Part shown: positions 1-64,000 of the stretch, piece by piece | How the letters are laid out: every line of letters begins with the position of its first letter | How positions within the stretch are numbered: position 1 is the first letter of the stretch | DNA from: a virus | Lineage: Duplodnaviria > Heunggongvirae > Uroviricota > Caudoviricetes | IMG/VR virus record: IMGVR_UViG_3300031555_010392 | Coordinates: 1 to 64,000 of that record | DNA length: 64,000 bases | Strand: one strand, 5' to 3' | Position numbers and translations under genes: made by a program | The notes under the pieces: generated by a model | Databases searched by the model: none | Told to the model about the DNA's origin: nothing | The model's input: only the letters and a program-made list of their open reading frames with translations

Positions 1-2
1 TC

Positions 3-167
3 TTAGCAGCCTCCTTCTGCAAGAGACGCAATAACACACTTCTCGCTTAATATTTTATCATAAAGTCCTTGCTCTATCAATGACGAAAGAAGCTTTAAGA
101 GCGAAGGGGTATTATCATCAAAAATTGTATTGGCTATGTAAACGCAGCCATCTATCTGATAGTTCAT
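3..167 (-). CDS. hypothetical small protein (54 aa)
   Basis: ATG at 167 with GGAGGA RBS upstream on minus strand; stop at 3-5; below ORF-track size cutoff; no motif. Confidence 0.3.
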   Translation of the reverse strand: MNYQIDGCVYIANTIFDDNTPSLLKLLSSLIEQGLYDKILSEKCVIASLAEGGC

Positions 168-212
168 GGCATCCTCCTATATTTGATTTGTTTTTAAGCT
201 ACGCACTTGGCA

Positions 213-249
213 GCGAAAAGAGAACACGGGGCTAAAAAATAACCCCGTG
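213..249 (-). terminator. rho-independent terminator after helicase gene
   Basis: GC hairpin CACGGGG/CCCCGTG (225-231/243-249) followed on the minus RNA by a U-rich run (plus 213-223 A-rich). Confidence 0.5.
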
Positions 250-254
250 TGTGA

Positions 255-2585
255 TTAAATTCTCTTATTTGAGTGAAAGGTACTTTTCAATAGTCCTTCA
301 AGCATTGTCTGCTTAATGGAAATATTTGAGTTAGCAACAGCGAAAGTCATGGCTCTGCTTTCAGCGCATACAATGCACTTCTTTTTCGCGCGGGTAATAG
401 CCGTGTAGAGCCACTCTTTTGTAAGCAACATTCTGCCGCCCATATCAAATCCAACGATGACGTAATTTGCCTCAGAGCCCTGCAGTTTGTGGCAACTTAA
501 TGCATACCCCAATTCGATTTTGGAAAAGTCGCCTGTAGGAATCGCAATATCACCCCATTGATCAAAAGTTACAACGATATAATCAGCACGGGCTATTTTA
601 ATGATTCCTCTGTCGCCATTATAAATGGGGCAAATATCTGTGGTTTCTATTTCGTATCCTTCGTCATCGACGATTGTGGTTTTTTTATAGGGCGGATCAA
701 TTGGGTCGTAACGAATTGCTTGGTACATGTTTTTCGTCACGATAACACGATCATTAACACGAAGAGCATATCCAGTTTCACCTTTATTTTTAGGCTCAAT
801 GCGAATGCTGTCATTCTCATATTTGGAGGGGTTTACCATTTTTTGAATGGCGTTATTTAAGCGATGAGTACAAATTTCTCCTCGCTGTTTCATCGGCACA
901 ACGACTTGGATGTCACAATAGTCAATGCCTGACTCTAAGAGCTCTTGATACTGCTCCAAAATGGTGTCGTGTGAAAGAATGGCATCGCTGTAAATCGCCA
1001 GCTTAAGATCTTCTAGTTCTCCACGAATTTCTGAACCGACCCAGTCTTGCACAATCAACTGCTCCTGATTGCGAACTTTGAGGCTTTCAGTGATAATTGC
1101 TGACTTTGCGGCCTGACGATGGATCTTTGTCAAAAAAGAAACTGGGAGAACACTGGACTCCAGCATATCCTTAAAAATATTGCATAGGCCGATGGATTCA
1201 AGTTGCCCAGGGTCACCAAGCATAATGAGTTTTGCGCCTGTCGGGATAGCTTTAAGAAGATCGAGAAAAATTTCCGCACCTACCATAGAGACTTCATCTA
1301 GAATAACGATTTTTTGACCTAAAGGAAAACTTTCGTTATGGGCAAAGCCTCCTGACGTGTATCCTAATAAGCGATGGATTGTACTACCTTCACGCCCAGT
1401 TACTTCTGTGAGACGAGCGGCAGCTCTGCCGGATAATGCACACTGAGCAAAATCATAACCTTGCAGAATTTTAAGTACGCCAGCAACAACGGAGGATTTA
1501 CCCGTACCAGCAGAGCCAGTAACAATAGCCACATTGTGCTTCATAACGTTATCAATGGCAGCCATTTGCTCCTCGGTAAATTCCCATCCCTGGATTAGCT
1601 CGATTTGTTTTAGCAGTTCTGTCTGAGGGATAGAAGTTTGGGGAGGCAATGGAGTGCCTTCTGAGATACGAAGGAGTTCTTTGGCTATCTGCTCTTCAAT
1701 GTGACGTATTTTAGCCAGAGCGATTTTTTGCTTATCTTCGCTCCACCAAAGCAAATCTTTTTCATGAAGCGAATAAAGACATTCTCTAAAGCGATCCAGA
1801 TAATCCACATTCAAATCAAGGCCTGATAGAGTATTTGTGATTAACCATTGTGGACTTACCCACGTATGGCCTTGTTCAGTGATGCTGTTCAGCTGATAAA
1901 CGATATAAGCTTCAATACGCTTAGGATCATCAAACGTGATGCCTTTTGCCATTGCTATCTGGTCTGCTTTCTTCCATCCAATGCCCTCTACTTCATAAAT
2001 CATGGTATAAGGGTTAATTTTAATGGTAGAGATCATCCGCTCAATATCACCCTTGAAGCGTTTAATGAGTGAATCAATCTGCTCTACGGTGAGATCATAC
2101 TCACTTAATGCAACATATGCCCTGCTCTTGCCAAGGTCTTTAAGAAAATTATCGACCATTCGCTGAGCAGTAACTTTTCCTATACCCTTCACATGACTTA
2201 ATGCGTCTACATTCTGGTTGCGAATGACTTCGTAGGGATTCTTAAAGGCTGCGTAGAGCAATTTTACTTGGCGCTCTGTATAGAGGCTTTCAAGATAAAT
2301 CCGTTGTTGGATAGGACTTGAAAAATCACACTCTTTAGCGAGCGTAGAAATTTGGTATGAATACCCATAAGTATCGTGTGACTCAAGGGTGCCTGTAAAG
2401 GTGTATAGGCCAGAGAAATCAAGATCATACGTTTTGCCTTTGATTTTGATTTCCAAGTTATCATAGGGCTCGCCTTCATGAAGCTCTTCAATTGAAGCGA
2501 TAAAAATGGTCCAATCGCCAGAGCTATAGTACTTTGGATATAGGATTCGTTTTACTTTAATAAGACATTTGATTTGGTCTGTCAA
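255..2585 (-). CDS. RecD/TraA-family SF1 DNA helicase (RecD2-like)
   Basis: Walker A GSAGTGKSS, Walker B ILDEVSM, GDPGQL and HKLQGSE helicase motifs, HhH-like GIGKVTA near N-term; TTG start overlapping upstream stop (TTGA coupling). Confidence 0.8.
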   Translation of the reverse strand: MTDQIKCLIKVKRILYPKYYSSGDWTIFIASIEELHEGEPYDNLEIKIKGKTYDLDFSGLYTFTGTLESHDTYGYSYQISTLAKECDFSSPIQQRIYLESLYTERQVKLLYAAFKNPYEVIRNQNVDALSHVKGIGKVTAQRMVDNFLKDLGKSRAYVALSEYDLTVEQIDSLIKRFKGDIERMISTIKINPYTMIYEVEGIGWKKADQIAMAKGITFDDPKRIEAYIVYQLNSITEQGHTWVSPQWLITNTLSGLDLNVDYLDRFRECLYSLHEKDLLWWSEDKQKIALAKIRHIEEQIAKELLRISEGTPLPPQTSIPQTELLKQIELIQGWEFTEEQMAAIDNVMKHNVAIVTGSAGTGKSSVVAGVLKILQGYDFAQCALSGRAAARLTEVTGREGSTIHRLLGYTSGGFAHNESFPLGQKIVILDEVSMVGAEIFLDLLKAIPTGAKLIMLGDPGQLESIGLCNIFKDMLESSVLPVSFLTKIHRQAAKSAIITESLKVRNQEQLIVQDWVGSEIRGELEDLKLAIYSDAILSHDTILEQYQELLESGIDYCDIQVVVPMKQRGEICTHRLNNAIQKMVNPSKYENDSIRIEPKNKGETGYALRVNDRVIVTKNMYQAIRYDPIDPPYKKTTIVDDEGYEIETTDICPIYNGDRGIIKIARADYIVVTFDQWGDIAIPTGDFSKIELGYALSCHKLQGSEANYVIVGFDMGGRMLLTKEWLYTAITRAKKKCIVCAESRAMTFAVANSNISIKQTMLEGLLKSTFHSNKRI

Positions 2586-5500
2586 TTGGAAACACTTGTC
2601 CTTTCGGTAATTAACTCCAGAGAACCATTGGGGTACACTTCATCGATTAGACAGACAGTGTGGCTAAAAATCGAGTCTGAATATTTCTTGGGGAAAAAAT
2701 TATCTCCGCGGCGAATGCCCGTAAGTAAGAGCTTTGTGCCACGAGTAAACCAAGATTTTTCAAGAATAGACTTGTCGCCTTCTTCGTTTACCGCAGAGAT
2801 CTGGCGGTTGTAATGCGCATAAGATCCCGCATAGAACTTAACTGTGACAACCCCATCGGGCGTTAAAAGTGTGACCGTATGCTTGTTATTATTTCTATCA
2901 AGCACTGTACCGATAATCCTGAAGAGGCGATAACGATTCCAAGTAAGATCTTCGCCAGTTTTGCGATCTGTTCGTTTTTCAACGGCTTCAACAATAGGGT
3001 CTTCAGGAAGTGAGGCAAAATTGGTAATTTGATAGGCTGAGCGATCTACGCCATCTAATTCATGTTTGGTGTAATAAAAAGACAAGCTGTCCATTTCCCA
3101 TTTTGCTTCATCACCACCGCAGTATTTTGCAAACTGCTCATTGATAAATCCTTCACGCATACGCTGATTAAAGGCAGACAATGTCGAGGGCGATTTGATC
3201 CAAGCGGTCATTTCTTCCGCAATGGATTTAAAGTGCTTTTCAAATTTTGCGTGGTATAAAACAGGGGTATCGTCATCATAAAAATAATCGACGCCCTCTG
3301 ACATAAATTTGAAAAGTTCGTTTTCAAAAAAGATTTGAGCCGTTTGGTCTAAACGGTAAGCCTTGGGTTTATTGGAGTATAGGAATTTTGGCTTGCAGAC
3401 GTAGCTTCTGAAATGCACCAAACGTTTTGCAAAATCAAATTTCTCTGGGAGGAAATTATTTAGACCAATTATGGCTGCAAAATTTTTGAAGTCTAAGCTC
3501 TTTTTATCTTCAACTTTCTGATGAGCAAGATAATTCATAAGCTCTAACATTTCTTCTGAGCGAGATTTTCCGCTAAGAGACTGAAAGCATCCGCCCTTCA
3601 CCAAAGTAATAAGAGCCGCCATTTTGATTTCAGGGTTTCTGGAGCAAAAATCTGTGATACTTGTATAGGGTCTACGTTCAATTATTTGCTTAACAATGTC
3701 ATCGCCTATGCCAACCATGCCTTTGAGACCAAAAATAATACGGTTATTAATGGCATCTGGCGTGAATCCGAAGCCACCGTGGTTGATATCAGGAAGAGCG
3801 ATCTGTACGCCCTGAGACTGCATATTGCCTATAGCGGAAGCGACTTTGCCATAGTTTGTGGATTTGTTATCGTCGTTATCTTCATTGGCGGAGGCATTGA
3901 CTGTGAGACATGCGGTTTGCCAATAAATATGCGGATAATGATGGAAGAGGTTCATTTCTTGAAGAGCAATGCAACTATAGGGGAGCGTATGATTTGAGGA
4001 GAATGAATACCCCAACTGAGGCGTCACATCGTATTTCCAAACATAATCAAGAAATTCTTTTCTTGTGCCAAGCTCAGCACCCTTCTTATAGAACAGCTCT
4101 TTGCTTTCAGTAACGAGCTTGGGCTTTTTCTTTGCAACGGCTTTACGGATCTTGTTAGCTTCTTGCATGGTGAAACCAGAAATTCGTGGGTCCATGCACA
4201 GCCGCATCAAATCCTCTTGCTCAATGGAACAAAGATAGTTTTCAGAAAGAATATCTTCAATAACTGCCATCTCATTTTCCGTTAGGCCAGCATCAACCAT
4301 TTCTTTTCTTCGCAATTCCGGGCTCTTCTTCATCATGACAAAATGATCAATAGGCACCATTACGTCATTACCCATAAGCCTCATCACGGAGTTGGTAAGG
4401 GAAAGCTCCTTCAGAGATTGAGGACGAACTTTTTTGATCGCTTCGCTCCCGACTGGAGTGTCCATTTGGAAAAGGTTATAAACCTTACCATCACTGGCTT
4501 CAGCCCACATATCAGGCGAATCATAATCCAATACATCTGGGTGGATATATTTATCATATGTCTTTTTAAGAGAGCCTTGCCATTCGATCTTTTTATCTTT
4601 CAACAGAAGTTCCAGACAAATCTGGATTTTATCGCAGCCTTCTACAGTTAGAAAGTCTTCTTTAAGGCCGGAGCAGGCTTCGCTGTCGCCCATATCCCAA
4701 GCGGTACAATCAAGCCCTTGAGGGGATTTCATGAGGCTGTTGTGCTCAATGTAAGGGGCGTTGTAAATAAACACAGAGCTTGCATGGATACCGCGTCCAG
4801 AAACAAGGCCTTCGATTTCTGCAATGGTTTCCATGAGCGAGGGATAGGCAGAAATACGATTGATCAATTCTTTAACAGGCTGATGCCCATTATCTTCAGT
4901 GCCCTCCTTACACTCTTTAAGCGTCCAAACTTTACCGCGGGTGATGGGGACAAGAGAGGAGAGCTCAGTTGCAATATCACTGTCGATATCCAAACCGCGG
5001 CAAGCAGTTTTGATTGCTGACTTCGTGGCTTCAGTCCTAAAAGTGATGGTATTTAAGCAACGATCTGCGCCAAAAACATACTTTACACGCTCTAAAATGG
5101 CCTCGCGTCTACTGGCGCACGAATCCAGGTCAACATCGGGGCAGTCTGGACGTGAAGCATGCAGATGCCTCCACGGAACCGTGCCCCATTTAATAGGATC
5201 AAGCTGGGTAATAGACATGAGATATCCTAAATACCAACCTCCCACAGAACCTCTTGCAACGCCTACAACGCTTTCATTATCAGGACGTCCGGGAGGAGTA
5301 AAAGCGCCGTTTTCATTCCACATGATTTGGACAATGAGCTGCGTGAGATTGTAATATGCGCTCATAGGTTGCCCAAGACGTTCAGAGACGCCCCATAGCT
5401 GTTCTAACTCATAATTAATGCGAGATAGATGAAGATCATCAAACGGGGCTTCTTTCTCCACCATTCCAATTTCAAGCTGCTTCATGAGCCAGAGATCCTG

Positions 5501-6532
5501 TGCCTCTGGACTGGAATAGTATTTATGGATATAAGGATATAATTCAGGATTCACATCCAAAGAACGATTTACGATAAACGGTTCCAATTTGCGTTGAGGA
5601 ACAATGGTGGGGTGAAACAGCCCATAATCCCCGGCATTTTTGCACATATCGGCAATCGCTAGAGTATTTAGAAAACCTGTCTCGATATCCTCAAGCGCCA
5701 AATCATCCTTCATGCGCTCAATCATTTCATCCGGCGTTTTAAGATAGGTGCTTTCATAAAAATCACCAGCTTCACGCTCTTCCTCGTGAGATTTCAAATA
5801 ATTCTCATGTAGGACACGCTTATCTTTTGACAAATAGTGGGCGTCATTTGTGATGATCCATTTAAGATCAAAATGCTTACAGAACTTAATTGCTCTGGTA
5901 TTAAACAATCTTTGGTCATCCGTGAGGCCAGGCTGAAGTTCAACAAAGAAGTTTTCTTTTCCAAACTGAGTCTGGCACCATGATACGAATTCATAGGCCC
6001 CCTTTACATCTCCCGCAAGGGTAAGCTTATCAAATTCTCCACCCAGACATGCTGTACTTGCCACAAGATGGCCGGGGTTTTTACCTACGATTTCTTCGAT
6101 ATCAGAATAAAAGGTTGGGAGCCTTTCGACGCCTTTGAAGGAATAACATCTACCCCAAGCTCTTGAAGAAAGCAATCGAAGTTGTCTATGTCCAATGGCA
6201 TCTTTGGCCAAAAGAACAAAATGATAAAAATGCCCACTTTCTATTGGGAAATATGTTTTTCCATTATCAGCGGTATATGGGTCACAATCATGGCAAAGAT
6301 AAATCTCATTCCCCAGTATCAATTGAAAATCAGGATTTGTTTTATGGATTTCTTTTAGGCAATTCAGAGCTTTGATATGGCCTGAAAGGCATTCGTGATC
6401 TGTGATAGAGATACCATGCAGCCCGATTTGAGCTGCATGGTTGATAAGTGCGCTTGTTTTATTGATACAATCAACAAGGTGGGTATTTGAATATTCTGTA
6501 TGAGCATGATGCTCGTGAAAGCGCTTATTCAT
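2582..6532 (-). CDS. dnaE: DnaE/PolC-family replicative DNA polymerase (PHP domain + Pol III alpha core), ~1316 aa
   Basis: N-terminal PHP motif HxHxEYSxxD...ITDH..L.G...GNE right after start; length ~1300 aa; start re-called to MNKRF (6532) 5 nt after a GAGGAGGA RBS; ORF-track N-extension has no RBS. Confidence 0.7.
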   Translation of the reverse strand: MNKRFHEHHAHTEYSNTHLVDCINKTSALINHAAQIGLHGISITDHECLSGHIKALNCLKEIHKTNPDFQLILGNEIYLCHDCDPYTADNGKTYFPIESGHFYHFVLLAKDAIGHRQLRLLSSRAWGRCYSFKGVERLPTFYSDIEEIVGKNPGHLVASTACLGGEFDKLTLAGDVKGAYEFVSWCQTQFGKENFFVELQPGLTDDQRLFNTRAIKFCKHFDLKWIITNDAHYLSKDKRVLHENYLKSHEEEREAGDFYESTYLKTPDEMIERMKDDLALEDIETGFLNTLAIADMCKNAGDYGLFHPTIVPQRKLEPFIVNRSLDVNPELYPYIHKYYSSPEAQDLWLMKQLEIGMVEKEAPFDDLHLSRINYELEQLWGVSERLGQPMSAYYNLTQLIVQIMWNENGAFTPPGRPDNESVVGVARGSVGGWYLGYLMSITQLDPIKWGTVPWRHLHASRPDCPDVDLDSCASRREAILERVKYVFGADRCLNTITFRTEATKSAIKTACRGLDIDSDIATELSSLVPITRGKVWTLKECKEGTEDNGHQPVKELINRISAYPSLMETIAEIEGLVSGRGIHASSVFIYNAPYIEHNSLMKSPQGLDCTAWDMGDSEACSGLKEDFLTVEGCDKIQICLELLLKDKKIEWQGSLKKTYDKYIHPDVLDYDSPDMWAEASDGKVYNLFQMDTPVGSEAIKKVRPQSLKELSLTNSVMRLMGNDVMVPIDHFVMMKKSPELRRKEMVDAGLTENEMAVIEDILSENYLCSIEQEDLMRLCMDPRISGFTMQEANKIRKAVAKKKPKLVTESKELFYKKGAELGTRKEFLDYVWKYDVTPQLGYSFSSNHTLPYSCIALQEMNLFHHYPHIYWQTACLTVNASANEDNDDNKSTNYGKVASAIGNMQSQGVQIALPDINHGGFGFTPDAINNRIIFGLKGMVGIGDDIVKQIIERRPYTSITDFCSRNPEIKMAALITLVKGGCFQSLSGKSRSEEMLELMNYLAHQKVEDKKSLDFKNFAAIIGLNNFLPEKFDFAKRLVHFRSYVCKPKFLYSNKPKAYRLDQTAQIFFENELFKFMSEGVDYFYDDDTPVLYHAKFEKHFKSIAEEMTAWIKSPSTLSAFNQRMREGFINEQFAKYCGGDEAKWEMDSLSFYYTKHELDGVDRSAYQITNFASLPEDPIVEAVEKRTDRKTGEDLTWNRYRLFRIIGTVLDRNNNKHTVTLLTPDGVVTVKFYAGSYAHYNRQISAVNEEGDKSILEKSWFTRGTKLLLTGIRRGDNFFPKKYSDSIFSHTVCLIDEVYPNGSLELITERTSVSN

Positions 6533-6782
6533 CGTCATCCTCCTCATGCTTGTCAAGCATTTCCTCGGCAACGCTGACAACGGAGGAATCGAAGAACCAA
6601 TGAATGACTGTATGCACAGCCAAACCTGTGCCAAACATACAGCATGCCACTCTCGTGAGCTCGGTTAAACATAAGATGGGGAATGCGGCAACAACACAAA
6701 TGCCGCAAATGATATCAAGAATGAAAACGAGACTGAGAAGTATTCCGATAGGGATCACTCCTTTTGATTGGCGTCTTGACAA
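6525..6782 (-). CDS. hypothetical small hydrophobic/membrane protein; start uncertain (TTG or internal)
   Basis: two hydrophobic stretches, acidic C-tail EEDDDE; stop overlaps polymerase start; no convincing RBS. Confidence 0.3.
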   Translation of the reverse strand: MSRRQSKGVIPIGILLSLVFILDIICGICVVAAFPILCLTELTRVACCMFGTGLAVHTVIHWFFDSSVVSVAEEMLDKHEEDDDE

Positions 6783-6946
6783 ATCAAATGAATTTTTTCA
6801 ATCAGAAGCTGTTCTTCTGCCGCAGAATATCGTTCTTCTCCGTTGTTTGCCACTCGTTCTGCCTGGATAGCTTTAATGAGAATATCCTGCATAGAACGAA
6901 TGGGGGAGATTTTGGTGCACTTACTTTCATTGTTGGCTTTACTCAT
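6755..6946 (-). CDS. hypothetical protein (63 aa)
   Basis: ORF in co-directional array; second ATG chosen for RBS spacing (GAAAGG). Confidence 0.35.
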   Translation of the reverse strand: MSKANNESKCTKISPIRSMQDILIKAIQAERVANNGEERYSAAEEQLLIEKIHLICQDANQKE

Positions 6947-6962
6947 AATATCCATCCTTTCT

Positions 6963-7193
6963 TTATTCGCAAAAACTTGAGTTACAAAAAGGACAATGGG
7001 TTATGTGCTGATTTCCAGCTTGAGTAATTGTGTAACCAACTAAGTTAGTTCGCCATTGAAGATATATATTCATGCCGCACCGCCAACATAGCCCTGTTAC
7101 AGGAGCAAAAAGAGGAAGGTTGTTGCGGTCGCAGTACAACTGCTGACGTTTGGAAGCTGTTTTGGGATCAAACTCTACCAAATGAATCACCAC
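6963..7193 (-). CDS. hypothetical Cys-rich protein (zinc-finger-like CxxC...HCPFC)
   Basis: C..C and H.C..C pairs; AGGTGG SD-like sequence; start ambiguous (GTG/TTG). Confidence 0.35.
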   Translation of the reverse strand: MVIHLVEFDPKTASKRQQLYCDRNNLPLFAPVTGLCWRCGMNIYLQWRTNLVGYTITQAGNQHITHCPFCNSSFCE

Positions 7194-8080
7194 CTAAAAG
7201 AAGCAATGACTTCTTGTTCTATCATGCTGGCGTCTTTGGTATCGGGATCCCATTCTTTGTTTGTGGCAAATGTTTTATTCGTAGGCGTCCAGAGGGAATA
7301 ATATGGGCAATAGTGCCTGAATTCTGGCTTGGCGTTGGGGTTTTGTGCGCAATATGGGCACCAATAGCATAGCGGTGTTGGAGAGGGCTCCCACGTATCT
7401 GAAGAAGTACATTCTTCAATGCTATCTAAGAGCTTATTCAACTTCTTTTCAGCTCGGCTAAGCCATCCTTTTGTGCCTCCCAGTCGCTGTTCACCAAGCA
7501 AAACAAAATCATACATATATTCGATGATTTCCATTTTGGGGTAAAGCTTTTGGCAGGCTAAATGGTAAATGTAAAGCTGAAGAGGAGTGGTAAGTTTTTT
7601 GGAATCATAAACAGCCTTAGAGGATTTATAATCCACGATGCGGAGCTGATCGTTATGGTTTTTTTGAACTTTATCGATCAGTCCGCGGATCCGAATGCCC
7701 GGTCTGATATCAAATTCAAATGGGACTTCAACACCTACGGTCGTCCATTCTGTGTCGTGTTCCTCATCTGGGAGATGCTCAAAGAAAATTTTAAGCTTCT
7801 GATCATAAGTAAGACCCGATTTGGTATCTGGAGCGATCCAGTCATCAAAGAACTTGATTTTGAGCTTGTCAACGCTTAAAATCACCTCTTTTTTGGCCTT
7901 TTCGCCTTCGTTGGACGCCTTATCTATGCCCTCCCAACCAGAGTGAAGGGTGATATCTTCAAGGGCTTTATAATCCGGTTTTTGGCCATTTAAGATAGCC
8001 TGTGAGCATAGTTCTTTGACTTTGTGAAGGAGATTGCCCATGGACAAAGCGAGCGTATCTTCTTCTGGATAATGTTGCAA
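7187..8080 (-). CDS. PD-(D/E)XK nuclease, Cas4/RecB-family exonuclease-like with C-terminal Cys cluster
   Basis: motifs GLIDKV (D), IVDYKSSK (D/E-x-K), QLYIYHLA (QxxxY), C-terminal CYWCPYC...C cluster typical of Fe-S Cas4/AddB nucleases. Confidence 0.65.
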   Translation of the reverse strand: MQHYPEEDTLALSMGNLLHKVKELCSQAILNGQKPDYKALEDITLHSGWEGIDKASNEGEKAKKEVILSVDKLKIKFFDDWIAPDTKSGLTYDQKLKIFFEHLPDEEHDTEWTTVGVEVPFEFDIRPGIRIRGLIDKVQKNHNDQLRIVDYKSSKAVYDSKKLTTPLQLYIYHLACQKLYPKMEIIEYMYDFVLLGEQRLGGTKGWLSRAEKKLNKLLDSIEECTSSDTWEPSPTPLCYWCPYCAQNPNAKPEFRHYCPYYSLWTPTNKTFATNKEWDPDTKDASMIEQEVIASFRW

Positions 8081-8190
8081 AATGTATTTGTGATAAAAAC
8101 TGAATGGACAGTTTTCAAATTGCGACAGCGCTGTATATGAATAGCGCTTTACCTTTAGTTCAACTTCACTTATGAAGGATCACCACCTTT

Positions 8191-8577
8191 TTAACCAGCG
8201 AGAATAACAGCGAAAGTAACGGCAATCTGGATCAGATGAGCAACCTGATCCTGCCAAAGATTAATGCAATGCTTATTGGCTTTCAGATCATCCACAATAA
8301 AGTGAATCAGTGTATTGATAATAAAGCCAACTACGAATAAGATGCCAACATCGCAATACACATATAAAGCAAGCGGGAGCATGATCATGAATGACCAGCT
8401 AAGGCTGTGCATCCACAGTGCCATAAGGTAGTCATTTTTATACAGGGAATCTGGCGCGTTTTTAACCCACCAGTCTTTCTGCTTCATCTGGGCAAGAACG
8501 CCCTGAAGAACATAGTCATCCAGCACATGCATGAAAACCATGCTCAAAAACACGAAAGGCAGACTAGGCATCATCAT
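8191..8577 (-). CDS. small integral membrane protein (DUF3307-like)
   Basis: 3-4 TM segments, HVLDDYVLQ motif; AAGGAGG RBS 10 nt upstream of MMMPSLP. Confidence 0.5.
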   Translation of the reverse strand: MMMPSLPFVFLSMVFMHVLDDYVLQGVLAQMKQKDWWVKNAPDSLYKNDYLMALWMHSLSWSFMIMLPLALYVYCDVGILFVVGFIINTLIHFIVDDLKANKHCINLWQDQVAHLIQIAVTFAVILAG

Positions 8578-9908
8578 GAATAGCTGACCTCCTTGCCCGT
8601 TTCACGCAATTCCTTAAAGACAGGGAAACGCAAGGATAGATTGCCATCGACATCATGGGTTTCCTCAAAATACTGGACAGAGATCACGCGGCCAATAAGC
8701 TCATCGCGCATTTCCCAAAAACGAATTCGGTCAGTATAAGTATAGCCAGAACCAACACCAAGCTTATTGCCCTTATAATCCACGATAAAGGCACCAAGCT
8801 TACCAGTATTCGCGCCTTTACCTTCTTCATAGCCAATGATTTTCAAATCGCAATCCTGCATGACTTTAACCTTGAGAAGATTCTTGGTACGTTTACATTC
8901 ATAAGGAGCGCCATTGATGTTGATCATGATACCTTCTTGATTAACTTTTCTTGCTTGTTCAAGAAAAACCATGATTTGGTCAGTATCATAGCCTGCGTAA
9001 AGCACAGGAAGTACACGCAAGTGTTCAAAATCCGTAGCACATTCGAGAACCATTCTTCGATTTATATAAGGCTGGTCACATCTGCCAAATTGGAAATCTT
9101 CTAAGGGAAGGATGTCGAAAACATGATAAGTAACGCCATGCTTTTCACCTTTGGAGCGGACAACTTTTGTGGTTCGCTTATAACCCTCAGCGCTTGTGAG
9201 TTCATGAGCGTTATCAACAAGCAGCTCTCCATCCAGCACCCATCCATCCTCATCGTTTTTAAACCACTCGCGCATATCTGCTTCAATTTCGACAAGGCCT
9301 TCAATAGGCTGGCCCTGACGGGAGTAAAAAGTCACTTTGCCATTATTATAAATGCCAAGGCAGCGAATGCCGTCCAGCTTTTGTGTGAGCGTAAAAGACT
9401 TGTCCATCATCACAAACTCAGGATGTTCAAAATACTTCTCTGCAAGCATGCAGCCAAAAGTAGGAATGAAGTTTTTACCATAGACCTTATTAAGAGTCGT
9501 GGCAGTAACACCAATCTTGCAGTCCTTGCACATGAACTGACCAAGGAAGTCTGCAAGTTCTGAGTTAATCAGACGGATTTGGCTAATAATTGCCTGTAAA
9601 TCTGCAATCATAAGATTTGTTGCTGCAGGGGCTTTCTTGAAATAGGAACATAGAGCCCATAGATCTGGCAAATACGTTCTTGAGCAAAATTTGTCTGTTA
9701 ATACTACAGATTTATTCAACTTTGCAGTGCTTAGGCCATAAATGATATAAGGATTATATTGCTGGTAAAGGGCCTCTTTTACTGACCCATCAAGAGCATC
9801 GCGATAATTAGCGAGAACAGCGAGCTTTTCTTTGCCTGTTGCAGAAGCGATTTTTTCAAAAGCTTCTTTAATATGGAGGAGTTCTTCAATAGCCGCTTGA
9901 TTAAACAT
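8574..9908 (-). CDS. ATP-dependent DNA ligase
   Basis: motif I KLDGIRC (KxDGxR), motif III WVLDGELLV, motif IV EGIMIN, motif V LLKVKV; start re-called to MFNQ (9908) with GGAGGG RBS 8 nt upstream. Confidence 0.85.
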   Translation of the reverse strand: MFNQAAIEELLHIKEAFEKIASATGKEKLAVLANYRDALDGSVKEALYQQYNPYIIYGLSTAKLNKSVVLTDKFCSRTYLPDLWALCSYFKKAPAATNLMIADLQAIISQIRLINSELADFLGQFMCKDCKIGVTATTLNKVYGKNFIPTFGCMLAEKYFEHPEFVMMDKSFTLTQKLDGIRCLGIYNNGKVTFYSRQGQPIEGLVEIEADMREWFKNDEDGWVLDGELLVDNAHELTSAEGYKRTTKVVRSKGEKHGVTYHVFDILPLEDFQFGRCDQPYINRRMVLECATDFEHLRVLPVLYAGYDTDQIMVFLEQARKVNQEGIMININGAPYECKRTKNLLKVKVMQDCDLKIIGYEEGKGANTGKLGAFIVDYKGNKLGVGSGYTYTDRIRFWEMRDELIGRVISVQYFEETHDVDGNLSLRFPVFKELRETGKEVSYS

Positions 9909-10566
9909 TGACAACGCCCTCCAATGCCTTGAAATTAAACTCCAGCATTTTTCGACTTGCCAGATGATCCGCCAAATGGACAAGCTTACAAAGCCAATCG
10001 CCCATTGTTGGGTTGGGTAAAATAAGAGAGCTATGCTTTGAAACCGTCCATCTGCCCATATGAGTGATAACCGCATTTGCCGCTGATTCAATAATCATAG
10101 CGGCTTCAGACGGTAAAAGCGTATTATGCAGCTCTCTATATTTCTGAAGCGCTGTCAAAAGAAAATCTGAAGCGAGAAGAGGATGCTCGTGAACAGTGTG
10201 GTTGTTAGGCGGGAGCTCAGATGACGAGGAATCAGGTGGGCCAGATTTAAAGCAATCATGTACAAGAAGCGCCAGCAATCCAGCGTCTGTAAAATCTGTG
10301 TTTACTACCATGCAGTCCTGCTGATACCACGAGGTAACACCGGGGGAAACAAATGAATAAAAGATATTCATAGCGGCTCTTGTGTGGCGGATAAGGCCAC
10401 CTTCACCAAGAGCATAGGATGGATGGTATTTCCCAGAAGAAGACGCAGGAATATGAAAGAAGTACTCCGGCATATTCTCTAGACAAAAAAGAGCGAAGTT
10501 ATAAACATCCCCATTTAAAATCAAATTGACTTCAGGGAATAAAGCGATTCTTTCATCAGGTGTCAA
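9901..10566 (-). CDS. HD-domain phosphohydrolase
   Basis: LVHDCFK (HD) plus conserved H...H...D (HLADHLAS); TTG start after GAGGTGA. Confidence 0.55.
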   Translation of the reverse strand: MTPDERIALFPEVNLILNGDVYNFALFCLENMPEYFFHIPASSSGKYHPSYALGEGGLIRHTRAAMNIFYSFVSPGVTSWYQQDCMVVNTDFTDAGLLALLVHDCFKSGPPDSSSSELPPNNHTVHEHPLLASDFLLTALQKYRELHNTLLPSEAAMIIESAANAVITHMGRWTVSKHSSLILPNPTMGDWLCKLVHLADHLASRKMLEFNFKALEGVVNV

Positions 10567-10570
10567 AACA

Positions 10571-11668
10571 TCACCTCATACTATTAGTCGTTATTTCAAA
10601 TTTTTCTTTCATAAGTTGTTCGAGTACTTCTTTGCCACGGTCGGTCGGCGCATCTTTATACTGCAATAGATCTTTGCTGTCCCAAAGCACATAGGTAGTT
10701 GCATAGGGGGTGAAAAGCCCCGCAAGTTTAAGGATTTTGTTTGCGTAGGAATCGCTTTCTTCGGAATATGCGGCATGATACTCTTTATCAAAAGCAAGGA
10801 ACACTTCTTTTACCCCAAGGCTAACGATCATATCTCTTTGAAATGTAGAGATATTAGAACCACAGACCGCTACGCCAAAGCTATCTTCTCCATAAAATGA
10901 AGAGCATTGCAATGCCAGCTTTTCGCTTTCGCCTAAAAGAATTTTGGAATACTTTTGAACAGCTGGTTTCACCTTATCAAGGCCGTAAAGATTGTAGCGG
11001 AGAGTGTGGCGGTAGTCTTTTTGACCTATCCGGGTTGGAATATACTTAAAACCAGCCGCAACAGCTTCTTCATCAAGACATCTGGAGCGTATCCCGATCA
11101 AATTGCCAAGATGATCATAATGCGGAATAATGATTTCTTTACGGCTGACATCAAAGCGGATATTGAAACGTTCACATGCCTCGTGAGTAATGCCCTCGTG
11201 CATCCATTCTGCAGGAGTTACCCGTGGATAAAGGTCTAATAGACCATGAGGCAAAGGAGTATATGTCGGCGGAGGGGGCGGCTGCTGAGAAAGACCAAGT
11301 ATTTGAGAATAACGATCAAGTATTTCCCAATCATCAGTGATCTTTTGCTCAAATCCTATCTTTTGCCCAAAAGAAATCCCAAGAGTTTGCTGGACATAAT
11401 CCAGCGCTTGTCCAAAATTACAATGAAGAACGCGCTTGACAAGCTCATAAATATCAAAGCTTTCGCCACATTGAGTGTAGCAATGGAACAAGCCGCTCTC
11501 CTGATAATAAAAGAGCTTGTAGCTTCCGGTATGTGCGGGGTTATGACAAATGGTCTGAAAAATCAAATCACCATTCGCTGTAGCTCTAGGAGGGTCACTG
11601 CCTAAAGCTGTGACCAGTTTAATGATTTCAGGGGTTGAAAATGAACGCTCAAACTGCGTTCTGATCAT
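10571..11668 (-). CDS. DNA primase (DnaG-like: CHC2 zinc finger + TOPRIM-like region)
   Basis: CHNPAH...HCYTQCGESF zinc-binding CHC2-type motif near N-term; acidic TOPRIM-like LGESEK / AFDKE; AAGGGGTGA RBS. Confidence 0.6.
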   Translation of the reverse strand: MIRTQFERSFSTPEIIKLVTALGSDPPRATANGDLIFQTICHNPAHTGSYKLFYYQESGLFHCYTQCGESFDIYELVKRVLHCNFGQALDYVQQTLGISFGQKIGFEQKITDDWEILDRYSQILGLSQQPPPPPTYTPLPHGLLDLYPRVTPAEWMHEGITHEACERFNIRFDVSRKEIIIPHYDHLGNLIGIRSRCLDEEAVAAGFKYIPTRIGQKDYRHTLRYNLYGLDKVKPAVQKYSKILLGESEKLALQCSSFYGEDSFGVAVCGSNISTFQRDMIVSLGVKEVFLAFDKEYHAAYSEESDSYANKILKLAGLFTPYATTYVLWDSKDLLQYKDAPTDRGKEVLEQLMKEKFEITTNSMR

Positions 11669-11681
11669 TTTGATTCACCCC

Positions 11682-14315
11682 TTACCAGACAAAGGTTTCG
11701 GGGTCGGTATTCACGGGCTTTTCTTCCTCAGTTTCGTCAAGGATGGTTTCAATACTGGTGTTTTCCACATCCAAACGTTTATAATTGCGGTCAGTTACAA
11801 AAAGATCAGTCGTGCGGAGAGTGGCATAATCAAAATGAAGAAATAGTTTTACATGGTTGAGCTTGCCACGTCTGACTTTATAGATGTGATATACAAGATT
11901 AGGCGGTTTGTAGAACGCCTGAGCCATAATGGATTTTGTGGCTTCAAGATCTTTTTCTGTCGGCTCAAGAACTACATAGCCAATATCGACTTTGTCCGCT
12001 ATACCCTTAGCACCGCGAATGAGACTTTGATCAGGATCCTTGCAATTCTTCCAGTCGCCGCTCGCCTGAGTGGATGTATCGATATGGATATTCAATCGAT
12101 TGCAAAGAGATTTCATGCGATCAGAGAACATAACGAGCACATTATCTTCACGAATGTTGACGCCTCTGGTTTTTTGTGCGATCTCCATAAGGATCTTGGT
12201 AGAAGAAAAGATGTAGTCAAAGTAGAGATGAGAGATCATATGCTTGCGCTTATAGGTACAGGCTAGATTCTCAATGTCGTCTACATTGAACTGAGGGATA
12301 TGTTCGATCCACAAAGGAGCCTCGGAAACGATTTGGATTGCTTTATCTACACGTTCTTCTTCGCCGGGAGCATATTTGCCATCGAGGATATGTTCTTCAG
12401 GCACGCATGCAACATAGGCAAGGATCATGGTTTGAACTTCTTCTGGTTCAAGCTCAGTGGTGATGTAGAGGGTTGGTTCGGCGCATTTGGTTTTTACCCA
12501 ACGTTTAAGATCGGGGTCATAATACTTTGAAATGGCGCCTAGGCAAGCATCTGAAAGAGAAAGGCGGGTGTTGTGAGTGACGATGTAGTCAGAACTCACA
12601 TACAACGCATCTTCGTTATCGACTGTAAGGCAAGTCATATCTACATATCGGTCTGTAGGAATGATGTCTACAATGGCGTTGTAATCCTTATAAGAATCTC
12701 GATGAGATCTTGCTGCATACGCTTCAGCAATTGTTTTTTTCCTGGGAAGCTTAAACAGACTGGGCTTTAATGCGCGTGGACACTGAATGTATATTACGAA
12801 ACAAACGCCGGACTTATACTTTGCTCTATTATCGAGTCCGGGGACGGCAGTCAGGCCAAGGCTTCTACAAAGGGACAGCATACAATCCTTCATTGTAAGG
12901 CTTGTTGTTGTGAAAGAAATTCTCCCCTTGTTTTCACTGTCGATATGGCCGTCTGTATCCAACAGCCCACGCAGCAACTCGAAGCGTTGCTCTACTGAGC
13001 CCATGAGATAGTCGCCAGGGATATATTTTTCTTCCGAGTATGCACCAGATAGATTAGGATATTGTGCGACTATATCTGCCACATGAATATTTTTACCATC
13101 CTTCTTAAAATAGTAAGAGTAATTGTTGCAATTAGGTTTGATTACATCCCATTTCATTACTTCGCCAATATGGGTGGGGAGGATACTATCTTCTGAAGAA
13201 TAATAAAAAGTATTGCTTCGCTCGCTTGTTCTAAAGCTTCCGTCCCCCAAAAATAGCCCCATAATGTAAGGGGGAATCAAAAATTCTTTTTCTGGATGTT
13301 GGACGGGCTGGCACAAAGGAACTCTGCATTTAAAAGTGCCTCCAACGCCCTCTCTCCAATGCCCAGAATAGCGCTCTAAAATTTGAGCCGTTGTTTCTAC
13401 GCGATATAATTCGGGATTGTGTCGGTCATAATAGTAAAACCAAAGATGATCATCGCTACATTCATGCATACGACCATCGTAAAACTTAACTTCGTATACA
13501 CGTTTTTTATGTGGTTGATGATGCACGGCAAGAACTTTCGTAGGCTTGCCATCTCGGCCAAGCAAAACATCGCCTGGTACCATATCTCCAATTGCTTTCC
13601 ATCCCTGATCATATGTTGGAATCATCGTATAATCAGGGGCACATTTTCCTAGGCCCGAGGGCGCCGTCCTCAGATAAAACTTCTTAAGTCTTCGGCCTCT
13701 GCAAATGGTAGTAAGCTTTTTGGAGTTCATTGGCGCTCCCATCTCAGGACGCTCCATGAGAGACTTTTTCAGCTCTACCATACCTTCGGCAGCCTGTCCA
13801 CCAACTCGTCCGCCAACGTTGGAAAATTCGCTTTTGATTTCAGACAGCTTTCCTTCATAAAAAGCGAAGATGTCTTCAAGTGAACTATTATCCAGCTTTT
13901 CTCTGGCAATCTTCTGTACAGATGGGTCTGCAGAAGTGTTATTGTAATACTCGCCAACATCAATGCCAGCCTTCACCAGCTTATTCAGAAGAGAATACTT
14001 TTTAAGTGTTTTATAATGAAGGGTAAAGTTGCCATCCGCCATCGTATTGATCAGTGCATTGATATAAGCCTGACCACCATTAGTGGTGAACAGATGGTAG
14101 TGTTCTGGATAATTGGAAATATACTCATCAATGGACATGACGTTGATATTTTCCGCGCCATTCAGAGACAAATTAGCAATAGCCGTAAAGACGATTTTAT
14201 GAAAACGCTCAGGAAAATCATCGGGCGTTAAATGAAAACGTTCGTCCATAAACAAATACGGATTTTTGATAAGCTCTCCAAGGACATGGAGAGTAACAGC
14301 TTTATCTTGAATCAA
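11682..14315 (-). CDS. dnaB: DnaB-family replicative helicase precursor containing an intein in the Walker A loop
   Basis: N-domain aligns with DnaB (AVTLHVLGEL...DDFPERFHKIVF); P-loop APSGLGK|C...intein...HN|TRLSL reconstitutes GLGKT; C-terminal TELEPEEV and FDYIF match DnaB; TTG start. Confidence 0.8.
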   Translation of the reverse strand: MIQDKAVTLHVLGELIKNPYLFMDERFHLTPDDFPERFHKIVFTAIANLSLNGAENINVMSIDEYISNYPEHYHLFTTNGGQAYINALINTMADGNFTLHYKTLKKYSLLNKLVKAGIDVGEYYNNTSADPSVQKIAREKLDNSSLEDIFAFYEGKLSEIKSEFSNVGGRVGGQAAEGMVELKKSLMERPEMGAPMNSKKLTTICRGRRLKKFYLRTAPSGLGKCAPDYTMIPTYDQGWKAIGDMVPGDVLLGRDGKPTKVLAVHHQPHKKRVYEVKFYDGRMHECSDDHLWFYYYDRHNPELYRVETTAQILERYSGHWREGVGGTFKCRVPLCQPVQHPEKEFLIPPYIMGLFLGDGSFRTSERSNTFYYSSEDSILPTHIGEVMKWDVIKPNCNNYSYYFKKDGKNIHVADIVAQYPNLSGAYSEEKYIPGDYLMGSVEQRFELLRGLLDTDGHIDSENKGRISFTTTSLTMKDCMLSLCRSLGLTAVPGLDNRAKYKSGVCFVIYIQCPRALKPSLFKLPRKKTIAEAYAARSHRDSYKDYNAIVDIIPTDRYVDMTCLTVDNEDALYVSSDYIVTHNTRLSLSDACLGAISKYYDPDLKRWVKTKCAEPTLYITTELEPEEVQTMILAYVACVPEEHILDGKYAPGEEERVDKAIQIVSEAPLWIEHIPQFNVDDIENLACTYKRKHMISHLYFDYIFSSTKILMEIAQKTRGVNIREDNVLVMFSDRMKSLCNRLNIHIDTSTQASGDWKNCKDPDQSLIRGAKGIADKVDIGYVVLEPTEKDLEATKSIMAQAFYKPPNLVYHIYKVRRGKLNHVKLFLHFDYATLRTTDLFVTDRNYKRLDVENTSIETILDETEEEKPVNTDPETFVW
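12570..13643 (-). mobile_element. intein (358 aa) with LAGLIDADG homing-endonuclease domain inserted in dnaB P-loop
   Basis: starts Cys (CAPDYTMIPT, TGT at 13643-13641), ends His-Asn followed by Thr (VTHN|T, AAC at 12572-12570); two LAGLIDADG motifs IMGLFLGDGSF and LLRGLLDTDGHI. Confidence 0.75.
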
Positions 14316-14343
14316 TTCTGTTTTGGGTATTGTAAATCACCAC

Positions 14344-14862
14344 CTAAACATCTTCCATTCGGAATACACAGGGGAGAGGAGAAGGCTTGGTCTGATAAGG
14401 AAGTACAACAGCTTCATCCTGAACAACAACGCTTTTGTTATATTCATTGGCTTCATTGGAAAGTGACCAAAAAGCAAGCGCTTCATCATAGATATAGGGG
14501 ACAATACCGATGGAAGGAGATTCCGGCTCTGGTATATTGTTGGGCAGGATATCAAAGAAATACCGCAAGGACAAAAGAATGTTTTTATAAGAATACCCAC
14601 GTTGAGTATGAAAATCATTGATTTGCTTATTTAGCAATGGACTTAAACAGGACAGGCCATACAAAGAATAAACATAACTGTCAAGCTCATCCCGATCGGG
14701 ATCCATGCGAACCATAGATGCAGAAGCCTTCTTTTGATCTTTTGCTTTTGCCGCGGCTTTGATTTCTTCTAAGCAAGCTGCGTGATAATTCTTGGAGCGA
14801 TATTTAACGTTTTGTCCACTAAGAATAGCGTTTCCGCATTTTGCACAAATCATACCGTGCAC
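14344..14862 (-). CDS. hypothetical protein with N-terminal zinc ribbon (CAKCG...HAAC)
   Basis: ORF in array; CxxC...HxxC N-terminus. Confidence 0.45.
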   Translation of the reverse strand: MHGMICAKCGNAILSGQNVKYRSKNYHAACLEEIKAAAKAKDQKKASASMVRMDPDRDELDSYVYSLYGLSCLSPLLNKQINDFHTQRGYSYKNILLSLRYFFDILPNNIPEPESPSIGIVPYIYDEALAFWSLSNEANEYNKSVVVQDEAVVLPYQTKPSPLPCVFRMEDV

Positions 14863-15089
14863 CGCCTAGCAAGGCCAACATGTTTGTAAACGGCTGAAAA
14901 GGCCTCTTCTAAGGTTGCATAATCAGAAAGATTACCAACTTCAGTAAAAGACCACATACCTATTTCTGCTTCTTCGCCATCCTCCGTAACAATGTCCAAA
15001 AATCCGCCTCGTTTTTCTTTTTTTACGTAGCAAGGGAAAAAGGTGTTAAATTTAACGGAGCCGTGATATCCAATGGTGTTTTTATACAT
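14850..15089 (-). CDS. hypothetical protein (79 aa)
   Basis: AAAGGGGAA RBS upstream of ATG. Confidence 0.45.
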   Translation of the reverse strand: MYKNTIGYHGSVKFNTFFPCYVKKEKRGGFLDIVTEDGEEAEIGMWSFTEVGNLSDYATLEEAFSAVYKHVGLARRCTV

Positions 15090-15108
15090 TGCGCTTTCCC
15101 CTTTGCGG

Positions 15109-15143
15109 GGTCGGGGAGTGTTACCCCGACCCCAATATTTTTT
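15109..15143 (+). terminator. terminator-like GC hairpin + T7 tract oriented for the plus strand inside the minus-strand block
   Basis: GGGTCGGGG agtgtta CCCCGACCC (9-bp stem) followed by aatattttttt on plus. Confidence 0.35.
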
Positions 15144-16177
15144 TAAAGCTTCAAATCCTTCAGATCGGAAAGGATAACTTCCAAAATCTGTGCCTGCTCA
15201 GGCTGAGCATCCATAACGCCCTTACCCTTGCCAAGATAAGACTCGATGAGGGCTTTATACTCCTCGATACGGCCAGCGGCGTTCATCTTAAGTGCGATCT
15301 CCTTGATTGCTTCCTGAAGCTCAGCAAAAGTAGGAGCGGGAGCATCTGTAAAAGGAGCCTGCTGTTCAGCAAAGGTTACAGGCGCGGCACCATCCAGCTC
15401 AAGCTGCTTGCGCTTTGCTTCGATAATAGCGGCACAAAGCTTTTCAGCAGTGACCTGTTCAATGTAAGGAACAATCTGCGTATAACGAGAACGAGTATGA
15501 TACTGCGTATTGGGGGCGAAATAAATCGTGGAGAACACAGTGCGGCCATTCTCATCAACGGGGGCGGCTCTCATATAACCAATGACATCCACATCGTTGC
15601 AGATGGGCTCAATAGCACGCTTATCGCCGGAAGGATACATCTTGGTATACTTCTGCTGAGTGCGGGGGTCTACCTCATCGCGATAGCCGCCGTCATGCGC
15701 GATATACACAAGGGTGAAGCCAGCAAGGCGGAGGGCACGAGTGGCACGGCGGAACTCACGGCCAAACTCGGTGTAGGCATTTACGGAGCCGTCCTTCTTG
15801 CCATCAACGGTATAGCGGGTTTCGCCGAGAGACTGGATACCAAGCTTTGCGCAGACAAAATCGATACAATAGTCAGCCATAACATCAACCGTATCAAGAA
15901 TAATGGTCTGAGCGACTTCGTGTGCTTCAGCGGTGGTCGCAGGGGAAGTGGCCCACTTGACAAAAGCGAGGAAATCCTTCCAGCTCTTCATGGGATAATA
16001 CTGCTTGCCCTGCATACCCGTAATACCACTTTCAAATGCAAGGTAGTAAGACTTTGGCATGTTGACTGCGACAGGGGTCTTACCAGTGCCATTAGCGCCC
16101 CAAATAAGGATAGCTACACCTTCAAGATCGCTGGTGATCTGAGAAACAGGAGGCTTGCCAAAATGATAATCTGCCAT
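15143..16177 (-). CDS. AAA_24/Sak4-like RecA-fold ATPase (recombination mediator-like)
   Basis: N-terminal Walker A GANGTGKT, Walker B-like IILDTVD, size 344 aa, position next to putative SSB. Confidence 0.5.
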   Translation of the reverse strand: MADYHFGKPPVSQITSDLEGVAILIWGANGTGKTPVAVNMPKSYYLAFESGITGMQGKQYYPMKSWKDFLAFVKWATSPATTAEAHEVAQTIILDTVDVMADYCIDFVCAKLGIQSLGETRYTVDGKKDGSVNAYTEFGREFRRATRALRLAGFTLVYIAHDGGYRDEVDPRTQQKYTKMYPSGDKRAIEPICNDVDVIGYMRAAPVDENGRTVFSTIYFAPNTQYHTRSRYTQIVPYIEQVTAEKLCAAIIEAKRKQLELDGAAPVTFAEQQAPFTDAPAPTFAELQEAIKEIALKMNAAGRIEEYKALIESYLGKGKGVMDAQPEQAQILEVILSDLKDLKL

Positions 16178-16198
16178 TCCATTTACCTTCTTTCGTAA

Positions 16199-17158
16199 TT
16201 AATAAGAGAAATCATTGATCTTTGCCATAGCCGCGGCATTGTTGTTCATGGGCATTGCGGGGGCAGTTACAGGAGTCATAGCAGGAGACCCATTCTTACG
16301 CTCCTTAGCCATGATCCTGGGGATGGTTTCGTTATTGCGGACAGCCAAAGCAGCCATAATCGTTTCACGAGAGTAGGACTTGACGTCTTCTTCGGAATAG
16401 GGATTCCAGCCGCCCATGATTTCCAGTTCATTGATATAGGTGCGAGCCTCCATCTTGCGGCCAATGCCAGCCTGATTAGAGGTGGTGACATGCACGGTGT
16501 TGATCAGGTCGCCATTAAGCATGGCCGTCTGGCCAACCTCGTAGGTGTTTTCAAAATCTGCAGCAAGATTCTTGCCGACAACGAACCTCTGAGGCAGGAT
16601 CGCACCGCGGTACATGGGCACATATACATCGACGAGCTTTCGTCCGGTTTCTTCGCTATTCACAATCTCATCAGTGATCTTATCGATATAGCATTCAACC
16701 TCAAAAGTAGCGCAGGGATTAAAGTCAGTATCTACTCGATTGAAATAATTGCTGGAAATAGACACGCGGCTGACAAAGCCATTCTGGCCGTTATACTCAT
16801 TACGTCCAAGGGTGGCGTTAGTGACGGATACCTTTGTGCACTGGGCCATAGCAGTCGCAAGATCGTAGCCCTTTTCAAGTAGAGAAGCCATATCCACATA
16901 TTCATTCATCACAGTTACAATACCGGGATAAGCCTTGTTTTCCTTAAGTTCACCTGTATTGGAATCCTTGATATACTGAGCGGCATACACGTTGATTTCA
17001 TGATCTGCTGCGGGGGGAATGTGAAGCTTTAGAGAGCCACGGATAACGGGGTGATTGTTCTGGTCTGATACGAGTTTCAGATCCATTTCCTTAAGATAGC
17101 CTGTAATTCTTACACGATTCATAGCCTGGCGAAGAGTAGTATTATTCTGATTTTCCAT
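16199..17158 (-). CDS. hypothetical protein, possible ssDNA-binding protein (OB-fold-like N-terminus)
   Basis: N-terminal NRVRITGYLKEMDLKL resembles SSB OB-fold start; genomic context; weak. Confidence 0.3.
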   Translation of the reverse strand: MENQNNTTLRQAMNRVRITGYLKEMDLKLVSDQNNHPVIRGSLKLHIPPAADHEINVYAAQYIKDSNTGELKENKAYPGIVTVMNEYVDMASLLEKGYDLATAMAQCTKVSVTNATLGRNEYNGQNGFVSRVSISSNYFNRVDTDFNPCATFEVECYIDKITDEIVNSEETGRKLVDVYVPMYRGAILPQRFVVGKNLAADFENTYEVGQTAMLNGDLINTVHVTTSNQAGIGRKMEARTYINELEIMGGWNPYSEEDVKSYSRETIMAALAVRNNETIPRIMAKERKNGSPAMTPVTAPAMPMNNNAAAMAKINDFSY

Positions 17159-17549
17159 TTAATGATTCATCTTCTTTCTGTTTGTTTTGCTCAATATAGT
17201 CTCTGATACATTTTTCATAGGCTTCATCATCATCCCATGTATCGGAAATGAGGGGCTCAATAGGTTCACGCAAGAGTTCCCAATTAACACTTATCTGTTC
17301 ATCCGGTTCCACTTCTCCCCTGAAATGAGTTGGGAGACTTTCTTGGATGCGCTTTACATATTCATTTGCGGTATTGTAGGGATAAACGATATGCAGATCA
17401 TAGTGTCCATGGAGAGGAAAAACATAAGCCAAAAGCTTCCCGCAATGGGGGCAATACAACGAGGTGCCAGTCCATTCCAAAGCAGTCAAATGCTTTGTGC
17501 AAAGATTGGGAAATAAACGATGGCAGAGTTTTTTGAGTGAGAGTTTCAT
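17142..17549 (-). CDS. hypothetical protein with CPHCG zinc-ribbon motif
   Basis: ORF in array, preceded by upstream leader ORF and stem-loops. Confidence 0.45.
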   Translation of the reverse strand: MKLSLKKLCHRLFPNLCTKHLTALEWTGTSLYCPHCGKLLAYVFPLHGHYDLHIVYPYNTANEYVKRIQESLPTHFRGEVEPDEQISVNWELLREPIEPLISDTWDDDEAYEKCIRDYIEQNKQKEDESLNGKSE

Positions 17550-17626
17550 AGAGCACCGCCAATAATAGTTAGTTTATAAGATTTGAAAATGAGCACAAAA
17601 GGCGGTGCTCTGCTTTGAATTATCAT
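17546..17626 (-). CDS. putative 26-aa leader peptide (uORF) overlapping nested stem-loops
   Basis: AGGAGG RBS (17635-17640 rc) 8 nt before ATG; stop TGA overlaps ATG of next gene (ATGA); 11-bp inverted repeat AGAGCACCGCC/GGCGGTGCTCT inside. Confidence 0.3.
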   Translation of the reverse strand: MIIQSRAPPFVLIFKSYKLTIIGGAL

Positions 17627-17664
17627 AAGCAGAGCCTCCTAAGAGTTTTATTGATTTTTTGAGG

Positions 17665-18681
17665 TTATCTTTCTAACGAATCGTTTTTAACATTACGAGC
17701 GTATTCGAGGAATTTTTGGAACTCAATTTGCTGGATGCTTGTTGGGGCATTGTTGTCACGCTTTAGGAAATCCATAAGTATGCCTGAGAAATTTGGTGTA
17801 TAAGCCCAAGGGAGTTTATAAAGCTTCCAATGCGTATAAGCGGCGTGATACATAGCACTCAAACGAATGGAACGCATGGAAAGGTCCAAATTGTTGGCTT
17901 TATTGATCGCCTTAATAACACGGCCAATCCGCATGTTCAGAGACTGGCTATTTAGCGAGATTTTTTCTCCAGCTCGCTTACCCGCATTTTCAGCAATCAA
18001 CAGGGGAGCACAACTTAAGTGGTTGTCTAAACGGTACTGATGAGCTTCCTTCCACAGCAAATAAATAATATTAATGATCTTTTTATTGGCAATAGTGAAA
18101 AGCACTTTAGAATCAGCTTTGTCATTAGACATAATCAGAATTTTTGCAATCATAGAAGAATCTTCTGGCGCAGAAAGCAAAGAATCATTGTCGTCAAAAA
18201 ATGCAATGTCAGATTCAGAAAGGCTCACCAGATCATCCAATTGCAAACCAACCCAAATAAAAACCAAGCAAGCCTTATTCAAGAATTTTGCTTTTTCTGT
18301 AACACGCTTTTGGTCCTGAAGGTTGTCTGCAAGAGCAATAAGATCGTCTACAGTGCTTAGATATTTACGCAAATTTTGGTGGGCAAATATCTCGGAAACC
18401 TGCTCTATTTCCATACGCTGATAAGGAGAAAGAGGGAGGGCTAAGATATGCTGTTGATCAAGCCATGTATAATACGAGCGGATTAATCCGTCATACTGCT
18501 TGACCATTTGAGGCGATAAATTGGTGAATTGTTTATAGACCTCAACCCATTGATCCTTAGGCAGAGTATCCCAATCGTATCCCATTTTGTGAATGATGGC
18601 TTCAACGTTGAGCAATAGGGATGACCTTCTAGCTGAGTTTTCAGAAGTCGCCTCAAGATAGTCCCGAACCGTCATTCTCAT
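17665..18681 (-). CDS. hypothetical protein (338 aa)
   Basis: ORF directly downstream of strong sigma70-like promoter; no confident motif (weak tyrosine-recombinase-like C-terminus rejected). Confidence 0.5.
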   Translation of the reverse strand: MRMTVRDYLEATSENSARRSSLLLNVEAIIHKMGYDWDTLPKDQWVEVYKQFTNLSPQMVKQYDGLIRSYYTWLDQQHILALPLSPYQRMEIEQVSEIFAHQNLRKYLSTVDDLIALADNLQDQKRVTEKAKFLNKACLVFIWVGLQLDDLVSLSESDIAFFDDNDSLLSAPEDSSMIAKILIMSNDKADSKVLFTIANKKIINIIYLLWKEAHQYRLDNHLSCAPLLIAENAGKRAGEKISLNSQSLNMRIGRVIKAINKANNLDLSMRSIRLSAMYHAAYTHWKLYKLPWAYTPNFSGILMDFLKRDNNAPTSIQQIEFQKFLEYARNVKNDSLER

Positions 18682-18716
18682 TTTCCTTTCAGAAATATTA
18701 TAGGAGATCCGAGATT

Positions 18717-18745
18717 ATTATATCACATATTAGTTATTTTGTAAA
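18717..18745 (-). promoter_or_regulatory. sigma70-type promoter (TTTACA-17-TGaTATAAT) for gene 17665..18681; 27-bp core identical to the integrase promoter
   Basis: minus-strand reading TTTACAAAATAACTAATATGTGATATAAT; identical 27-mer at 56413-56439. Confidence 0.55.
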
Positions 18746-18754
18746 TGCTCTTTT

Positions 18755-19147
18755 TTAAATTTTACTTATGTTTGGAGTAAAACAATAATAACCATTAATA
18801 GGACAACTGTGACGATGGGGACAATCAGAATCGTTAGAACAGTATTCACAAGGGGAAGCATTTCTGTCAGCGAGGTGAATGGCAAGTTGCTTCATGAGAT
18901 CATAAGCGTTCTGCAGGCGAAGATTGTCTCGTTCAAAAGCGAGTGCTGCCGCACGAGTTTCCATATAGCTGGAATGCTCAAGGCGGAGCTGTTCTTGCAA
19001 TTTTTCAATCTCGTCTGCCGCAAGTTTTTCAAGGTTATCGCACAATCCCTTGTGGTATTTAAGTTGACAATCATCACAGCTCATTTCCTGATGACAATGC
19101 CTGAGGCAAGCAACTACATCGACATCAACATTAATATTTTCTTCCAT
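18755..19147 (-). CDS. hypothetical Cys/His-rich protein
   Basis: AAGGAG RBS 7 nt upstream of MEENINV; multiple CxxC/HxxC. Confidence 0.45.
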   Translation of the reverse strand: MEENINVDVDVVACLRHCHQEMSCDDCQLKYHKGLCDNLEKLAADEIEKLQEQLRLEHSSYMETRAAALAFERDNLRLQNAYDLMKQLAIHLADRNASPCEYCSNDSDCPHRHSCPINGYYCFTPNISKI

Positions 19148-19157
19148 AGCATGCTCC

Positions 19158-19487
19158 TTATTCAAGTTTTCGCAATGGATTATCCATGTTGCCCTCAGAA
19201 AATGAAACCTGGTCTCCAATTTGCAAAACGGCAAAAACAGAAATGGGAACCCGATAATCCATTAGGAAAGGGTGGCTGAAATTCTCTTTGAAGTACTCAA
19301 CAGTTACAATGAAATACTTGGGATTTTTGATTTGAAAAGGTTTGGAATCTTTAGACGCCCATTGCCAATAAGATGGCTGGATTCTTTTGTCAACAACTGT
19401 TCCAACCATTTCACCGTTCTTGGAAAGACCGACCGTTGGCAGGATAAACATACAGAACAATAAAGCCAAACTAACAATTCTCTTCAT
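19158..19487 (-). CDS. hypothetical secreted protein (N-terminal signal peptide)
   Basis: MKRIVSLALLFCMFILPTVGLS hydrophobic leader. Confidence 0.45.
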   Translation of the reverse strand: MKRIVSLALLFCMFILPTVGLSKNGEMVGTVVDKRIQPSYWQWASKDSKPFQIKNPKYFIVTVEYFKENFSHPFLMDYRVPISVFAVLQIGDQVSFSEGNMDNPLRKLE

Positions 19488-19495
19488 GCATTACC

Positions 19496-19771
19496 TCAAA
19501 GCATTTCATCATGCTGATCATTTTCTTCTTCGTGAAGAAGCGAATAAAGCGGTGGGCGGTGCTTTCCTTCTTTGTATCCACAAACGGGACACTCGCGTTC
19601 TGCTTTACGGGGTGGGATCTGAGCTGAATGAATAATGGGAAGTTCCATCAAACGCTTCTTACACATATTGATAAGTCTGCGTTCTGGTTCCAAAGGTCTT
19701 GACATGATAAGCTGATCCAGCTCTCTCAGGGCGTCTGTTCGGTTGATGAAGGTAAGCGGTTCATTATACAT
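19496..19771 (-). CDS. hypothetical protein with CPVCG zinc-ribbon
   Basis: GGAGG RBS; small basic protein. Confidence 0.45.
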   Translation of the reverse strand: MYNEPLTFINRTDALRELDQLIMSRPLEPERRLINMCKKRLMELPIIHSAQIPPRKAERECPVCGYKEGKHRPPLYSLLHEEENDQHDEML

Positions 19772-20500
19772 TTATACGCCTCCATTTACACTATAAGCAC
19801 GAGCACGTTTTTCCATCTGTTCTCTTTCAAGCTTTGTCCAGTTGATCCAGCCATAAATACAATTGGCCGTCCAGCCAACATACATGGCAACCATAGACCA
19901 GTTCCCGGCAACCCACCACAGCTTGATGCAAAGCACATCAATGATCAGCCACCACAGCCACTGCTCACGATAGCGGCGAACCATGAGGATTTGTGCGAAA
20001 ATAGCCATGACATTGGTAGCAGCGTCTGTGTAAGCCTGCGCAGAACCAATAAGAGTGAGAATATGACCCATGGCGATTGTAGCAATGACGGTGCCAATGA
20101 TAGACAAGAGCCACTGAACAGGTGTAAAGACCAGAGCAGAAACGTCCTGAGTTCCATCCTCGTTGGTTTCCATGTTAGACTTCCAGACGAAGATGCCCCA
20201 AATCATGGTAACAAAGTACCAGAGGTTTTCAATGACTTCACCATAAAAGCGATTCTGCCATGCGAGAACCAGATAGGTGATCGTCTGTGCAAAGCCGATG
20301 AAATAGAAAGCCAGCTTGCCTTTGGCGCAGAGCACAACAGAAATGACGCCAGCAATACCGGCAATGATATTCAAAGGAGAATCAGGAACGATACAAAAAA
20401 CAACGATCTGCAAAGCGACCATTGACCACAAAAAAATCTTTTCAAAAGCGCTGTAACCCGTCCAGAAGGTACGGAGAAACCAAGACGAAATAGCCTTCAT
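19772..20500 (-). CDS. pnuC: nicotinamide riboside transporter PnuC-like membrane protein
   Basis: ~240 aa, 7-8 TM, Trp-rich loops, translationally coupled (ATGA) to NadR gene upstream. Confidence 0.65.
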   Translation of the reverse strand: MKAISSWFLRTFWTGYSAFEKIFLWSMVALQIVVFCIVPDSPLNIIAGIAGVISVVLCAKGKLAFYFIGFAQTITYLVLAWQNRFYGEVIENLWYFVTMIWGIFVWKSNMETNEDGTQDVSALVFTPVQWLLSIIGTVIATIAMGHILTLIGSAQAYTDAATNVMAIFAQILMVRRYREQWLWWLIIDVLCIKLWWVAGNWSMVAMYVGWTANCIYGWINWTKLEREQMEKRARAYSVNGGV

Positions 20501-21606
20501 CGATTCATTACCTCTTTTACATAATCAACAATAGTCATGAAGTTTTTGTAGTAATCGCCGCCATTCAAAAACACGACGCGATCCATAAGACCAGCATATT
20601 CCATATGACAAATCAGCTTATTCAGCAGCTCGTTTCTGCTGCCGATATCGGAATGATGCATGAAGCGGGTGTGATCATCTACAAAAGTATTTTTAGGAAC
20701 GAGACAGAAGATCTTATCCCATCGCGATTTCTGCGTTAACTCATCCGCCATAGCGGCTACACGCTGGTACTCTTCAGGAGTGATAGCGCAATGGGGGTCT
20801 TCGGAATACATTTGAGCATACATTTTGGTGACAAGCGAATCTGTATCAGCGAAGAATACACCATGGTTGCCAGGGCTATTGATGAGCTGTTTGTTCAAAT
20901 GATACTGGCCTTCAAGGAAAGCCATAAAATCTGCGCCGTCCAATTCCCAATCAGCAACACAGGATTCTTTCATATAATCCCTTGCCCATTCATAAGAACA
21001 GGGGGCATTGAAATACTTGCCAAGATCTTGAACAAGAGTGCTTTTGCCTTCTGAAGCTGTACCAGTGATTAGGATATTATGACTGAACACTCTGCGGAAA
21101 GGAGCGGCAATCTGATCCCAATGCTTAATAGGATTCTGACGGATCATGGTAGCGCAAATGGGATTAGTGGCTTTGCGATCTACAAGAATGACGTTCTCAT
21201 CCCACATGTCTTTCAGATCGCGAGCATAGTTTTCATCGCCAACATACCAGCAGCGGTCAAAGCCCGTAGCAGCCATATACCAAATGTTCTCAAACTCGTC
21301 CATCCAAACAGGCCAACCATTGGGATACTCTGCAATACCAAGTCTTGAATCATTAATAGAGTAAACGGCTACTTTGTCATCATCTGCAAAGAATTCGCGG
21401 ACATAACGATAGCGCTTGGCATGGGGCATAAGGGGTTCGCCTTTATCACCATCATAACCACAGACGATGACCAGGCAACCTCCCTCATTTTCTTTTTTGG
21501 CCCTCATGATCAGATCCAAATGCCCCTGATGGAGTGGGGCAAAGGAGCCAAAGACAATTCCCACTTTTCCTTCAAGGGGCTTCTGATAAGCATGAAAAGA
21601 AGTCAT
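20497..21606 (-). CDS. nadR: NadR-like bifunctional NMN adenylyltransferase / ribosylnicotinamide kinase
   Basis: FAPLHQGH (HxGH nucleotidyltransferase motif) and ITGTASEGKST Walker A of the kinase domain; start re-called to MTSFHAY (21606) with GGAGGT RBS. Confidence 0.8.
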   Translation of the reverse strand: MTSFHAYQKPLEGKVGIVFGSFAPLHQGHLDLIMRAKKENEGGCLVIVCGYDGDKGEPLMPHAKRYRYVREFFADDDKVAVYSINDSRLGIAEYPNGWPVWMDEFENIWYMAATGFDRCWYVGDENYARDLKDMWDENVILVDRKATNPICATMIRQNPIKHWDQIAAPFRRVFSHNILITGTASEGKSTLVQDLGKYFNAPCSYEWARDYMKESCVADWELDGADFMAFLEGQYHLNKQLINSPGNHGVFFADTDSLVTKMYAQMYSEDPHCAITPEEYQRVAAMADELTQKSRWDKIFCLVPKNTFVDDHTRFMHHSDIGSRNELLNKLICHMEYAGLMDRVVFLNGGDYYKNFMTIVDYVKEVMNR

Positions 21607-21732
21607 ATAAACCTCCAATTGACAAATATGGTAAAATAAAAATTGGTACGGTGCTCCGCGATGGGAGAATGGGCCTTCATAGATCATCTTGGGTAGCTAC
21701 TGCCTTAGACGACTATGAAAGGAGTGATGCAT

Positions 21733-21846
21733 ATGTTAGAGCATGTGAAAGTAATTTACTACGTCGGTAAATTTGTTTTTGATATGATTTCAACATGTGT
21801 GCTTGTCCTTACTTACGTAAGAAACAGCAAAACAGCCATGAACTGA
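21733..21846 (+). CDS. hypothetical small hydrophobic peptide (37 aa) on the opposite strand
   Basis: GAAAGGAG RBS 8 nt upstream of ATG in a 240-nt intergenic gap. Confidence 0.25.
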   Translation: MLEHVKVIYYVGKFVFDMISTCVLVLTYVRNSKTAMN

Positions 21847-21928
21847 CTGGCAGTTAGCTATGTTCAATGATCGATAAGTGGGCTATCCATCGCAGGCACC
21901 GTACCTTTATTGAAACCGCAAGGCGGGA

Positions 21929-22402
21929 TCAATCTATACCAAGGACGTAGTGGATGAAATTCTCGCGGCCGATGGAGTCAATAGCTTTTTTGCAATCCTC
22001 TTTTGTAGAGAAATAAGTTGATTCTCCAATGGCTTCGAGATCATTTTGAAACATAAAGCTATCAGAAGGGATATCGTACCAAACACTCCAATTAGCCCCT
22101 CTATTAAGAAACGGTCTTCCCATAGCACGATACATAGCTCGGTACTTGGCGCACTTGGCAGCATATTCACCTTCCGCGAGGGTTCGAAAACAATTTCCTG
22201 TTTCCGCGTAAGTTACATGCTCGGGATCTTGTGGACTGAAATTGCTTCGATAGCATACTTGGAAAAGAGTATTTACGAAACAAAAGGGCGAACCAATCTT
22301 TGGCCATTCTTTTGCTTTTTCAGCCTCAATAAGTTTCACTTTCAAAGTTTTAGCGAAGTTACTGTCCTTCATAGCTTCAGTCACAATGGCGTCAATGTTC
22401 AT
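21929..22402 (-). CDS. hypothetical protein (157 aa)
   Basis: GGAGGA RBS before MNIDAIV; ORF-track N-extension is read-through of tRNA genes. Confidence 0.5.
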   Translation of the reverse strand: MNIDAIVTEAMKDSNFAKTLKVKLIEAEKAKEWPKIGSPFCFVNTLFQVCYRSNFSPQDPEHVTYAETGNCFRTLAEGEYAAKCAKYRAMYRAMGRPFLNRGANWSVWYDIPSDSFMFQNDLEAIGESTYFSTKEDCKKAIDSIGRENFIHYVLGID

Positions 22403-22436
22403 CGAAATCCTCCTATATAACCAATTGCTGAACAAA

Positions 22437-22517
22437 TGGGGATAATGGGACTTGAACCCATACGCCGTTTGGCACCAGATCCTAAGTCTGGCGCGTCTGC
22501 CATTCCGCCATATCCCC
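22437..22517 (-). tRNA. tRNA-Leu(TAG): tRNA-Leu (anticodon TAG), type II with long variable arm
   Basis: 7-bp acceptor GGGGATA/TATCCCC, anticodon arm CCAGA-CTTAGGA-TCTGG, variable hairpin GCC-AAAC-GGC, T-arm ATGGG-TTCAAGT-CCCAT. Confidence 0.75.
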
Positions 22518-22528
22518 TTAAGAAAAAG

Positions 22529-22603
22529 TCGAGGTGGTGGGATTCGAACCCACGCTCTCCACATCCCAAATGTGGCGGGATAGCCAAACTTCCCTACACC
22601 TCG
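22529..22603 (-). tRNA. tRNA-Pro(TGG): tRNA-Pro (anticodon TGG)
   Basis: acceptor CGAGGTG/CACCTCG, anticodon arm CCACA-TTTGGGA-TGTGG, T-arm GTGGG-TTCGAAT-CCCAC. Confidence 0.75.
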
Positions 22604-22608
22604 ATAAA

Positions 22609-22766
22609 TAGCGATGGTGGGATTCGAACCCACGATGGCGCCTATGGCGCGAGAATTATTCAGTAAGACACCTTACAACTTAGCACCTTGGCCTTGAGCG
22701 CAGTTCTGCTACTACCCTTACTGAGATCGCGACTCTTCTCTGCTTCGTCCACTTACATACATCGCC
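22609..22766 (-). other. tRNA-like element: perfect T-arm + acceptor 3' strand at 22609-22640 pairing with GGCGATG at 22760-22766; ~158 nt, not a canonical tRNA
   Basis: GTGGGTTCGAATCCCAC T-arm identical to neighbouring tRNAs; no recognisable D or anticodon arm between; GCGCC-ATA-GGCGC hairpin before T-arm. Confidence 0.25.
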
Positions 22767-22956
22767 GATGCCCGTACTCTTACAACCGGCGGCTTAGGCA
22801 GAAGAAAGTGCTCTGTGAAGTAGATTCTTCTGCTTTATGAGCCACCCAGGCATGGTATAGAGCTTTTGTTTATCGGTACTCACAGGTACTCTAACCACCG
22901 TGTTTTCATTTCGCTTCAGCATTTACGCATTGGCAAGGAAAAACATAAACCTCTGG

Positions 22957-23028
22957 GCGCGGGAGATGGATTTGAACCATCGATCTTCAGCTCATGAGGC
23001 TGACGAGATACCACTTCTCTATCCCGCA
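22957..23028 (-). tRNA. tRNA-Met(CAT): tRNA-Met (anticodon CAT), CCA encoded
   Basis: anticodon arm TCAGC-CTCATGA-GCTGA, T-arm GATGG-TTCAAAT-CCATC, 3' ...TCCCGCG-C-CCA; 1:72 is T:G. Confidence 0.65.
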
Positions 23029-23203
23029 ATGTGGTGGCTCTACGGGCGAGGCCGTGCATGACCTCTATATGAGAGATTTCATCAGGCTATCTTCTTGGCG
23101 TTTCTATCAACGTCTATTAATGCACGCCAGTTGCGATCTGGCTGTGGCCAATATTTTTACCTGACTACTTGCGCACATATACTGCACTACCCATAGAGCG
23201 TGG

Positions 23204-23276
23204 TGGGACTGAGGGGAGTCGAACCCCTGGCACCCTGATTAAAAGTCAGGTGCTCTGCCAACTGAGCTACAATCCC
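23204..23276 (-). tRNA. tRNA-Lys(TTT): tRNA-Lys (anticodon TTT), CCA encoded
   Basis: GGGATTG TAGCTCAGTTGGCAGAGC ... CCTGA-CTTTTAA-TCAGG ... GGTTCGACTCC. Confidence 0.8.
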
Positions 23277-23353
23277 ATGTTGTCTCGGATTACGCGCCGA
23301 GTCGCGAGGTGCTGCGTGATAAGGAGCGTCGCAATTATGTGCCTTTCGGCTGG

Positions 23354-23435
23354 TGCGGCTGGTGGGATTCGAACCCACAATCCCATAGGGCGGGAGATTT
23401 TAAGTCTCCTGCATATGCCGTTCTGCCACAACCGC
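23354..23435 (-). tRNA. tRNA-Leu(TAA): tRNA-Leu (anticodon TAA), type II, CCA encoded
   Basis: anticodon arm GGAGA-CTTAAAA-TCTCC, long variable arm, T-arm GTGGG-TTCGAAT-CCCAC, A73. Confidence 0.7.
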
Positions 23436-23441
23436 ATGTAA

Positions 23442-23514
23442 TACCACGGGTGGGATTCGAACCCACAAACGCCTGATTTTGAGTCAGGATGATATGCCAA
23501 TTCTCTACCGTGGC
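23442..23514 (-). tRNA. tRNA with anticodon CAA (Leu codon UUG) but short type-I variable arm; identity uncertain
   Basis: acceptor GCCACGG/CCGTGGT (G1:U72), anticodon arm CCTGA-CTCAAAA-TCAGG, 5-nt variable CGTTT, T-arm GTGGG-TTCGAAT-CCCAC, A73. Confidence 0.5.
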
Positions 23515-23520
23515 ACGATT

Positions 23521-23550
23521 GTGGCTTCCTTTCGGTAACGACGAGCCACG
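23521..23550 (-). other. inverted repeat GTGGCT...AGCCAC hairpin just downstream of the SPFH gene (possible terminator/processing site)
   Basis: gtggcttcctttcggtaacgacgagccac; no U-tract. Confidence 0.25.
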
Positions 23551-23564
23551 CGCCGGTAAAATCA

Positions 23565-24479
23565 TTACTTCACTTCATCTTCAATATCAATACCGTCAAC
23601 AGTGATCAATGAACTTCCGCCAGAAACCTTGGGCAGTTCACCGTTCCATTGATCGTACTTGATTTTCTCAATCAACTCGCTCGTGAGAGAAGAGGCAATC
23701 TTCTTATTGGCTTCAGCCTCAGCCTCTGCCGCAATCAAGAGTGCCTCAGCTTCGGCTTCTGCGGTAATAATAGCCTGATCTGCCTTAATGCTAGCTACAT
23801 TCTTATCTTTTTCAGCCTGAATACGGGCAGTTTCGGCTTCAATACCCGCCAACTCCTGTTCCTGCTGAGCATTAACCTTCTTCTGGATGGCAGTAGCGGT
23901 CTCTTCATCCACAGTGATTTCCGTAAAGTTGACAGTATCGATCACGATACCATAAGCATCAAAGCGATTACGAAGGTGAGTGTCCAACTCTGCGTTAATC
24001 TCAGTACGTTTGTCGCCAAAGATATCAGTTACAGGATACTTGGCTGTGACTTCCTGTGTCCATGCCTTAACTTTGGGCTTAATAAAATCGTTCTTAACTT
24101 CGACGCCGGACTTACCCTTAAAGCGAATGAACGTTTCAGTAATGCGCTCGCGATCAAAATAATAAGAGAATTCCAAACTAACACGCACAGACTTACCATC
24201 TGAAGTGGGCACGGTGAAAGACTCATCCTTGGGGGAATCACCCTCGTTAGCAGCAGTCAGATAAGACTGCTCAACACCAATAGAGTAAGTAGTAACCGAT
24301 TTCATGGGAGAAACCACATGGAAACCCTGGTCCACAACTTCATCGCCGACACCGTTGCGCATATTGTAGACCACGCCAACATAACCGGCAGGGATGCGTT
24401 CCGTACAGCCAAGAACCACGATAAAAGCGATAATAATTACAATAGCAAACAAAAATGCACCAAGCTTACCTTTTGTCAT
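23565..24479 (-). CDS. SPFH/band-7 (prohibitin/stomatin/HflK-like) membrane protein
   Basis: N-terminal TM anchor, SPFH core (GYVGVVYNMRNG...FHVVSPM...), long C-terminal coiled coil rich in AEAEAE. Confidence 0.8.
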   Translation of the reverse strand: MTKGKLGAFLFAIVIIIAFIVVLGCTERIPAGYVGVVYNMRNGVGDEVVDQGFHVVSPMKSVTTYSIGVEQSYLTAANEGDSPKDESFTVPTSDGKSVRVSLEFSYYFDRERITETFIRFKGKSGVEVKNDFIKPKVKAWTQEVTAKYPVTDIFGDKRTEINAELDTHLRNRFDAYGIVIDTVNFTEITVDEETATAIQKKVNAQQEQELAGIEAETARIQAEKDKNVASIKADQAIITAEAEAEALLIAAEAEAEANKKIASSLTSELIEKIKYDQWNGELPKVSGGSSLITVDGIDIEDEVK

Positions 24480-24688
24480 TCAACAGTCTCCTTTGTTCCA
24501 GTTGGGTTATTAAGTCCATGAGAATTTTCTTCTGATATGGAAGAAGCAGTTGTGGGTTTGTCATCCATGTTATCCCGTGCATCTTTCCATAAGCGATGAG
24601 CCAAGCGGCCAAGAGGTCGGTATAGACACGAGAAGAGGAGCCACACGAGCGCAAGCCCGAGGATGACGAGAAAATAGAATACAGGCAT
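24476..24688 (-). CDS. small membrane protein, likely partner of the SPFH protein (NfeD-like role)
   Basis: MPVFYFLVILGLALVWLLFSCLY TM helix; overlaps SPFH start by 4 nt. Confidence 0.4.
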   Translation of the reverse strand: MPVFYFLVILGLALVWLLFSCLYRPLGRLAHRLWKDARDNMDDKPTTASSISEENSHGLNNPTGTKETVE

Positions 24689-24825
24689 TTGTTCTCCTTT
24701 CAAAAAGAATAAATAACCCCAGCGTCCGTAGAACATCGTATGCATCCGACTGGTTTCTAACGTACACAGAAGCAAGGTAATTACTCCCCACTGCTTATGC
24801 CGTCATACTACCAACTGGGGGCTGG

Positions 24826-24899
24826 CGAGCGATTAGGGATTTGAACCCCAGACCTACGGCTTAGAAGGCCGTTGCTCTATCCGACTGAGCTAATCGCCC
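24826..24899 (-). tRNA. tRNA-Arg(TCT): tRNA-Arg (anticodon TCT), CCA encoded
   Basis: GGGCGAT TAGCTCAGTCGGATAGAGC ACGGC-CTTCTAA-GCCGT ... GGTTCAAATCC. Confidence 0.8.
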
Positions 24900-25038
24900 A
24901 TAATATCTCCCGATCAGCGCCGTTATGCGTTTTATGTTCATTCACATAAAGGGTTGCGCCACACAAGTAGAAGGATCTACCCGTTTCCTTTTGCAACAGA
25001 GCGCTCTGAAACTTCCTTCGGCACCGATGGGGATTTGG

Positions 25039-25110
25039 AGCGGCAGACGGTAATCGAAACCGCGTCTTCGGTTTGGGAAACCGATACTCTAACCATTGAG
25101 CTACTACCGC
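25039..25110 (-). tRNA. tRNA-Gly(CCC): tRNA-Gly (anticodon CCC), CCA encoded
   Basis: GCGGTAG TAGCTCAATGGTTAGAG TCGGT-TTCCCAA-ACCGA ... GGTTTCGATTACC; acceptor pairs with CTGCCGC. Confidence 0.7.
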
Positions 25111-25122
25111 ATATTGGCTGAA

Positions 25123-25770
25123 TTAAGCAATTGAACGATAATCTTTTGTATGATAGGGTAGACCATACTTTTTGCACCATTTCCGTACAGTGTTATCTAT
25201 GACACCGTAGCGTCGAGCAAGTAACGTGAAATTGCCATGGTTTTCAATAAGAAGCTGGCTAAGTTCTTCTTTTGTCGGCCAATCAACTTTCTTTTTGCCA
25301 ACATGCGCACAGTGGCTGCACCTTTCTGCTAAACGAGTTATTTCCGCACCGCAATCTTTACAGTAATAAAAGTGTTTAAAATGATGAGACTTATTATTTC
25401 TTCCAGCATAAGTTCTTGTTTGCGAGTGACAATTAGGACACAACCATCGGAGATTGTCTAAAGTGTTGTTCTTATTATTTCCATCTTTATGGTCGAGCTG
25501 GAGAACGAGAGGTCTTCCATTCCATTCACCTTTATGACCACAAATTGCACAGACATACTCAACGTTTTCCAACTCACGGAAGCGTCTTTTTATTGCATTT
25601 ACAGAAACGCCGCTCATTTCTGTAAAAATTTCTTCGTCCGCATAAACCTTATGGCTTTTGTTTTGATAAAGAGGTGGTTTAATACCGTATTCTTTAAGTC
25701 GCTTTTTAACGACAGCGTAACTGCCCCCTTTATTTGACTTATAACCAAGATTGTTAATTAATTCTGCCAT
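25123..25770 (-). CDS. HNH homing endonuclease embedded in the tRNA array
   Basis: DHKDGNNKNNTLDNLRWLCPNCH HNH motif plus additional CxxC/HxxC pairs. Confidence 0.75.
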   Translation of the reverse strand: MAELINNLGYKSNKGGSYAVVKKRLKEYGIKPPLYQNKSHKVYADEEIFTEMSGVSVNAIKRRFRELENVEYVCAICGHKGEWNGRPLVLQLDHKDGNNKNNTLDNLRWLCPNCHSQTRTYAGRNNKSHHFKHFYYCKDCGAEITRLAERCSHCAHVGKKKVDWPTKEELSQLLIENHGNFTLLARRYGVIDNTVRKWCKKYGLPYHTKDYRSIA

Positions 25771-25859
25771 TGACTGACTATTAGCGGCAATCTGTGCAAG
25801 CTCTTCTTTTGAATAACGATCAACTAGTGCAGCTATCTTACGCGCCCCCCATTAAAAAG

Positions 25860-25930
25860 CAAGCCCGCTTGGATTTGAACCAAGAATGAAACCGTCAAAG
25901 GGTCTTGTGTTGCCATTACACCACGGGCCT
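25860..25930 (-). tRNA. tRNA-Gln(TTG): tRNA-Gln (anticodon TTG)
   Basis: AGGCCCG TG GTGTAATGGCAACAC AGACC-CTTTGAC-GGTTT ... CTTGG-TTCAAAT-CCAAG CGGGCTT G. Confidence 0.65.
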
Positions 25931-25958
25931 ATGAGAGGTCTGTTACCAGACCCAATGT

Positions 25959-26204
25959 CTACTTTTTAAGCTCAGAGAAGAACTTAATCAGATAAGGCTC
26001 ATCTTCTTTATTCATACAAAAGACTTCATAATATTCGCCATGCTCATCACACAGACGTCCAATGGCAATATACTGAGAAAAGGTGGACTTGAGGTTAAAC
26101 TCCTCAGTACCATCAACAGAGCGAATGACTACATCGCCCTTGCACTTTTTGACGGCTTCCATAAGGGAATTAACATCCTTTGCGTTTTTAAGAAGCATAA
26201 ACAA
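25959..26204 (-). CDS. hypothetical protein with HPr-like C-terminal pattern (KSxF...G...GEDE...LxKL) but no active-site His
   Basis: NLKSTFSQYIAIGRLCDEHGEYYEVFCMNKEDEPYLIKFFSEL resembles HPr/Crh Ser46 region and C-terminal half; weak. Confidence 0.3.
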   Translation of the reverse strand: MFMLLKNAKDVNSLMEAVKKCKGDVVIRSVDGTEEFNLKSTFSQYIAIGRLCDEHGEYYEVFCMNKEDEPYLIKFFSELKK

Positions 26205-26229
26205 CCTCCTTTCTTTGGTAAGAGTAAAA

Positions 26230-26302
26230 TGGGCCTACAAGGATTCGAACCTTGAACCGACTGGTTATGAGCCAGCTGCTCTAACCGTTGAGCTATAGGC
26301 CC
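26230..26302 (-). tRNA. tRNA-Met(CAT): tRNA-Met/Ile2 (anticodon CAT)
   Basis: GGGCCTA TAGCTCAACGGTTAGAGC GCTGG-CTCATAA-CCAGT ... CAAGG-TTCGAAT-CCTTG TAGGCCC A. Confidence 0.8.
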
Positions 26303-26308
26303 GTGTGG

Positions 26309-26393
26309 CGGAGAGTGTGAGATTTGAACTCACGGAGGTGTTACCCTCGCTGGTTTTCAAGACCAGATCCTTAAGCCACTCGGACAACTCTCC
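26309..26393 (-). tRNA. tRNA-Ser(TGA): tRNA-Ser (anticodon TGA), type II, CCA encoded
   Basis: GGAGAGT TGTCCGAGTGGCTTAAGGA CTGGT-CTTGAAA-ACCAG long variable arm ... TGAG-TTCAAAT-CTCA ACTCTCC G. Confidence 0.75.
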
Positions 26394-26593
26394 AAACCGG
26401 GGCTGCGCATTACAGGCTACGCAGCCAAAATATAAGTTTGTTCATCCTGTACTGAACGGGTGATTTGTGATCCTACGGTATACTATCCAGCCTTTTGTGA
26501 AATGGCGGCGCTGTACATAGATGAGTTCATCGCTCCTGATGACGACGATAGAATGACCGCTTAAAGGCGAAGAGGAAACCGCCGATCACATGG

Positions 26594-26666
26594 TGGAGCT
26601 GAAGGGTTACGATCCCTCTGCCTCCTGCTTGCAAAGCAGGCGCTCTGCCGATTGAGCTACAGCCCC
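26594..26666 (-). tRNA. tRNA-Ala(TGC): tRNA-Ala (anticodon TGC) with G3:U70, CCA encoded, atypical T-loop ATCGTAA
   Basis: GGGGCTG TAGCTCAATCGGCAGAGC CCTGC-TTTGCAA-GCAGG ... AGGG-ATCGTAA-CCCT CAGCTCC A CCA. Confidence 0.75.
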
Positions 26667-26678
26667 ATGAGGAGTGGA

Positions 26679-27173
26679 TTACCACTCCAGAATTTCAGTT
26701 ACAATAGGCTCTGCGACGAAACAGGAAAGTTCGCATGCGACTTTAACAGCTTCATGTTCATCATGCCCAAGATGGAATGCGGCCATAGCGAAGTCTTCCC
26801 CGCAGCCTATAGCGGCGAAATCTTTCACTTCGCATACAAACAGACCATGAATTTCAAACAGCTTGTTTTTATAGGCGAGCAAATAGTCGTTTTCCGCTTT
26901 GGCCTCGCCGTCATATTCCTTACGCCATTTGGTGAATTCGATCATATGATCCAAGATAGCCTTCTCACTTGCATCGGCAGGATTGTGAGTGGTGATGTAA
27001 TGCCAGAAGAGGCTGGCTTCCTGCGCGGATCCCGCACTGCCGACAACGATACCATTCTCCTTTTTAAGCTTGGTAAAATTACCTTTGGTATCTTTTGTCC
27101 AGCCATGGACAACAATGCTGTCGGCACTCATAACGATCTTATTAGGGTAAACCTTCGCACAAACGACGCTCAT
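26679..27173 (-). CDS. HslV/proteasome-beta-like Ntn peptidase (Ser1 nucleophile variant), 164 aa
   Basis: N-terminus MSVVCAKVYPNKIVMSADS aligns to HslV TTIVSVRRNGHVVIAGDGQ; GSAGSAQEA matches G-x-A-G-S/T-x-A-D-A; start at 27173 with GGAGG 8 nt upstream. Confidence 0.5.
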   Translation of the reverse strand: MSVVCAKVYPNKIVMSADSIVVHGWTKDTKGNFTKLKKENGIVVGSAGSAQEASLFWHYITTHNPADASEKAILDHMIEFTKWRKEYDGEAKAENDYLLAYKNKLFEIHGLFVCEVKDFAAIGCGEDFAMAAFHLGHDEHEAVKVACELSCFVAEPIVTEILEW

Positions 27174-27330
27174 ATATTGAACCTCCGTAAGATTTGTTAA
27201 AGGGGAGGGGCGCTTAGATGGTGCTATGTTCAGCAACGAAAGCAACCACAGCGCCCCACTGGAGCCCGGATAGGCGGCCAGCCGAGCTTATAGCTCTCAC
27301 AAAGAAAGGAACCAAGGCACCAGGCCTTTG

Positions 27331-27403
27331 GAGTGGCAGACGGGATTTGAACCCGCAAACAATCGCCTTGGAAGGGCGATGCTCTACCATTGAACTACTG
27401 CCA
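27331..27403 (-). tRNA. tRNA-Gly(TCC): tRNA-Gly (anticodon TCC), CCA encoded
   Basis: GTGGCAG TAGTTCAATGGTAGAGC TCGCC-CTTCCAA-GGCGA ... GCGGG-TTCAAAT-CCCGT CTGCCAC T. Confidence 0.8.
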
Positions 27404-27507
27404 CGCACAATTCCCGCTTATTGACCGAAAGGGGAATGTGGCGAACGGAGTGGGTTGACCAGACCCTACATGAAAGAGGTACCACCAGTGCCTAACCTGG
27501 CAGTTGG

Positions 27508-27581
27508 AGCCGGTGAAGGGACTTGAACCCCCAACCTGCTGATTACAAATCAGCTGCTCTGCCTTCTTGAGCTACACCGGC
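27508..27581 (-). tRNA. tRNA-Thr(TGT): tRNA-Thr (anticodon TGT), CCA encoded
   Basis: GCCGGTG TAGCTCAAGAAGGCAGAGC GCTGA-TTTGTAA-TCAGC ... GGGGG-TTCAAGT-CCCTT CACCGGC T. Confidence 0.8.
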
Positions 27582-27591
27582 ATGAGGAAGG

Positions 27592-28392
27592 CTAAGGCCT
27601 CCCGCGTTTTTTGCCTTCGTCTGTGAGGCAGAAGTGGAACAGTGTATCATTCACCTTTTCTCTGAGGAAATCTGCAGTCTTGAAGCTCAGAGGAGGAAGC
27701 TCGTCCAGAAGCGCTTTGCGGATATCCGTCATTTCCTGATCCCAGGAAGCGATCTCGCTTTCTACAAAATATTTAGGAAAGGACTCGAGTTTCAGGCTGA
27801 TCAGGTATCTGCGGTCTTCCTCTTCGGGAATGAGATACAAGCCATCGGCTGCTCTGAAACTGCGAAGCATAACGAGGAGACGATACAAATGAGACGCGCT
27901 TTTTCCGTCATAGCCTGTGTCGGGGTGATCAGCCTCTTTTGATTTCATACCAGATTTGATTTTGATAAAGCTTCCACAAAGCGCTTTTACGAAAGATGGC
28001 GCCAGATCTTTAAGGAGGCTATACCGCTTTTCCAGGATCCACTCAAACAAATCGATGTTTTCATCAACGATCAAGTAGTAAGGCGTATACAGAGCTTCAA
28101 TATAGGAAGGATTGCATTTGATCACGGCATCCATGAAAGCTCTGATATCCTTCAGGTCGATAAAGCCATTTCCATAATGAAGAGAAGTGGAAAGCGGGGC
28201 TCCGCCTGCAACCAGGTCTTCCAACCTTGGGAGGATGACGCATTTGAAATCAAAGTCTGACTGATACTTGTCTGAAGAAATATCCAGACCATAATTCTGA
28301 CTGCCAGCCAGGCATACGAAGATGGGATGATACCCAAGGCTTCTTACATAAGAAGCGGCCTCGTTAAGTTCCTTGGAGTAGTTTTTAAGCAT
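27592..28392 (-). CDS. Pol-beta-superfamily nucleotidyltransferase with C-terminal helical domain (KNTase/ANT-like two-domain architecture), function unknown
   Basis: hhhhAGSQNYGLDISSDKYQSDFDFKCVIL = GS...DxD NTase signature, third acidic in GFIDLKD; AAGGAG RBS; sits immediately after the tRNA array. Confidence 0.55.
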   Translation of the reverse strand: MLKNYSKELNEAASYVRSLGYHPIFVCLAGSQNYGLDISSDKYQSDFDFKCVILPRLEDLVAGGAPLSTSLHYGNGFIDLKDIRAFMDAVIKCNPSYIEALYTPYYLIVDENIDLFEWILEKRYSLLKDLAPSFVKALCGSFIKIKSGMKSKEADHPDTGYDGKSASHLYRLLVMLRSFRAADGLYLIPEEEDRRYLISLKLESFPKYFVESEIASWDQEMTDIRKALLDELPPLSFKTADFLREKVNDTLFHFCLTDEGKKRGRP

Positions 28393-28412
28393 TTATGAAA
28401 CACTCCTTGCTA

Positions 28413-28883
28413 TTACAAAACCTGATAGAAATACTGGAGATCAACCCAGCCTTTATCTTTGATATAGCCCCAACCGTTTACGATCCTTGCTACGGTAATC
28501 TGCTCGTTGGTCTGAACCCAACCAACGAATTTGCCTTCAGGTGTTTTGCGGAGCCTTACGCGTCCGCCAGAGGTGTTGACATATTTTGCAGAGTCCCTTG
28601 TTTCAGAAAGATAATCTGCACTGCACCAGACAGTTCCGGTTTCGCCGCCGTACACTTCAATCCAATTGCCATTGACATTGCCGGTAGGGTTAACGCTTTC
28701 TCCCCTGAAAAACCGAGCTTCTATTGCTGCGGTCTTGGAGGGCTCTGCTCGTCCATTCAGCTCAGTAGCTGTTACATACAGCTGACTACCCAGGGCGGTA
28801 TTTACTGCGAAAATGGTAATTAGTGATATTATAAGTTTGAAAGAAGAGCAAATAAAATTAGTGGCGTTTTTCATAACGTCCAT
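28413..28883 (-). CDS. membrane-anchored/secreted protein with two SH3b-like domains
   Basis: N-terminal hydrophobic anchor; repeats NGNWIEVYGGETG...YL and GWGYIKDKGWVDLQYF typical of bacterial SH3. Confidence 0.5.
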   Translation of the reverse strand: MDVMKNATNFICSSFKLIISLITIFAVNTALGSQLYVTATELNGRAEPSKTAAIEARFFRGESVNPTGNVNGNWIEVYGGETGTVWCSADYLSETRDSAKYVNTSGGRVRLRKTPEGKFVGWVQTNEQITVARIVNGWGYIKDKGWVDLQYFYQVL

Positions 28884-29055
28884 CTCCTTTGGTTGAGTAG
28901 TAGTCGCAGGACTCGGATAAGTCCTGCGGTACTATGGTGCTATCAAACTTTTTAGGATTAAAGCGATATGGGCATTTAGGCGTTTTGCATTCAAGGTTGT
29001 TGCAATACTCGGTAATTCGATCCGATCTGGATCTTGGTAGCGATTTCGCTTTCAT
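28858..29055 (-). CDS. hypothetical small Cys-rich protein
   Basis: AAGGAG RBS; CNNLECKTPKC. Confidence 0.4.
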   Translation of the reverse strand: MKAKSLPRSRSDRITEYCNNLECKTPKCPYRFNPKKFDSTIVPQDLSESCDYYSTKGDGRYEKRH

Positions 29056-29104
29056 GGTTTAGCTCCTTGCTACGATATTATAATATCACTAATAAATGAT
29101 CTTG

Positions 29105-29560
29105 TCAACACTTTTCTTCGAAAATTTCAAACTTTTTTTGAGAGTCGATCCCGCCGAAATATACCCAGTGTTTTGTCTCCATATTGACCTCCAAGTGGAT
29201 GGGCATGAGCAGATGAGCATAATTCAAAATGAGATGATTCTGCAGATCAGAAAGAGAGAAAACATGGTCTTCACACTTGGTTTTCATCAGTTCACCATCA
29301 TCGCTGAAGGAAGTACTATAGGAACGCATGTGGAACATAACCCTTCCCATGCGGTACAGATCAACAATAACGTCTTCCAACTTGCTGAAAACAAGATGGA
29401 TGATGTCATCCGTCCCATCTTTATAAAGGATATTTTTAATATTGGCTAAATGAGAATGGGCATCAGATTCATGCAAGGATGCATATGCGGCGCCAAGTGA
29501 AGTAGAGGCATGCTTTTTACCATCGGGAGTAATTGTGAGAAACTTAGAAACGTAATGCAT
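29105..29560 (-). CDS. hypothetical protein (151 aa)
   Basis: GGAGG RBS upstream. Confidence 0.45.
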   Translation of the reverse strand: MHYVSKFLTITPDGKKHASTSLGAAYASLHESDAHSHLANIKNILYKDGTDDIIHLVFSKLEDVIVDLYRMGRVMFHMRSYSTSFSDDGELMKTKCEDHVFSLSDLQNHLILNYAHLLMPIHLEVNMETKHWVYFGGIDSQKKFEIFEEKC

Positions 29561-29723
29561 GAGAACCGCCTCCTGAATCGTATATTATGTAACTGAATTC
29601 TCGCATGGTCTCGAGAAGTTACTGTTCATTTGCCTACGTAGAAATTATACCAAACATATGTTCGTATTTTCAATGCAAAAAATATGGTAATGAAAAAGCA
29701 CCGCACGCAGCAGTGCTTTTTCA

Positions 29724-30269
29724 TTACATGTGACAAATGACTGCGATGATGAAGATCGCGATCAAGATGATTCCGAGGATTGCCATGGGCTCTTCTTCTT
29801 TTTCTTTCTGTTTGCGCTCCTCGATGATTTCTGCGGCCGTTTTAAGATGAGGGGGATTTGCAAAGAAGCTTGTAAGATGCCGCTCTTTGGGAGGGATGCC
29901 CATGGCAGCACACCATTTCTGATATTCTTCAGAGATATTGCCCCAAGCAGGATTCCAGCCCATGATATCCCGGTCTACAAAAAGGTGAATGCCAAATGCA
30001 GGCTTATGAACACGATAGAGCCACTGATCTTTGGTATAGTATTCCTTCCACGACTCACTTGTCATGCGATTGGGAAAGAGATATCCAAGCGGCTGGTCGG
30101 GATATCTTTCACGCATCTCTGCAAGATTCCTGGAGGCCGCTGTGCCAAAGACTTTGGCATCGTGGATCTTCATCTGCTTTTGGATTTCCTGATAATGCTT
30201 TTCCTGACTGTGCTGTGAAGCGGCACATGCAATGCCTACGGCAGCCGCTGTGAACAAATCTTTTGCCAT
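29724..30269 (-). CDS. hypothetical protein with C-terminal TM anchor
   Basis: GGAGG RBS; C-terminal ILGIILIAIFIIAVI. Confidence 0.45.
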   Translation of the reverse strand: MAKDLFTAAAVGIACAASQHSQEKHYQEIQKQMKIHDAKVFGTAASRNLAEMRERYPDQPLGYLFPNRMTSESWKEYYTKDQWLYRVHKPAFGIHLFVDRDIMGWNPAWGNISEEYQKWCAAMGIPPKERHLTSFFANPPHLKTAAEIIEERKQKEKEEEPMAILGIILIAIFIIAVICHM

Positions 30270-30280
30270 GGGATATCCTC

Positions 30281-30619
30281 CTAATGAACATCGGTCTTTT
30301 TAAGAACGTACTTAGGGACGTAACCATCCTCAATACGATTGCTGCTATGATTCATATGTTTCTGGATCCCAGTGAAATCACAGATGAAATCCTGGTCATT
30401 AGCCAAAAGCAGCTCTTCAAGATCGAGCGTGAATTGCTGATGGGCGGACACAAGATCCATCCATTGTCTGTGGTATTCGCCTTGATCAATTCCACAGACA
30501 ACCGCCCGATCAAGAAGGCTTTCAATAAGACTGATCTCATACTCGCTGATCGACACAGTCTTAGTTTTGCGATTGCCGCCGATTTTTTTAACGATGCTGA
30601 TAAGGTGGCTTAATACCAT
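30281..30619 (-). CDS. hypothetical protein (112 aa)
   Basis: co-directional ORF in array. Confidence 0.4.
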   Translation of the reverse strand: MVLSHLISIVKKIGGNRKTKTVSISEYEISLIESLLDRAVVCGIDQGEYHRQWMDLVSAHQQFTLDLEELLLANDQDFICDFTGIQKHMNHSSNRIEDGYVPKYVLKKTDVH

Positions 30620-30656
30620 GTCTGCTGACCGCCTTTCTTATTAATACGGTAGCGCC

Positions 30657-30896
30657 TTACGCGCTTTCCCTTTCGATATCAGCGATTGCAACAGCCATTT
30701 TAAACTGGATCGCAAACAAGCGCATATATCTTTCAGGCTCGATCACATAAGAGGGGAGCTCAAAGGATTCAGTGCAGCCGTCCTTTGAGACGTGATACAC
30801 TGTTTTGGTAATAAGGTCCTTCTTTACAACGAAGGTGAAGCCGTTTTCCTTAAACCACTTTTCAGCATACCGTTTGGCAAAGTTCTTTTTCTTCAT
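30657..30896 (-). CDS. hypothetical protein (79 aa)
   Basis: start re-called to MKKKNF for AAGGAGG spacing. Confidence 0.4.
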   Translation of the reverse strand: MKKKNFAKRYAEKWFKENGFTFVVKKDLITKTVYHVSKDGCTESFELPSYVIEPERYMRLFAIQFKMAVAIADIERESA

Positions 30897-31039
30897 GACC
30901 ATTTCCTCCTTTGGATGTGAAAAGCCCCGCGAAGTCATCCCTCGCAGAGCTTTTAAGTGTAACGGATGGGTATAAAATTTTCATGCTATCATTATAGCAG
31001 GAAACGACATGAAGTGCAATAGGGAAAAACAATTTTTCT

Positions 31040-31330
31040 TTACTGATACACGTCAGAAATATAGACGCTCTTAGTGGGCACTTCAGGCCTGCAATTTTCA
31101 ATTCTCGTGGGGAAATACACTGTATGGCCTCTATGGGACAGGACTTCAGCCACGATATCCGCGATCACCATGGGGTGGACGCCAAAGTCCTTTATTCTAT
31201 TGGAGTCGTTATTACTACGAAGATATGTGGGCTTATTTAGCAAAACATCGATCAAGCTCTGTGCTGCTGTATCGATATCATCAAGCTGCATAAGCTGATC
31301 AGCAGAAAATTCAGGATAATCCTTGGACAT
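31040..31330 (-). CDS. hypothetical protein (96 aa)
   Basis: co-directional ORF. Confidence 0.4.
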   Translation of the reverse strand: MSKDYPEFSADQLMQLDDIDTAAQSLIDVLLNKPTYLRSNNDSNRIKDFGVHPMVIADIVAEVLSHRGHTVYFPTRIENCRPEVPTKSVYISDVYQ

Positions 31331-31518
31331 TATTCTTCCTCCTCGTCGCTCTCAACTTTATAATCTTTTACTTCAATGTCCCAAATTGAGCAGCAATAAC
31401 CTTCATCATTCAGGCCCTTCATAACAGCTTCTTCAGGGTTGTTTGCTTCTGCGCTAACCTGTACATGAACCATGGCATCCACATTATATATCTTCACTTG
31501 GGTCATCCTCCAACTCAT
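31330..31518 (-). CDS. hypothetical small acidic protein (C-terminal DEEEE)
   Basis: ORF in array. Confidence 0.35.
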   Translation of the reverse strand: MSWRMTQVKIYNVDAMVHVQVSAEANNPEEAVMKGLNDEGYCCSIWDIEVKDYKVESDEEEE

Positions 31519-32047
31519 CTTCAGTCATGCCTGCAAGTTCAAGAGCAGTTGAAAAAACTTTGTTTTTGGAAAGAGGCTCTCCGCAATCGACGGCACCCTC
31601 CAGAATCTTTTTAGCTCTCAGATAATGCTTTTCCTCAAACCCATCATCAAAAGACGTCTGGACAAAATGGGGGAACTGAGGAATAAGCATATCGGAATCA
31701 TCATCAAGAATGACATAGGTTTCAAGCTCGATATCTCGATTCCGCTTCATCCAGCTGGCGATATCTTCGCCGCGGATCCCACCAACATAAGGCGTGTCGG
31801 AATGGATAGTCATGCCATACTGTGCCAAAGTTTTTACCAGATTTGCACGGGCAGAGGGGATGTTTCGCCACGAGGAAGACAGAACGATTTTAGCGCCAGT
31901 TTCCTGCACAAGTTTCTGGAGCAGAAGAAGGGAGGGTTCACAGAGAATATCATCCCTAAAAACAGGAATTCCTTTCTCTTCGTACATTTTCTTTGCCCAT
32001 GTCATGTTGTTGAGGACGCCATCGACGTCAAGAAAAATAACTTTCAT
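31484..32047 (-). CDS. HAD-superfamily hydrolase (putative phosphatase/nucleotidase)
   Basis: motif I FLDVDGVLN at N-terminus, SSSWR motif II-like, conserved acidic C-terminal half. Confidence 0.65.
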   Translation of the reverse strand: MKVIFLDVDGVLNNMTWAKKMYEEKGIPVFRDDILCEPSLLLLQKLVQETGAKIVLSSSWRNIPSARANLVKTLAQYGMTIHSDTPYVGGIRGEDIASWMKRNRDIELETYVILDDDSDMLIPQFPHFVQTSFDDGFEEKHYLRAKKILEGAVDCGEPLSKNKVFSTALELAGMTEDELEDDPSEDI

Positions 32048-32064
32048 GATCTATTACTCCTTCC

Positions 32065-32247
32065 TTAATAAACCGCATGCCATGGATTATGGAGATTCCG
32101 TAAAATATCACCTCGTTCTGCCTCCAACTCTTCATGCATATCAGGGTCTTGTACGTCTAAATCCAATACTGTGACAAAAACGTCTTTTATGGTGCTATAA
32201 ACATCGGTCACCATACCATTTTCAACGACGATTTTAATTTCTGACAT
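32065..32247 (-). CDS. hypothetical protein (60 aa)
   Basis: ORF in array. Confidence 0.3.
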   Translation of the reverse strand: MSEIKIVVENGMVTDVYSTIKDVFVTVLDLDVQDPDMHEELEAERGDILRNLHNPWHAVY

Positions 32248-32257
32248 AAAACATCCC

Positions 32258-32551
32258 TCACTTTCCAGCCATAGCCCTAAACAGCTCAGCAGCCATTGTC
32301 ATTAAGCTATCAGCAGTAACATTGACATAATAGTGACACCCATTTCTGCACAGAACGATGATATACTCGTCGCCGGTGACCAGATGAGAACCATTCGTAT
32401 CTCTGAGATCTTCACCATATTCAGGGCGTTCTTCATCGCAAACCACATACCAACAGCACGCAAGATCCGGGTTTGCTTTATGAAGAACATCGGAAAGACT
32501 TTGAACAAAATCCCGCTTCATATTATATACCTTAGTATTCAACTCACTCAT
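32258..32551 (-). CDS. hypothetical protein (97 aa)
   Basis: ORF in array. Confidence 0.4.
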   Translation of the reverse strand: MSELNTKVYNMKRDFVQSLSDVLHKANPDLACCWYVVCDEERPEYGEDLRDTNGSHLVTGDEYIIVLCRNGCHYYVNVTADSLMTMAAELFRAMAGK

Positions 32552-32603
32552 GCATTTTCCTTTCCGGGAATCTTATTGTCCCATCCTTCAAAAAGCCCTT
32601 TTC

Positions 32604-32723
32604 TCATTTGCTCCAGCTCAAAATGGCGCCGTTGCGGCTAAGCCGCAGCACATCGCGCTGATTCCAGTTATGATCATTTGGATGCTGGATAATGACATCT
32701 GGATCAGCATTCAGATACTTCAT
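32604..32723 (-). CDS. possible small ORF (39 aa) filling gap
   Basis: ATG..TGA in 200-nt gap; weak RBS. Confidence 0.2.
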   Translation of the reverse strand: MKYLNADPDVIIQHPNDHNWNQRDVLRLSRNGAILSWSK

Positions 32724-32758
32724 ATTTTTCTGAAGTATTGTGATCAGCTCAGAAGCTT

Positions 32759-33316
32759 TCAATCCGTTTCCTCCTTAAGCTTTGCATAGAAATCGCAATA
32801 GGTATGATCGAACCAATCATCTACGCGATCCAGAAACCACGGCTGATTCATCAATTCATCTTTTCCTTCATAGTTATTCCAGTTCAAGCCGCCCATACGG
32901 GAGTGAATATAAAGCACATTCTTCTGACCAGCATAACGATTCCAAACAGCAAACTGATGAAGGATATCTTTTCGCTGACGCTTCAAAGTATACTTCAGAT
33001 TCTTGCGTTTCTTGCCATGAAAGCGATCCCAGCGGATGCCTACATATTCTCCGTCCTTTTTGATCAGGTAGCGATCAAGCTGACGAGTTATAGCATGGGA
33101 ATACGTATAAACCGTGGAGTTGATACGACAATGACCACGAATAAAATAACGCGCTGCATCTACTTCGTTATCAGAAATGATGTTCTGAATCTCTTCATCT
33201 GTCAGAGGGTTTTCATTCTCCATAAGACGATAGCCGCGTAGCCGCGGGATAACGACTCCATTTTTCTTAGCGAGATCGGACAAAGAATCAATATTGACAT
33301 AAGCGCCTAAATCCAT
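32759..33316 (-). CDS. hypothetical protein (185 aa)
   Basis: AAAGGAGG RBS upstream. Confidence 0.45.
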   Translation of the reverse strand: MDLGAYVNIDSLSDLAKKNGVVIPRLRGYRLMENENPLTDEEIQNIISDNEVDAARYFIRGHCRINSTVYTYSHAITRQLDRYLIKKDGEYVGIRWDRFHGKKRKNLKYTLKRQRKDILHQFAVWNRYAGQKNVLYIHSRMGGLNWNNYEGKDELMNQPWFLDRVDDWFDHTYCDFYAKLKEETD

Positions 33317-33337
33317 ATGAAACCTCCTTTGTTATGA

Positions 33338-34006
33338 TTAGCTATAACCAAGCTCTTTATCGACAGCCACATCATAATGCACGTCGCCGGGAAGCTTGGC
33401 ATAACATAAAGGGCATTCGACCATTTCTTTATTACTGGCATCGAAATATCGATTGCAAGATTCGCATTTAGCCCAAAAATGATTTTTCAGCCTTTCTGTG
33501 ATATAGGACTGGGGTGTCTGCCCATTAAGGTCAGTAAACATGACCCCGCAAAGAAAGTCATCTCCATGCACAAGAGCCAGCAACTGGCTATGGCTCCACG
33601 CGCCTTTTTTATCAATGACGTAACAAGGAGTATGCATATATGTGCGATAAGCCTCGTCACTCTTGATAAAACTAGGCTCGGGTTCTTTTTCAGCTCCAAA
33701 CTCCTCAATCAAAGCATCCGAGGCAAACTCGTCGATATCGAGCCAATAATCACCGTTTTCAGGATCAAACTTCTCCTCGAATTCTTTAGCCAAATCCACG
33801 CAGAACATGGCCAATTCTTTGCCGTCCTCAACCTCGATTTTTTCTTTCTCTTCAAGCAAGGCGGCGATCTGACCGATTTCAACTGCATTTTCCAGAAGAC
33901 GGTCCATTTTTTCGTACATCTGACGGGCAGCTTCGAGCTCACCATGCACCATGTCAAGATGGGATTTGGCGATGTTGATGAGTTTGATTCTGTTTGCGAT
34001 GTCCAT
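33338..34006 (-). CDS. hypothetical protein (222 aa) with C-terminal CxxC pairs
   Basis: start re-called to MDIANR with GGGGAGG RBS; TAATG coupling. Confidence 0.45.
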   Translation of the reverse strand: MDIANRIKLINIAKSHLDMVHGELEAARQMYEKMDRLLENAVEIGQIAALLEEKEKIEVEDGKELAMFCVDLAKEFEEKFDPENGDYWLDIDEFASDALIEEFGAEKEPEPSFIKSDEAYRTYMHTPCYVIDKKGAWSHSQLLALVHGDDFLCGVMFTDLNGQTPQSYITERLKNHFWAKCESCNRYFDASNKEMVECPLCYAKLPGDVHYDVAVDKELGYS

Positions 34007-34578
34007 TACTTGAGAACCTCCCCATAGTAGATTTCCAGCACGGCTTTCAACGCCCACGCTGCAATTTCCGTGGTGGCCGAACCGGTGCCAAATACTTCAG
34101 GCGGCGCTTTGGCCTTCACCATTTCTGTGAGCTTGTCCATATCCGAGATAGAAACTTTGATATCATCCTGAGAGTAGGGGCAGGCGGACTTGTCCGCCTT
34201 ATCATAAAAAATGTGCTTAAAGCCAGGATACACAATCTCCGGATAGCTCCATTCAAGCTCACCGCCCTGTGCATTGATATAGAAGGAGGGATCGCCGTCA
34301 TCGATGTTTGCATCACACTGAAAAACGAGATGAGGATAAGCTTCGGACAGGAGACGCATATCGTTCTCGATGTCATCCTGTGCGTGATAGGATGTGGTTT
34401 CCCATTCTGCGTATGCTTCATAGACGTTAGGGCATTCCGGCAGAAGAAAGAATTTTTCGATTCCACTTTTGAGAAGGTTGGAATTGGAAAGAGTGACATT
34501 GATTCTATCGATGTCGAACTGGACTTCGCCCTCGTCCAAACGCCTGAATTTGAGATTCCACGAAGAAAACTGGCCCAT
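34006..34578 (-). CDS. hypothetical protein (190 aa)
   Basis: AAAGGAGAG RBS. Confidence 0.45.
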   Translation of the reverse strand: MGQFSSWNLKFRRLDEGEVQFDIDRINVTLSNSNLLKSGIEKFFLLPECPNVYEAYAEWETTSYHAQDDIENDMRLLSEAYPHLVFQCDANIDDGDPSFYINAQGGELEWSYPEIVYPGFKHIFYDKADKSACPYSQDDIKVSISDMDKLTEMVKAKAPPEVFGTGSATTEIAAWALKAVLEIYYGEVLK

Positions 34579-34580
34579 GA

Positions 34581-34844
34581 TTAGCTCTCCTTTCCTGCAA
34601 AACGCGGCACAAAATAAAGATCAAAGGTTTTGGTTGCGCGGTTGATATGAGCGCCGATCTGCTGAACATCATGCATGAAGTCGGCGACGGCGGCATTGAG
34701 TAACTCTTCCAGCCGCAGATTGAAATGCTTGACCGCTGCCTCCAGATCCATCATCATGGTGATGCGGGAAGCGTAGTCGCAACGAAGATAAACGGCACGA
34801 TCCACAATGCGCTTGATGAAAAGTGTCTGATCACGTTCGGACAT
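34581..34844 (-). CDS. hypothetical protein (87 aa)
   Basis: AAGGAGG RBS. Confidence 0.4.
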   Translation of the reverse strand: MSERDQTLFIKRIVDRAVYLRCDYASRITMMMDLEAAVKHFNLRLEELLNAAVADFMHDVQQIGAHINRATKTFDLYFVPRFAGKES

Positions 34845-34855
34845 GGGAAACCTCC

Positions 34856-35353
34856 TTACAGTTTGAAATCCGGATGCGCTTTCATGAAGGGTTCGATGAT
34901 TTCTTCGATGGCGAGTTCTGCGGCGGTCAGATTGTTGAAATAGACTGTTCCAACTATTTGTTCACTTCTGCGGAGGTAAACCTTGAATTTCTTCAATGAA
35001 TGTTCAAAACAAACATAGTATTTATTCTGATAAGCGTCGTTCCAGTCAATACACATACCACCATTCTCCATGGAGAAGCGCCACAGGAGACGATTCAGGG
35101 TTTCGCGATAAGCCTGCTGCTGAAGAAGATCCTTGTCGGTGCAGTAGTTGGCGATGTTGAAACGTACATCCGAATTTGATCCGCCTTCATGAGCATTCAG
35201 CACTTGCCCATAGGTGGCGATAAAAAAGTATTCGTCATCAACATCCGGCTTGTCAAAAGGACTTTTCTTCTTCACCTCAATCCCCAGTGCTTCAAGCTGC
35301 TCCGGGGTAAGATCGGCCTTTTTGCCATTGATGACGATATAATTTTCAGACAT
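34856..35353 (-). CDS. hypothetical protein (165 aa)
   Basis: GGAGG RBS. Confidence 0.45.
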   Translation of the reverse strand: MSENYIVINGKKADLTPEQLEALGIEVKKKSPFDKPDVDDEYFFIATYGQVLNAHEGGSNSDVRFNIANYCTDKDLLQQQAYRETLNRLLWRFSMENGGMCIDWNDAYQNKYYVCFEHSLKKFKVYLRRSEQIVGTVYFNNLTAAELAIEEIIEPFMKAHPDFKL

Positions 35354-35355
35354 GA

Positions 35356-35619
35356 TTAAGCCTCCTTAAAATATACATCAAGCTCTTCAGAGGAAATACG
35401 ACATTCGTGGGTAGGTTCGTCGTCTTTACAATCGCCATACATACGCATGGCGAAAACATGATCTGATTCTGGATCCTCAATACTCTCTGCCCATGCAAGG
35501 AAGATTTCTTTTCCACCCCTCTCCAAGCGAATATCGATACCTGGATAATCAGGTTCGTTGCGGATATAAGCCTTTAGAATACCAAGTTCGGTTTGAATGC
35601 TTCCGCAAGGTTCATACAT
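35356..35619 (-). CDS. hypothetical protein (87 aa)
   Basis: GGAGG RBS. Confidence 0.4.
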   Translation of the reverse strand: MYEPCGSIQTELGILKAYIRNEPDYPGIDIRLERGGKEIFLAWAESIEDPESDHVFAMRMYGDCKDDEPTHECRISSEELDVYFKEA

Positions 35620-35655
35620 GGCTAACCTCCTTAATGATGTAGTTTTCAGACATGG

Positions 35656-35796
35656 TTATTCCTCCTCAGAATCTTCTTTCTCAAACACACAAATGGGGAA
35701 GACATCATAGTTGCCATTGTCTCCGCCGAGGAATTCGACCAAACGAGCCTGAGCATCCGAGGTAAGATCACCAAAATAAATTTCAAAAGTATTCAT
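35656..35796 (-). CDS. hypothetical small acidic protein (46 aa)
   Basis: AAGGAG RBS; below track cutoff. Confidence 0.3.
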   Translation of the reverse strand: MNTFEIYFGDLTSDAQARLVEFLGGDNGNYDVFPICVFEKEDSEEE

Positions 35797-35807
35797 AATA
35801 TCTCTCC

Positions 35808-36206
35808 TTAATCCATATTCACGTACCACCAGCCGGTGCAGCGATCCGTTTCGCCGTTCCTCTCATCTTCTTCCGGATCATAATAGCCGGTTACGATTGT
35901 GACCTCTTCACCCTGTGAGCGGTACAGGCTTTCAATGAGATCCGCTATAGCATCGGCGGCATCGCTGGAACGGCACATGATTTCATCGCCGTTATTGCAC
36001 CAAACATCTTCATCAGAATGATCTGGAAGGCGATCTGCGATGATATTGAACCAGTTGACAGCATGTTTGGGTTTCAAAATTTCTTCGATCTTGTCCAGAA
36101 AATCAACCGCCTGGCAGTAGGTGAGGCCAAATTCCTGACTATCACTAAGCCCATTTTTTGCGGAAATGATTTCCTTGATTGCAGTAAGCTTTTTATTTGC
36201 GTTCAT
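35808..36206 (-). CDS. hypothetical acidic protein (132 aa)
   Basis: AAGGAGG RBS. Confidence 0.4.
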   Translation of the reverse strand: MNANKKLTAIKEIISAKNGLSDSQEFGLTYCQAVDFLDKIEEILKPKHAVNWFNIIADRLPDHSDEDVWCNNGDEIMCRSSDAADAIADLIESLYRSQGEEVTIVTGYYDPEEDERNGETDRCTGWWYVNMD

Positions 36207-36215
36207 TTTTCCTCC

Positions 36216-36818
36216 TTAATGCTTGTGAAATACGACATCATGACCACTGAGTGCCCAGCATTTAGCCTGACATTCCATGCAATTTCCAGAGCATTCAATG
36301 GCATTATCAGGTACACGATCCTCGGTTCCATCCTGCATCCATGCAACAGGGAAACGGGATTTCAATTCATCTGGAATATCCATCCCCGGCCATGCAGAAA
36401 GAATGAGCAAGAGATTCTTAGGCAAAGGTTCAGTCAGCTGAGCAAGCAGATCAAACCGCTTGGTAAAGGCGAGAAAGCGTGTATCGGGGTGCTTTTCAGC
36501 TACACGGATCCACATTTTGAAATAGTCGAGGCTGAAGAAATCGCCGCCTACATGGATACGAAACAGCCGCGGGGCATTGGGATTATCAAAATACCAGTTG
36601 AGATAGCCTTCCGCTTCCCAAAGAGAATCTTTACAGGCGGCATAATTGGCGGATCCATATTCGCGCACTTTCTTAAACCTTTCACAATGACGGCGATAAT
36701 AGCAGTCATGGTGACAGGTTTGACGTGCCTGTTCAGAACAGGTGATACCAGAAGGCAAAGAGAAAGAGGGGATCGCTCCCATTTTACGGTTGCCCTTGGA
36801 AATATGCAGTTTTATCAT
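36216..36818 (-). CDS. conserved phage protein, GP88-family-like Cys-rich N-terminus
   Basis: N-terminal KGNRKMGAIPSFSLPSGITC...C..C..CYY pattern; AAGGAG RBS; start re-called to MIKLHIS. Confidence 0.35.
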   Translation of the reverse strand: MIKLHISKGNRKMGAIPSFSLPSGITCSEQARQTCHHDCYYRRHCERFKKVREYGSANYAACKDSLWEAEGYLNWYFDNPNAPRLFRIHVGGDFFSLDYFKMWIRVAEKHPDTRFLAFTKRFDLLAQLTEPLPKNLLLILSAWPGMDIPDELKSRFPVAWMQDGTEDRVPDNAIECSGNCMECQAKCWALSGHDVVFHKH

Positions 36819-36926
36819 TTGTGAAGAACTCCTTGTAAAAGAACAGGTGCTATGATAATATTGAAATGTAGATTTTGATATGGCCTCAGTTTGGGTGTGC
36901 AAGACCCTGCTGAGGTCGCTTTTTAT

Positions 36927-37205
36927 TTAGCGATCTTTAAAGAAATCAATGGAATTTCTCCGACTTTCGCAGATGTGAACAGCCTCTTCAATGGCGAAGT
37001 CAAGAGAGACACCGTACTTGTCCATCTGACGGCGTGCTTCATAAGCGATTTCCTCCAGCTGATCTGCAGGACATTTATTATCCAAATGTGCCTCAACATC
37101 AGCAAGGTCATAAATATGTTCCTGTTCTATATATGCCTTATACAGTTCTGTCCCCGTCAGTTCAAATTCGTGCTCGATGCCATTGACCACACGTTTGATT
37201 TTCAT
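36927..37205 (-). CDS. hypothetical acidic protein (92 aa)
   Basis: GGAGG RBS. Confidence 0.4.
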   Translation of the reverse strand: MKIKRVVNGIEHEFELTGTELYKAYIEQEHIYDLADVEAHLDNKCPADQLEEIAYEARRQMDKYGVSLDFAIEEAVHICESRRNSIDFFKDR

Positions 37206-37208
37206 ACA

Positions 37209-37652
37209 TCAGCCTCCATTTGCAATATCCTGAAAATCGGGCGCAATAGGTTCATCAGTAAGAATGGAGATATACTCCTCCAGAATTTCATCAATATCGT
37301 CCTGTGTAAGCGACAGCTCCTCACGACCAAGATTCCAAGGATAGGAGGGCTGATAGATAAGGTAGGTTTCGCCATCAAAATCCGACGTAGCAGTGAACCA
37401 GATACCCTCACCCTCATGAATAGCTTCAACAAGAAGATCCGTAACGCCATAGGAGAAACACTCCTCAAGTGCTTCAAAATAATCCTTATGGGTGGGAGCA
37501 ACGATTCCATCTTTTTCAAAAGCTTTAAGGAAGCGATTATGGATCATGGGGGCTTTTTGGAACAAATTGAGCAGCCGCTCAAAAGAGGTATCTTCTGCAA
37601 GAGTAGAAGTACAGACGCCATAGCCGTAGTCATGCCAAGTCTTATAGCTCAT
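37209..37652 (-). CDS. hypothetical acidic protein (147 aa)
   Basis: ORF in array. Confidence 0.4.
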   Translation of the reverse strand: MSYKTWHDYGYGVCTSTLAEDTSFERLLNLFQKAPMIHNRFLKAFEKDGIVAPTHKDYFEALEECFSYGVTDLLVEAIHEGEGIWFTATSDFDGETYLIYQPSYPWNLGREELSLTQDDIDEILEEYISILTDEPIAPDFQDIANGG

Positions 37653-38032
37653 TCTGATTTCTCCGTTTCATAATCATATTTCTTAGGTGTAGTGTCACCA
37701 ATCAACCTTAGATATTTATAAATCGTAGGTCTGCTAAATGAGCACAGCCTTGCGAAATCGCTGATATTGATGGCACCTTTCTGATAAAGAGGATAATAAG
37801 AATGAAAAATTCGCGGGATATTTTCAGCGCTTGATTTAGGACGTCCAACCTTCTTCGAGGCGCGAGACGAAGAAACGATAGCAAGCTCAACGACGTCCTG
37901 TGATTTTTCCAGATCTGCAAAATATGATTCAACATTTTCGTGAACCATTGCGAGAGCAAGATGCTTTGATTCAGCTTCCACTTCAACGACAATGCTGTTT
38001 TTCTTTGTAAGTTTGATATAGTACTTGTTCAT
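37649..38032 (-). CDS. small DNA-binding protein with C-terminal HTH
   Basis: ISDFARLCSFSRPTIYKYLR helix-turn-helix; start re-called to MNKYYIK. Confidence 0.45.
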   Translation of the reverse strand: MNKYYIKLTKKNSIVVEVEAESKHLALAMVHENVESYFADLEKSQDVVELAIVSSSRASKKVGRPKSSAENIPRIFHSYYPLYQKGAINISDFARLCSFSRPTIYKYLRLIGDTTPKKYDYETEKSE

Positions 38033-38052
38033 AAACGCCCCTTTCTTTGGTT

Positions 38053-38391
38053 TTACGCCCATTGGCGGCGATATTTTTCCTTGATGACCAGCACCTGTCC
38101 CTTAATGCCATATTCAGAGCAATCGCCGCTGAACATATTGGTATTAGGATAGAAGAAGCGATTACTTTCGCGGACATCGAACAAATACATATTCTGCTGA
38201 ATTGCCTGTTCGATTTTCTGTTTTGAATCATGCTCCGTAAAATGGTAGCGGTATTTGATATTAACAAGCAGATCAAACTCGGCATAGAGCTTACCATTTA
38301 CCAGAAAAATAGGTTCTCCATGCATATGCTGCTGGCAAAAGTCTGAAAAACCAGAGATGCTGGGGATATACGTCTTTCGCGTAAAGATCAC
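38053..38391 (-). CDS. hypothetical protein (112 aa), GTG start coupled to upstream stop
   Basis: GTGA overlap with preceding small ORF. Confidence 0.4.
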   Translation of the reverse strand: MIFTRKTYIPSISGFSDFCQQHMHGEPIFLVNGKLYAEFDLLVNIKYRYHFTEHDSKQKIEQAIQQNMYLFDVRESNRFFYPNTNMFSGDCSEYGIKGQVLVIKEKYRRQWA

Positions 38392-38552
38392 TCCTCCAGT
38401 TCAAATCCTCGATGGCAAAAACCAGTCAGATCGGAAAGATAATCAGAAATACCCTCCTCGCAGTCAATATCGTTGGGAATTTCAATTTCCGTCGGGAGAA
38501 ATTCCAGTTCTTCCTCACAGTCCACATCCCAAATAATATTTGTTGCTTTCAT
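38388..38552 (-). CDS. hypothetical very acidic small protein (54 aa)
   Basis: AAGGAGG RBS; ATGA coupling; 18/54 D/E. Confidence 0.35.
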   Translation of the reverse strand: MKATNIIWDVDCEEELEFLPTEIEIPNDIDCEEGISDYLSDLTGFCHRGFELEE

Positions 38553-38717
38553 GCGTCCTCCTTAGAAACCATTCCGTACATTGTGTCTGTAGAAATATCG
38601 AGAATTTCTGCGCCAATAGCCAAAATAACATCCTGCGTTGCTTCATCGCCGTCGTTTACATCAAGAAACGATTTGACTATTGCAACGATATCATCAGGGA
38701 AGATAATCTCGTTCATG
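38549..38717 (-). CDS. hypothetical acidic protein (~55 aa)
   Basis: start re-called to MNEIIF. Confidence 0.3.
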
Positions 38718-38720
38718 TTC

Positions 38721-39011
38721 TCACTCCCATTCATAGGTCGGCAGACAGTCCTCAACGGGGCCATCGTGATCGAGACAGAGCCAATTGCATCCCTTGCTTT
38801 CTGCAAGCTGAAAACAAGCGAGGAGATCGAGCGGGATGTCTGTTTTCTGAGACAAGTCCCATTCGGTCAAGAACCAGCCGTAATGATCGAGGCCGGATTC
38901 CTTGTCATAAATACAGATATCAAAAGGGATCTCGAAAGCGTTGAACAATTCCGCTGTTTCTTCTTTAATGTGAGCGGTGGAAATGGTGAGCATTTTGCTG
39001 ATTTCAAGCAT
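38721..39011 (-). CDS. hypothetical protein (96 aa)
   Basis: start re-called to MLEISK (GGAGAAG RBS). Confidence 0.4.
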   Translation of the reverse strand: MLEISKMLTISTAHIKEETAELFNAFEIPFDICIYDKESGLDHYGWFLTEWDLSQKTDIPLDLLACFQLAESKGCNWLCLDHDGPVEDCLPTYEWE

Positions 39012-39297
39012 GATTGATCTTCTCCAATCTTTCTGCCAAAATAAAATAGTAATGCATATACTCATCACGGAAATCTTCGCTGGAACAAAAATCATCCAAA
39101 ATCAACTTGATTTCATCCACAAGGGTTTCAAAGGGGATGGCTCCAGGATCAGTGACTTCAAACTCAGTTCCGCCAAAGTAGAACCAGTATTCACCAATGT
39201 GGGCTTTCAGACCATCAACCTTGTCCAGCTCCGGGACGATGAGCTTGGCTTTTAAGCCATCTGCAATCATTTGACGTGTAATGTTGTGAGCAGTCAT
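39004..39297 (-). CDS. hypothetical protein (97 aa)
   Basis: ORF in array. Confidence 0.4.
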   Translation of the reverse strand: MTAHNITRQMIADGLKAKLIVPELDKVDGLKAHIGEYWFYFGGTEFEVTDPGAIPFETLVDEIKLILDDFCSSEDFRDEYMHYYFILAERLEKINHA

Positions 39298-39306
39298 AAC
39301 TCCTCC

Positions 39307-39750
39307 TCAAAAATGATTTGCTAATGTCTTAATAAAGCGATCAAATGTTTCCTGATCAACATCAGCAGGGATGGAAATAATCAATTGGTGGCAACCATTA
39401 AAGCCAGTTCCCTCTTCAAGGATGAACTCTGCGCAAGAGAAAGCGGAATACTTTTCAAGTCTTTCTGCAAGCTGCTGTAGAATGGCAGAGCTGGCGTCGA
39501 TATCACAATGATAAAGTTCCTGTACATAGCATTCGTCAGCTTCAAGAACGAAAAGAAGCCGGAACTCTTCATCTACCTCTCCAAGATAACAGGGAAGATG
39601 ATAGCTTTCGCTCCAATATTTCTTGTAGGCCGCACGAAGTACGCGAGGAAGTTCACCCTCGGTGATATCGTATTCCCCGTGGTAATGAAGTTCTCCGCAG
39701 GCGTTGGACCAGTATTTAACAGGGGAATTTTCATGTGTGAACATTCTCAT
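39307..39750 (-). CDS. hypothetical protein (147 aa)
   Basis: ORF in array. Confidence 0.4.
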   Translation of the reverse strand: MRMFTHENSPVKYWSNACGELHYHGEYDITEGELPRVLRAAYKKYWSESYHLPCYLGEVDEEFRLLFVLEADECYVQELYHCDIDASSAILQQLAERLEKYSAFSCAEFILEEGTGFNGCHQLIISIPADVDQETFDRFIKTLANHF

Positions 39751-39762
39751 ATGTTTTCTCCT

Positions 39763-40044
39763 TTACGCACTCAACATCCTGTCAACCATACCATCAGCAG
39801 ACTTAAGAGCCTCATCTTCACGCCAAAGCCTTGCTCCATAATCCTCTATAAACACCCTGTGGCCATCATCTCTTACGCAGAAGGTGGCGATAGTCTGTTT
39901 TTCGCTTCCGTAGGTAACAGACAAATACCAAGCTTTTCCGCTGCCATAAACGCCCCGATCTCCGTACTTCATGGTGAAAAGCATTTTTGTATTGTGGTCG
40001 AAATGGCTGTAAAACTTATGATTGATCATCTTCAGATACTTCAT
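39763..40044 (-). CDS. hypothetical protein (93 aa)
   Basis: ORF in array. Confidence 0.4.
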   Translation of the reverse strand: MKYLKMINHKFYSHFDHNTKMLFTMKYGDRGVYGSGKAWYLSVTYGSEKQTIATFCVRDDGHRVFIEDYGARLWREDEALKSADGMVDRMLSA

Positions 40045-40057
40045 TGGTCAGTCCTCC

Positions 40058-40351
40058 TTAAACACAGAAAGAAAAGGGGGTGGTATTATATACAACATCG
40101 ACCGTATTCCAGCCTTCAAACGTACCTATGGTGACCTTAGTAAAGCGAAGAATATCATTCAAAGCATGGTCTGAAAGAATTCCTTTTGAGAGATAATGTC
40201 TATTCCTCAAAGATATAAGCGCTTTTGCTTTTTCCGGCTGGCCTTTAGGAGAGACATATACCTGAAAAGGAGAGGTTGCAGACGGATAGCAATCGTAATC
40301 AGGGTAGGCAAGCTGCAGGATGTTGACGATCTGCATGCGGTTAAAATACAT
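40058..40351 (-). CDS. hypothetical protein (97 aa)
   Basis: start re-called to MYFNRMQ with GGAGG RBS. Confidence 0.35.
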   Translation of the reverse strand: MYFNRMQIVNILQLAYPDYDCYPSATSPFQVYVSPKGQPEKAKALISLRNRHYLSKGILSDHALNDILRFTKVTIGTFEGWNTVDVVYNTTPFSFCV

Positions 40352-40622
40352 GAATCGTTTCCTCCATATGCAAACAATCGATGAGAGCACCCCACTTTTT
40401 ATGAAGGGACTCAAGACGTTCATCCATGATATAAAAGAAATCCCAAATCTGGTCATCTGTTTCAATGGGATCTTTGAACATTTCTTTGAAGTCTTCCAGA
40501 AAGCGGGTTTTATCCGCGGCCGAGGGTAGGGTCACCTTCCAGATATCATCGTTGCATTCGCGATCAGGATAATGGAAACGCACATAAAATGGAGGCTGAT
40601 AGCAACAAGAATCCAAATTCAT
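40341..40622 (-). CDS. hypothetical protein (93 aa)
   Basis: ORF in array. Confidence 0.4.
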   Translation of the reverse strand: MNLDSCCYQPPFYVRFHYPDRECNDDIWKVTLPSAADKTRFLEDFKEMFKDPIETDDQIWDFFYIMDERLESLHKKWGALIDCLHMEETIHVF

Positions 40623-40855
40623 ATTTTATACCCACTTTCTGCGGCAAAATTTAAAACATCAACGAGGATAAAACTAAGTTTATCCATAGGCAATCCGCCA
40701 TTTTCTAAGTATCTGATTTCACTATCGTATAAGAAATCTTCATGTCTATATCCCTTAAATACAAGTGTAAGCTGGTTGTTGGGAAGCCGTTCACAGGTGA
40801 CCAAAGGAGCTATGATATGGATCGCATTGATAATGGTTTCTCTGTTTACAAACAT
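40619..40855 (-). CDS. hypothetical protein (78 aa)
   Basis: start re-called to MFVNRE. Confidence 0.4.
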   Translation of the reverse strand: MFVNRETIINAIHIIAPLVTCERLPNNQLTLVFKGYRHEDFLYDSEIRYLENGGLPMDKLSFILVDVLNFAAESGYKI

Positions 40856-40860
40856 TTTTA

Positions 40861-41154
40861 TCACTTCCTTACGCACAGATGCTTTGCCAAATCAATGGCG
40901 TTAAATATGACAATTCTCAAATATTCTGCATCAAAACGACCAGTTCTAAGAAGGGTGACAAAGCTGTCTGACACAAGAGGGATATAATCTCCTGAATAAT
41001 CGTTAAAATAGTTCTCGCAAAAAACCTGATAGGTATTATGAGGACGCCATTCCAGCTCAGGCACCGCAATGCGAAGCGCATTGATGACCTGATTTCTATT
41101 GAGAAACAAACTGCAAACCTCCTTTGTAACAGAAAGGGGGGCAAATTCAATCAT
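40861..41154 (-). CDS. hypothetical protein (~97 aa), start uncertain
   Basis: ORF in array; no clear RBS. Confidence 0.3.
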   Translation of the reverse strand: MIEFAPLSVTKEVCSLFLNRNQVINALRIAVPELEWRPHNTYQVFCENYFNDYSGDYIPLVSDSFVTLLRTGRFDAEYLRIVIFNAIDLAKHLCVRK

Positions 41155-41503
41155 CAAAAGTGCCAAACTCATTAGCAAGAAACATACGAAGAATGTTGTG
41201 ATCAGGCCTCAATTCACGCTGGGTGAAGCTCTGGATGTGCAGCCATTTATCAGTTATATTTTTCAAATAAAGATTATGAGCACCGAGCGTGTCACTCCAA
41301 TGGTACTTAGAGCAAAGCGCCACCAGAGCATTGGTATAAACGACAATATTGTCAGAATCGGGCAACTTCAAAAGCATGTCCAACTGACGAAGATTTTTGA
41401 TGCAGCCGTATTTGGCGTCAACAACCCAAGGGGTGAAGCCGTAAATGGAAATTTCATCCTCTTCCCGCTTTGAAAGAGGGCCTGTGGTAAAATAGATTTT
41501 CAT
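41147..41503 (-). CDS. hypothetical protein (118 aa)
   Basis: GGAGG RBS. Confidence 0.4.
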   Translation of the reverse strand: MKIYFTTGPLSKREEDEISIYGFTPWVVDAKYGCIKNLRQLDMLLKLPDSDNIVVYTNALVALCSKYHWSDTLGAHNLYLKNITDKWLHIQSFTQRELRPDHNILRMFLANEFGTFDD

Positions 41504-41512
41504 ATGGCCTCC

Positions 41513-41698
41513 TTAGTAGTCGATCAAATTTCCCTCTTCATCTGTAGCATTCACAGCGCTAAGAGTGATTACATCGATGGTGTTAAAATCTGCATCAGAT
41601 GCAGCAAACAAAGCCTTTTCCTTGGCTATATAGACGTTGTTTGCTTCGACCTCTACATCCATACGCCCATCAAAAGCAACAGAAACGATGTATTTCAT
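41513..41698 (-). CDS. hypothetical protein (61 aa)
   Basis: AAAGGAG RBS. Confidence 0.35.
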   Translation of the reverse strand: MKYIVSVAFDGRMDVEVEANNVYIAKEKALFAASDADFNTIDVITLSAVNATDEEGNLIDY

Positions 41699-41807
41699 TT
41701 TGAACTCCTTTTATTCTGCGTAATAAGTGACTTCTTTGCGCGATTCCCATATCGCATTTGATTCGTTCGACTTCATCAAATGTCAAAATTGTAACATCTT
41801 TCATCAT
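41670..41807 (-). CDS. possible small ORF (45 aa) overlapping the next gene start
   Basis: AAGGAG RBS 10 nt before ATGATG; overlaps downstream RBS in another frame. Confidence 0.2.
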   Translation of the reverse strand: MMKDVTILTFDEVERIKCDMGIAQRSHLLRRIKGVQNEIHRFCCF

Positions 41808-41829
41808 AAAGAAGATACTCCTTTACGCT

Positions 41830-42057
41830 TTAATTGATTGTCAGCTCACATTTCAATTTAAGAACTTCTTCGTATTCATCGATAAGTTCCACAGAACCAA
41901 CATCAAGGCGAACAGCGTTATAAACTGCGTTGCCCAAGTGATCATACACGTCTTCAATTTTCATATAGATGTTACCGCCATGCTCGAAAACGTGCCCTCT
42001 GAGAAGACTGCTGAATGATTCCTTCGCGGGAAGTGGTCTATTGTCAATAATATTCAT
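41830..42057 (-). CDS. hypothetical protein (75 aa)
   Basis: GGAGG RBS. Confidence 0.4.
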   Translation of the reverse strand: MNIIDNRPLPAKESFSSLLRGHVFEHGGNIYMKIEDVYDHLGNAVYNAVRLDVGSVELIDEYEEVLKLKCELTIN

Positions 42058-42075
42058 GGATTATTTAACCTCCAT

Positions 42076-42372
42076 TCAGGCGTAATAAAACCCGTGCTCA
42101 AAAAACCATTCTTTTGTGACACCATCAGGCACTCGATTATAAATATATTTTTTCCAGTGTTTATACATCCCTTTCACAGCGGTCGGACTGCCATGGTATT
42201 CAAGCTCCACACCAGTGTCATCTGCTCCCCATGCAGAGACTTTGCACCAATAATCTTCCTGAAAATGTGTCTGGACGATAGAAAGAACAACATAACCGCC
42301 TGAATAGCATGGGTACCAATCGTCCTTGACGAAAATCTTACGAGTCTCTCTTTTGTAATCAAATATTTCCAT
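42076..42372 (-). CDS. hypothetical protein (98 aa)
   Basis: GGAGG RBS. Confidence 0.4.
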   Translation of the reverse strand: MEIFDYKRETRKIFVKDDWYPCYSGGYVVLSIVQTHFQEDYWCKVSAWGADDTGVELEYHGSPTAVKGMYKHWKKYIYNRVPDGVTKEWFFEHGFYYA

Positions 42373-42423
42373 TCAATACACCTCCGTCCATCCATTTCTC
42401 TGAATAATCCTGTCTCATCTAAT

Positions 42424-42603
42424 TCACCACAACCATAAAGTTTCACCGCCTAAAATAAGCTTTGGCGGGTATGTTTCTGCAGCTGTTCCGAGATAAGCCT
42501 TGTAAAATCTTTTAGCGGTTCTCTTAAACAAGAAACAATAACGCTCAAGAACCTGTTCTGTTTCCCAATCAAGAACTTCAACTATCCAAATCGTGATTCT
42601 CAT
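42424..42603 (-). CDS. hypothetical small protein (59 aa)
   Basis: GGAAGGAG RBS; ATGA coupling; below track cutoff. Confidence 0.3.
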   Translation of the reverse strand: MRITIWIVEVLDWETEQVLERYCFLFKRTAKRFYKAYLGTAAETYPPKLILGGETLWLW

Positions 42604-42890
42604 TTAATCTCCTTCCAACCATTCCGCTCAATAATGCGGCGCATATTGGCTACGCCAACGGGATTCATGCTATGGATGCGAATTGGAATAGAAAAGTCTT
42701 TTTCATACGTTGTTTCAATCCAATTAAGAATATAAATATAATCTAAACCAAAGTCTCCGGCGTCATGATCAAGATCAATAAGTTTAATCTTGTCATAACT
42801 ACGACCAATAATACTAATAGTATCTGTACAAGTTGTAATCCAAACATAACCCTCCGGTGCGGGACGAACATCATCAACCCAAAGTTTCAT
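42600..42890 (-). CDS. hypothetical protein (96 aa)
   Basis: GGAAGGAG RBS. Confidence 0.4.
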   Translation of the reverse strand: MKLWVDDVRPAPEGYVWITTCTDTISIIGRSYDKIKLIDLDHDAGDFGLDYIYILNWIETTYEKDFSIPIRIHSMNPVGVANMRRIIERNGWKEIK

Positions 42891-43200
42891 TCATACGTCT
42901 CCTTCCGCACCAGACAAAGTCACACCGATCTTTGCCAAAGAGCTTTTCACAGTCGTTATCAAATCCAGCTCCATGCCAGCAGAACTTGCAGGCATCTGAA
43001 CAATGGGAAAGTGCTAAAAGCAAAGCCTCATTATCTTTTTCAAGATCAATGATATAATCATGTGCGTTCCCCATGGTTTCTGACTTGCGACTGCACTCAT
43101 AACAAGTAGCATAATGATCATAGGTCTGCCTGAATTCTCTACATCCACTGCAACAGGCGCCGTCAAGAAGGACGGACTTCATTTCAGCAATCGGATCCAT
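42874..43200 (-). CDS. hypothetical Cys-rich (multi-CxxC) protein
   Basis: start re-called to MDPIAE with GGAGG RBS; CCSGC, CYEC, CKFC, C..WC pairs. Confidence 0.4.
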   Translation of the reverse strand: MDPIAEMKSVLLDGACCSGCREFRQTYDHYATCYECSRKSETMGNAHDYIIDLEKDNEALLLALSHCSDACKFCWHGAGFDNDCEKLFGKDRCDFVWCGRRRMNETLG

Positions 43201-43444
43201 TGAATTCCTCCAATTCCGTTTTAACATCAGGATTCAAAACATGCTCTTTTAGCATGCAGAAATTCAGATCGGCAAGTTGAGAGGGGTAGTCCCGATGTAC
43301 TCGTCTGACAGCTTCCTCAAAAGCCTTGTAAATCTTCTCTGCGCGGATTTGGTAAACAACCCGTGTTTCCCCACGGTTTACACGAAGCTCGTGAGCGTTG
43401 CAGGCATAGTCTTTAAGGATGAACATAATGGCATAAGTGTTCAT
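43184..43444 (-). CDS. hypothetical protein (86 aa)
   Basis: GGAGG RBS. Confidence 0.4.
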   Translation of the reverse strand: MNTYAIMFILKDYACNAHELRVNRGETRVVYQIRAEKIYKAFEEAVRRVHRDYPSQLADLNFCMLKEHVLNPDVKTELEEFNGSDC

Positions 43445-43466
43445 AATCCCTCCAAAGCAGGGAGCA

Positions 43467-43826
43467 TTACGCTCCCTGCAATTCTCCTTCGATATAACCT
43501 TTCAGCAGCACACGCCCCGCGGCAAGACGAACGTCATCATCGTTCCAGACACCTTCCATATGAATAGAGGTGGTTTCCATAACATCGTCCACGATCTGAC
43601 CGATCAGGTCATCAGGAATGTGAGCGGCGTAGTCGCGACTGAAACAGGTGTTGAGATGCCAGCTGATGTGCTCTTTTACCTCAGAGCGGATGATTTCTTC
43701 CGGGCAGCGGTTAAACTGTGCTTTAGAATGACAGTGGGGGCAAACCATATCCAAATCATTGTCAACCTTGATCATGTCCACGGTGGATTTGGCGCCGCAT
43801 TTATCACAGGTAAACAGGTTAAACAT
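43467..43826 (-). CDS. hypothetical zinc-ribbon protein
   Basis: CDKCG...CPHCH; start re-called to MFNLFT with GGAGG RBS. Confidence 0.4.
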   Translation of the reverse strand: MFNLFTCDKCGAKSTVDMIKVDNDLDMVCPHCHSKAQFNRCPEEIIRSEVKEHISWHLNTCFSRDYAAHIPDDLIGQIVDDVMETTSIHMEGVWNDDDVRLAAGRVLLKGYIEGELQGA

Positions 43827-43858
43827 GGGATTCCTCCTTATCAAAATCGAAAGATCAA

Positions 43859-44200
43859 TTAAGAAGACGTGGTGAGATCACGGATGGAAATGTTGAAAAT
43901 ATCGAGAAAACGACTGGGAGCCATGCGGGCATCTGTGTCTTTATTGATCAGGTTCAAATGTCTGCCCATGATGCCGGTTCCATGCCTGTTTCTGGAGATA
44001 TACAGATGGTTGCGATACCAAGAAGGGCACAAACGATGCGTGGGGATGAAGGCGATCAAAGAATTGTCCGAGAAATAAAAGACGCCATATTTATTGCGGC
44101 ACGCCTTTGCTTTCATGCGTGCATTGTAAGTGCGACAGTTCGAATAATACCAGGTTTTCGACGGGGTACCACAAAGATCAACGACTTCACCAAAGGTCAT
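43859..44200 (-). CDS. hypothetical protein (113 aa)
   Basis: GGAGG RBS. Confidence 0.4.
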   Translation of the reverse strand: MTFGEVVDLCGTPSKTWYYSNCRTYNARMKAKACRNKYGVFYFSDNSLIAFIPTHRLCPSWYRNHLYISRNRHGTGIMGRHLNLINKDTDARMAPSRFLDIFNISIRDLTTSS

Positions 44201-44216
44201 GAAATGATTTCCTCCT

Positions 44217-44456
44217 TTACGACAATGCGGTCAGAAGCGGCTGATGATCCAGCTTTTTATACTTGGACATCATGCAAATCCCATGCTGATCCTTGTCACA
44301 GGCAAATGCCTTATCCTTGACGGGGCAAATGGAGCAGAGCATGACCGTTGCGCCACATTCAGGACAGGTGGTTTGACGGTGGTTGAGCGAGGTATCAAAG
44401 GAACCGTGGATATCCGCTTCACAGTGAGGACAGACCTCGTAGACAATTCTTCTCAT
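44217..44456 (-). CDS. hypothetical zinc-ribbon protein (CPHC...CPEC...CSIC)
   Basis: GGAGG RBS. Confidence 0.4.
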   Translation of the reverse strand: MRRIVYEVCPHCEADIHGSFDTSLNHRQTTCPECGATVMLCSICPVKDKAFACDKDQHGICMMSKYKKLDHQPLLTALS

Positions 44457-44475
44457 GATAATTCCTCCTTTTGTT

Positions 44476-44796
44476 TCATCTGTTGAGGTAATAGGGATTG
44501 GTGATCAAAAAGGAACCAGAGCGAACATTATTTGCAAAAAGTGTGGTGAGGTGAAAATGGTTCTGGATCGCCCGGCATTCCTCTTGCGTAGCGGGGGATG
44601 CCTGAAGAAGACTGTACCCAGAGAAATAAATATCACGATGAATGCATATCGATAATCGCTCATAGCGCGGCAGAAGCTGCTTTTCATAAAAAGAAGAGTG
44701 CTTCAAGTCTTCTCCATTCGCTATACCGGGGAGCACAATGCGGGATTTGGGTTCGTTCTTTATGTAATAGACCGTGAAGCATATGCCTTTTCTCAT
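44476..44796 (-). CDS. questionable ORF (106 aa)
   Basis: fills gap but no RBS; poor composition. Confidence 0.15.
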   Translation of the reverse strand: MRKGICFTVYYIKNEPKSRIVLPGIANGEDLKHSSFYEKQLLPRYERLSICIHRDIYFSGYSLLQASPATQEECRAIQNHFHLTTLFANNVRSGSFLITNPYYLNR

Positions 44797-44808
44797 ACGG
44801 CTGCTCCA

Positions 44809-45183
44809 TTAACGCTTCAGGTACCAAGGATTTTTGACGATGTGCCTATCCCGAGAAATGATTTTTCCAAACACATTTTCAATCGCTTCAATATGCTTTC
44901 CAATGTCCGGAAGAAGAGGACCCTCCACCCAACGACAACCGTTGACAGGATCAAGGACATACAGACGGCTTTGCATAGTGAGCGTCGCATAGTCCAAAAG
45001 ACCGGGAATCGCAAAGGCATTGGCGTTGACCAGTTCTGCAATATATGAACTATGCGCTTCAACACGATGATTTGTAACGATTTGCACATCGGGAAATTCA
45101 CTGATCGTAACCAAGGTGAAACCAACGCGCGGTTTGCCAGCGGATTTATACCACGCTTTGTAAGCGAGCTCTTTATCATTCAT
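44809..45183 (-). CDS. hypothetical protein (124 aa)
   Basis: AAGGAGAG RBS 6 nt before MNDKEL. Confidence 0.4.
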   Translation of the reverse strand: MNDKELAYKAWYKSAGKPRVGFTLVTISEFPDVQIVTNHRVEAHSSYIAELVNANAFAIPGLLDYATLTMQSRLYVLDPVNGCRWVEGPLLPDIGKHIEAIENVFGKIISRDRHIVKNPWYLKR

Positions 45184-45195
45184 ATACATCTCTCC

Positions 45196-45447
45196 TTAAG
45201 GATCCAAATAGGACAGGGTCTGTTCCAAATGGCGAACCCACTCTTCCTGATACCAACTTTTAGCTTCGTGCAAAGTGCAGCCACGGTAACGGCGGGGGCC
45301 GAGCTGGCCCATAATGAGCCAGCCCTTTCCGCCAGTGTTGATCTTGAACGCAGTGACGCCTTTGACCATTCCGCGATTCAAACGCCTTGCCTGTTTGCGG
45401 GAATGAGAGACCTTGCGCTTGAAACGAAGATTAAAGGGGCTTGTCAT
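45196..45447 (-). CDS. small basic protein (83 aa)
   Basis: AGAGGT RBS; start overlaps upstream stop. Confidence 0.35.
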   Translation of the reverse strand: MTSPFNLRFKRKVSHSRKQARRLNRGMVKGVTAFKINTGGKGWLIMGQLGPRRYRGCTLHEAKSWYQEEWVRHLEQTLSYLDP

Positions 45448-46531
45448 TGGTAACCTCTGCAAGCTTGAAGGAAGGATCCTCAGCATCGGCGTCTTCAGCT
45501 TCAGCTTCCTCGTCTTCTCCATAGACCGCATCCAGATCGACATATTCCATGCTCATGCGCTCCCAATTGAACTTGACAGGCATACCAGTGGCCGCGTTGT
45601 ACGCATCGCCGCCGATATACAGGGCACAATCCAGAGTGAAATCGTAGATATAAACGTCCATGTTTTCGTCGATCAAAAGGATGGCGCTGCTGGAATCGAT
45701 CATGGAGCCGTCCTCCAGAATGGCGTATTCCTCTTCATTCAGGAACATCATCGGAATGCGAACCGGGATGGAATTCTTTGCCTTGGACGCGGTGGGCTTG
45801 TTGGCGGAACTGGTGGAAGCAGGAGAGGTGAGATTGGTGCCGCCATAGGGATAAACGTCCCAATCGTCATCATCCCAGCCCGTATGCCATGCGCTGCCGG
45901 AACCGCCGTAATACTTGGAATACTTGTAATTGTAGCTGCGGTAGTCGTAACCGAGATAGCTGGAGTTGGAATACAGGAGACCATCATCCTCAATGAAATC
46001 ACCGATGGTATAGATGAAGCGATCTGCGGTGAGGAAAGCCATCTTGGAAGAAATGGCATTCTTGACCATGAGCATAAGATCCTTATTCTCATAGAACTTG
46101 GGAACGGCACGCTTGAGCGGCGCCAACTGAGACATGATGTATTCCATAGTATCATTGATATTCTTCTGGCGGGGCGTGATATCAATGATACCGTTGTGGG
46201 CGACGCCTACATCCGTGATGGTTTCCAGCTTCTGAAGCAGATGGAGGCTATCCGTGATGGGATAGGGATGCGTATTGGCCGGGATATTGCCGCCGGCAGT
46301 GCCAATGCGGAAGTGAAGGACCATGGCTTCCTTATCAACATCGATCTTCTTCCTGATGGCATCCAGTTCAGCGAACACGGAATCCACAGTCATGAGGCCC
46401 TTGACAATCTTGACCTTTCCATTGATGGTATACATAATGCCAGCGCCATCACGGTTGTGGTTGAACATACGGCGAATGGTGGAATCATCGGGGAGCTTGA
46501 TGCCAGCGGGCTTTGCACAAATGATACACAT
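45431..46531 (-). CDS. class-II (Ntn) glutamine amidotransferase-domain protein with acidic low-complexity C-terminal tail
   Basis: N-terminal Met-Cys nucleophile MCIICAKP, NHNRDGAGIM (R-x-D-x-x-G-I) and VGVAHNGIIDI (HNG) class-II GATase motifs; AAGGAGG RBS. Confidence 0.75.
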   Translation of the reverse strand: MCIICAKPAGIKLPDDSTIRRMFNHNRDGAGIMYTINGKVKIVKGLMTVDSVFAELDAIRKKIDVDKEAMVLHFRIGTAGGNIPANTHPYPITDSLHLLQKLETITDVGVAHNGIIDITPRQKNINDTMEYIMSQLAPLKRAVPKFYENKDLMLMVKNAISSKMAFLTADRFIYTIGDFIEDDGLLYSNSSYLGYDYRSYNYKYSKYYGGSGSAWHTGWDDDDWDVYPYGGTNLTSPASTSSANKPTASKAKNSIPVRIPMMFLNEEEYAILEDGSMIDSSSAILLIDENMDVYIYDFTLDCALYIGGDAYNAATGMPVKFNWERMSMEYVDLDAVYGEDEEAEAEDADAEDPSFKLAEVTNDKPL

Positions 46532-46594
46532 ATTAGGGGGTTCCTCCTTATATATCTGTTTTTGATGATTGATGTGATGGGTTAAAGGGAAGAA

Positions 46595-48475
46595 TCAACC
46601 GCGGCTTACCAATTCCAGAACATTCTTGCTCCAGGCATAGTTCTGGACTCTGGAAGAAGAATCGCAAGCATGGCGGAGACGATACATATAGTCCGTATCC
46701 ACATCGGTCCACGCATCCTCAATGGAATCGACAATAAACGTTTCGCCAGCAAACTGGAACATGTAGGAAGTCACTTCACCGCTCATGCTCTCAGCGAGAT
46801 TGGGAATAACGCGAACCACATCGCCGATCTTAAAGGTACTGCCAGATCCATGGAGAAGCTGATCGCCCTTGTCGTTCTGAATATCGCGTTCCTGCATGTA
46901 GGCAACGATCTCGGGATATTCGTTGTAAAGAGCGAAATCGTTCCAAGTGCATTCCAGCGCTTCCTTGACCGTATGGGTTTTGCAGTACTTGACAAGGTTA
47001 TCGACAAACTGAAGGGTGGCGATGAGCGTGCTGTACTTAAGGGTGCCACGGAAAAGACGGAACTCGATGGTGTTGCGGTTGGTGAGATTGAGAGCGAAGT
47101 AGCGGTCATCGTGAGAATAACAGCGGGAACGGGCGATCTTCTGGATGGTCTGCTGTTCAGAATCATCGGCGCTGACGCTGATATTCATCTTCTTGCACCA
47201 GCGGAGCTGGTTGTAATCGCGGCGGCTGAACTTGACCATGGTATCCCAGAAGCGTTCCATGATCAGAGCGATCTTGGCGATGGTAGCTTCCTTAGCATCG
47301 GGGGTGGAGCCAAGACAGGTGCGGTTGACATGGACATGCAGACCACAGGTGCCAGCCTTGTGAGAGGTGAACTTGTGCTCAAGAGAGGTTTCGCAGATCT
47401 TCTCCCACGGGAATTCCTTCATGTGGTAATTCAGGGTGCAGGGATGAGTGACGATCTCAAGGCCATCATCCAGACTGCCATCACACTTGGTGTAGAGAAG
47501 ATTTTCATTGCCGCGGACAATGTCCTTGGAACAGGCAGTCGCATCATCGCCGTGGTCAATTTCGTTTTCAACTCCCATGTAAACGAAATCCGTGCCATCA
47601 GTGAACGAATCATCAGAAGTGGAGTGGAAAATGGGAGCAGGCTTATAGGAATAATTGTGAATGCGGCCAGCGCGATCATCCCAGCAGGAAGAGCAGTAAT
47701 ATTCATCCTCGCCTTCATCGTAATAACAGTCATCTACATGGAGCACATTTCCGCACTCGTGGCAGCGGCGATAGGACTGTCCGCAATCATTGCAAAGGGT
47801 ATGGCCGTTATCATTGTTGAAACGGAGACGATCATAGCTGAAATACTCGCCGCACTCCTCGCACCTGGCATAATTACTCAAGCAGGAATCACAAACGGTG
47901 AAATCCGTATTCGTCCATCCATGCTGACCATGAACAAGGGAGCCTTCGCCGTTCAGAATGAAAGAACCGCAATCGTGACAGGTTTCAATGTTTTCATAGC
48001 ATTCGCTGCAGATCCTGGTGCCGGTCTTATCCATGTAGAAGTGGCGTCCGTCGTGATAAGCACCGCAGTTATCACAGAAGAAACCTTCGCACTCTACGTC
48101 CAGATCTTCATAGGAGCATTCACCGGAAACTTTCATGCTGACCAGACGACGATCAAAATCGCTGGCGGAATCATCGCATTCACCGACGATGGACTTGTTG
48201 AAATCGGTTTCGTAAGTCCATTCCCATTTGACATCGATTGCGGAATAGGAGCGCTTGAGGATCTCGCGGGTGAGTTCCAGAGCTTCGGAGAAATTGGTGT
48301 CAAAACTGTCGAACATCGGGACCAGCTTATCGAAAGGCTCCTCGCCTTCCTTGGCGACACGGGTGTACAGACCGCCATTCTCAACGCACTTATACACGAT
48401 GTAAGGCTTCATCTGCATGGTGGGATTGCGCTTGGTATAAGTGGTGGTGGCAACCTGATAGAAATGGTACGACAT
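46595..48475 (-). CDS. zinc-ribbon-repeat protein fused to a GCS2/amidoligase (glutamine-synthetase-like carboxylate-amine ligase) domain
   Basis: central block of at least six CxxC pairs (CDNCG, CSEC, CHDCG, CDSC, CEECG, CNDCG, CHECG, CSSC); C-terminal domain with VYMGVENEI...GLEIVTHP...CGLHVHVN signature of amidoligase/GCS2 enzymes. Confidence 0.7.
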   Translation of the reverse strand: MSYHFYQVATTTYTKRNPTMQMKPYIVYKCVENGGLYTRVAKEGEEPFDKLVPMFDSFDTNFSEALELTREILKRSYSAIDVKWEWTYETDFNKSIVGECDDSASDFDRRLVSMKVSGECSYEDLDVECEGFFCDNCGAYHDGRHFYMDKTGTRICSECYENIETCHDCGSFILNGEGSLVHGQHGWTNTDFTVCDSCLSNYARCEECGEYFSYDRLRFNNDNGHTLCNDCGQSYRRCHECGNVLHVDDCYYDEGEDEYYCSSCWDDRAGRIHNYSYKPAPIFHSTSDDSFTDGTDFVYMGVENEIDHGDDATACSKDIVRGNENLLYTKCDGSLDDGLEIVTHPCTLNYHMKEFPWEKICETSLEHKFTSHKAGTCGLHVHVNRTCLGSTPDAKEATIAKIALIMERFWDTMVKFSRRDYNQLRWCKKMNISVSADDSEQQTIQKIARSRCYSHDDRYFALNLTNRNTIEFRLFRGTLKYSTLIATLQFVDNLVKYCKTHTVKEALECTWNDFALYNEYPEIVAYMQERDIQNDKGDQLLHGSGSTFKIGDVVRVIPNLAESMSGEVTSYMFQFAGETFIVDSIEDAWTDVDTDYMYRLRHACDSSSRVQNYAWSKNVLELVSRG

Positions 48476-48497
48476 GTTACAGTTCCCCTTTCATTTG

Positions 48498-48534
48498 ACT
48501 TTATTAGTTATTTAATAAGATTGAAAAATGGGTA
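48498..48534 (-). promoter_or_regulatory. conserved AT-rich promoter-associated element (CCCATTTTTCAA-N11-AACTAATAAAG) upstream of amidoligase gene
   Basis: shares TTATTAAATAACTAATAAAG with copies at 60479-60510 and 53326-53347. Confidence 0.35.
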
Positions 48535-48545
48535 CAAAAAAGAGA

Positions 48546-49016
48546 CTATTCAAGATACGAGATCTGAACGACGGGGTCTTTGTTATCGATGGCTTTGTTG
48601 AGCTTAGGGGCGAGAGCATCCATAAAATCGAACATACGTTTGAACGCCGCTGTGGTAGTTGCATTAAACTCCATGTCAGAGATGATCTTTTCGATCACTT
48701 TGAAAAGCAGGAGCAAGGCCTTCACTTCATTGACCTTCAACTTTTGAAGAGCGCGTGGCTCTTTGCTCATCCTTGCGATCTTGGGAGCGAGAGTATCCGG
48801 TTTTTTGGGGGCGATATAGCTGGAGATGAGGCTGACCTTATAGGGATTGAACAATTCCACCTTGATGGTTCGTGTGGCACGCTCTGCCAATCGTCTGGAG
48901 GAGTCCTTGTAATAAGCGTATGCCTCTTCATAGGTGGGGAATTGTTCTTCCGAGGTGAAGAGCTTATCCTCACCTTTGATCTTCAAAGTGGTACTGCACC
49001 TGACGGAAAAACCCAT
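48546..49016 (-). CDS. hypothetical protein (156 aa)
   Basis: AAAGGAG RBS. Confidence 0.45.
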   Translation of the reverse strand: MGFSVRCSTTLKIKGEDKLFTSEEQFPTYEEAYAYYKDSSRRLAERATRTIKVELFNPYKVSLISSYIAPKKPDTLAPKIARMSKEPRALQKLKVNEVKALLLLFKVIEKIISDMEFNATTTAAFKRMFDFMDALAPKLNKAIDNKDPVVQISYLE

Positions 49017-49033
49017 GCTTTTGCTCCTTTCAT

Positions 49034-49543
49034 TTACATGATGTTAAAGAAACCTAACATTTCAGAATCGCGGAAGATATGGTCGATGGAGTATTTGTGA
49101 TTGTGGAGATTGAAGACGTAATCAGAAAAGTGGTCGTGTTCATGGAGGATATAAGAGAGTTCACCAGGAAGCAGCGGTTTTCTGCCAGTAATATCGCATG
49201 TTTTCCCAAGGAGAAGATCCTCTAACCGGTACACTTTGTAGGTGCTTTCCTGGAGTACCAGATCTAAGAACGTGTCAAAGTCTGCGGCGGGATCCAACCC
49301 GGGAGTGCCGAGTTTCCGCTTAAAGCAATTATAATAAACCTTGGAATGAGACTGCACACTTGCAAACTGCAAGGGCGCCATCCCCTTGGGCATATGATTC
49401 AGATAGAACCCCGCTTTGTGATGCTGAAGCATATAAATGATATCCCGGCCACAGCGCCATGTGGGATAATCGGTGAGGACATAGCGCTTTTCCAGAGTGA
49501 CGTCGTCCATTTCTTTTCTGAATCTGAAGATGACAAAGGCCAC
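49034..49543 (-). CDS. hypothetical protein (~170 aa), GTG start
   Basis: AAAGGAGA RBS 7 nt before GTG. Confidence 0.4.
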   Translation of the reverse strand: MAFVIFRFRKEMDDVTLEKRYVLTDYPTWRCGRDIIYMLQHHKAGFYLNHMPKGMAPLQFASVQSHSKVYYNCFKRKLGTPGLDPAADFDTFLDLVLQESTYKVYRLEDLLLGKTCDITGRKPLLPGELSYILHEHDHFSDYVFNLHNHKYSIDHIFRDSEMLGFFNIM

Positions 49544-49560
49544 TGATGGTTCTCCTTTCT

Positions 49561-49809
49561 TTAGTGGTTCCAGTAGATGGGAGTTTCCTCCCACCAATCC
49601 AGCTCATAAAGATGCTCCTCTCCGGCGATCTCAATGAAGGCCAGATTGTGAGTGATGGAATTGACCTGAACATGGTGCCGGGCATAATCAATACCAGTAT
49701 TGAACGCAAGCCAACTGGCAATAGCGCCGAACAGGAGCACAAACAGGGGATGCCTGAGATAATGGAGGATATCTGAGAAGGTGAGGATATAGGTAGGTTT
49801 GGAATGCAT
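49561..49809 (-). CDS. hypothetical membrane protein (82 aa)
   Basis: GGAGG RBS; hydrophobic core. Confidence 0.4.
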   Translation of the reverse strand: MHSKPTYILTFSDILHYLRHPLFVLLFGAIASWLAFNTGIDYARHHVQVNSITHNLAFIEIAGEEHLYELDWWEETPIYWNH

Positions 49810-49812
49810 GAT

Positions 49813-50154
49813 TTACCTCCTGTGGATCGGGAATGTAACTCTGTCCAACAAGGAAGTTCGTTCATAAAACGGGCCTCTTTTAGACAGGAGCTCAACACAA
49901 CGCACATTGAAAAGATCGCCATAGGTTTTCCAATATTGGAAGAGCGGCTCGATCAGTTCAAGCTTTGTTTTCTTGATAGATACGTAAGTACCGGAACAAT
50001 AGGTTATATAAAGCCAATAGATGGGCTCCGGCTCATGGAGGGGAAGGGGAGACCAGAGATAATTACCATAAAGATCGCTGGCATCATCGAGATAAACATT
50101 TTCAGCCCTTCTGCCACAGAAGGATCTTTCCGCAGCAGACGTCCAGATTGGCAT
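49813..50154 (-). CDS. hypothetical protein (~113 aa)
   Basis: start re-called to MPIWTS (GAGGTGA). Confidence 0.35.
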   Translation of the reverse strand: MPIWTSAAERSFCGRRAENVYLDDASDLYGNYLWSPLPLHEPEPIYWLYITYCSGTYVSIKKTKLELIEPLFQYWKTYGDLFNVRCVELLSKRGPFYERTSLLDRVTFPIHRR

Positions 50155-50167
50155 TTGATCACCTCGC

Positions 50168-50455
50168 TTAATGGAAATAGGCGAATTTCTCGTCGGCGTA
50201 TACACAGAAATCAAAGAGCCATTTTACTCGACGAGAATGAATTTCTTCTGCTGCTACACTGACCTCTTCGCACTTAAAGTATGGTCGATTCTGTTTGACC
50301 CATTTGACGAGCATAAGAATGTCGCTTTGAGTACGGTGATTGAAGACCAAAGTTTGGTTCCAGTGTGCTCCGCACTCAAACTTGATGACGGCTCTGTAGC
50401 TATACTTAGGAGATAAAAGAAGCTTGATATGATCAAAGATCTGATCAAAGTCCAA
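50168..50455 (-). CDS. hypothetical protein (95 aa), TTG start
   Basis: ORF in array. Confidence 0.35.
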   Translation of the reverse strand: MDFDQIFDHIKLLLSPKYSYRAVIKFECGAHWNQTLVFNHRTQSDILMLVKWVKQNRPYFKCEEVSVAAEEIHSRRVKWLFDFCVYADEKFAYFH

Positions 50456-50699
50456 CTTTATCCACCATCCCTTGCTTGGTTCTTTTTATGTTTTCTAACA
50501 GGATTTCAAGTGGAGAAACTGTTTTCCCCTGACTATTGATGAAAAAATGGTAGTTAGAATGAAAGTGCCGAGAGTAAGAGCTATACCAATGATTGAAAGC
50601 TACCATATCCTGAAAGGTGGGGAGAGGAATTGAAACGGTTCTTACCATAGGCCATACAATGACAGCCTTATACGGAGGAATGAAAACTGATTTGTTCAT
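50445..50699 (-). CDS. hypothetical protein (84 aa)
   Basis: ORF in array. Confidence 0.4.
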   Translation of the reverse strand: MNKSVFIPPYKAVIVWPMVRTVSIPLPTFQDMVAFNHWYSSYSRHFHSNYHFFINSQGKTVSPLEILLENIKRTKQGMVDKVGL

Positions 50700-50703
50700 G
50701 TGA

Positions 50704-51006
50704 TCACCAGTCCTTGTAAAGGCTACTGAAGTCTACGATGCGCGTGTCACTCCAATCTGCGATCCATTGGCCTGTTCGTGTGAAAAATGCCATGTGATTT
50801 ATATTGAACAGCATACCGTGATTCATAACCCATTCGATCAGCACTTTGGTATACTTAGGATCAGTGAAAGGAATGGTTATGCCTCCGACATAATTACCAT
50901 TTTTACCGACAAAGTAAAGCCTGCTTATAAAGCGCTCATTCGCGATATCGACGATTCTTTGCAGGACTCTTTCGAGCTTGCATTGCGCTGCCCAATCCCA
51001 TTCCAT
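50704..51006 (-). CDS. hypothetical protein (~100 aa)
   Basis: start re-called to MEWDWAA with AAGGAG RBS. Confidence 0.4.
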   Translation of the reverse strand: MEWDWAAQCKLERVLQRIVDIANERFISRLYFVGKNGNYVGGITIPFTDPKYTKVLIEWVMNHGMLFNINHMAFFTRTGQWIADWSDTRIVDFSSLYKDW

Positions 51007-51010
51007 AAGC

Positions 51011-51565
51011 TCACTCCTTTTTGCGTTCGTCGTGGAATTCCCAGATAGCGGGTTCGAGGATCCCATCAACAACACGATGGACGGAAAGAGAAATGCGAGA
51101 TATGTCTTCGACGGGAGCATACGAGGTGAGCTCCTGTTTCAGATGCCATTTACGCTTGATATCGTTAAATTTAAGCATGGCTTTCTCTTTTGTGGGGCAA
51201 TAAATCACTTCGCAAACAGAGTGTGGACAGTCGGGAAAGTGAGTATCGATGTATTCGCAATCCACAACGTATCTAATGTTCTGTTCCGACTCAACCACAT
51301 ATTTGCCATATGAAGCAAGAGCTTGCATCCAGAAGGTCACATCGGTTTCCTTGGGCAGGACAGGAGAGGGCAAGGCTCCGCATTTGAAGAGCCAAACGAC
51401 AGTGTGGTAAAGAACTTCCGGTGTGGCGTTTGCCAGTTCTTCAACGCCAATGGCCTTAACCAATTCATAAGCGTTAATGGTCCCATCCAGTTCATAACGA
51501 CTCAGAAAAAGCCTGATCGATTCCGGGTTAAGATAATGCCTTTCCTTGAACTTGGGGATATTCAT
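51011..51565 (-). CDS. hypothetical protein (184 aa)
   Basis: AAGGGAA RBS. Confidence 0.45.
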   Translation of the reverse strand: MNIPKFKERHYLNPESIRLFLSRYELDGTINAYELVKAIGVEELANATPEVLYHTVVWLFKCGALPSPVLPKETDVTFWMQALASYGKYVVESEQNIRYVVDCEYIDTHFPDCPHSVCEVIYCPTKEKAMLKFNDIKRKWHLKQELTSYAPVEDISRISLSVHRVVDGILEPAIWEFHDERKKE

Positions 51566-51656
51566 TGCATTCCCTTCTTTCTTTTGATTTGAGTGGATAA
51601 CGATTCATGCACTCATTGGGACGCTCTAAGCAAATCACTTAAAGCGCCCTGTGAAT

Positions 51657-51887
51657 TCATGAATTGGAGCTGTTTTCATCCTCCTTTGTGCGTTCCCATC
51701 CAACCCAGCCTGTGAAACCTTTTTGCTGGGTGAAACGGGCGCTGCTGAAGACTAAGTGGGTTCCGGGATGGCGTGCCTGCCACATCTGCTGCATGAAATT
51801 CTGTTCCTGTTTGGAGAAATTCCTGACAAACTGAGGATTGCGCACCTCAAGGCACATAACGAGATTGCGCACAGCTACGGGGTTCAA
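51657..51887 (-). CDS. hypothetical protein (76 aa)
   Basis: GGAGG RBS. Confidence 0.4.
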   Translation of the reverse strand: MNPVAVRNLVMCLEVRNPQFVRNFSKQEQNFMQQMWQARHPGTHLVFSSARFTQQKGFTGWVGWERTKEDENSSNS

Positions 51888-52114
51888 ACTGCATTCCTCC
51901 TTTGATTAGCTGCTTGGTTCATCTTATGCATGTTGAGCAGTCGGATCAGATCATTGGGGGTAAGGGTGTATTCCTCCTCGCATTCATAGATAGGATGTTT
52001 CCTGTGGAATTTACCGCTGGGCACCATTTTGTTGATGGTGATGGTACAGGTGCTCATTTCTTGTTTGAGCTGAAGAACTCCGACATCTGGAGCTTTGATG
52101 TTGATGAGGCCCAT
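51884..52114 (-). CDS. hypothetical protein (76 aa)
   Basis: GGAGG RBS. Confidence 0.4.
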   Translation of the reverse strand: MGLINIKAPDVGVLQLKQEMSTCTITINKMVPSGKFHRKHPIYECEEEYTLTPNDLIRLLNMHKMNQAANQRRNAV

Positions 52115-52128
52115 AGATAAGCCTCCCT

Positions 52129-52512
52129 TTACTTGATTTCAGAAAGGAGCCTGTCCAGATCATCCTTGGTGCCGCCAAGCTCCAGTGTGGCAAGAATGCG
52201 GTTGATCTCTCTTCCTTTGCGAATGGAGAGTTCATTCTTAGCATCGCACAGTTTATCCCAAATGTTGAGAGGATTGCAGGGAGGACAACAAGAAAGGTTG
52301 GAGCGTATCGCGCGATTCCCAACGAGACCATAACGCTCATTGAAATCCTTTAGTTTTTCATTGAATTCATCATCCATGCGTTTCAGTTCAGCTTTTGTTT
52401 CTTCGCGAAGTCTGGAGTATTCTTCTTCAAGCTTGGGAACTTCGGAAGCTGCGGGCAACCGAGTCCCAACCTCGTCGGAAATGTATTCTCGAATGGCTTT
52501 GGAAATTTTCAT
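52129..52512 (-). CDS. hypothetical coiled-coil protein (127 aa)
   Basis: AAAGGAGA RBS. Confidence 0.45.
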   Translation of the reverse strand: MKISKAIREYISDEVGTRLPAASEVPKLEEEYSRLREETKAELKRMDDEFNEKLKDFNERYGLVGNRAIRSNLSCCPPCNPLNIWDKLCDAKNELSIRKGREINRILATLELGGTKDDLDRLLSEIK

Positions 52513-52527
52513 TCAGCATTTCTCCTT

Positions 52528-53061
52528 TCAGTGAGTAGCATTGACAGCGGAAACAGGGAAAAGATCCATGGGATCAGGGACAGTGGTGGTATGTACAGGC
52601 TTGGAAGAATGGAGAATTCCCGCTTTGATCAGGAAGCGTGCGGCTTTGCGATAGGTTTCCTTATTCTGCTTGATCTCATCATTGAACTGCTGGAGGTTGG
52701 CCAGAGATTCCCGATACTGACGCTTGGCCTCAGCAACCTGAGCTTTGGCGGCTGCGGTTTCCTGTTCAAGCTGTTTGGCCTGACGGATGATGGCTGCCTG
52801 CTTGGCATAGATTTCCTGCGCTTCCTTGATGCGCTTTTCCCGCGTGATGGAGATACGAACCTGTTCCTTCTCCTTCTGGGCCTTGAAACGAGCTTCACGA
52901 TACTTTGCGGTCATTTCCGGCGGCTGCTTACCGATGTGATTGACCACGGTCTGATAGTTGCAGCCGAGAGCTTTGGCGATATCAGAATTCTGATAACCAT
53001 ATTCACGAAGGAGTTCCATCTGGGACTTGACAGACTTGGTGACGCGGACACGCTTAGACAT
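52528..53061 (-). CDS. DNA-binding protein, N-terminal HTH + coiled coil (candidate regulator)
   Basis: NSDIAKALGCNYQTVVNHIGK HTH; AAAAGGAG RBS; promoter-like element upstream. Confidence 0.5.
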   Translation of the reverse strand: MSKRVRVTKSVKSQMELLREYGYQNSDIAKALGCNYQTVVNHIGKQPPEMTAKYREARFKAQKEKEQVRISITREKRIKEAQEIYAKQAAIIRQAKQLEQETAAAKAQVAEAKRQYRESLANLQQFNDEIKQNKETYRKAARFLIKAGILHSSKPVHTTTVPDPMDLFPVSAVNATH

Positions 53062-53076
53062 ATTGCATTCTCCTTT

Positions 53077-53116
53077 TCAATATTAGTTGTTTTGTAAGGC
53101 TTGAAAATGGGCATAA
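53077..53116 (-). promoter_or_regulatory. conserved promoter-associated element (CCCATTTTCAA-N12-AACTAATA) upstream of HTH gene
   Basis: related to element at 48498-48534. Confidence 0.35.
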
Positions 53117-53124
53117 AAATTCCA

Positions 53125-53310
53125 TCAACTGAGGGCGAACAAGATGAATTCGTTCAGTTCACGGTACTCTTGGGTATACAGTTTCCTGCATTTTTCCCGG
53201 TTGATCTCGTCATAGTGACGAAGACCGATATCGCCGTAGACATTCCATCCACCTTTGTAAAGATTACGTTCCATCTTCCAGATGATGTTCTTCTTGCCAT
53301 GGGCGGTCAT
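53125..53310 (-). CDS. hypothetical protein (61 aa)
   Basis: AAAGGAGGAG RBS. Confidence 0.4.
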   Translation of the reverse strand: MTAHGKKNIIWKMERNLYKGGWNVYGDIGLRHYDEINREKCRKLYTQEYRELNEFILFALS

Positions 53311-53416
53311 TGCGTCTCCTCCTTTCTTATAACATAACTAATAAACGTTGTCAACAATAATTTTTATTTTACGCTGACAACTCCCATAATGGGCGGATGG
53401 ACTGGGTAGGAATGGA

Positions 53417-53629
53417 TCAGAACACTCCGAGGGGCATGAGGTTGAAGAAAGAGGGTTCCTCCTCAAAGGATTCTTCGGGATAGGCGATGCCAGACTGGAA
53501 CAGTTTGCTGGCGGTGAAAGACGAGCTGCCTTCGTGGTCATAAATGTCGCTTTCGCGATCAAGGTTGCGGATGAAATCGGAATCGGTACGGACGGTCATG
53601 GACTTGCGGATGGAATCGAGAATAGACAT
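53417..53629 (-). CDS. hypothetical protein (70 aa)
   Basis: GGAGG RBS. Confidence 0.4.
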   Translation of the reverse strand: MSILDSIRKSMTVRTDSDFIRNLDRESDIYDHEGSSSFTASKLFQSGIAYPEESFEEEPSFFNLMPLGVF

Positions 53630-53786
53630 AGGGGTACCTCCTTCAGATGATTTATTTGTGCAGTCTTGTGCACTTAAAAAGACCTACTGTGGATGCAATA
53701 GGCCTTGCTTAAATGCGCATGGTTGTGGTAGGATAGAAGGGTAAGGGGAAATGGGTGACAAGCCCATCGCCCCTGTGATACGCGGA

Positions 53787-53903
53787 TCAGCTGGTCAGGG
53801 AATCGTTGTATGTCTCATGGTACTCGTCAATCGTCGGGAAACGCTGGTAGGTACCATCAGGCATGAAACCCATGTAGCAGGAATCCGTATAGTATCCCTT
53901 CAT
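53787..53903 (-). CDS. hypothetical small protein (38 aa)
   Basis: AGGAGGTGA RBS 6 nt before MKGYYTD. Confidence 0.35.
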   Translation of the reverse strand: MKGYYTDSCYMGFMPDGTYQRFPTIDEYHETYNDSLTS

Positions 53904-54097
53904 GATATCACCTCCTGTGGGTATGGGTGGGGTAACGTGGAGGGATTTTTGATTTAGGCGTGGGTAGTCGGCAATCACCTCCTTTTGGGCAGAGTTGTGG
54001 TATGGTTGGGTGTAGCTATATGCGTACACTCATTGGGAGGCACTGGGTAGAGTGCCTCCTATGAATGTGCGGACTTGGGGTAGGGTAGATCGGTTGG

Positions 54098-54829
54098 TTA
54101 CTTGGCAGCCTTCTTGGTGTTGGCGGTGCGGAGCTTCCACTGTTCACCGGTGACCTGGCTGTGGATGATATCCATCAGAAGGGGGGCGATGCCATCAGCA
54201 GAGACGCCATCCCATTCAAGGCGGGCTTTGGCTTTGGCAAGAGCCATAGCGAGAGCTTTGACATCGTTGTCACGGGCGCGGAGTCCTTCGATGCCGCACT
54301 TGGACAGAACTTCCTTGAACAGGCAATTACGGGCTTCGTTGATGCACTTTTCACGAGTAGCCTTGGGCAGGCCGTTGGATTCGGCGAGAATCACGTCGTT
54401 GATTTTGGGGGCGAGAGCCTTCAGGCCGTCGATGATATAGCCCGCTTCTTCGATAGGAGTGCCGACCTTTTCAGCATGACGGAAGAAGTCCAACATGTTG
54501 ATACGGATACCGTTGCGGACAGCGAACTCAAGAGTGACAGCTTTAGCCATACGCTTGGCATAGCCGGTAGAATGCTCCTGTATTTTGCACAGTTCAACAA
54601 GAGGAGCATCAGTTGCAAGGAAACCATTGTACAGATCGATCAGGGCAGATTCGTTGTAGGCGTCTTTGGCGGCGTTCATGGCAGACATGGCGGCTTTCGA
54701 GTCCTTGGACAAGACAGCTTCCCCGGCGGCTTCAGCAAGCAGAACTTTGTTCATGGCAGAGATAGCCTTGCGGAAATTGTTGCGGAGTTCATCGGTGGAC
54801 AGGATGGTGGTGTTGGTGGTGTTAGACAT
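54098..54829 (-). CDS. hypothetical alpha-helical protein (243 aa), first gene of the minus-strand early block
   Basis: AAAGAGGT RBS; adjacent to divergent control region. Confidence 0.5.
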   Translation of the reverse strand: MSNTTNTTILSTDELRNNFRKAISAMNKVLLAEAAGEAVLSKDSKAAMSAMNAAKDAYNESALIDLYNGFLATDAPLVELCKIQEHSTGYAKRMAKAVTLEFAVRNGIRINMLDFFRHAEKVGTPIEEAGYIIDGLKALAPKINDVILAESNGLPKATREKCINEARNCLFKEVLSKCGIEGLRARDNDVKALAMALAKAKARLEWDGVSADGIAPLLMDIIHSQVTGEQWKLRTANTKKAAK

Positions 54830-55632
54830 AGATGCATACCTCTTTCGTTAATTTAGTAGCGTGATAGTCAATCAGCGCTCTATTGGGGGCACAGCTATTG
54901 CGTGGGTAGATAGACTGTGCCCTGGGTAGAACGTTGAACCTTGTTTGATGCATACCCTGCTTGGACAGGAATCATGTGGACATGATTATCCTGCGGCACG
55001 TACTCGTCCCTATTCGTCGTGGGTCGAACCCGCACTATACACAGAGATGTAGCCCATTGATAGACAGATAGAGGGCATGTGTATAGCTCGACTTAGCCCG
55101 GGCAGGTAGAGGCATTTGTATGTGGCAGGCCTTGCCTTTGACGTCTTACATTTGGCCGTGCTGATGCCGTGCCCGCCGGATTCGCTAACCTCCGCCAACT
55201 CATTGCATGCCCTTTCGCGTGTCAAGCGCTATCGACACAGGCGAGTCATCTTCATTGATGGTTATTCTTCCCCTGCCGTTTTAACGCTGTCTAACCTTTA
55301 TTCGTCATGCACCCTGTCGGCATTGCTTCACGCCGTACTTTTCGCGTCAAAGGTGGATTCTGTTGTCAAGGTTCGCACGCTCCGGCACTTGCGCGGGTAG
55401 TGGTTAGACCACTACCAACTGATAAGTTAGACCTATCATGAACACGTTCGCGCTTTCGCGTGTGGGGTTTCCTGTGGTGTCTTTCCCTCCTCCTGTGGGG
55501 CTTGTCGTGTGGGGTTATTGGGTACGGTCACATAGTATCAGCTTACATTTTTAGAATCACCCGAATTTCAAAAAAGCGCTGAAAACCTTACTACGCCCCA
55601 AATTTTAAAAATTAAAACATCAAAAATAGCGT

Positions 55633-55676
55633 AAAAAAATATCACGGAATCCGTCAAAAACCGTGATATTTTTTTT
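55633..55676. terminator. bidirectional rho-independent terminator (A7-hairpin-T8)
   Basis: perfect 15-bp inverted repeat AAAAAAATATCACGG / CCGTGATATTTTTTT separated by 13 nt. Confidence 0.5.
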
Positions 55677-55779
55677 GATCCATGGGGGACGGGTTTTCAT
55701 AGGAAAATCAAGGCTTCCAGGGCCCACCGCCGCCAAGTTCGACCTTCTCATCTCTAGGCCTCCAACCGGCCTTTTCCGA

Positions 55780-56400
55780 CTATTTTCTCCTAAATTTCCG
55801 CCCTCCTACCTCACCACCCCTCGTTCCATTCCACCTCCATTTTTCTTCGGCAAAATCTTCAATCAATCTTCAACCCTAATCCCATCTCCACCCATCCCCT
55901 CATCACCCTCACAATCGCCCCACAACCCCATTCTCACCCCTTCACACACCATACCCTTATCCACCCCAACCCCCAACTGCACGCCCCTTAAAACCCCTTT
56001 ACAGGCCCAAATAAGCCCATAATAGTTATTTAATAACCAACCACCACTCTTAACCCTTTCAATCCCACACCAAACCTAACCCCTCATAAATCGCTCTATA
56101 ACCCCTTAATCAACCTCTCTCCCAACCTACCCTAAGCCCACTAACTCCACCCCAAACAAATGCCTAAAACACCCCTTAAAAGTCGAAATAACCCCATACA
56201 TTTCCCACCACTTAATCCGTCAAAAATCCAAACAAAATAAGCACTTCCACCCCGAAAGGACTCGAAAGTGCTTTAATTTATCTATAAAACTCCACTTAAA
56301 CTACCAATATCTTATTCACCAACCCAATCTGTCCACATTCACCATTCATGCCATTAGTAAAATCAGCTCCCAAAAACCCTCACATTTATTTTTCTAAAAC
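55780..56400 (+). repeat. ~620-nt non-coding region almost devoid of G on the plus strand (C/A/T-rich), with scattered CCCCTTAA(A) and CCCTAA repeats
   Basis: about 25 G in 620 nt; ACCCCTTAA x3, CCCTAA x3, CCACCCCAA x2; the only ORF here (55663..56022) is a Pro-rich composition artefact. Confidence 0.5.
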
Positions 56401-56412
56401 CATAAAAACCTA

Positions 56413-56441
56413 TTTACAAAATAACTAATATGTGATATACT
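56413..56441 (+). promoter_or_regulatory. sigma70-type promoter for integrase (TTTACA-17-TGaTATACT)
   Basis: 27-bp core TTTACAAAATAACTAATATGTGATATA identical to minus-strand promoter at 18717-18745. Confidence 0.55.
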
Positions 56442-56558
56442 AATACTACCGGATGGAGCAGCCAAGAGCATGCTCCTGATTATATTTCACTCATATCACT
56501 CGCATCTCACACCAGCCCATCACAAACTAATACCATCACACAGAAAGAGGGATATAGC

Positions 56559-57473
56559 ATGTCTGCATCCACAAATGTTACCTCTATCTTTTCTCACCCC
56601 AATTTTCCCCCTAATCCCACATCCGTCTCCCGCAAAATCTCTGGTCACATGACCAAGACAGTGCACCCAATCAAGTCTATCTCTCAGATCCAGGCACTTC
56701 ACCACAATCTGCTCACCAAAGCATCTACAGCTAAAACTCCCAACAAAGCTCTTCTTGCATATCGTAATTGGTTATTCTTTGCACTGGGTATCAACCTGGG
56801 ATTCAGGGGCGGAGATATCACTGAGCTTACCTGGGGAGATCTTCTCACTTATAACCCTCATACAGATACCTACGACATCCGAACTGATGAAAATAACTTC
56901 ATCCATGCAGAGAAGACAGGAAAAGCTACCTACATCATTCTGAATGACGAAGCCAAAGAATCTATCAAATTTTATCTCATAGCCACCAGACCATTAGGCC
57001 TAATCCCAAATCTTTCTTCACCCGTATTTGCCAGCAATAAATCTTCTGGTACCAAGGAAGCAAAAGTAACTGGTCATATTGACTGTGACAACATTGGCAG
57101 GATCATCAAAAAGGCAGCCAAAGAAGTTGGTATCACTCAGAATATCTGCACTCATTCCATGCGTAAGACCTTTGGCTATCACTACTATAAGAATACTGGA
57201 GATCTTATCACTCTGCAAAAGATCTTTGGTCATAGTACTCCTGCTATCACTCTCGCTTACATTGGTATTGAGATCGAAGAGTTAACAGCAGCCTATGGCA
57301 ATAAACCTGATACCTCTATTCCTGATCTCTATGCTTACACCTCAAATCTCACTAACAATCCTATACCTATCAACACAACTTCACCCACTGCAAAGCTCAA
57401 AGTGATCAAAAGTACTGTTACTCCTAATGCCATTCACACCTACAGTCCATACAGATATTCTAATGCATTATGA
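56559..57473 (+). CDS. int: tyrosine recombinase / phage integrase
   Basis: conserved R (GFRGGD), HSMRKTFGYH (HxxR), GHSTPAITLAYIG with catalytic Tyr; AGAGGG RBS; S/T/P/N-rich low-complexity N-terminus. Confidence 0.8.
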   Translation: MSASTNVTSIFSHPNFPPNPTSVSRKISGHMTKTVHPIKSISQIQALHHNLLTKASTAKTPNKALLAYRNWLFFALGINLGFRGGDITELTWGDLLTYNPHTDTYDIRTDENNFIHAEKTGKATYIILNDEAKESIKFYLIATRPLGLIPNLSSPVFASNKSSGTKEAKVTGHIDCDNIGRIIKKAAKEVGITQNICTHSMRKTFGYHYYKNTGDLITLQKIFGHSTPAITLAYIGIEIEELTAAYGNKPDTSIPDLYAYTSNLTNNPIPINTTSPTAKLKVIKSTVTPNAIHTYSPYRYSNAL

Positions 57474-57763
57474 TCTATCGCGCGGAGTACGGAGTGTGGA
57501 ATGCGAAGTGAAGCGAACGTAGTGAGCATAACGCAGCATGTAACACGTAGTACTACACCCCCCGCGCGATTCATGAATACTACTGGAATGAGCGTAGCGA
57601 ATTCCAGTAGTAGGAATACGGGGCCGAAGGCCCAATACGAATATAAGATAATATTTGTTTATAAATAAGGTGAAAACGAACACCCACTTTTTTGGGAAAC
57701 GCTTTCTATCCGTAAAAAGCGAATCCCAAATAGAATGGAATTCCGTTAACTAACAACATCTGG

Positions 57764-57771
57764 TGTATAAT
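57764..57771 (+). promoter_or_regulatory. extended -10 (TGtTATAAT) putative promoter for 57829 gene; -35 unclear
   Basis: TGTATAAT 58 nt upstream of start. Confidence 0.35.
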
Positions 57772-57828
57772 AATAAAATATTATACTAATGTCACAATAT
57801 ATTGTGAAAGAAGGTAATAATCATCAAA

Positions 57829-58554
57829 TTGGCGATCAACACCAACTTTTTTCCATGGGTAGGAGGGAAACAAGCTTATGGTTCTAAGCTGGAATTATTC
57901 TTAGCTGTTTATCTGCGATTTTGTGTGAATGAGATGGGTGTCTGCACAGTCTCTTATTCTGAACTGGCGGAGATCTTAGGGCTCTCTCTTAATGGGGGCA
58001 AGGCTGCACATAATGCGAGAGAAAAAATCAGTAACGTTATCAAAGGACTGGTAACGAGGGGAAAAGAGGATTTTCCTAACGACTTCATATGCTTTGGGGT
58101 GCCTAATAAAAAAGATGAGGACATCCGGATAAATGATGCATTCAAGATTCCTGTCAAGAGCATGAAGCGAGAACAGATACCTCCTTTTGTTGTGGTGGAG
58201 CTTGATGATTTTTTTAAGATCGTTTCAGCTGCAAAGAATGCAAGTATCAAGCCTGATGAATTATTCGCTCTTTATGTTTTCCTGAAGGGATGGATGCGTC
58301 CTGTTGCTTTTGATGAGGGGAAGGATAAGTCTTTGGGGTGCTGGTTATGCCGTGAGCAGATCACAACCTCGCTCCATATCTCAGTCCCTACTTATATGAA
58401 GTATCGTAAGATCCTTGAAGAGAATGAGCTTATCTTTTTTAAACAGGGACAAGCTCAGATCAGCCCTGCACTCTTTTCGACCACAAATAATCCAGCTATA
58501 TGGACGGCAATTGAAGACGCCATTTTAGCGGAAGACAATGAGGAGGTATCATGA
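57829..58554 (+). CDS. hypothetical DNA-binding protein (winged-helix-like CTVSYSELAEILGLS), start uncertain (TTG)
   Basis: HTH-like segment typical of replication-initiator/regulator N-domains; weak. Confidence 0.4.
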   Translation: MAINTNFFPWVGGKQAYGSKLELFLAVYLRFCVNEMGVCTVSYSELAEILGLSLNGGKAAHNAREKISNVIKGLVTRGKEDFPNDFICFGVPNKKDEDIRINDAFKIPVKSMKREQIPPFVVVELDDFFKIVSAAKNASIKPDELFALYVFLKGWMRPVAFDEGKDKSLGCWLCREQITTSLHISVPTYMKYRKILEENELIFFKQGQAQISPALFSTTNNPAIWTAIEDAILAEDNEEVS

Positions 58555-58856
58555 GCAGTATTTCCAAAACCAAAACCATCCCCTTAGACCAGGACTTTGA
58601 GGAGATACTTATTAGTGCTCTTAGATATGCGCTGGGACGCAACAGTTATATTGTTAAAATGACAGCAGAATACATTTCCAAATTCATCCCGGATTTGTCT
58701 AGTCAGCCGCTCCTCGTTATGCAACGAGATTTGCGCAATGAGCTTTATCAACCAGATAGTCGCTGGGCTTTTTCGATGGTGGATATTCAGACTTGGTTAG
58801 AGTTGCTCAGAAAAACAGAAGAAGAGTTGGATAAGAGAGGGTATTTTGTTGGATAG
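58551..58856 (+). CDS. hypothetical protein (101 aa)
   Basis: GAGGAGG RBS; ATGA coupling. Confidence 0.45.
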   Translation: MSSISKTKTIPLDQDFEEILISALRYALGRNSYIVKMTAEYISKFIPDLSSQPLLVMQRDLRNELYQPDSRWAFSMVDIQTWLELLRKTEEELDKRGYFVG

Positions 58857-59274
58857 AGATGATTTGTTAAATAAAGTTCGGAATTGTACGCCTTATTATG
58901 GATGGGAAAGTAAATATCCAGAACTATATGGAAAATATGGAATGGGCATATATGGGATTTGTGAAAGATGGCATTGGTTTGAAGAAGATAATATTACAAA
59001 TTATGCAAGAGAACATGGTTGCGCACCATTAACCGAGGCGACAAACGAAGAATTGTTATTAATGTGGGCAATGGCCGATAGCTATTGGTTGAGTGAATAT
59101 GAAAAATGGTACGACCATGCTTGCAAAAAGGCAAGAAAATTAGACGAATTCGTAGGCAAGTGTGAAAGAAAATATTTTGGATACGATGAAAATGGATATA
59201 CAGATAAAACAATAGATAGAGTTCTTAGTTCAGTATTTGAAGTTTTGGATAATAAATTGAATTTTACGAGGTGA
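58846..59274 (+). CDS. hypothetical protein (142 aa), TTG start
   Basis: GAGAGGG RBS. Confidence 0.4.
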   Translation: MLDRDDLLNKVRNCTPYYGWESKYPELYGKYGMGIYGICERWHWFEEDNITNYAREHGCAPLTEATNEELLLMWAMADSYWLSEYEKWYDHACKKARKLDEFVGKCERKYFGYDENGYTDKTIDRVLSSVFEVLDNKLNFTR

Positions 59275-59462
59275 TCTTATAAAAGCCCTAACAAAAGAAA
59301 AGCTAATCAAAATCATAAAGCAGTATGAGCACGATCTCATCTTTGACGACATGGACGATTTTCAAAAAATTTTTGATCGCTATGGAGATGAGTATTTTGT
59401 GAATAGAGACACCGGTGAACTGGAGCTGTACAAAAAGAACGAATCATTTAAGGAGGATAGGC

Positions 59463-59723
59463 ATGGGGAGAATCATTAAAGAATTTGAAACAGAGTACAA
59501 CGTTGGCGATGTTGTAGTGTACGAAAAGAATAATATACTGTTTGTCGGAATCATTGAGGGTTATTACATCGATGACAATAATTTTTGGTTCAACATCAGG
59601 GTTAACGACAATTTTGTGCACACCTATTCAAATGGTGGCGATGTCGCTGAATGGGATATTGTAGGCGTCTTGCCCGATGAATTGGCCAAGGACTGCAAGA
59701 AAAAAATTATTCATAACTGTTAA
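59463..59723 (+). CDS. hypothetical protein (86 aa)
   Basis: AAGGAGG RBS 6 nt before ATG; ORF-track GTG extension rejected. Confidence 0.45.
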   Translation: MGRIIKEFETEYNVGDVVVYEKNNILFVGIIEGYYIDDNNFWFNIRVNDNFVHTYSNGGDVAEWDIVGVLPDELAKDCKKKIIHNC

Positions 59724-59735
59724 GGAGGGATCTAT

Positions 59736-60467
59736 TTGATCTACATCACAGGAGATACCCACCGCGATTTTTATCGTATCGCTATGCATTGCCATCAGTA
59801 TGAAACCACAAAGGATGATCTGATGATCGTTCTTGGCGACAATGGCATCAATCTTCTTTCAAGAGATAGCGACACTATGCTCAAAGAGCAGCTTGAAAAA
59901 CTGCCCATCACCTTTATGCTGATCCGCGGGAACCACGACCGTCGTCCGGATGAGAGCGAGTACGAGCGCAAGTACATCAAGGGTGATGGCTACTCCGGCA
60001 TTTTCTTGGTCGAGCCGGAATATCCGTCATTGCTCTTTGCGATTGATGGCAATGCATACCAGATTCTTGGAAAGAATGCTGTTGTCATTGGCGGCGCCTA
60101 CAGCGTAGACAAGGATTGGCGCATTCAAAATGGTCAGCCTTGGTTTGAAGACGAGCAGCTGAGCTATGAAGAGCGCAAAGAAATCTATGAAAGCCTCATA
60201 TGGGCAAAACAGCATGATATTTCTATCGAATTGTTCTTAACGCACACTTGTCCTTACAGGTATATTCCGCGGGAAATGTTCCTTGGCTATGTTGATCAAA
60301 CTAGTGTGGACGACAGGATGGAAGAGTTCTTGGATAGCGTCTGGGAGTTGTTTGGCGAAGAGAGCAAATGGTACTGCGGTCATTGGCACACAGACAAGGC
60401 GATTGATAATGTGAGATTCATGTATAACGATATCATTTGTTTGAATGACGTTTATGATATCAACTGA
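59736..60467 (+). CDS. calcineurin-like metallophosphoesterase
   Basis: GDTHRD, GDNG, RGNHD, H...H motifs; TTG start after AAGGAGGGA. Confidence 0.75.
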   Translation: MIYITGDTHRDFYRIAMHCHQYETTKDDLMIVLGDNGINLLSRDSDTMLKEQLEKLPITFMLIRGNHDRRPDESEYERKYIKGDGYSGIFLVEPEYPSLLFAIDGNAYQILGKNAVVIGGAYSVDKDWRIQNGQPWFEDEQLSYEERKEIYESLIWAKQHDISIELFLTHTCPYRYIPREMFLGYVDQTSVDDRMEEFLDSVWELFGEESKWYCGHWHTDKAIDNVRFMYNDIICLNDVYDIN

Positions 60468-60478
60468 TTTTTTATGTC

Positions 60479-60510
60479 TGTTTTCAAAGCTTATAAAATA
60501 ACTAATAAAG
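60479..60510 (+). promoter_or_regulatory. conserved promoter-associated element (TTTTCAAAGCTTATAAAATAACTAATAAAGGAG)
   Basis: 28/30 identity to minus-strand element at 48498-48534. Confidence 0.35.
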
Positions 60511-60517
60511 GAGTAAG

Positions 60518-60922
60518 ATGATGGGAAATAAAGTTGAAGCTGTAAATCGCTTGGAGTTTATAGAATATGTCCGCTCAATCGTAAACAAGGTTAAGATGAA
60601 ACATATAAACGAGGAACAATACGTAAAAGACAAAATGGCTGCAGCTTATGAGGTCATTGCATCTGTCCTCGACGAGCTGAAAGAATTCAAAACCCTCGAT
60701 GTTTTTCCAATCATTCATGCCAAATGGGTGCTTGAAGAATCTCCCTATGCTGAACATGAAAGGGGTATAGATGGCGAGAGTCATCCGCGGTACGTGTGCA
60801 GCAATTGCGGTCATGAAGCTGGATTTGAATGTGATCCAGACGGCTTTGCAACATGGCAAGATAAGACACCATGGTGTGGCAATTGCGCCGCCAAGATGGA
60901 TCTGGAGGATAAGAATGAATAA
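60518..60922 (+). CDS. hypothetical protein with C-terminal zinc ribbon
   Basis: CSNCG...CGNCAAKM. Confidence 0.45.
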   Translation: MMGNKVEAVNRLEFIEYVRSIVNKVKMKHINEEQYVKDKMAAAYEVIASVLDELKEFKTLDVFPIIHAKWVLEESPYAEHERGIDGESHPRYVCSNCGHEAGFECDPDGFATWQDKTPWCGNCAAKMDLEDKNE

Positions 60923-61244
60923 CGGTTGGTTTGAAGAGAGAAAAGGAAAACACAAGCCGGAAGATTGTTGGTGTTATACTATTCGCTCCTATGATGGACA
61001 GGGTGGTTGCCTTGGGACAAAAGAGATTGATCCTTGTGAAGGCGAAAACTGCAAACGTTGGAGGTCTAAAGACCAAAAGGCTCGATGGGTTAAAGCTACT
61101 GGAATGATGCCACCTGAATTTCATGGGAGACCTCGGTGCTCTAATTGCGGCCATTTTGCAATGTGGTACAAGATTGGGCATGTGGAGCTGACACCATTCT
61201 GTCCTTGGTGTGGTAAGCCTATGGAACTGGAGGGGAATGAGTGA
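60915..61244 (+). CDS. hypothetical zinc-ribbon protein (109 aa)
   Basis: start re-called to MNNGWF after GGAGGA; CSNCG...CPWCG. Confidence 0.4.
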   Translation: MNNGWFEERKGKHKPEDCWCYTIRSYDGQGGCLGTKEIDPCEGENCKRWRSKDQKARWVKATGMMPPEFHGRPRCSNCGHFAMWYKIGHVELTPFCPWCGKPMELEGNE

Positions 61245-61390
61245 GACTAGCATATGGAATTGTTGCATGGTTCCTATGGATCTTATTCTTGGGGGCTTGC
61301 CTCTCAATAGGTGGAGGCGAACTTACGTATAATCAGATTTTCTTTTCAACTGCGATTGTAGCTGGAGCTGCCATGATGGGGAGGGATTGA
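61241..61390 (+). CDS. small membrane protein (49 aa), paralog of 63009..63155
   Basis: GTG start overlapping upstream stop; shared pattern YG(I/F)(V/I)A..W...L....C...AIV.AGA.M.G. Confidence 0.35.
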   Translation: MRLAYGIVAWFLWILFLGACLSIGGGELTYNQIFFSTAIVAGAAMMGRD

Positions 61391-61421
61391 TATAGATATT
61401 AAGGATTTGAAGAAGGCGCTG

Positions 61422-61598
61422 GTGGAGGTAAAGAAGATTTGCGACAACAATCGATGCGTGAATTGCCCGTTCCGCAAGATGGATGAAGTAGGCTTGCCGT
61501 ATTGCCCGATGCATGAGGATGATGACGGAAACGACATTCATCAGCCTGCATTTTGGGTTGTTGATGACTATGAGGAGGATGAAAATGAGGCCGATTGA
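61422..61598 (+). CDS. hypothetical acidic zinc-ribbon protein
   Basis: GTG start after GAAGAAGG; CDNNRCVNCP...CPMH. Confidence 0.35.
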   Translation: MEVKKICDNNRCVNCPFRKMDEVGLPYCPMHEDDDGNDIHQPAFWVVDDYEEDENEAD

Positions 61599-62025
61599 TG
61601 CAAACTCATTTGCTGTGCATGTGGCCTTGTATATGGCAGAAAACGCCTATTTGAATGATACGGCATTGGACGTTTTGAAAAAGGTTTCAAAGTGGCTTGA
61701 GGAAGAACCCACCCTTGACTACGCGCCTGTGAAGCGTGGGGATTGGAAATTAGAAGTAAACGCTTTTTATAAGGACAATCCTTTTGAGGAGATAGATCTT
61801 TGCATATACATTCTTGCCAAGTGTGGTAATTGTGGTCGTATGCATCCAGATAGTCATCAAGTGTATTCAAAAGATCTCTATGCTGAAGGAGACAATAACC
61901 ATCCATTTGATGTTGAATATGAGAAGCGGGTGGCACTTAAAGAATTTCGCGAAAGAGGCTATTTGTTCGCAAACTATTGCCCCAACTGCGGTGCTCGGAT
62001 GGATGGGAAGGAGAACAAGGAATGA
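61585..62025 (+). CDS. hypothetical protein (146 aa) with CGNCG...CPNCG
   Basis: GAGGAGGA RBS. Confidence 0.45.
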   Translation: MRPIDANSFAVHVALYMAENAYLNDTALDVLKKVSKWLEEEPTLDYAPVKRGDWKLEVNAFYKDNPFEEIDLCIYILAKCGNCGRMHPDSHQVYSKDLYAEGDNNHPFDVEYEKRVALKEFRERGYLFANYCPNCGARMDGKENKE

Positions 62026-62183
62026 TGTGGTTCTCTTTCTTTCTTACAAATACCACCCCTGTTATATGCCTGACATTACTAGCTATCCATTTTGACAAGT
62101 GGTGGATTGTGCTGTTTTCATTATTGTTTAGTTATTCTTTTAAGTCAAATAAGGAGGAGGATGAGAAGAATGAAAACGCCTGA
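62022..62183 (+). CDS. small membrane protein (53 aa)
   Basis: GGAAGGAG RBS; ATGA coupling; two hydrophobic helices. Confidence 0.3.
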   Translation: MMWFSFFLTNTTPVICLTLLAIHFDKWWIVLFSLLFSYSFKSNKEEDEKNENA

Positions 62184-62439
62184 ATATCATGTGAGTGCCG
62201 GAATATTTGGTGAGATATATGCTGGTACACTAATGCCTAAGAAAGACGGGAAGCCTCAAACGTGGAGGAATAAGTCTTGTGTTACTGATGAGGCCATTTG
62301 TGCCGTGAGGGATCATATGATGGATTCTTGCCTTAAAAAGAAAGAGGGTAAAACGGAAGGTGGCTACGAATGGAAACGCAAAGACGGTAAAAAGGTTTTG
62401 CTTCTTGTAAAGGTGGTAGATAGCGATGATGGAAATTGA
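62161..62439 (+). CDS. hypothetical basic protein (92 aa)
   Basis: AAGGAGGAGG RBS. Confidence 0.4.
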   Translation: MRRMKTPEYHVSAGIFGEIYAGTLMPKKDGKPQTWRNKSCVTDEAICAVRDHMMDSCLKKKEGKTEGGYEWKRKDGKKVLLLVKVVDSDDGN

Positions 62440-62887
62440 TTGTAGGAAATGCGTTAATTGCGATGTTGTAAAAGGCAATTGCAGAATGTTTGGTTCAGAT
62501 CCTGAAGAGGCAGTTAAGGCATGTGCTTCCTATGGATTTGAACACTATATCCCTGTTGGCGATAGACGAGTTAAGAAGTCACTTATCCACGGAACCCAAG
62601 CATGGCGCAATATCCTTATTGATTACGACAAAATGATTCAGGCGCCTGATATTACTCTTGAAGCGCTAAATAGAGTTTTTCGCTATGTGTGTGCCCTTGA
62701 ATCTCGTCTTAAGCGGGTTGAAAAGGAAAGGGATTCTGCAGTTGAAATGCTTTATGAATCTACCCCATGCCTTGCTTGCGAGCGGAAATGCGGCTCCATG
62801 TTGGATGAAAATTATATCAAGTATTGCGTGAATTGTTGTTTTGGAAGCGAGTTTGTCTATTCTCTTCCGCGTCCTAATGAGAAATGA
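62426..62887 (+). CDS. hypothetical Cys-rich protein (153 aa)
   Basis: AGGTGG RBS; CRKCVNC, CLACERKC, CVNCC. Confidence 0.45.
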   Translation: MMEIDCRKCVNCDVVKGNCRMFGSDPEEAVKACASYGFEHYIPVGDRRVKKSLIHGTQAWRNILIDYDKMIQAPDITLEALNRVFRYVCALESRLKRVEKERDSAVEMLYESTPCLACERKCGSMLDENYIKYCVNCCFGSEFVYSLPRPNEK

Positions 62888-63012
62888 CAGTAGTATTAGG
62901 AATAGTTATTATCGCTGCGCTTATTTTGGTTGCTGGAATGGCTGGCGCCCATGCCGTATGTGGTATCACAGATTGGATATATGATGAATTTATTAGGGAG
63001 AGTGAACGATGA
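62884..63012 (+). CDS. small membrane protein (42 aa)
   Basis: ATGA coupling; hydrophobic. Confidence 0.3.
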   Translation: MTVVLGIVIIAALILVAGMAGAHAVCGITDWIYDEFIRESER

Positions 63013-63155
63013 GATTTGTATATGGCTTTATTGCGGGTATCATTTGGATTGTATTATTATCCTGTTTCAACGATGAAAAGGCACTTTTGAATTCAGATAC
63101 GCCAATTATTACGTTAGCTATTGTTGTGGCTGGTGCTATGGCGGGAGGTGGCTGA
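63009..63155 (+). CDS. small membrane protein (48 aa), paralog of 61241..61390
   Basis: ATGA coupling; conserved pattern with 61241 ORF. Confidence 0.35.
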   Translation: MRFVYGFIAGIIWIVLLSCFNDEKALLNSDTPIITLAIVVAGAMAGGG

Positions 63156-63156
63156 T

Positions 63157-63498
63157 ATGGGTGAGTTGTCATTTGGCCCTGGTACGCTGTACTTTCAGAC
63201 CCTTGAAGGAATTGATGCGAAAATTGGCACGACAACTGAGGGCACTTTTGATTATGAAAACGATGAAGAAAAGAATCGTATAAGCAGTTTTCAGGTGGCA
63301 AAAGGGGCAACCTTTACACTGAATGCGGATTATATTAATTGGCGAGAATTGAAGAAGCTTTCAATTCTTACGCTATGGTGGGAAAAGTACTCACAATATA
63401 TTCATCTCGCGCGGCATGGGAAAAACAAGAGGATCAGAAAGAAAAACTATCTTAAAGCGATAGAGATACTTATAAGATTAAAAGAAAAATATTATTGA
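63157..63498 (+). CDS. hypothetical protein (113 aa)
   Basis: start re-called to MGELSFG. Confidence 0.4.
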   Translation: MGELSFGPGTLYFQTLEGIDAKIGTTTEGTFDYENDEEKNRISSFQVAKGATFTLNADYINWRELKKLSILTLWWEKYSQYIHLARHGKNKRIRKKNYLKAIEILIRLKEKYY

Positions 63499-63511
63499 TC
63501 GAGGTGAAAAT

Positions 63512-63664
63512 TTGATAGTGTATCCTGTGGCGTTGCTGATTATAGCAGCGATTGTTTATTGTGGTTTGTGCAAGAAAAGAAACATGTGGGCATGGATCGT
63601 ATTGTATTGGGCTACATTGTGTGTGAAAAATTTGGTAGATGCCGTAATGGCAACGGGAGTATAA
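63512..63664 (+). CDS. small membrane protein (50 aa), TTG start
   Basis: GAGGTGA RBS. Confidence 0.3.
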   Translation: MIVYPVALLIIAAIVYCGLCKKRNMWAWIVLYWATLCVKNLVDAVMATGV

Positions 63665-63715
63665 GCAAAAAGATGACAGGAGTGATAAGTCATCAAGAAT
63701 CGACAATTATACACA

Positions 63716-64000
63716 TTGAAATTTAACTCTGGAAAGCTAAAAGCGTGTGGGTATTCAATCACGACTACATTTGATGAGGCTCATGAGCTTGGTGAGGTCA
63801 TTGCTCTTGCAGATAGCCAAATGCTCCGCACAATCAGGAGCATCCGTAAAAGAACGCTTGACCGTCAAAAGGTTGAAAGGCTATTTCTTGAACGTGATGA
63901 GCTTCGCAGGCGTTGCGAGAGAAGAAAACATACAGAATCGTATGCTGAACGGCTGAAATGGCTTAAAGACAAAATCAATCGCACGATGTTTATGCCGGAT
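63716..64000 (+). CDS. hypothetical charged/helical protein, partial (runs off window); frame uncertain vs 63747..63956
   Basis: open to window end with coiled-coil-like composition; TTG start, no RBS. Confidence 0.25.
   Translation, partial: MKFNSGKLKACGYSITTTFDEAHELGEVIALADSQMLRTIRSIRKRTLDRQKVERLFLERDELRRRCERRKHTESYAERLKWLKDKINRTMFMPD

Follow-up and report, generated by a model that had tools for sequence, protein, structure and literature searches.

The locus described here raises the question of whether the long insert that splits the P-loop of a DnaB-like helicase gene is an intein, and if so, by which chemistry it would splice and whether it moves between phages. The DnaB P-loop is a classic insertion site of inteins, and inteins carry homing endonucleases of the LAGLIDADG kind. 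In the window (the whole 64,000-nucleotide stretch of viral DNA that was analyzed), the precursor reads LRTAPSGLGK, then CAPDYTMIPT and onward for 358 aa to SSDYIVTHN, and resumes with TRLSLSDA, so that the insert lies in frame between the Walker A lysine and threonine with no stop codon anywhere along it (Table 1). A sequence-only reading had proposed an intein with a LAGLIDADG endonuclease at this position. Its description of the open reading frame, of the Cys-led insert ending in HN before a Thr and of the two LAGLIDADG motifs was accurate, and deleting residues 225-582 does leave, as it had said, a 519-aa protein with an intact APSGLGKT motif. It had missed that the gene lies on the minus strand and that the insert belongs to class 3, the inteins with Trp at B:12, Cys at F:4 and Thr at G:5. 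We consider the insert to be, very probably, a mobile intein of class 3 that carries a LAGLIDADG homing endonuclease and lies in the P-loop of a YorI-type helicase of an SPbeta-like phage.

Table 1. Features of the interrupted helicase gene, with positions counted from the first base of the window
Feature	Position	Strand	Details
Precursor CDS, DnaB/YorI-like replicative helicase + intein	11682..14315	minus	877 aa, TTG start
N-extein	13644..14315	minus	residues 1-224; last residues are Walker A APSGLGK
N-extein flank, co-conversion tract	13644..13661	minus	18 nt, CCCTCGGGCCTAGGAAAA; part of presumed homing site
Intein	12570..13643	minus	precursor residues 225-582; 358 aa, Cys1 to His357-Asn358; class 3 HINT splicing domain with inserted LAGLIDADG endonuclease
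Block A, N-terminal splice junction	13605..13643	minus	CAPDYTMIPTYDQ; residue 1 is Cys
Block B	13434..13475	minus	GRMHECSDDHLWFY; His66 (B:10), Trp68 (B:12), conserved Cys62 (B:6)
LAGLIDADG homing endonuclease domain	12699..13307	minus	about residues 113-315; from Pfam, PI-SceI alignment and fold match
First LAGLIDADG motif	13233..13268	minus	YIMGLFLGDGSF; residues 126-137; putative catalytic Asp134
Lys206	13026..13028	minus	aligned with Lys301 of PI-SceI
Second LAGLIDADG motif	12942..12977	minus	LLRGLLDTDGHI; residues 223-234; putative catalytic Asp231
Block F	12594..12641	minus	DMTCLTVDNEDALYVS; Cys338 at F:4, codon 12630..12632
Block G and residue +1	12567..12590	minus	DYIVTHN, then T; Thr356 (G:5), His357, Asn358, Thr+1
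Thr+1 codon	12567..12569	minus	ACC; other side of the short co-conversion tract
C-extein	11682..12569	minus	residues 583-877 and stop codon; first residue Thr+1 is the Walker A Thr

The reading of the insert as an intein depends on the two flanking halves forming one helicase, and they do. Pfam recognizes the DnaB N-terminal domain, DnaB_C, LAGLIDADG_3 and Hom_end in the precursor, and on the spliced protein PF00772 scores 32 bits (cut-off 23) and PF03796 45.7 bits (cut-off 27), with a single DnaB_C match that extends over residues 197-472 and thus spans the 224/225 junction. The intein-less YorI of SPbeta aligns with the spliced protein without a gap at the junction (38% identity over 504 aa, E 7e-133), its Met1 coincides with the TTG start, and the order yorF-G-H-I-J is shared with SPbeta around the gene. 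The helicase also matches PHROG 19 (E 5e-46). When the spliced helicase was compared with the PDB by phmmer, only weak DnaB matches appeared, none of them crossing the P-loop, and contiguity is therefore shown by Pfam, by YorI and by a natural intein-less allele (P0001 and L001, below), in agreement with what the sequence-only reading had expected of the extein halves. Assignment to DnaB at the equivalog level fails in NCBIfam (TIGR00665, 61 bits against a cut-off of 385; TIGR03600, 39 bits against 499). Judged by these profiles, the helicase is a divergent YorI-type member of the DnaB family, and its predicted replicative role rests on family membership and synteny. A nucleotide search with the helicase gene against 50,697 phage records gave no match, and the phage itself is thus absent from that collection.

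The insert is not a chance pattern, because it matches LAGLIDADG_3 (36.5 bits, cut-off 22.5, E 6e-9) and, above the gathering threshold, Hom_end (23.2 bits, cut-off 21.1), it matches an intein-bearing terminase PHROG (E 2e-42), and a database protein lacks precisely this segment. The Pfam intein models Intein_splicing and Hint_2 do not match it at E ≤ 1 and NCBIfam gives merely a faint intein-related match, so the class 3 splicing domain is recognized here through PHROGs, PDB sequences, structure and alignment. An AF2 model of the intein (pLDDT 93.9) has a HINT plus LAGLIDADG fold, with PI-SceI as the best whole-chain Foldseek match (E 3e-17, TM 0.70), TliVMA and PI-PfuI among further matches, and a HINT part matching 6riy, 6bs8 and domain I of PI-SceI. 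Blocks A, B, F and G, which the sequence-only reading had named as a test of its proposal, are all there and are conserved across an alignment of 26 relatives, including His66 (B:10), the terminal His357-Asn358 and the +1 nucleophile, residues that are also kept in 160-169 of 169 related domains. The intein family is very large (>16,000 clusters), and a tblastn search with the intein detected no second intein in the window.

Both LAGLIDADG motifs end in an acidic residue (LFLGD134G and LLDTD231G), the domain aligns with residues 300-454 of PI-SceI, where the second motif LLRGLLDTDGHI pairs with FLAGLIDSDGYV, and the lysine corresponding to PI-SceI Lys301 is conserved in at least 90% of the aligned relatives. 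The first Asp, kept here, is replaced by Asn in many relatives. The domain is thus apparently intact. A splicing intein with an inactive endonuclease, spread solely by vertical descent and, where phages co-infect, by ordinary homologous recombination, is nevertheless a possible if unlikely alternative. Decay of this kind is common in the family, as in P0054 and P0110, relatives with the first Asp replaced by Asn or with a shrunken endonuclease domain, and the flank common to separate copies is short (about 19 nt). Asp134, Asp231 and Lys206 are all retained in the window copy, however, and its endonuclease part has a dN/dS of 0.07 and the lowest dS of the whole gene (0.24). The insertion point is also the exact center of the sequence change that separates the occupied and the empty alleles.

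These alleles allow the history of the insertion to be followed. One database protein, P0001, has 519 aa, shares 99% identity with the spliced product and is missing precisely this 1074-nt segment, and at the DNA level the intein-less allele L001, known only from one 1.8-kb metagenome contig, is identical at 1500 of 1560 nt (96%; N-extein 635/672, C-extein 865/888), with a gap that coincides with the intein to the base. The differences concentrate at the junction: 8 of the last 16 nt before it differ from L001, or 9 of 19 when the Thr+1 codon is included, and all nine agree with L003, a lineage whose exteins are about 85-88% identical to those of the window in DNA but which carries the same 18-nt flank unchanged (Fisher p = 7e-9). 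At the junction L001 reads GCGCCAAGTGGGGTTGGCAAA, then ACTCGCCTTTC, where the spliced window type has GCGCCCTCGGGCCTAGGAAAA, then ACCCGCCTTTC, and the nine changes in L001 are synonymous or conservative. In the comparison of the window with L003, dS is 0.91-1.13 for the exteins but only 0.34 for the intein, which is therefore younger than the gene that hosts it. Its dN/dS of 0.045 indicates purifying selection. The lower dS of the intein and the 19-nt flank that travels with it together point to recent homing, although the flank in common with L003 could have come from ordinary recombination and not from endonuclease-driven repair. In this phage group, intein identity falls to 49-68% between host genes whose exteins are 96-99% identical, and the insertion site is found empty in one allele, occupied alongside a short co-converted flank in another, and filled by a divergent version of the intein in a third. 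Relatives with decaying endonucleases also occur in the group, as does a class 1 intein that is unrelated to this one but uses the same helicase site.

The splicing chemistry was assigned from the blocks. Class 3 inteins are defined by Trp at B:12, Cys at F:4 and Thr at G:5, and class 1 inteins have Asp at F:4 (PMC2807308); definitions and mechanism are given in PMC2807308, PMC6195587 and PMC5222942. In the window intein this WCT triplet is W68, C338 and T356. His66 and Trp68 are invariant in the 26 sequences, and among the 169 related domains the block B His and Trp are present in 160, the terminal THN in 165 and the full H-W-C-THN set in 160. Residue +1, Thr or Ser in class 3, is Thr in 135 of these domains, as it is here, and Ser in 30. 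The closest solved HINT domains are those of the class 3 inteins MchDnaB-1 and MsmDnaB-1 (E 4e-9, 34-36% identity). The original definition also included a non-nucleophilic residue 1, from which the window copy departs by having Cys1, as does P0002. A second point against the class 3 reading is B:7, which is Ser in the window intein and Cys in most close relatives. Among 97 domains residue 1 is Ala in 78, Cys in 8 and Ser in 4, and among relatives at the same site it is Ala in 10, Ser in 2 and Cys in 1, while the WCT signature there does not vary. Because residue 1 is mostly Ala in relatives, the internal Cys338 rather than Cys1 is likely the initiating nucleophile, and given the WCT signature Cys1 is probably not an obligate one.

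A functional intein that follows the canonical class 1 route, with Cys1 making the first thioester and Cys338 in a structural or auxiliary role, would need no more than Cys1, a +1 nucleophile and the terminal His-Asn, all of which are in place. The residue-1 codons among near-identical host genes (Ala GCN, Ser TCG in L002, Cys TGT/TGC) form a path that suggests a regained nucleophile. We regard this route as quite improbable. Trp B:12, Cys F:4 and Thr G:5 are kept across the family regardless of residue 1, and neither the Asp at F:4 nor the Thr at B:7 of class 1 inteins is present. Moreover, Cys1 is a minority state inside class 3 and not grounds for exclusion from it, since 3 of 37 WCT inteins had Ser1 or Cys1 in the survey of Tori et al. 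2010 (PMC2807308) and an N-terminal nucleophile was described as 'not required' in class 3 inteins by Tori et al. 2016 (PMC5222942). The same codons prompt one further idea, which we offer as a long shot: the N-terminal Cys might have been regained (Ala GCN to Ser TCG to Cys TGY), giving either a dual class 1/class 3 route or a disulfide between Cys1 and Cys338 (or Cys62). If true, such a redox switch would tie the maturation of the helicase, and with it the replication of phage DNA, to the condition of the host cell.

Loss of splicing altogether would leave a decayed intein in a helicase pseudogene or in a gene with an inactive product, and non-splicing class 3-like inteins do exist, such as the Arth_1007 intein of Arthrobacter (PMC3196547). 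This is very unlikely here, and we rejected the pseudogene reading because all catalytic positions are intact and the intein and both exteins are under strong purifying selection (dN/dS 0.01-0.05). The same arrangement is also maintained in the L003 lineage despite about 15% divergence in extein DNA, and no second DnaB-like gene was seen in the surrounding replication module. That the insert is a free-standing or intron-encoded LAGLIDADG gene and not an intein deserves almost no credence, for although group I introns often house such genes and are present in SPbeta-type phages, the frame is continuous with no stop codon, HINT blocks lie on both sides, the fold matches intein endonucleases, and Rfam found no intron and no RNA other than 14 tRNAs in the whole window, so this reading was rejected as well.

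The class 3 reading implies the following sequence of events. With its P-loop split, the precursor would be unable to bind ATP. After translation, Cys338 would attack the Lys224-Cys1 bond to form a branched thioester, the N-extein would be transferred to the hydroxyl of Thr+1, cyclization of Asn358 would release the intein, and an O-to-N shift would leave an intact GLGKT loop and an active helicase. The released intein may then act as a site-specific endonuclease, using Asp134, Asp231 and Lys206 to cut intein-less yorI-like alleles of co-infecting phages, and repair of the cut allele would copy in the intein together with a few bases of its flank. For annotation, the 519-aa spliced product is to be treated as the true helicase and the 1074-nt segment labeled as an intein, neither as part of the helicase nor as a separate gene.

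A P-loop intein with its own endonuclease is a well-known kind of selfish element, and current understanding is not changed by this locus. As an example from nature it illustrates the homing cycle cleanly, within an uncultured group of SPbeta-like phages, and the Cys1 variant could help to separate class 3 from class 1 chemistry. The nearest known systems by host family and site are the mycobacterial DnaB-b inteins (Msm DnaBi1, 6bs8; Mch DnaB-1, 6rix/6riy; Mle DnaB), which also interrupt the P-loop immediately ahead of the Walker A Ser/Thr, their +1 nucleophile, and share the class 3 mechanism (WCT, His B:10; PMC6195587). They are, however, mini-inteins of about 140 aa from cellular chromosomes, with Ala1 and Ser+1 and without an endonuclease, whereas the phage intein described here has 358 aa, a LAGLIDADG domain, Cys1 and Thr+1. 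The class 3 prototype, the DnaB intein of mycobacteriophage Bethlehem (MP-Be DnaB), likewise resides in a phage DnaB-type helicase and has 341 aa and Thr+1, and by published positions its His65, Trp67, Cys320, Thr339 and Asn341 correspond to His66, Trp68, Cys338, Thr356 and Asn358 (PMC2807308); it differs in its non-nucleophilic residue 1 and in its actinophage host, as opposed to Cys1 and an SPbeta-like phage. With the window intein, full-length class 3 DnaB P-loop inteins that carry an endonuclease are known outside the actinobacteria and their phages as well. PI-SceI, the yeast VMA1 intein, has the same two-domain HINT and LAGLIDADG architecture, in which the second motif and Lys301 align, but it is a class 1 intein in a eukaryotic V-ATPase, its 454 aa include an additional DNA-recognition region, and identity is only about 15%. 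The P-loop inteins of phage terminase large subunits and PhoH-like ATPases are class 3 homologues at 28-43% identity that are likewise inserted after the Walker A Lys, with WCT and a THN followed by T or S (PMC5050341); they differ from the window intein in residing in other host proteins and in mostly having Ala1.

The helicase ORF translates in the window to 877 aa, and its precursor reads ...LRTAPSGLGK, then CAPDYTMIPT... (358 aa in all) ...YIVTHN, then TRLSLSDA... The sequence-only reading had placed an in-frame insert at residues 225-582 of this ORF, and the translation bears this out: these residues map exactly to the insert interval, and deleting them yields a 519-aa protein in which the Walker A motif APSGLGKT is restored. 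Both LAGLIDADG motifs quoted there are present, at positions 126-137 and 223-234 of the insert. In GC content the insert (42.6%) equals the exteins (42.9%), the helicase parts that flank it.

A natural empty site fixes the boundaries of the insert independently of any motif. The spliced protein, used as a query, retrieved P0001, a homologue of 519 aa with 99% identity from end to end, together with P0002 and P0003, of 855 aa each, which carry an insert and have exteins 98% identical to the spliced protein. L001, the DNA of P0001, agrees with the spliced CDS of the window at 1500 of 1560 nt and is without exactly the 1074 nt of the insert. Among the 120 best helicase clusters, just 14 carry an insert. 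On the full 877-aa protein Pfam identifies DnaB N, DnaB_C, LAGLIDADG_3 and Hom_end, while on the spliced protein DnaB_C forms one contiguous stretch (197-472; profile 5-250 of 255) spanning the junction at 224/225. The intein-less YorI of SPbeta aligns with the spliced protein end to end (38% identity, 504 aa, E 7e-133), gap-free at the junction (RTAPSGLGKTRLSLSDAC in the spliced protein, RSSITGGGKTRNMVADAC in YorI) and with the TTG start of the helicase at YorI Met1; the extein halves are thus contiguous. PHROGs places the spliced protein with DnaB-like helicases (E 5e-46) and relates the insert to terminase families that bear inteins (E 2e-42). Profile, fold and empty-allele evidence support an intein, as the sequence-only reading had proposed, with refinements of its strand (minus) and its mechanistic class (probably class 3).

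By its sequence, the host protein is a divergent DnaB-type member. Its closest isolated relatives, from Bacillus SPbeta/phi3T phages, are only 37-38% identical, it scores far under the NCBIfam DnaB equivalog cut-offs, and a PDB sequence search gave weak matches only. Its neighbours follow the SPbeta order yorF, yorG, yorH, yorI, yorJ, with further genes beyond. Elsewhere in the window, small ORFs are scattered among the genes of a tRNA cluster, and a swing in GC skew coincides with a switch from mostly minus-strand to plus-strand ORFs. A stretch of ~5 kb without any ORF of at least 150 aa holds many short ones (50-140 aa) on either strand and resembles a cluster of small phage genes; an RNA family search gave no match in it.

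Coordinates of the intein, its host gene and other features of the window
Feature	Position	Strand	Content
Helicase ORF	11682..14315	minus	877 aa
Intein	12570..13643	minus	358 aa
Cys62 (block B:6)	13458..13460	minus	
Ser63 (block B:7)	13455..13457	minus	
SPbeta-like replication module, yor order	255..17158	minus	YorF-like, AAA_24/YorG-like, YorH-like, intein-split helicase, YorJ-like primase
Replication module, further genes	255..17158	minus	uncharacterised 221-aa protein, ATP-dependent DNA ligase, PD-(D/E)XK nuclease, 1350-aa Pol III alpha, RecD2-like helicase
14-tRNA cluster (ARAGORN and Rfam, both)	22437..27581	minus	Leu x3, Pro, Met x2, Lys, Arg, Gly x2, Gln, Ser, Ala, Thr
Small-ORF stretch	40100..45400	both	
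GC-skew swing	56000..64000		-0.28 (56-58 kb) to between +0.18 and +0.26 (58-64 kb)

Class 3 inteins are defined by the WCT signature; Cys F:4 attacks first, giving a block F branched intermediate, and the majority lie in P-loops of helicases and terminases (PMC2807308; PMC5222942; PMC6195587). In thirteen helicase homologues the same GK/T or GK/S site is occupied by a homologous intein, and His (B:10), Trp (B:12), Cys (F:4, in a D/E-M-T-C motif) and Thr-His-Asn (G:5-7) are invariant in these and the window. In a 26-sequence alignment H66 and W68 are invariant, and conservation is 90% or higher at C338, T356, H357 and N358. In a HMMER scan of all 1.84 billion representatives, 16,733 clusters pass a threshold of E <= 1e-3, and 1,059 of them also pass E <= 1e-30; among 169 complete domains from the best 150 representatives, H-W-C-THN occurs in 160, and the +1 residue is Thr (135), Ser (30) or Cys (4). 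Residue 1 is Cys in the window and Ala (10), Ser (2) or Cys (1, P0002) in the homologues; the 97 of these 169 domains with a reliable N-end include 78 with Ala, 8 with Cys and 4 with Ser at this position. Ser1 or Cys1 was reported in 3 of 37 WCT inteins (PMC2807308). From the shared WCT signature we infer that the window intein splices by class 3 chemistry, Cys1 being a minority state at a position that is not required, though this copy may use a class 1 or mixed route.

Using the 26-sequence alignment as input, AlphaFold2 modelled the intein with a mean pLDDT of 93.9 and a pTM of 0.92. The top Foldseek match of this model in the PDB was PI-SceI (E 3e-17, TMq 0.70), followed by the TliVMA, PI-PfuI and PhoVMA inteins. 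For its predicted splicing half the nearest matches are two class 3 inteins, MchDnaB-1 and MsmDnaB-1, at 34-36% identity and an rmsd of 2.4 Å; both are partners in the PDB sequence search too. Cys at B:6 is kept in 127 of the 169 related class 3 inteins (best 150 representatives), and B:6-B:7 is Cys-Cys in most close relatives versus Cys-Ser in the window. A redox or structural role for Cys62 is conceivable because a Cys48-Cys118 disulfide is reported in Msm DnaBi1 (PMC6195587). At least two inteins of this family occur in 35 of 134 representative proteins from the scan; in P0177, the +1 residue after one such intein appears to be already the first residue of another WCT intein (IVTHN, then C).

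The endonuclease copy in the window looks intact. Asp134 and Asp231 end the two LAGLIDADG motifs, and Lys206, at least 90% conserved in the 26-sequence alignment, corresponds to Lys301 of PI-SceI. Between the window and L003, an intein-bearing allele, dN/dS is 0.045 for the intein and 0.07 for its endonuclease part. Of the 169 related domains (best 150 representatives), 117 have D-K-D and 16 have N-K-D, and two close relatives, P0054 and P0110, have shrunken endonuclease domains; the family thus goes through the usual cycle of decay.

The intein is younger than the gene that hosts it. One and the same intein is present in the window and in L003, at 92.9% nt identity (and 100% within 13049..13148), but the DNA of their exteins is only 85-88% identical; dS is 0.34 for the intein (endonuclease part 0.24) and 0.91-1.13 for the exteins. 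Against the intein-less L001, 9 of the 60 differences fall within 19 nt around the junction (-16 to +2; CCCTCGGGCCTAGGAAAA before ACC in the window, CCAAGTGGGGTTGGCAAA before ACT in L001), the densest 19-nt window of differences in the gene. L003 agrees with the window at all nine (Fisher p = 7e-9), and a short flank moves together with the intein. This sharing makes the window genome look like an L001-type background into which gene conversion brought the intein along with its short flank; it may instead be L001 that underwent the opposite change. Intein replacement or partial gene conversion is also suggested by homologue pairs with near-identical exteins and very dissimilar inteins at the same helicase site (P0002/P0003, 99% and 68% identical; P0014/P0015, 99% and 49%; P0093/P0098, 96% and 63%); some of these pairs agree fully in the last stretch of the intein, at its very C-terminus. 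The helicase homologue P0070 (exteins 63% identical) has an unrelated class 1 intein of 304 aa exactly at GK/T, with Cys1, a VYDFTV block F and SHN before Thr; two classes of intein have thus entered this site independently.

Inteins that separate the Walker A Lys from the following Ser/Thr have been called the 'classic' P-loop insertion (PMC5050341), and Msm DnaBi1 occupies the same DnaB P-loop site as the window intein (PMC6195587). A nucleotide search of the helicase gene against 50,697 phage records gave no match. Class 3 DnaB inteins were already known from mycobacteria and their phages, whereas the host here is an uncultured SPbeta-like phage; specific to this case are a full-length, apparently active endonuclease, the Cys1 variant, and an allele set that documents recent movement of the intein.

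Follow-up and report, generated by a model that had tools for sequence, protein, structure and literature searches.

Gene content and repeats of the window

The window, a stretch of 64,000 nucleotides that makes up about half of a ~137-kb contig, comes, judging by its genes, from an uncultured phage of large size that resembles SPbeta. The DNA polymerase matches YorL at 41.8% identity over 97% of the length, and the replication genes correspond to yorF, G, H, I, J, and L and keep their order. The replication operon also holds a ligase, exonucleases, and an ExoV-like helicase. A tyrosine recombinase gene, labelled int, occupies the position of yonP and stands first in an operon that, in related phages, continues to a gene for a YonO-like RNA polymerase; in these relatives, YonO-like (PF05183) and YonK proteins are encoded downstream of int. 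The catalytic residues R83, K119, H199, R202, H225, and Y234 of the recombinase are invariant in all 35 homologues. Only about 60 residues precede the catalytic domain, which is too few for an N-terminal core-binding domain. Therefore, the role of a lysogeny integrase, which the original prediction assigned to this short protein at the yonP position, is unproven.

The 27-mer TTTACAAAATAACTAATATGTGATATA occurs in two exact copies, at 18719-18745 on the minus strand and at 56413-56439 on the plus strand, with a chance expectation of 0. No further copies with up to three mismatches are present in the window, and none of 100 shuffles contained any. Together with its flanks, the 27-mer forms a 33-nt repeat with 97% identity. 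Both contexts recur in independent metagenome contigs, the int side in L002-L007 and the other side in L028, and it is therefore unlikely that the repeat is an assembly artefact. The predicted sharing of an identical 27-mer by int and a distant minus-strand gene is thus exact. The distant gene heads the replication operon, at the position of yorE in SPbeta.

The two 27-mers are part of a larger family. The core (A)ATAACTAATA is common to nine strong sites (S1-S9, Table 1), all of which are intergenic; intergenic sequence constitutes about 17% of the window. Motif discovery in intergenic regions, which had been recommended with the original prediction, ranks the core first: in an unbiased search of intergenic 12-mers, AAATAACTAATA was at the top of those common to segments. 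Allowing one mismatch, AAATAACTAATA has eight matches in the window, compared to 0.43 expected, and seven of them fall at the nine sites, the exception being 18059-18070(+). Exact copies of the octamer AACTAATA number seven in the window, all non-coding. A weight matrix gives each of the nine sites a score of at least 25 and the next-best position in the window a score of 14; these site scores are partly circular, as the matrix was derived from the sites themselves. Two of the sites had not been noticed before: 17559-17602(-), upstream of 17142..17549, and 29077-29098, which lies reversed within the promoter of 28858..29055(-).

Table 1 Repeat elements and associated genes in the 64-kb window.
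Feature	Position	Strand	Description
Replication operon	255..18681	-	YorF-, YorG(Sak4)-, YorH-, YorI-, YorJ-, and YorL-like genes; downstream of S1/S2
S2, class 2	17559..17602	-	T-run-GTG-N4-TTTTCAA-N2-CTTATAAACTAACTATTATTGG, at yorE position; kept in L010
S1, class-1 promoter	18717..18745	-	TTTACA-(AAATAACTAATATGTGA)-TATAAT, core in spacer; heads 17665..18681 and the replication operon
S3, promoter of 28858..29055(-)	29080..29108	-	TTGACA-17-TGaTATTAT; reversed core TATTAGTG, spacer positions 9-16
S4, class 2	48498..48544	-	Upstream of amidoligase/zinc-finger gene 46595..48475
S5, class 2	53077..53122	-	Upstream of 177-aa HTH-like/coiled-coil gene 52528..53061
S6, promoter of 53125..53310(-)	53326..53354	-	TTGACA-17-TGtTATAAG; reversed core TATTAGTT, spacer positions 6-13
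S7	56016..56037	-	GTTATTAAATAACTATTATGGG, in G-poor region without ORFs; divergent from S8 at a distance of 376 nt
S8, class-1 promoter	56413..56441	+	TTTACA-17-nt spacer AAATAACTAATATGTGA-TATACT; 118 nt upstream of recombinase gene
Extra exact octamer	56525..56532	+	AACTAATA, in 5' leader of recombinase gene
Tyrosine recombinase (int)	56559..57473	+	304 aa, catalytic domain only, catalytic residues intact
S9, class 2	60465..60511	+	Abuts Shine-Dalgarno sequence of 60518..60922

Position of the core in sigma-A-type promoters

Four of the sites (S1, S8, S3, and S6) fit a strong sigma-A promoter with an extended -10 element, consisting of a TTGACA-like -35 hexamer, a spacer of 17±1 nucleotides, and TGnTATAAT. 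They match 10-11 of the 12 hexamer positions in addition to the TG, and have promoter scores of 12-13. The 27-mer copies had been predicted to combine a -35 TTTACA, a 17-nt spacer, and an extended -10, and this is how they read: TTTACA-17 nt-TGaTATAAT at S1 and TTTACA-17 nt-TGaTATACT at S8. The core occupies spacer positions 5-12 in the forward orientation in S1 and S8, whereas its reversed copies are at positions 9-16 in S3 and 6-13 in S6. The presence of the core in either orientation and in varied registers of the spacer is expected of an operator and not of a contact with RNA polymerase.

The class-1 sites and S6 recur in other contigs. Orthologues of S1 are kept in L010 and L027, S1 is also present in L028, and S8 is identical across L002-L007. 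In L029, L033, and L035, the half of the S6 spacer that contains the core is kept. In these relatives, whose neighbouring proteins are 49-86% identical, the S6 spacer preserves TAwTAGTTATGT but is variable in its first five bases, as is the flank upstream.

It is highly improbable that the repeats serve as recombination sites for the adjacent tyrosine recombinase, which would then mediate a 37.7-kb inversion between S1 and S8 or a shufflon-like rearrangement among the nine copies. The recombinase gene with its six invariant catalytic residues (35 homologues) begins close downstream of S8, the identical 27-mers of S1 and S8 (33 nt, 97% with flanks) are inverted relative to each other, and copies exist in both orientations. 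However, a single arrangement without alternative junctions was found in a small sample of seven independent contigs of this phage and six relatives. The elements are built as promoters directly ahead of genes, and no clear dyad around a crossover spacer of 6-8 bp can be seen in the 27-mer. Furthermore, a crossover within a common promoter would leave both downstream genes unchanged.

Class-2 elements and S7

A subclass of about 45 nucleotides comprises four sites (S2, S4, S5, and S9), the cores of which end 11-26 nt ahead of start codons. The ATG of 17142..17549 follows S2 after 9 nt (13 nt from the core), and the inverted repeat GAGCACCGCC/GGCGGTGCTC flanks S2 on both sides. The copies at 48.5 kb (S4) and 60.5 kb (S9) have 43 nt in common at 79% identity. 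S5 is kept in L029 and L035, where CACTAwTAA is constant and the distance to the Shine-Dalgarno sequence varies, and the orthologue of S9 in L041 retains ATAACTAATAAAG. The second subclass is present where the original prediction had placed it, except that 53326-53347 lacks the TTTTCAA box and is a reversed copy in the minus-strand promoter of 53125..53310(-). The supposed partial copy at 56024-56037 is a real site, although it is in fact a full one of 22 nt, S7, on the minus strand. S7 is oriented in the direction of a hairpin near 55640-55690 that resembles a bidirectional terminator, and the S7 orthologue in L041 is weaker.

The class-2 sites and S7 match sigma-A promoters weakly, with scores of 7.5-9 and usually without the T at -7, and no convincing promoter was found upstream of the class-2 sites. 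The class-2 elements, previously regarded as promoters, may be operators adjoining ribosome-binding sites instead.

Two other explanations pertain to the class-2 elements. It is very unlikely that they are promoters for a phage sigma factor, an activator-dependent host enzyme, or a YonO-type RNA polymerase, any of which would recognize TTTTCAA and the T-run. TTTTCAA and T-run-RTG-N4 are nearly invariant over the four copies in the window and their orthologues, the fit to TTGACA/TATAAT is poor with -7 usually being an A, and the promoter sequence of YonO was undetermined as of 2017 (PMC5467207). However, the class-2 sites precede genes of the early cluster, and transcription by YonO in SPbeta is restricted to the late operon for structural and lysis genes (PMC5467207). 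In addition, a different conserved motif, TTATGAAWAGGTGG, precedes the yonK-like operon in relatives, no sigma factor was detected among the window proteins scanned (~50 ORFs), and the core is common to sites within sigma-A promoter spacers.

A signal acting in the RNA of 5' leaders, such as a site for a translational repressor or an RNase, or a small upstream ORF by the ribosome-binding site, is hardly credible. It would agree with the short distance between the class-2 cores and the start codons and with the abutment of S9 on a Shine-Dalgarno sequence; S9 and S2 can also be read as short ORFs (MSVFKAYKITNKGVR and MLIFKSYKLTIIGGAL, each followed by a stop) that overlap the downstream gene through a terminal ATGA. 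This explanation is largely refuted by the orientation of the core and by the relatives: in S1, S8, S3, and S6 the core lies in an untranscribed spacer, in two of them on the opposite strand. In relatives, the start codon of the upstream ORF is lost (ATA, GTA, or TTA) or an early stop occurs, and the distance from the core to the Shine-Dalgarno sequence is not conserved.

The resemblance among all the elements might instead stem from duplication or gene conversion of promoter modules, with the core being an AT-rich part of the spacer or -10 region that sets promoter strength; we consider this unlikely. Such modules would resemble the PeSL (promoter-early stem-loop) repeats, which are early-promoter modules in plastic regions of large lytic phages of the T4 type. 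Similarly to PeSL repeats, the window contains conserved intergenic modules of ~45-50 nt with promoter-like sequences between small early genes, and repeats of this kind may favour recombination or conversion, consistent with S1 and S8 being identical. These two sites are identical over 27-33 nt in the window, but their orthologues in relatives differ from each other, which suggests a recent conversion. The class-2 copies have the whole ~45-nt module in common, their core overlaps a possible -10 element, TAATAw, and the int promoter of L041 has lost the core. Unlike PeSL repeats, however, the modules are not accompanied by a stem-loop terminator, although S2 has an inverted repeat around it; the core is also present reversed in unrelated promoters; and the phage family is temperate with a proven operator repeat. 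In addition, the core is found in both orientations and three registers in otherwise unrelated strong promoters. Among diverged relatives, it is what stays constant in the S6 spacer, and the spacer sequence is normally unconstrained in sigma-A promoters. Moreover, the homologous phage family has a proven operator at the same places (PMC10516654).

A putative SPBRE-like operator and its candidate binders

The elements are probably a lineage-specific operator similar to SPBRE, with the core (A)ATAACTAATA positioned on or adjoining early promoters. The proposal in the original prediction that co-regulated early promoters share an operator is backed by comparison, namely by the dominance of the motif, its position in spacers, its orthologues, and the parallel with SPBRE, but it does not extend to the promoter status of class 2. 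Most likely, the recurring element is a phage on/off switch of the ordinary sort whose sequence is new.

SPBRE is the operator of the master repressor MrpR/YopR of Bacillus phage SPbeta, verified by ChAP-seq and EMSA (PMC10516654). In SPbeta, it is located in the promoter spacer at yorE, yonP, yorZ, and yosX, at or before the -35 element at aimR, yonT, and yonX, and between the -10 element and the Shine-Dalgarno sequence at yopV, yopM, and yonX. Both SPBRE and the repeat described here are AT-rich elements of ~15-20 bp confined to intergenic early-cluster regions of a large SPbeta-type phage. The copies in the window likewise lie in a 17-nt sigma-A spacer or adjoin a Shine-Dalgarno sequence, the likeness being weaker for class 2, for which no upstream promoter was found. 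S1 and S2 stand at the head of the replication operon, matching SPBRE at yorE, and S8 precedes the int-to-YonO operon, next to a G-poor stretch without ORFs, in the manner of SPBRE at yonP. The copy numbers are also similar, with about ten MrpR peaks in SPbeta (PMC10516654) and nine sites in the 64 kb of the window.

By contrast, the sequences are different: the consensus of SPBRE is ACAAAWAATATGTAT with an ATACA..TGTAT dyad, and it has no match with up to two mismatches in the window, while matches with three mismatches are at chance level and none is at a site. Two of the nine copies in the window are reversed, unlike those of SPBRE, and the class-2 copies add a conserved module of TTTTCAA and a T-run without an obvious upstream promoter.

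Classical repressor systems of temperate phages have multiple operators, such as those of lambda CI at OR and OL and of TP901-1 CI at OR, OL, and OD. In the window as well, one putative repressor would act on several short sites over early promoters, including the divergent S7/S8 region next to a recombination gene. However, the copies in the window are spread over more than 40 kb and many promoters, whereas the lambda and TP901-1 sites cluster in one or two switch regions; the site in the window also lacks clear dyad symmetry.

In the mechanism that we propose, a single phage-encoded DNA-binding protein would occupy the copies and block the host sigma-A RNA polymerase. At S1, S8, S3, and S6, this protein would be bound within the promoter spacer; at S7 and the class-2 sites, it would cover a weak -10 element or the nucleotides directly ahead of the ribosome-binding site. 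Three early units, the replication operon, the recombinase-to-phage-RNA-polymerase operon, and several small early genes, would thus be held off jointly, and loss of binding would release them together. The int promoter of L041, the recombinase of which is 86% identical, argues against an operator, as its spacer lacks the core and carries the palindrome ATCACAtattTGTGAT instead. In the more distant relatives L036, L038, and L039, no comparable repeated motif was found within ~10 kb on either side of int. Further points against the operator are that neither the SPBRE consensus nor an MrpR homologue was found in the window and that the class-2 sites show no convincing promoter to be repressed.

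We infer the binding of a protein, repression by this binding, and the range of candidate binders: a repressor encoded elsewhere in the ~137-kb genome, the 177-residue HTH-like protein (52528..53061), or the recombinase. The HTH proteins 52528..53061 and 37649..38032 had been put forward as binders, but their HTH matches are sub-threshold and nothing links either to the motif. Homologues of MrpR/YopR, YopP, AimR, and SPbeta HTH regulators were not found in the window, which is about half of the contig. MrpR/YopR has the fold of tyrosine recombinases and has lost the catalytic residues; the only recombinase of the window keeps them. It is quite unlikely that this recombinase, encoded downstream of S8, catalytically intact but without a core-binding domain, binds the repeat and is both a regulator and an active recombinase. 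If it did, it would stand midway between functional recombinases and MrpR, a repressor with a degenerate recombinase fold, and recombination between S1 and S8, the identical inverted copies, might be a further activity. No MrpR is detectable in the window, yet a conserved, catalytically intact recombinase stands at the switch position.

The finding does not change a general concept. In practice, the repeat would help with the annotation of early regulons in SPbeta-like phages and with the search for their master repressor. If the operator interpretation is correct, an SPBRE-style arrangement would not be peculiar to Bacillus phage SPbeta but would be a family trait of SPbeta-like phages, including uncultured relatives from metagenomes. 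One operator would recur at numerous scattered early promoters, those of the replication and phage RNA-polymerase operons among them, while the operator sequence and its repressor would have been replaced lineage by lineage.

Number and placement of the repeated element

The 27-mer TTTACAAAATAACTAATATGTGATATA, which the original prediction had placed both at the tyrosine recombinase gene int (56559..57473, plus strand) and at a distant minus-strand gene, is present in two exact copies, at 18719-18745 (-) and 56413-56439 (+). Each copy forms a promoter-like arrangement of a -35 TTTACA, a 17-nt spacer, and an extended -10 (TGaTATAAT or TGaTATACT), and together with its flanks the repeat extends over 33 nt at 97% identity. 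The window holds no third copy with three or fewer mismatches, and none was found in 100 shuffles. Both contexts recur unchanged in independent metagenome contigs, the recombinase side in L002-L007 and the other side in L028; therefore, the duplication is unlikely to be an assembly artefact.

The 27-mer belongs to a family of nine AT-rich, operator-like sites with a shared core, designated S1–S9. In a scan of the window with a 22-nt weight matrix, which was derived from the sites themselves so that their scores are partly circular, the nine sites score 25–34 and the next best position 14. All nine are intergenic, a non-random placement in a window of which ~17% is intergenic. The seven exact AACTAATA octamers are likewise non-coding, one of them at 56525-56532 in the recombinase leader. 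With up to one mismatch, AAATAACTAATA has eight matches in the window, against 0.43 expected. It was also ranked first, above ribosome-binding sites, by the kind of unbiased motif search that had been proposed, in which 12-mers common to intergenic segments were sought with one mismatch permitted. The second subclass of elements described earlier is present, and its copies at 48.5 kb and 60.5 kb are 79% identical across 43 nt; however, S7 had been called a partial copy, the orientation of S6 had been misread, and S2 and S3 had been missed.

Sites matched by the 22-nt matrix in the window and elements of the promoters that enclose them
Site	Position	Strand	-35	Spacer	-10
S1	18724-18745	-	TTTACA	AAATAACTAATATGTGA	TATAAT
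S2	17559-17580	-
S3	29077-29098	+	TTGACA	AGATCATTTATTAGTGA	TATTAT
S4	48498-48519	-
S5	53077-53098	-
S6	53326-53347	+	TTGACA	ACGTTTATTAGTTATGT	TATAAG
S7	56016-56037	-
S8	56413-56434	+	TTTACA	AAATAACTAATATGTGA	TATACT
S9	60490-60511	+

Promoter-spacer copies and copies near start codons

When a single promoter scoring scheme was applied to all sites, the core was found within the 17-nt spacer of strong sigma-A-type promoters at four of them (S1, S3, S6, and S8). It occupies spacer positions 5-12 in S1 and S8, 9-16 in S3, and 6-13 in S6, and is reversed relative to the promoter in S3 and S6. Because its identity is kept while strand and register change in unrelated promoters, the core behaves like an independent protein-binding site and not like an RNA polymerase contact. 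S7 points away from S8, with 376 nt between them, into an ORF-free region.

The class-2 elements (S2, S4, S5, and S9) are ~45-nt modules with the organization T-run-RTG, N4, TTTTCAA, N1-2, CTTAyAAA, N, AACTAATAww, and their cores stop 11-26 nt upstream of a start codon. Read as sigma-A promoters, they fit best as TTTTCA-16-TAATAw, but the fit is weak and the -7 T is usually missing, and no good promoter was found just upstream of any of the four. They may therefore be either weak or internal promoters or operators placed before ribosome-binding sites. It is quite unlikely that they are promoters for an enzyme other than sigma-A RNA polymerase. Points in favour are that the TTTTCAA box is almost invariant and that the promoter of the RNA polymerase YonO had not been determined as of 2017 (PMC5467207); however, YonO transcribes late genes, and the relatives have a different conserved motif before their yonK-like operon. 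A signal acting in RNA, or a small upstream ORF, is extremely improbable, as some copies are untranscribed and reversed, start codons are not conserved, and the spacing is variable. The upstream-ORF reading of class 2 was rejected because the start codon is not kept in relatives. A weaker class-2-like copy, CTTTCAAACTTATAATATCACTAAT (28814-28842, minus strand, matrix score 14.4), lies inside ORF 28413..28883, at its 5' end; its orientation is opposite to that of S3, which is ~250 nt away, and the pair flanks a 65-aa gene (28858..29055).

The SPbeta-like genome and its recombinase

The left 18.7 kb of the window is a minus-strand replication operon encoding a 1350-aa DNA polymerase III alpha-like enzyme, an ExoV-like helicase, a ligase, a primase, a DnaB-like helicase with an insert, and a Sak4-like protein. 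Across 97% of its length, the polymerase shares 41.8% identity with the YorL proteins from Bacillus phage SPbeta and its relatives, and local tblastn identified homologues of YorF, YorG, YorH, YorI, YorJ, and YorL in SPbeta order, plus LigB. The region of 19-55 kb contains 14 tRNA genes along with numerous small genes on the minus strand whose function is not known, and from 56.5 kb on the genes are on the plus strand. In relatives found through the recombinase (L036-L039, 55-64% identity), this plus-strand operon runs on to a YonO-type RNA polymerase (PF05183) and a YonK homologue. Because of the yor-gene synteny and the presence of YonO and YonK in the relatives' operon, the window is part of a large uncultured SPbeta-like phage rather than a small temperate phage in which int is terminal. 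The same proteins occur on a ~137-kb contig. Megablast of 40-60 kb found no near-identical DNA in the phage collection, and a genome scan with a YorF alignment found relatives at 29-34% identity only.

Small ORFs and a gene for an HNH endonuclease (25123..25770) lie among the genes of the tRNA cluster (22437-27581; 14 genes, all on the minus strand). The homology of the DnaB-like replicative helicase (11682-14315, 877 aa) is split by an insert matching terminase/intein-like PHROGs, which suggests an intein or mobile insertion. Auxiliary metabolic genes form two sets: an NMN transporter and a nicotinamide-nucleotide adenylyltransferase (19772-21687), and an amidoligase that carries a DksA/TraR zinc finger, beside which is encoded a protein whose GATase-like match is below threshold (E 0.007; 45431-48475). 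In L036 (16740-16830), L038 (11440-11520), and L039 (17930-18000), a terminator hairpin, a T-run, and TTATGAAWAGGTGG precede the yonK-like late operon, an arrangement outside the window that is a candidate YonO-type late promoter. A ATGAAAGGGGTA-like motif resembling this pre-yonK motif was rejected, its matches in the window being mostly without consistent intergenic context.

The product of int is a Phage_integrase-family protein with only ~60 residues before the catalytic domain. An alignment of 35 homologues shows no variation at the catalytic residues R83, K119, H199, R202, H225, and Y234, and a PDB sequence search returned ordinary Xer/integrase chains. MrpR (YopR), the master repressor of SPbeta, has lost its catalytic residues, whereas int retains all six; therefore, int is not a degenerate recombinase of the MrpR type. 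Its orthology to MrpR was also rejected on the grounds that it has no significant similarity to MrpR/YopR or YopP. In small Firmicute phages, shorter homologues of ~190 aa are encoded directly before terminase genes, and int is therefore only a putative lysogeny integrase. In the large relatives, the recombinase gene is always the first of the operon leading to the YonO-like RNA polymerase. That this active recombinase, which lacks a core-binding domain and stands at the switch position, itself binds the element is doubtful. It is very improbable that the sites are its recombination sites, as one and the same arrangement is found in seven contigs of this phage as well as in six relatives.

Upstream of the recombinase promoter, an ORF-free stretch (55600-56400) is extremely G-poor on the plus strand, with a GC skew of -0.59 to -0.73. 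A similarly ORF-free and strongly G-poor stretch lies just upstream of the yonP promoter of SPbeta, and in SPbeta-like phages it holds the genome opening and packaging start (bioRxiv 10.1101/2021.11.22.469490); by analogy, the stretch in the window may be a pac region. To its left are a GC-rich ORF-free block (54860-55560) that matches nothing in Rfam and a hairpin resembling a bidirectional terminator (55640-55690), ATATCACGG..CCGTGATAT, flanked by an A-run and a T-run. Across the whole window, the only Rfam matches are tRNAs; neither the sites nor the ORF-free region has any. The recombinase leader forms a GGAGCA..TGCTCC hairpin where relatives have tandem repeats (L036, 2 x ~15 nt of GTCGTAACGGTGTA; L038, 3 x 33 nt).

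Conservation and resemblance to the SPbeta repeated element

In L010, the YorF-like protein of which is 87% identical, S1 is kept with one change and S2 is kept with the inverted repeat that brackets it. This 10-11-bp repeat, GAGCACCGCC/GGCGGTGCTC (17552-17612 in the window, 4560-4610 in L010), ends at the start codon of 17142..17549, and the element it encloses varies. L027, with a 338-aa protein 57% identical, has TTTACAACTTAACTCATTTGTGATATACT at S1. The clearest footprint is in L029, L033, and L035, in which the 177-aa protein (52528..53061 in the window) is 86, 81, and 49% identical: at S6 the -35, -10, TG, and core half of the spacer are kept, but not the first five spacer bases or the upstream flank, and at S5 the T-run, CCCATTTyCAA, and CACTAwTAA are kept, with indels altering the distance to the ribosome-binding site. 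L041 (recombinase 86% identical) retains the S9 element; in its int-promoter spacer the core is replaced by the palindrome ATCACAtattTGTGAT.

The more distant L036, L038, L039, and L042 keep a strong promoter before the recombinase with differing spacers and have no comparable repeated motif within ~10 kb on either side of it. The int-promoter spacers of L036, L038, and L039 are not repeated within the same distance, and an unbiased intergenic search around int in these three yielded Shine-Dalgarno sequences and T-runs only. In a pattern scan of viral contigs, the 27-mer had no match and a 19-mer matched only in L010's own contig; its 11 matches in metagenome contigs, none with TTTACA or promoter context, were treated as chance. 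Judged from these contigs, the element is conserved across a narrow lineage rather than universally. A perfect 16-bp palindrome, TCACAATATATTGTGA (57792-57807), lies upstream of 57829..58554, the product of which has a weak HTH_36 match. Together with ATCACAtattTGTGAT it may represent a second operator type, its single copy in the window being statistically non-significant. TCACA..TGTGA palindromes and the TGTGATATA half-site are both at chance frequency.

A rather unlikely alternative is that the sites are promoter cassettes that lack a dedicated regulator and were spread by duplication or conversion. In favour of this, S1 and S8 are the same in the window whereas their orthologues elsewhere differ, and the core has been lost from the L041 int promoter; however, the reversed and re-registered core copies and the spacer footprint speak against it.

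The SPbeta repeated element (SPBRE) was first predicted in silico, and ChAP-seq, EMSA, and reporter fusions then identified it as the binding site of MrpR (PMC10516654). In upstream regions taken from NC_001884 and scored by the same promoter scheme as the window, SPBRE is (T)AGACAAATACAAAWAATATGTATATAAT and occurs at three kinds of position relative to the promoter: in the 17-nt spacer (yorE, yonP, yorZ, and yosX); at or before the -35 (aimR, yonT, and the first yonX copy); and between the -10 and the ribosome-binding site, abutting the latter (yopV, yopM, and the second yonX copy). These layouts match those of the window sites. The genome positions correspond as well: yorE heads yorE-F-G-H-I-J-K-L in SPbeta, as S1 and S2 head the syntenic operon, and yonP heads the yonO operon, as S8 heads that leading from the recombinase to YonO. 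By contrast, the sequences differ, the core being ATAACTAATA in the window and AATATGTAT with a flanking ATACA/TGTAT dyad in SPBRE, and the window lacks the SPBRE consensus. The window ORFs include no detectable homologue of MrpR, YopP, YopQ, AimR, or the SPbeta HTH regulators, and phmmer comparison of SPbeta lysogeny and regulator proteins with all of these ORFs gave nothing below E = 0.1.

The comparison supports the core of the original prediction, co-regulated early promoters with a putative shared operator; the link to lysogeny drawn from int is not established. The repeat is probably a lineage-specific operator on or next to early promoters, at which a phage protein would block sigma-A RNA polymerase. 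A phage-encoded DNA-binding protein, which we infer to act as a repressor, would occupy the operator copies and thereby silence the replication operon, the recombinase/YonO operon, and several small early genes co-ordinately, until it is removed or outcompeted. The element would then be a dispersed operator repeat of an already known, SPBRE-like kind, although its sequence is new and the SPbeta-like phage that carries it is a distant one.

What the first reader, a model, noticed from the sequence alone, without database searches (positions are those of the whole stretch)
22437..27581. 14-gene tRNA array carrying an HNH endonuclease, an HslV-like peptidase and an HPr-like gene
Seen in sequence, all on the minus strand:
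- The tRNAs are Leu(TAG), Pro(TGG), Met(CAT), Lys(TTT), Leu(TAA), a CAA-anticodon tRNA, Arg(TCT), Gly(CCC), Gln(TTG), Met(CAT), Ser(TGA), Ala(TGC), Gly(TCC) and Thr(TGT).
- Almost all carry T (U34) at the wobble position, so they read A-ending codons. Many encode their own CCA end.
- Several share an identical T-arm, GTGGGTTCGAATCCCAC.
- Protein genes are embedded between the tRNAs: SPFH plus its membrane partner, an HNH endonuclease, an HPr-like ORF and an HslV-like peptidase. A Pol-beta nucleotidyltransferase follows directly.

Inference:
- This is a phage translation-support island that compensates for A/T-rich phage codon usage.
- The embedded HNH gene may be a homing element.
- The array might be processed by the adjacent nucleotidyltransferase.
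Basis: partly seen in the sequence, partly recalled or inferred. Interest (0 to 1): 0.6.

Follow-up and report, generated by a model that had tools for sequence, protein, structure and literature searches.

The report
Phage tRNA array with embedded genes
This is a real cluster of 14 tRNA genes, interleaved with a few small protein genes, in a phage of gut Clostridia; such clusters are well known from large phages, so it is a well-documented example with a few unusual tRNAs, not a new kind of system.

Summary
ARAGORN and Rfam both call the same 14 minus-strand tRNAs at 22437-27581 (51-75 bits; threshold 29). All five protein labels hold at superfamily or fold level.

Corrections to the details:
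- U34 occurs in 10 of 14 tRNAs, and CCA is encoded in 9 of 14.
- The shared T-arm is in 3 tRNAs plus one orphan copy.
- The two 'Met' tRNAs differ. One is initiator-derived but non-canonical; the other looks Ile2-like.
- The CAA tRNA lacks the long variable arm of bacterial tRNA-Leu.

The element sits in an SPbeta-like phage whose relatives include Clostridia prophages. In those relatives only the SPFH gene and its small membrane partner are conserved. The tRNA count ranges from 0 to 20.

The codon-compensation reading is only partly supported. The phage is not A/T-rich at third positions (GC3 46%, A3 20%), and several cognate codons are its rarest. The host is unknown.

The HNH gene looks like a free-standing homing endonuclease, as in T4 (segB) and T5. 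No HNH-less allele was found.

The nucleotidyltransferase is a divergent RlaP-like enzyme, not a CCA-adding enzyme.

Verdict: a new member of a known kind, of modest interest.

The parts
27505..27581 (-). tRNA-Thr (TGT), CCA encoded; begins 10 nt after the nucleotidyltransferase stop codon
   Evidence: (65.7 bits)
27329..27404 (-). tRNA-Gly (TCC), CCA encoded
   Evidence: (65.9 bits)
26679..27173 (-). HslV/proteasome-beta superfamily protein, 164 aa. Ser2, Asp18, Lys35 and a G-x-G motif are conserved across the family. It is not an HslV equivalog.
26591..26666 (-). tRNA-Ala (TGC), CCA encoded; begins 12 nt after the HslV-like stop codon
   Evidence: (62.5 bits)
26306..26393 (-). tRNA-Ser (TGA), class II, CCA encoded
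   Evidence: (53.5 bits)
26230..26302 (-). CAT-anticodon tRNA without an encoded CCA. Its acceptor stem is GGGCCUA with C4:G69 and C5:G68. It is probably Ile2 (lysidine type, reading AUA), but elongator Met is not excluded.
   Evidence: (74.8 bits); isotype not tested with isotype-specific models
25959..26198 (-). 79-aa protein with an HPr/Crh fold. It has no His15 equivalent but keeps an NLKS motif like the Ser46 site of HPr.
25859..25930 (-). tRNA-Gln (TTG), no CCA encoded
   Evidence: (56.8 bits)
25123..25770 (-). Free-standing HNH endonuclease, 215 aa, with zinc-ribbon and HTH modules and 38% GC. The ancestral N-terminus is still in frame upstream (to 25851), with ATA where relatives have ATG.
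25036..25110 (-). tRNA-Gly (CCC), CCA encoded; begins 12 nt after the HNH stop codon
   Evidence: (67 bits)
24900..25035 (-). Structured spacer between Gly-CCC and Arg. A long closing stem forms; z = -3.55, and 0 of 200 shuffles fold as well.
24823..24899 (-). tRNA-Arg (TCT), CCA encoded
   Evidence: (68.9 bits)
24476..24688 (-). 70-aa protein with a hydrophobic N-terminus (one predicted membrane helix, by eye). It overlaps SPFH by 4 nt and is conserved beside SPFH in relatives.
23565..24479 (-). SPFH/Band-7 protein; the only widely conserved anchor of this region in related phages
23441..23515 (-). CAA-anticodon tRNA of class I: a 5-nt variable loop, A73 and no encoded CCA. It shares the D-loop GGCAUAU and the T-arm with the neighbouring Leu-TAA tRNA.
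   Evidence: (51 bits)
23351..23435 (-). tRNA-Leu (TAA), class II, CCA encoded
   Evidence: (56.8 bits)
23201..23276 (-). tRNA-Lys (TTT), CCA encoded
   Evidence: (72.8 bits)
22954..23028 (-). Initiator-derived CAT tRNA with an A11:U24 pair; its best E. coli match is metY. It is non-canonical: U1.G72, C73, G37, and the three G:C pairs of the anticodon stem are not kept.
   Evidence: (61.8 bits)
22609..22766 (-). tRNA-like remnant. It has an acceptor-like stem, a variable-arm-like hairpin and a perfect T-arm (22617-22633). About 73 nt sit where the anticodon arm should be. Its last 29 nt are 86% identical to the 3' end of tRNA-Pro.
22528..22603 (-). tRNA-Pro (TGG), no CCA encoded
   Evidence: (65 bits)
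22437..22517 (-). tRNA-Leu (TAG), class II, no CCA encoded
   Evidence: (62.2 bits)
27592..28392 (-). Pol-beta-fold nucleotidyltransferase, a divergent RlaP-like (PF10127) protein, immediately upstream of the array
29080..29727 (-). Candidate start of the transcription unit. A strong terminator-like hairpin (29727-29687) is followed by two promoter-like sites that match 11 of 12 consensus positions and have a TG extension (29673-29644 and 29108-29080).
   Evidence: consensus matches only, inferred

Best explanation
What it is
The region is the tRNA gene array of a large SPbeta-like phage; relatives sit inside Clostridia genomes and the window encodes an integrase, so it is probably temperate. 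It lies in a hypervariable accessory region whose only conserved anchor is an SPFH gene and its small membrane partner.

How it most likely works
- All 14 tRNAs and the interleaved ORFs are on one strand. They are packed so tightly that they are most likely transcribed as one long mixed precursor. All five ORFs that run directly into a tRNA stop 10-49 nt before it. The likely promoters are sigma-70-type sites near 29.1-29.7 kb (inferred).
- Host RNase P and host 3'-end enzymes would then cut the tRNAs out. The same cuts would separate the small mRNAs (inferred).
- The tRNAs decode purine-ending codons only. Ten have U34. C34 tRNAs serve GGG and UUG. There is one probable AUA reader and one initiator-type tRNA. 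None reads a pyrimidine-ending codon. This is a superset of the eight-tRNA set of phage T4.
- The tRNAs therefore add decoding capacity for codons that are rare in the phage and probably poorly served by the host. They may also replace tRNAs that host nucleases deplete during infection. The data cannot separate these two roles.

The embedded genes
- The HNH gene is a free-standing homing-type endonuclease that lives in the array, as segB does in T4 and the F-Tfl genes do in T5.
- The HPr-fold, HslV-like, SPFH and RlaP-like genes are accessory cargo of the same hotspot. They are not demonstrated parts of a tRNA machine.
For: Shown
- 14 tRNAs with high covariance scores.
- Single strand and ORF-to-tRNA gaps of 10, 12, 28, 12 and 49 nt.
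- Phage identity and prophage relatives in Clostridia, including a complete genome, AP018533.1.
- In 112 related loci the SPFH gene is always present, because it was the search anchor. The partner is usually present. The tRNA count within +/-10 kb ranges from 0 to 20, and tRNAs often start 70-900 nt after SPFH.
- The HNH, HPr-fold and nucleotidyltransferase homologues are sporadic and not syntenic.
- The HslV-like gene sits in non-tRNA contexts in other phages.
- HNH homologues sit in different inter-tRNA slots in L027, L047 (three copies) and L083/085/087. The HNH gene has the lowest GC of the region, 38% against 44%, and matches a homing-endonuclease model.
- 9 of the 14 window tRNAs, and 134 of 223 distinct tRNAs in relatives, have AT at positions -2/-1, against a background of 7.9%. 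This fits selection on 5' processing.
- The class-I CAA tRNA and two relatives in L065 keep 96.7% of stem positions paired, with 13 pairs changed on both sides. It is therefore not a decayed pseudogene.

Precedent
- T4 SegB lies in the tRNA cluster and recognises the T-arm motif (PMC2330249).
- segB is widely linked to tRNAs and can amplify them (PMC13096335).
Against: - There are no expression or processing data. The promoter and terminator calls are consensus matches only, and the promoter count is not above the shuffled expectation (24 found, 18.5 expected).
- The host is unknown, so neither codon compensation nor tRNA depletion can be tested.
- The phage's own use of the cognate codons is low to average.
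- Three tRNAs depart from canonical identity rules: the initiator-type tRNA, the class-I CAA tRNA, and the CAT tRNA of uncertain isotype. Their charging and use are unverified.
- No HNH-less allele of this phage was recovered. The contigs that carry the neighbouring genes and reach the site all carry the HNH gene.
Confidence: 0.7

Rival explanations
1. Pure codon compensation. The phage uses A-ending codons more than its host, and the U34 tRNAs close that gap.
For: - 10 of 14 tRNAs have U34.
- In the codon families served by the array, A-ending codons make up 29.7% in replication genes and 24.6% in other ORFs. They make up only 14.5% in the host-like PnuC, NadR and SPFH genes (Fisher p = 1.6e-12).
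- The anticodon set is a superset of the T4 set, the classic case for this model (from established knowledge of T4).
Against: - The phage is not A/T-rich at third positions: GC3 is 46% and A3 is 20%.
- CTA, TTA, ATA and GGG are among the rarest codons in the phage itself.
- Two tRNAs read G-ending codons, and one is initiator-type.
- The proxy for host usage is three genes of uncertain history, and the host is unknown.
- A study of mycobacteriophages found no codon-usage signal for phage tRNAs (PMC10264068).
Confidence: 0.3
2. A counter-defence island. The tRNAs replace host tRNAs that are cleaved by anticodon nucleases or other tRNA-targeting defences. Some carry changes that make them insensitive. 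The RlaP-like nucleotidyltransferase and the nearby HAD_SAK_2 phosphatase heal damaged tRNA ends. The HNH gene spreads or amplifies the locus.
For: - The initiator-type tRNA has an altered anticodon loop and stem: G37, and G39 in place of C39. The initiator tRNA is a known VapC target (PMC10264068).
- Eight of nine members of the nucleotidyltransferase family match RlaP. RlaP extends damaged RNA 3' ends (PMC12776372).
- A HAD_SAK_2 'RNA repair' domain protein lies at 31484-32047, with E = 1.7e-24.
- The NAD-salvage genes PnuC and NadR flank the array.
- SegB-driven amplification of a tRNA gene defeats the Septu defence (PMC13096335).
Against: - No RNA ligase or polynucleotide kinase was found among the ORFs scanned.
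- The window protein itself scores below the RlaP threshold, at 15.1 bits against 23.
- No host tRNAs are available to show that the phage versions differ at nuclease sites.
- The nucleotidyltransferase is not syntenic with the arrays in relatives.
- No PADLOC hits other than the HNH.
Confidence: 0.25
3. Largely selfish accumulation. The array is a recombination hotspot where tRNA genes, endonucleases and other accessory genes pile up through endonuclease-driven gene conversion and T-arm-mediated recombination. It gives the phage little benefit.
For: - The tRNA count ranges from 0 to 20 among relatives that share the same SPFH anchor.
- There is an orphan T-arm and a tRNA-like remnant at 22609-22766.
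- A 17-nt T-arm is repeated exactly four times.
- Several HNH copies sit within one related array, L047.
- Relatives with no tRNA near SPFH exist.
Against: - All 14 tRNAs keep high covariance scores.
- Stems show compensatory changes between phages.
- The 5' leader motif is conserved across 223 tRNAs.
- These features point to purifying selection on function.
Confidence: 0.1

Closest known systems
Phage T4 tRNA gene cluster with the segB homing endonuclease
   Same: - A cluster of tRNA genes on one strand with an endonuclease ORF in an inter-tRNA spacer.
- The window's anticodon set includes all eight T4 anticodons: Gln-UUG, Leu-UAA, Gly-UCC, Pro-UGG, Ser-UGA, Thr-UGU, Ile-CAU and Arg-UCU. The T4 list is from my own knowledge.
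- SegB recognises the T-arm motif (PMC2330249). Here one 17-nt T-arm is repeated four times.
   Different: - The endonuclease here is HNH with zinc-ribbon and HTH modules, not GIY-YIG.
- The phage is an SPbeta-like phage of Clostridia, probably temperate, not a lytic T-even phage.
- The array is larger and carries four further protein genes.
- Homing has not been shown here.
[quoted passage not shown]
   Same: HNH-family endonuclease ORFs lie inside a phage tRNA gene cluster (cited in PMC2330249). The related locus L047 has three HNH-like ORFs in one array.
   Different: No sequence relationship to the T5 enzymes was tested. T5 carries tRNAs for nearly all amino acids, whereas this array serves only purine-ending codons.
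tRNA arrays of cluster C1 mycobacteriophages (anti-nuclease hypothesis)
   Same: A multi-tRNA array in which some tRNAs carry unusual anticodon-loop sequences. Codon usage does not obviously explain the set (PMC10264068).
   Different: Host tRNAs and host nucleases are unknown here, so insensitivity cannot be inferred.
RlaP nucleotidyltransferases (PF10127), including T4 NrdC.11
   Same: A Pol-beta fold with a G-S...D-x-D motif. Eight of nine family members match PF10127. RlaP is common in large phages (PMC7824862, PMC12776372).
   Different: The window protein is below the Pfam threshold. No adjacent RNA ligase was found, although that association defines RlaP.
HPr and Crh of Firmicutes
   Same: The same beta-alpha-beta-beta-alpha-beta-alpha fold, with TM about 0.6 to Crh and HPr. 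An NLKS motif sits at the start of helix 2, like the Ser46 site. The B. subtilis sequence used for that comparison is from memory.
   Different: There is no significant sequence match to PF00381, and the catalytic His15 position is not conserved. It is a separate family of about 80-aa proteins, with 141 cluster representatives.

Membership tests
tRNA (Rfam RF00005) | Cloverleaf covariance score at or above the gathering score of 29 bits | tested here: met
   All 14 score 51-74.8 bits. ARAGORN agrees.
Phage tRNA cluster with a free-standing homing endonuclease (T4 segB / T5 F-Tfl type) | An endonuclease ORF lies in an intergenic spacer between tRNA genes of a phage | tested here: met
   The HNH ORF at 25123-25770 lies between tRNA-Gln and tRNA-Gly-CCC. 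The phage context is shown.
Phage tRNA cluster with a free-standing homing endonuclease (T4 segB / T5 F-Tfl type) | The endonuclease gene is present in some close relatives and absent from others at the same site | tested here: inconclusive
   Family members occupy different inter-tRNA slots in L027, L047 and L083. Contigs of this phage that reach the site all carry the gene. No empty site was recovered. DNA pattern scans of the viral and metagenome collections found nothing.
Phage tRNA cluster with a free-standing homing endonuclease (T4 segB / T5 F-Tfl type) | The enzyme cuts the endonuclease-less allele and is inherited preferentially in mixed infection | not testable with these tools
   This needs enzyme assays and phage crosses.
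HNH endonuclease (PF01844) | Pfam score at or above 21.4 bits, with the H-N-H residues and flanking CxxC pairs | tested here: met
   22.9 bits. The sequence CAICGH...LDHKDGNNKNNTLDNLRWLCPNCH is seen in the translation.
HslV (NCBIfam TIGR03692 / NF003964 equivalogs) | Score at or above the curated cutoff (157.75 / 137 bits) and an N-terminal Thr nucleophile | tested here: not met
   19.9-20 bits only. The residue after Met1 is Ser, which is nearly invariant in the family. Membership holds only at superfamily level: phrog_1040 at 1e-22 and PDB HslV at 1.5e-5.
HPr phosphocarrier (PF00381) | Sequence match to PTS-HPr and the phosphorylatable His15 | tested here: not met
   The window protein has no match. 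Three of 68 family members match weakly, the best at E = 0.011. There is no His at the start of helix 1 (sequence). The fold matches.
RlaP nucleotidyltransferase (PF10127) | Pfam score at or above 23 bits | tested here: inconclusive
   The window protein scores 15.1 bits, E = 0.018. Eight of nine family members match, the best at 2.3e-6. Three homologues carry a precomputed PF10127 hit.
RlaP nucleotidyltransferase (PF10127) | Genomic association with an RNA ligase | tested here: not met
   No RNA ligase was found among the ORFs scanned. Only an ATP-dependent DNA ligase-type protein is present, at 8574-10091. The genome extends beyond the window.
CCA-adding enzyme (PF01743 PolyA_pol) | A class II nucleotidyltransferase head domain | tested here: not met
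   No PF01743 match. Fold matches to the tRNA-processing enzyme 3wfp are weak, with probability about 0.1.
SPFH / Band 7 (PF01145) | Pfam score at or above 23.6 bits | tested here: met
   86.6 bits.
SPFH-NfeD operon | The partner gene encodes an NfeD-family protein | tested here: not met
   The 70-aa partner has no Pfam, PHROG or NCBIfam match.
Bacterial initiator tRNA | An A11:U24 pair and overall similarity to initiator genes | tested here: met
   The D-stem GAGA/UCUC gives A11:U24. The best E. coli match is the tRNA between argG and rimP (metY), with four matching places per genome.
Bacterial initiator tRNA | A C1xA72 mismatch, A73, and three G:C pairs at 29-31/39-41 | tested here: not met
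   The tRNA has U1.G72, C73, and anticodon-stem pairs A29:U41, G30:C40 and C31:G39, plus G37.
Bacterial tRNA-Leu (class II) | A long variable arm | tested here: not met
   The CAA tRNA is 73 nt without CCA and has a 5-nt variable loop. A73 and a Leu-like D-loop are present.

The most novel reading that the evidence does not exclude
The region is a counter-defence island, not a codon-matching device, and has three working parts. (1) Replacement tRNAs, some with deliberately non-canonical features. Examples are an initiator-type tRNA with a changed anticodon stem and loop, and a short-arm Leu-like tRNA whose closest relative in a sister phage is an amber-suppressor-type tRNA. (2) An RNA end-healing arm: the RlaP-like nucleotidyltransferase and the HAD_SAK_2 phosphatase. 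(3) A homing endonuclease that spreads or amplifies the locus. Together these would keep translation running when host nucleases attack tRNAs.
Probability: 0.2. Interest if true: 0.6.

Novelty: new member of a known kind. Interest (0 to 1): 0.3.

Why it matters
Phage tRNA arrays with resident homing endonucleases have been known since T4 and T5, so the finding does not change the picture.

Its value is as a clean, well-annotated example from an uncultured SPbeta-like phage of gut or rumen Clostridia. In this lineage the array can be compared across more than 100 related loci. That comparison yields several testable leads:
- A lineage-wide (A)UAU leader directly before the mature tRNA 5' end.
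- A recurrent short-arm Leu-like tRNA family that includes a suppressor-type member.
- An initiator-derived tRNA that breaks the usual initiator rules.
- A Crh/HPr-fold protein that recurs inside the arrays.

If the tRNAs turn out to be nuclease-resistant replacements, the locus would extend the anti-defence view of phage tRNAs to Clostridia.

Tried and rejected
- No cultured phage resembles the region at the DNA level. Only single tRNAs match, at 86-90% identity.
- Searches for closer relatives or an HNH-less allele failed. The HslV-like protein has no relative in IMG/VR. Exact tRNA-Gln patterns found nothing in the viral or metagenome contigs. Exact-protein look-ups returned only contigs with the same gene order.
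- Deciding the isotype of the CAT tRNA at 26230 failed. Phage records annotate every hit as tRNA-Met, and there is no E. coli match.
- Stop-codon recoding was considered because relatives carry CTA, TCA and TTA tRNAs. The window reads well in code 11, and the density gains under other codes are unspecific. Rejected for this window.
- A group I intron or a known small RNA in the spacers is rejected. No Rfam match appears even at E up to 5, apart from antisense-tRNA artefacts and the orphan T-arm.
- A 'tRNA with intron' call at 22609-22766 appears only at ARAGORN's lowest threshold. I treat it as a remnant, not a gene.
- The idea that the HslV-like gene is functionally tied to tRNAs is rejected. 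In other phages it sits beside helicase and ribonucleotide reductase genes, or beside methylase genes.
- A defence-system identity for the embedded proteins is rejected. There are no PADLOC hits except homing-endonuclease and ZorE-type HNH models for the HNH gene.
- An RNA ligase or kinase partner for the nucleotidyltransferase was not found among the ORFs scanned.

Full report

Yes. ARAGORN reports exactly 14 tRNA genes in the 64-kb window. Rfam's tRNA covariance model calls the same 14 independently at 51-74.8 bits, against a gathering score of 29, with E-values of 5e-8 to 1.5e-14. A permissive Rfam scan of 21600-28500 adds nothing real. It finds only antisense-tRNA artefacts and an isolated T-arm.

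Reading the genes corrects three details:
- U34 occurs in 10 of 14 tRNAs, not 'almost all'.
- A genomic CCA is present in 9 of 14.
- The T-arm GTGGGTTCGAATCCCAC is shared by three tRNAs (Pro, Leu-TAA, CAA). A fourth, orphan copy lies at 22617-22633.

**2. The embedded protein genes**

Every label holds at superfamily or fold level. None holds at the level of a named enzyme.

| Gene | Coordinates | Evidence |
|---|---|---|
| SPFH | 23565-24479 | Band_7, 86.6 bits |
| Partner | 24476-24688 | 70 aa with a hydrophobic N-terminus (one predicted membrane helix, by eye); overlaps SPFH by 4 nt; found beside SPFH in 38 of the first 80 related loci; not NfeD |
| HNH | 25123-25770 | Passes PF01844; phrog_10822 at 1e-40; PADLOC homing-endonuclease model at 3e-18 |
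| HPr-like | 25959-26198 | 79 aa from the ATG at 26198; fold match only (see below) |
| HslV-like | 26679-27173 | 164 aa from the ATG at 27173; superfamily match only (see below) |
| Nucleotidyltransferase | 27592-28392 | Divergent RlaP-like protein (see below) |

The HNH family is large, with more than 700 homologues. Most members are 236-246 aa. In the window, the ancestral N-terminus (ALVDRYSKEELAQ...) is still in frame upstream of the ATG, and ATA stands where relatives have ATG. A 215-aa short form also exists elsewhere (P0195), so the short form need not be defective.

The HPr-like ORF has no significant sequence match in Pfam, PHROGs, NCBIfam or the PDB. It belongs to a family with 141 cluster representatives. 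The AlphaFold model has pLDDT 94, and its top 15 PDB matches are all HPr, Crh or NPr, with TM about 0.6. The family lacks a His15 equivalent but keeps a nearly invariant L-x-S in an NLKS motif.

The HslV-like ORF matches phrog_1040 at 1e-22 and reaches HslV, BPH and proteasome beta subunits in the PDB by profile search. It is far below the HslV equivalog cutoffs. Its family conserves Ser2, Asp18, Lys35 and a G-x-G motif. By position, this suggests an N-terminal-nucleophile hydrolase that uses Ser instead of Thr. That is an inference.

The nucleotidyltransferase has the G-S...D-x-D signature and a kanamycin-nucleotidyltransferase/HalB-type fold. Eight of nine family members match RlaP PF10127, but the window protein itself is sub-threshold. 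It has no CCA-adding enzyme domain.

**3. What genome is this?**

- The window is 44% GC.
- It encodes a DnaE-type polymerase that is 42% identical to SPbeta YorL and 37% identical to the polymerases of Enterocloster phages.
- It also encodes a helicase, a primase, a ligase and an intein-bearing DnaB, as well as a tyrosine integrase.
- The exact proteins occur on several JGI and ENA metagenome contigs.
- SPFH relatives at 60-72% identity lie on 80 IMG/VR viral contigs.
- They also lie in 32 bacterial assemblies, almost all Clostridia (Oscillospiraceae, Lachnospiraceae, Acutalibacteraceae). One is the complete 3.56-Mb genome of Clostridiales bacterium CCNA10, so that copy is an integrated prophage.

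The element is therefore part of an SPbeta-like phage of Clostridia, probably temperate. Its exact host is unknown.

**4. Architecture**

All features are on one strand and tightly packed. The five ORFs that run directly into a tRNA (nucleotidyltransferase, HslV-like, HPr-fold, HNH, SPFH) end 10, 12, 28, 12 and 49 nt before it. This leaves no room for separate promoters or terminators. The best promoter-like sites match 11 of 12 consensus positions and have a TG extension. They lie upstream at 29673-29644 and 29108-29080, just after a strong terminator-like hairpin. I infer one mixed tRNA-mRNA transcript, which host RNase P and 3'-end enzymes cut into tRNAs and short mRNAs. This has not been shown.

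A feature that fits selection on processing is the base pair AT directly before the mature 5' end:
- It occurs in 9 of the 14 window tRNAs.
- It occurs in 134 of 223 distinct tRNAs in related loci, against a background of 7.9%.
- 74 of those 223 have ATAT.

From my own knowledge, U at -1 and A at -4 are favoured by bacterial RNase P. That link is inference.

**5. Comparison with relatives**

Across the related loci, only SPFH and its partner are conserved. The tRNA count within +/-10 kb ranges from 0 to 20, and tRNAs often start 70-900 nt after SPFH.
- HNH homologues occupy different inter-tRNA slots in L027, L047 (three ORFs) and L083/085/087.
- HPr-fold homologues also sit inside the arrays of L027, L065 and L110.
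- The HslV-like gene lies in unrelated contexts in other phages.
- The nucleotidyltransferase is not syntenic with the arrays.

The region is therefore an accessory hotspot, not a fixed multi-gene machine.

**6. The tRNAs themselves**

The set serves purine-ending codons only:
- U34 tRNAs for Leu (CUN and UUR), Pro, Ser (UCN), Ala, Gly, Thr, Lys, Gln and Arg (AGR).
- C34 tRNAs for GGG and UUG.
- Two CAT tRNAs.

It contains all eight anticodons of the T4 set. The T4 list is from my own knowledge.

Three tRNAs are unusual.

(a) The CAT tRNA at 22954-23028 is initiator-derived.
- Its best E. coli match is the tRNA between argG and rimP, which is metY. There are four matching places per genome.
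- It has the A11:U24 pair typical of initiators.
- It departs from the initiator rules with U1.G72, C73 and G37, and it keeps only G30:C40 of the three canonical G:C pairs.
- Homologues in L027 and L047 share the U1 start.

(b) The CAT tRNA at 26230-26302 has an Ile-like acceptor stem (GGGCCUA, with C4:G69 and C5:G68). It is probably the lysidine-type AUA reader. This rests on remembered identity rules and was not tested.

(c) The CAA tRNA at 23441-23515 has only a 5-nt variable loop, unlike bacterial tRNA-Leu.
- It keeps A73 and shares the D-loop and T-arm of the neighbouring Leu-TAA tRNA.
- Its closest relative in the collected loci is a class-I tRNA with a CTA (amber-suppressor-type) anticodon in L065. 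L065 also has a class-I CAA tRNA.
- Across these three tRNAs, 96.7% of stem positions pair, and 13 pairs have changed on both sides. No shuffle reaches this, and slid controls give 33-47% pairing.
- With only three sequences this is suggestive rather than statistical. It does argue against a decayed pseudogene.

**7. Does the array compensate for codon usage?**

In 14,804 codons from 58 window ORFs, GC3 is 46%, and third-position A is the second-rarest base at 20%. The cognate codons are average or rare. RSCU values are CTA 0.29, TTA 0.45, ATA 0.48, GGG 0.54, CAA 0.81, TCA 0.88, GGA 0.89, GCA 0.99, CCA 1.01, ACA 1.02, AAA 1.09 and AGA 1.25.

The premise of an A/T-rich phage is therefore not met. 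The host is unknown, so the real test, phage against host, cannot be made. One indirect hint keeps compensation alive. In the served codon families, A-ending codons make up 29.7% in replication genes but 14.5% in the three host-like genes PnuC, NadR and SPFH (p = 1.6e-12). These genes could still reflect host usage. That is an assumption.

The main alternative is that phage tRNAs replace tRNAs destroyed by host nucleases (PMC10264068). Evidence consistent with it:
- The altered initiator-type tRNA.
- The RlaP-like enzyme. RlaP adds 1-2 nucleotides to damaged RNA 3' ends (PMC12776372; see also PMC7824862).
- A HAD_SAK_2 'RNA repair' domain protein at 31484-32047.
- The flanking NAD-salvage genes.

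Against it, no RNA ligase or kinase was found. The evidence is contextual only.

**8. The HNH gene as a mobile element**

- It has the lowest GC of the region, 38.3%, with GC3 31%.
- It has an intact H-N-H/CxxC core and DNA-binding HTH modules. One homologue carries a NUMOD1 domain.
- Family members occupy non-equivalent slots in related arrays.

This matches T4 segB, which lies between tRNA genes and recognises the T-arm motif (PMC2330249). It also matches the T5 F-Tfl genes, which that paper cites. A 2026 study shows that segB is widely linked to tRNAs and can amplify them (PMC13096335).

Two local features may be scars of such recombination:
- The four identical 17-nt T-arms.
- The tRNA-like remnant at 22609-22766, whose last 29 nt are 86% identical to the 3' end of tRNA-Pro.

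That link is inference. No HNH-less allele of this phage was recovered.

**9. Verdict**

It is a phage tRNA array with a resident homing-type HNH gene and assorted accessory genes, which is a known kind of feature. The codon-compensation story is plausible but unproven, and its stated premise is wrong. The nucleotidyltransferase is not a CCA-adding enzyme.

Modest novelty lies in the non-canonical tRNAs, the lineage-wide leader motif, and the recurrence of an HPr/Crh-fold protein inside such arrays.

Noticed in passing
window 11682-14315 (-): The DnaB-like replicative helicase (877 aa) is interrupted at about residues 220-590 by a LAGLIDADG/Hom_end insertion, probably an intein with its own homing endonuclease. 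If so, it is a second mobile element in the window.
   Followed up: partly
window 31484-32047 (-): A 187-aa protein matches PF18143 (HAD domain of 'Swiss Army Knife' RNA repair proteins) at E = 1.7e-24. It lies 3 kb upstream of the RlaP-like nucleotidyltransferase. No RNA ligase or kinase was found among the ORFs scanned.
   Followed up: partly
window 19772-21687 (-): A PnuC nicotinamide-mononucleotide transporter and a NadR-type NMN adenylyltransferase/kinase lie directly downstream of the array. These are NAD-salvage genes. L124 carries both at 63-66% identity, also among tRNAs.
   Followed up: partly
window tRNA 5' flanks; loci L011-L126: The dinucleotide AT directly precedes the mature 5' end in 9 of 14 window tRNAs and in 134 of 223 distinct tRNAs of related phages. 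ATAT does so in 74 of the 223. The background frequency of AT is 7.9%. This may be an optimal RNase P leader.
   Followed up: partly
window 22609-22766 (-): A tRNA-like remnant upstream of tRNA-Pro. It has an acceptor-like stem (GGCGAUG/CAUCGCU), a hairpin resembling a class II variable arm, and a perfect T-arm. About 73 nt sit where the anticodon arm should be.
   Followed up: partly
window 24900-25035 (-): The 136-nt spacer between tRNA-Gly-CCC and tRNA-Arg folds much better than shuffled sequence (z = -3.55, 0 of 200 shuffles). A long stem joins its two ends. It could be a processing site or a small stable RNA.
   Followed up: no
L065 12841-12916; L079 8964-9039; L125 4139-4211: Related phages carry tRNAs with stop-codon anticodons: CTA, TCA and TTA. 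The CTA tRNA of L065 is the closest relative of the window's class-I CAA tRNA. Recoding was not evident in the 20-kb loci.
   Followed up: partly
window 25959-26198 (-); L027 7113-7316; L065 5792-6016; L110 5882-6100: The 79-aa HPr/Crh-fold protein has homologues inside the tRNA arrays of at least three other related phages. The family keeps an NLKS motif like the Ser46 site of HPr but has no His15.
   Followed up: partly
window 26679-27173 (-): The HslV-like family (42 clusters) has a nearly invariant Ser directly after Met1, plus invariant Asp18 and Lys35. This suggests a proteasome-type hydrolase with a serine nucleophile. No HslU-like ATPase was seen nearby.
   Followed up: partly
window 56559-57473 (+): A tyrosine recombinase/integrase (PF00589, E = 1.9e-16). 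This fits a temperate lifestyle.
   Followed up: no
window 25771-25851 (-): The 27 codons upstream of the HNH start are in frame and align with the N-terminus of full-length family members. ATA stands at the position of their ATG. The open frame begins 5 nt after the end of tRNA-Gln.
   Followed up: yes
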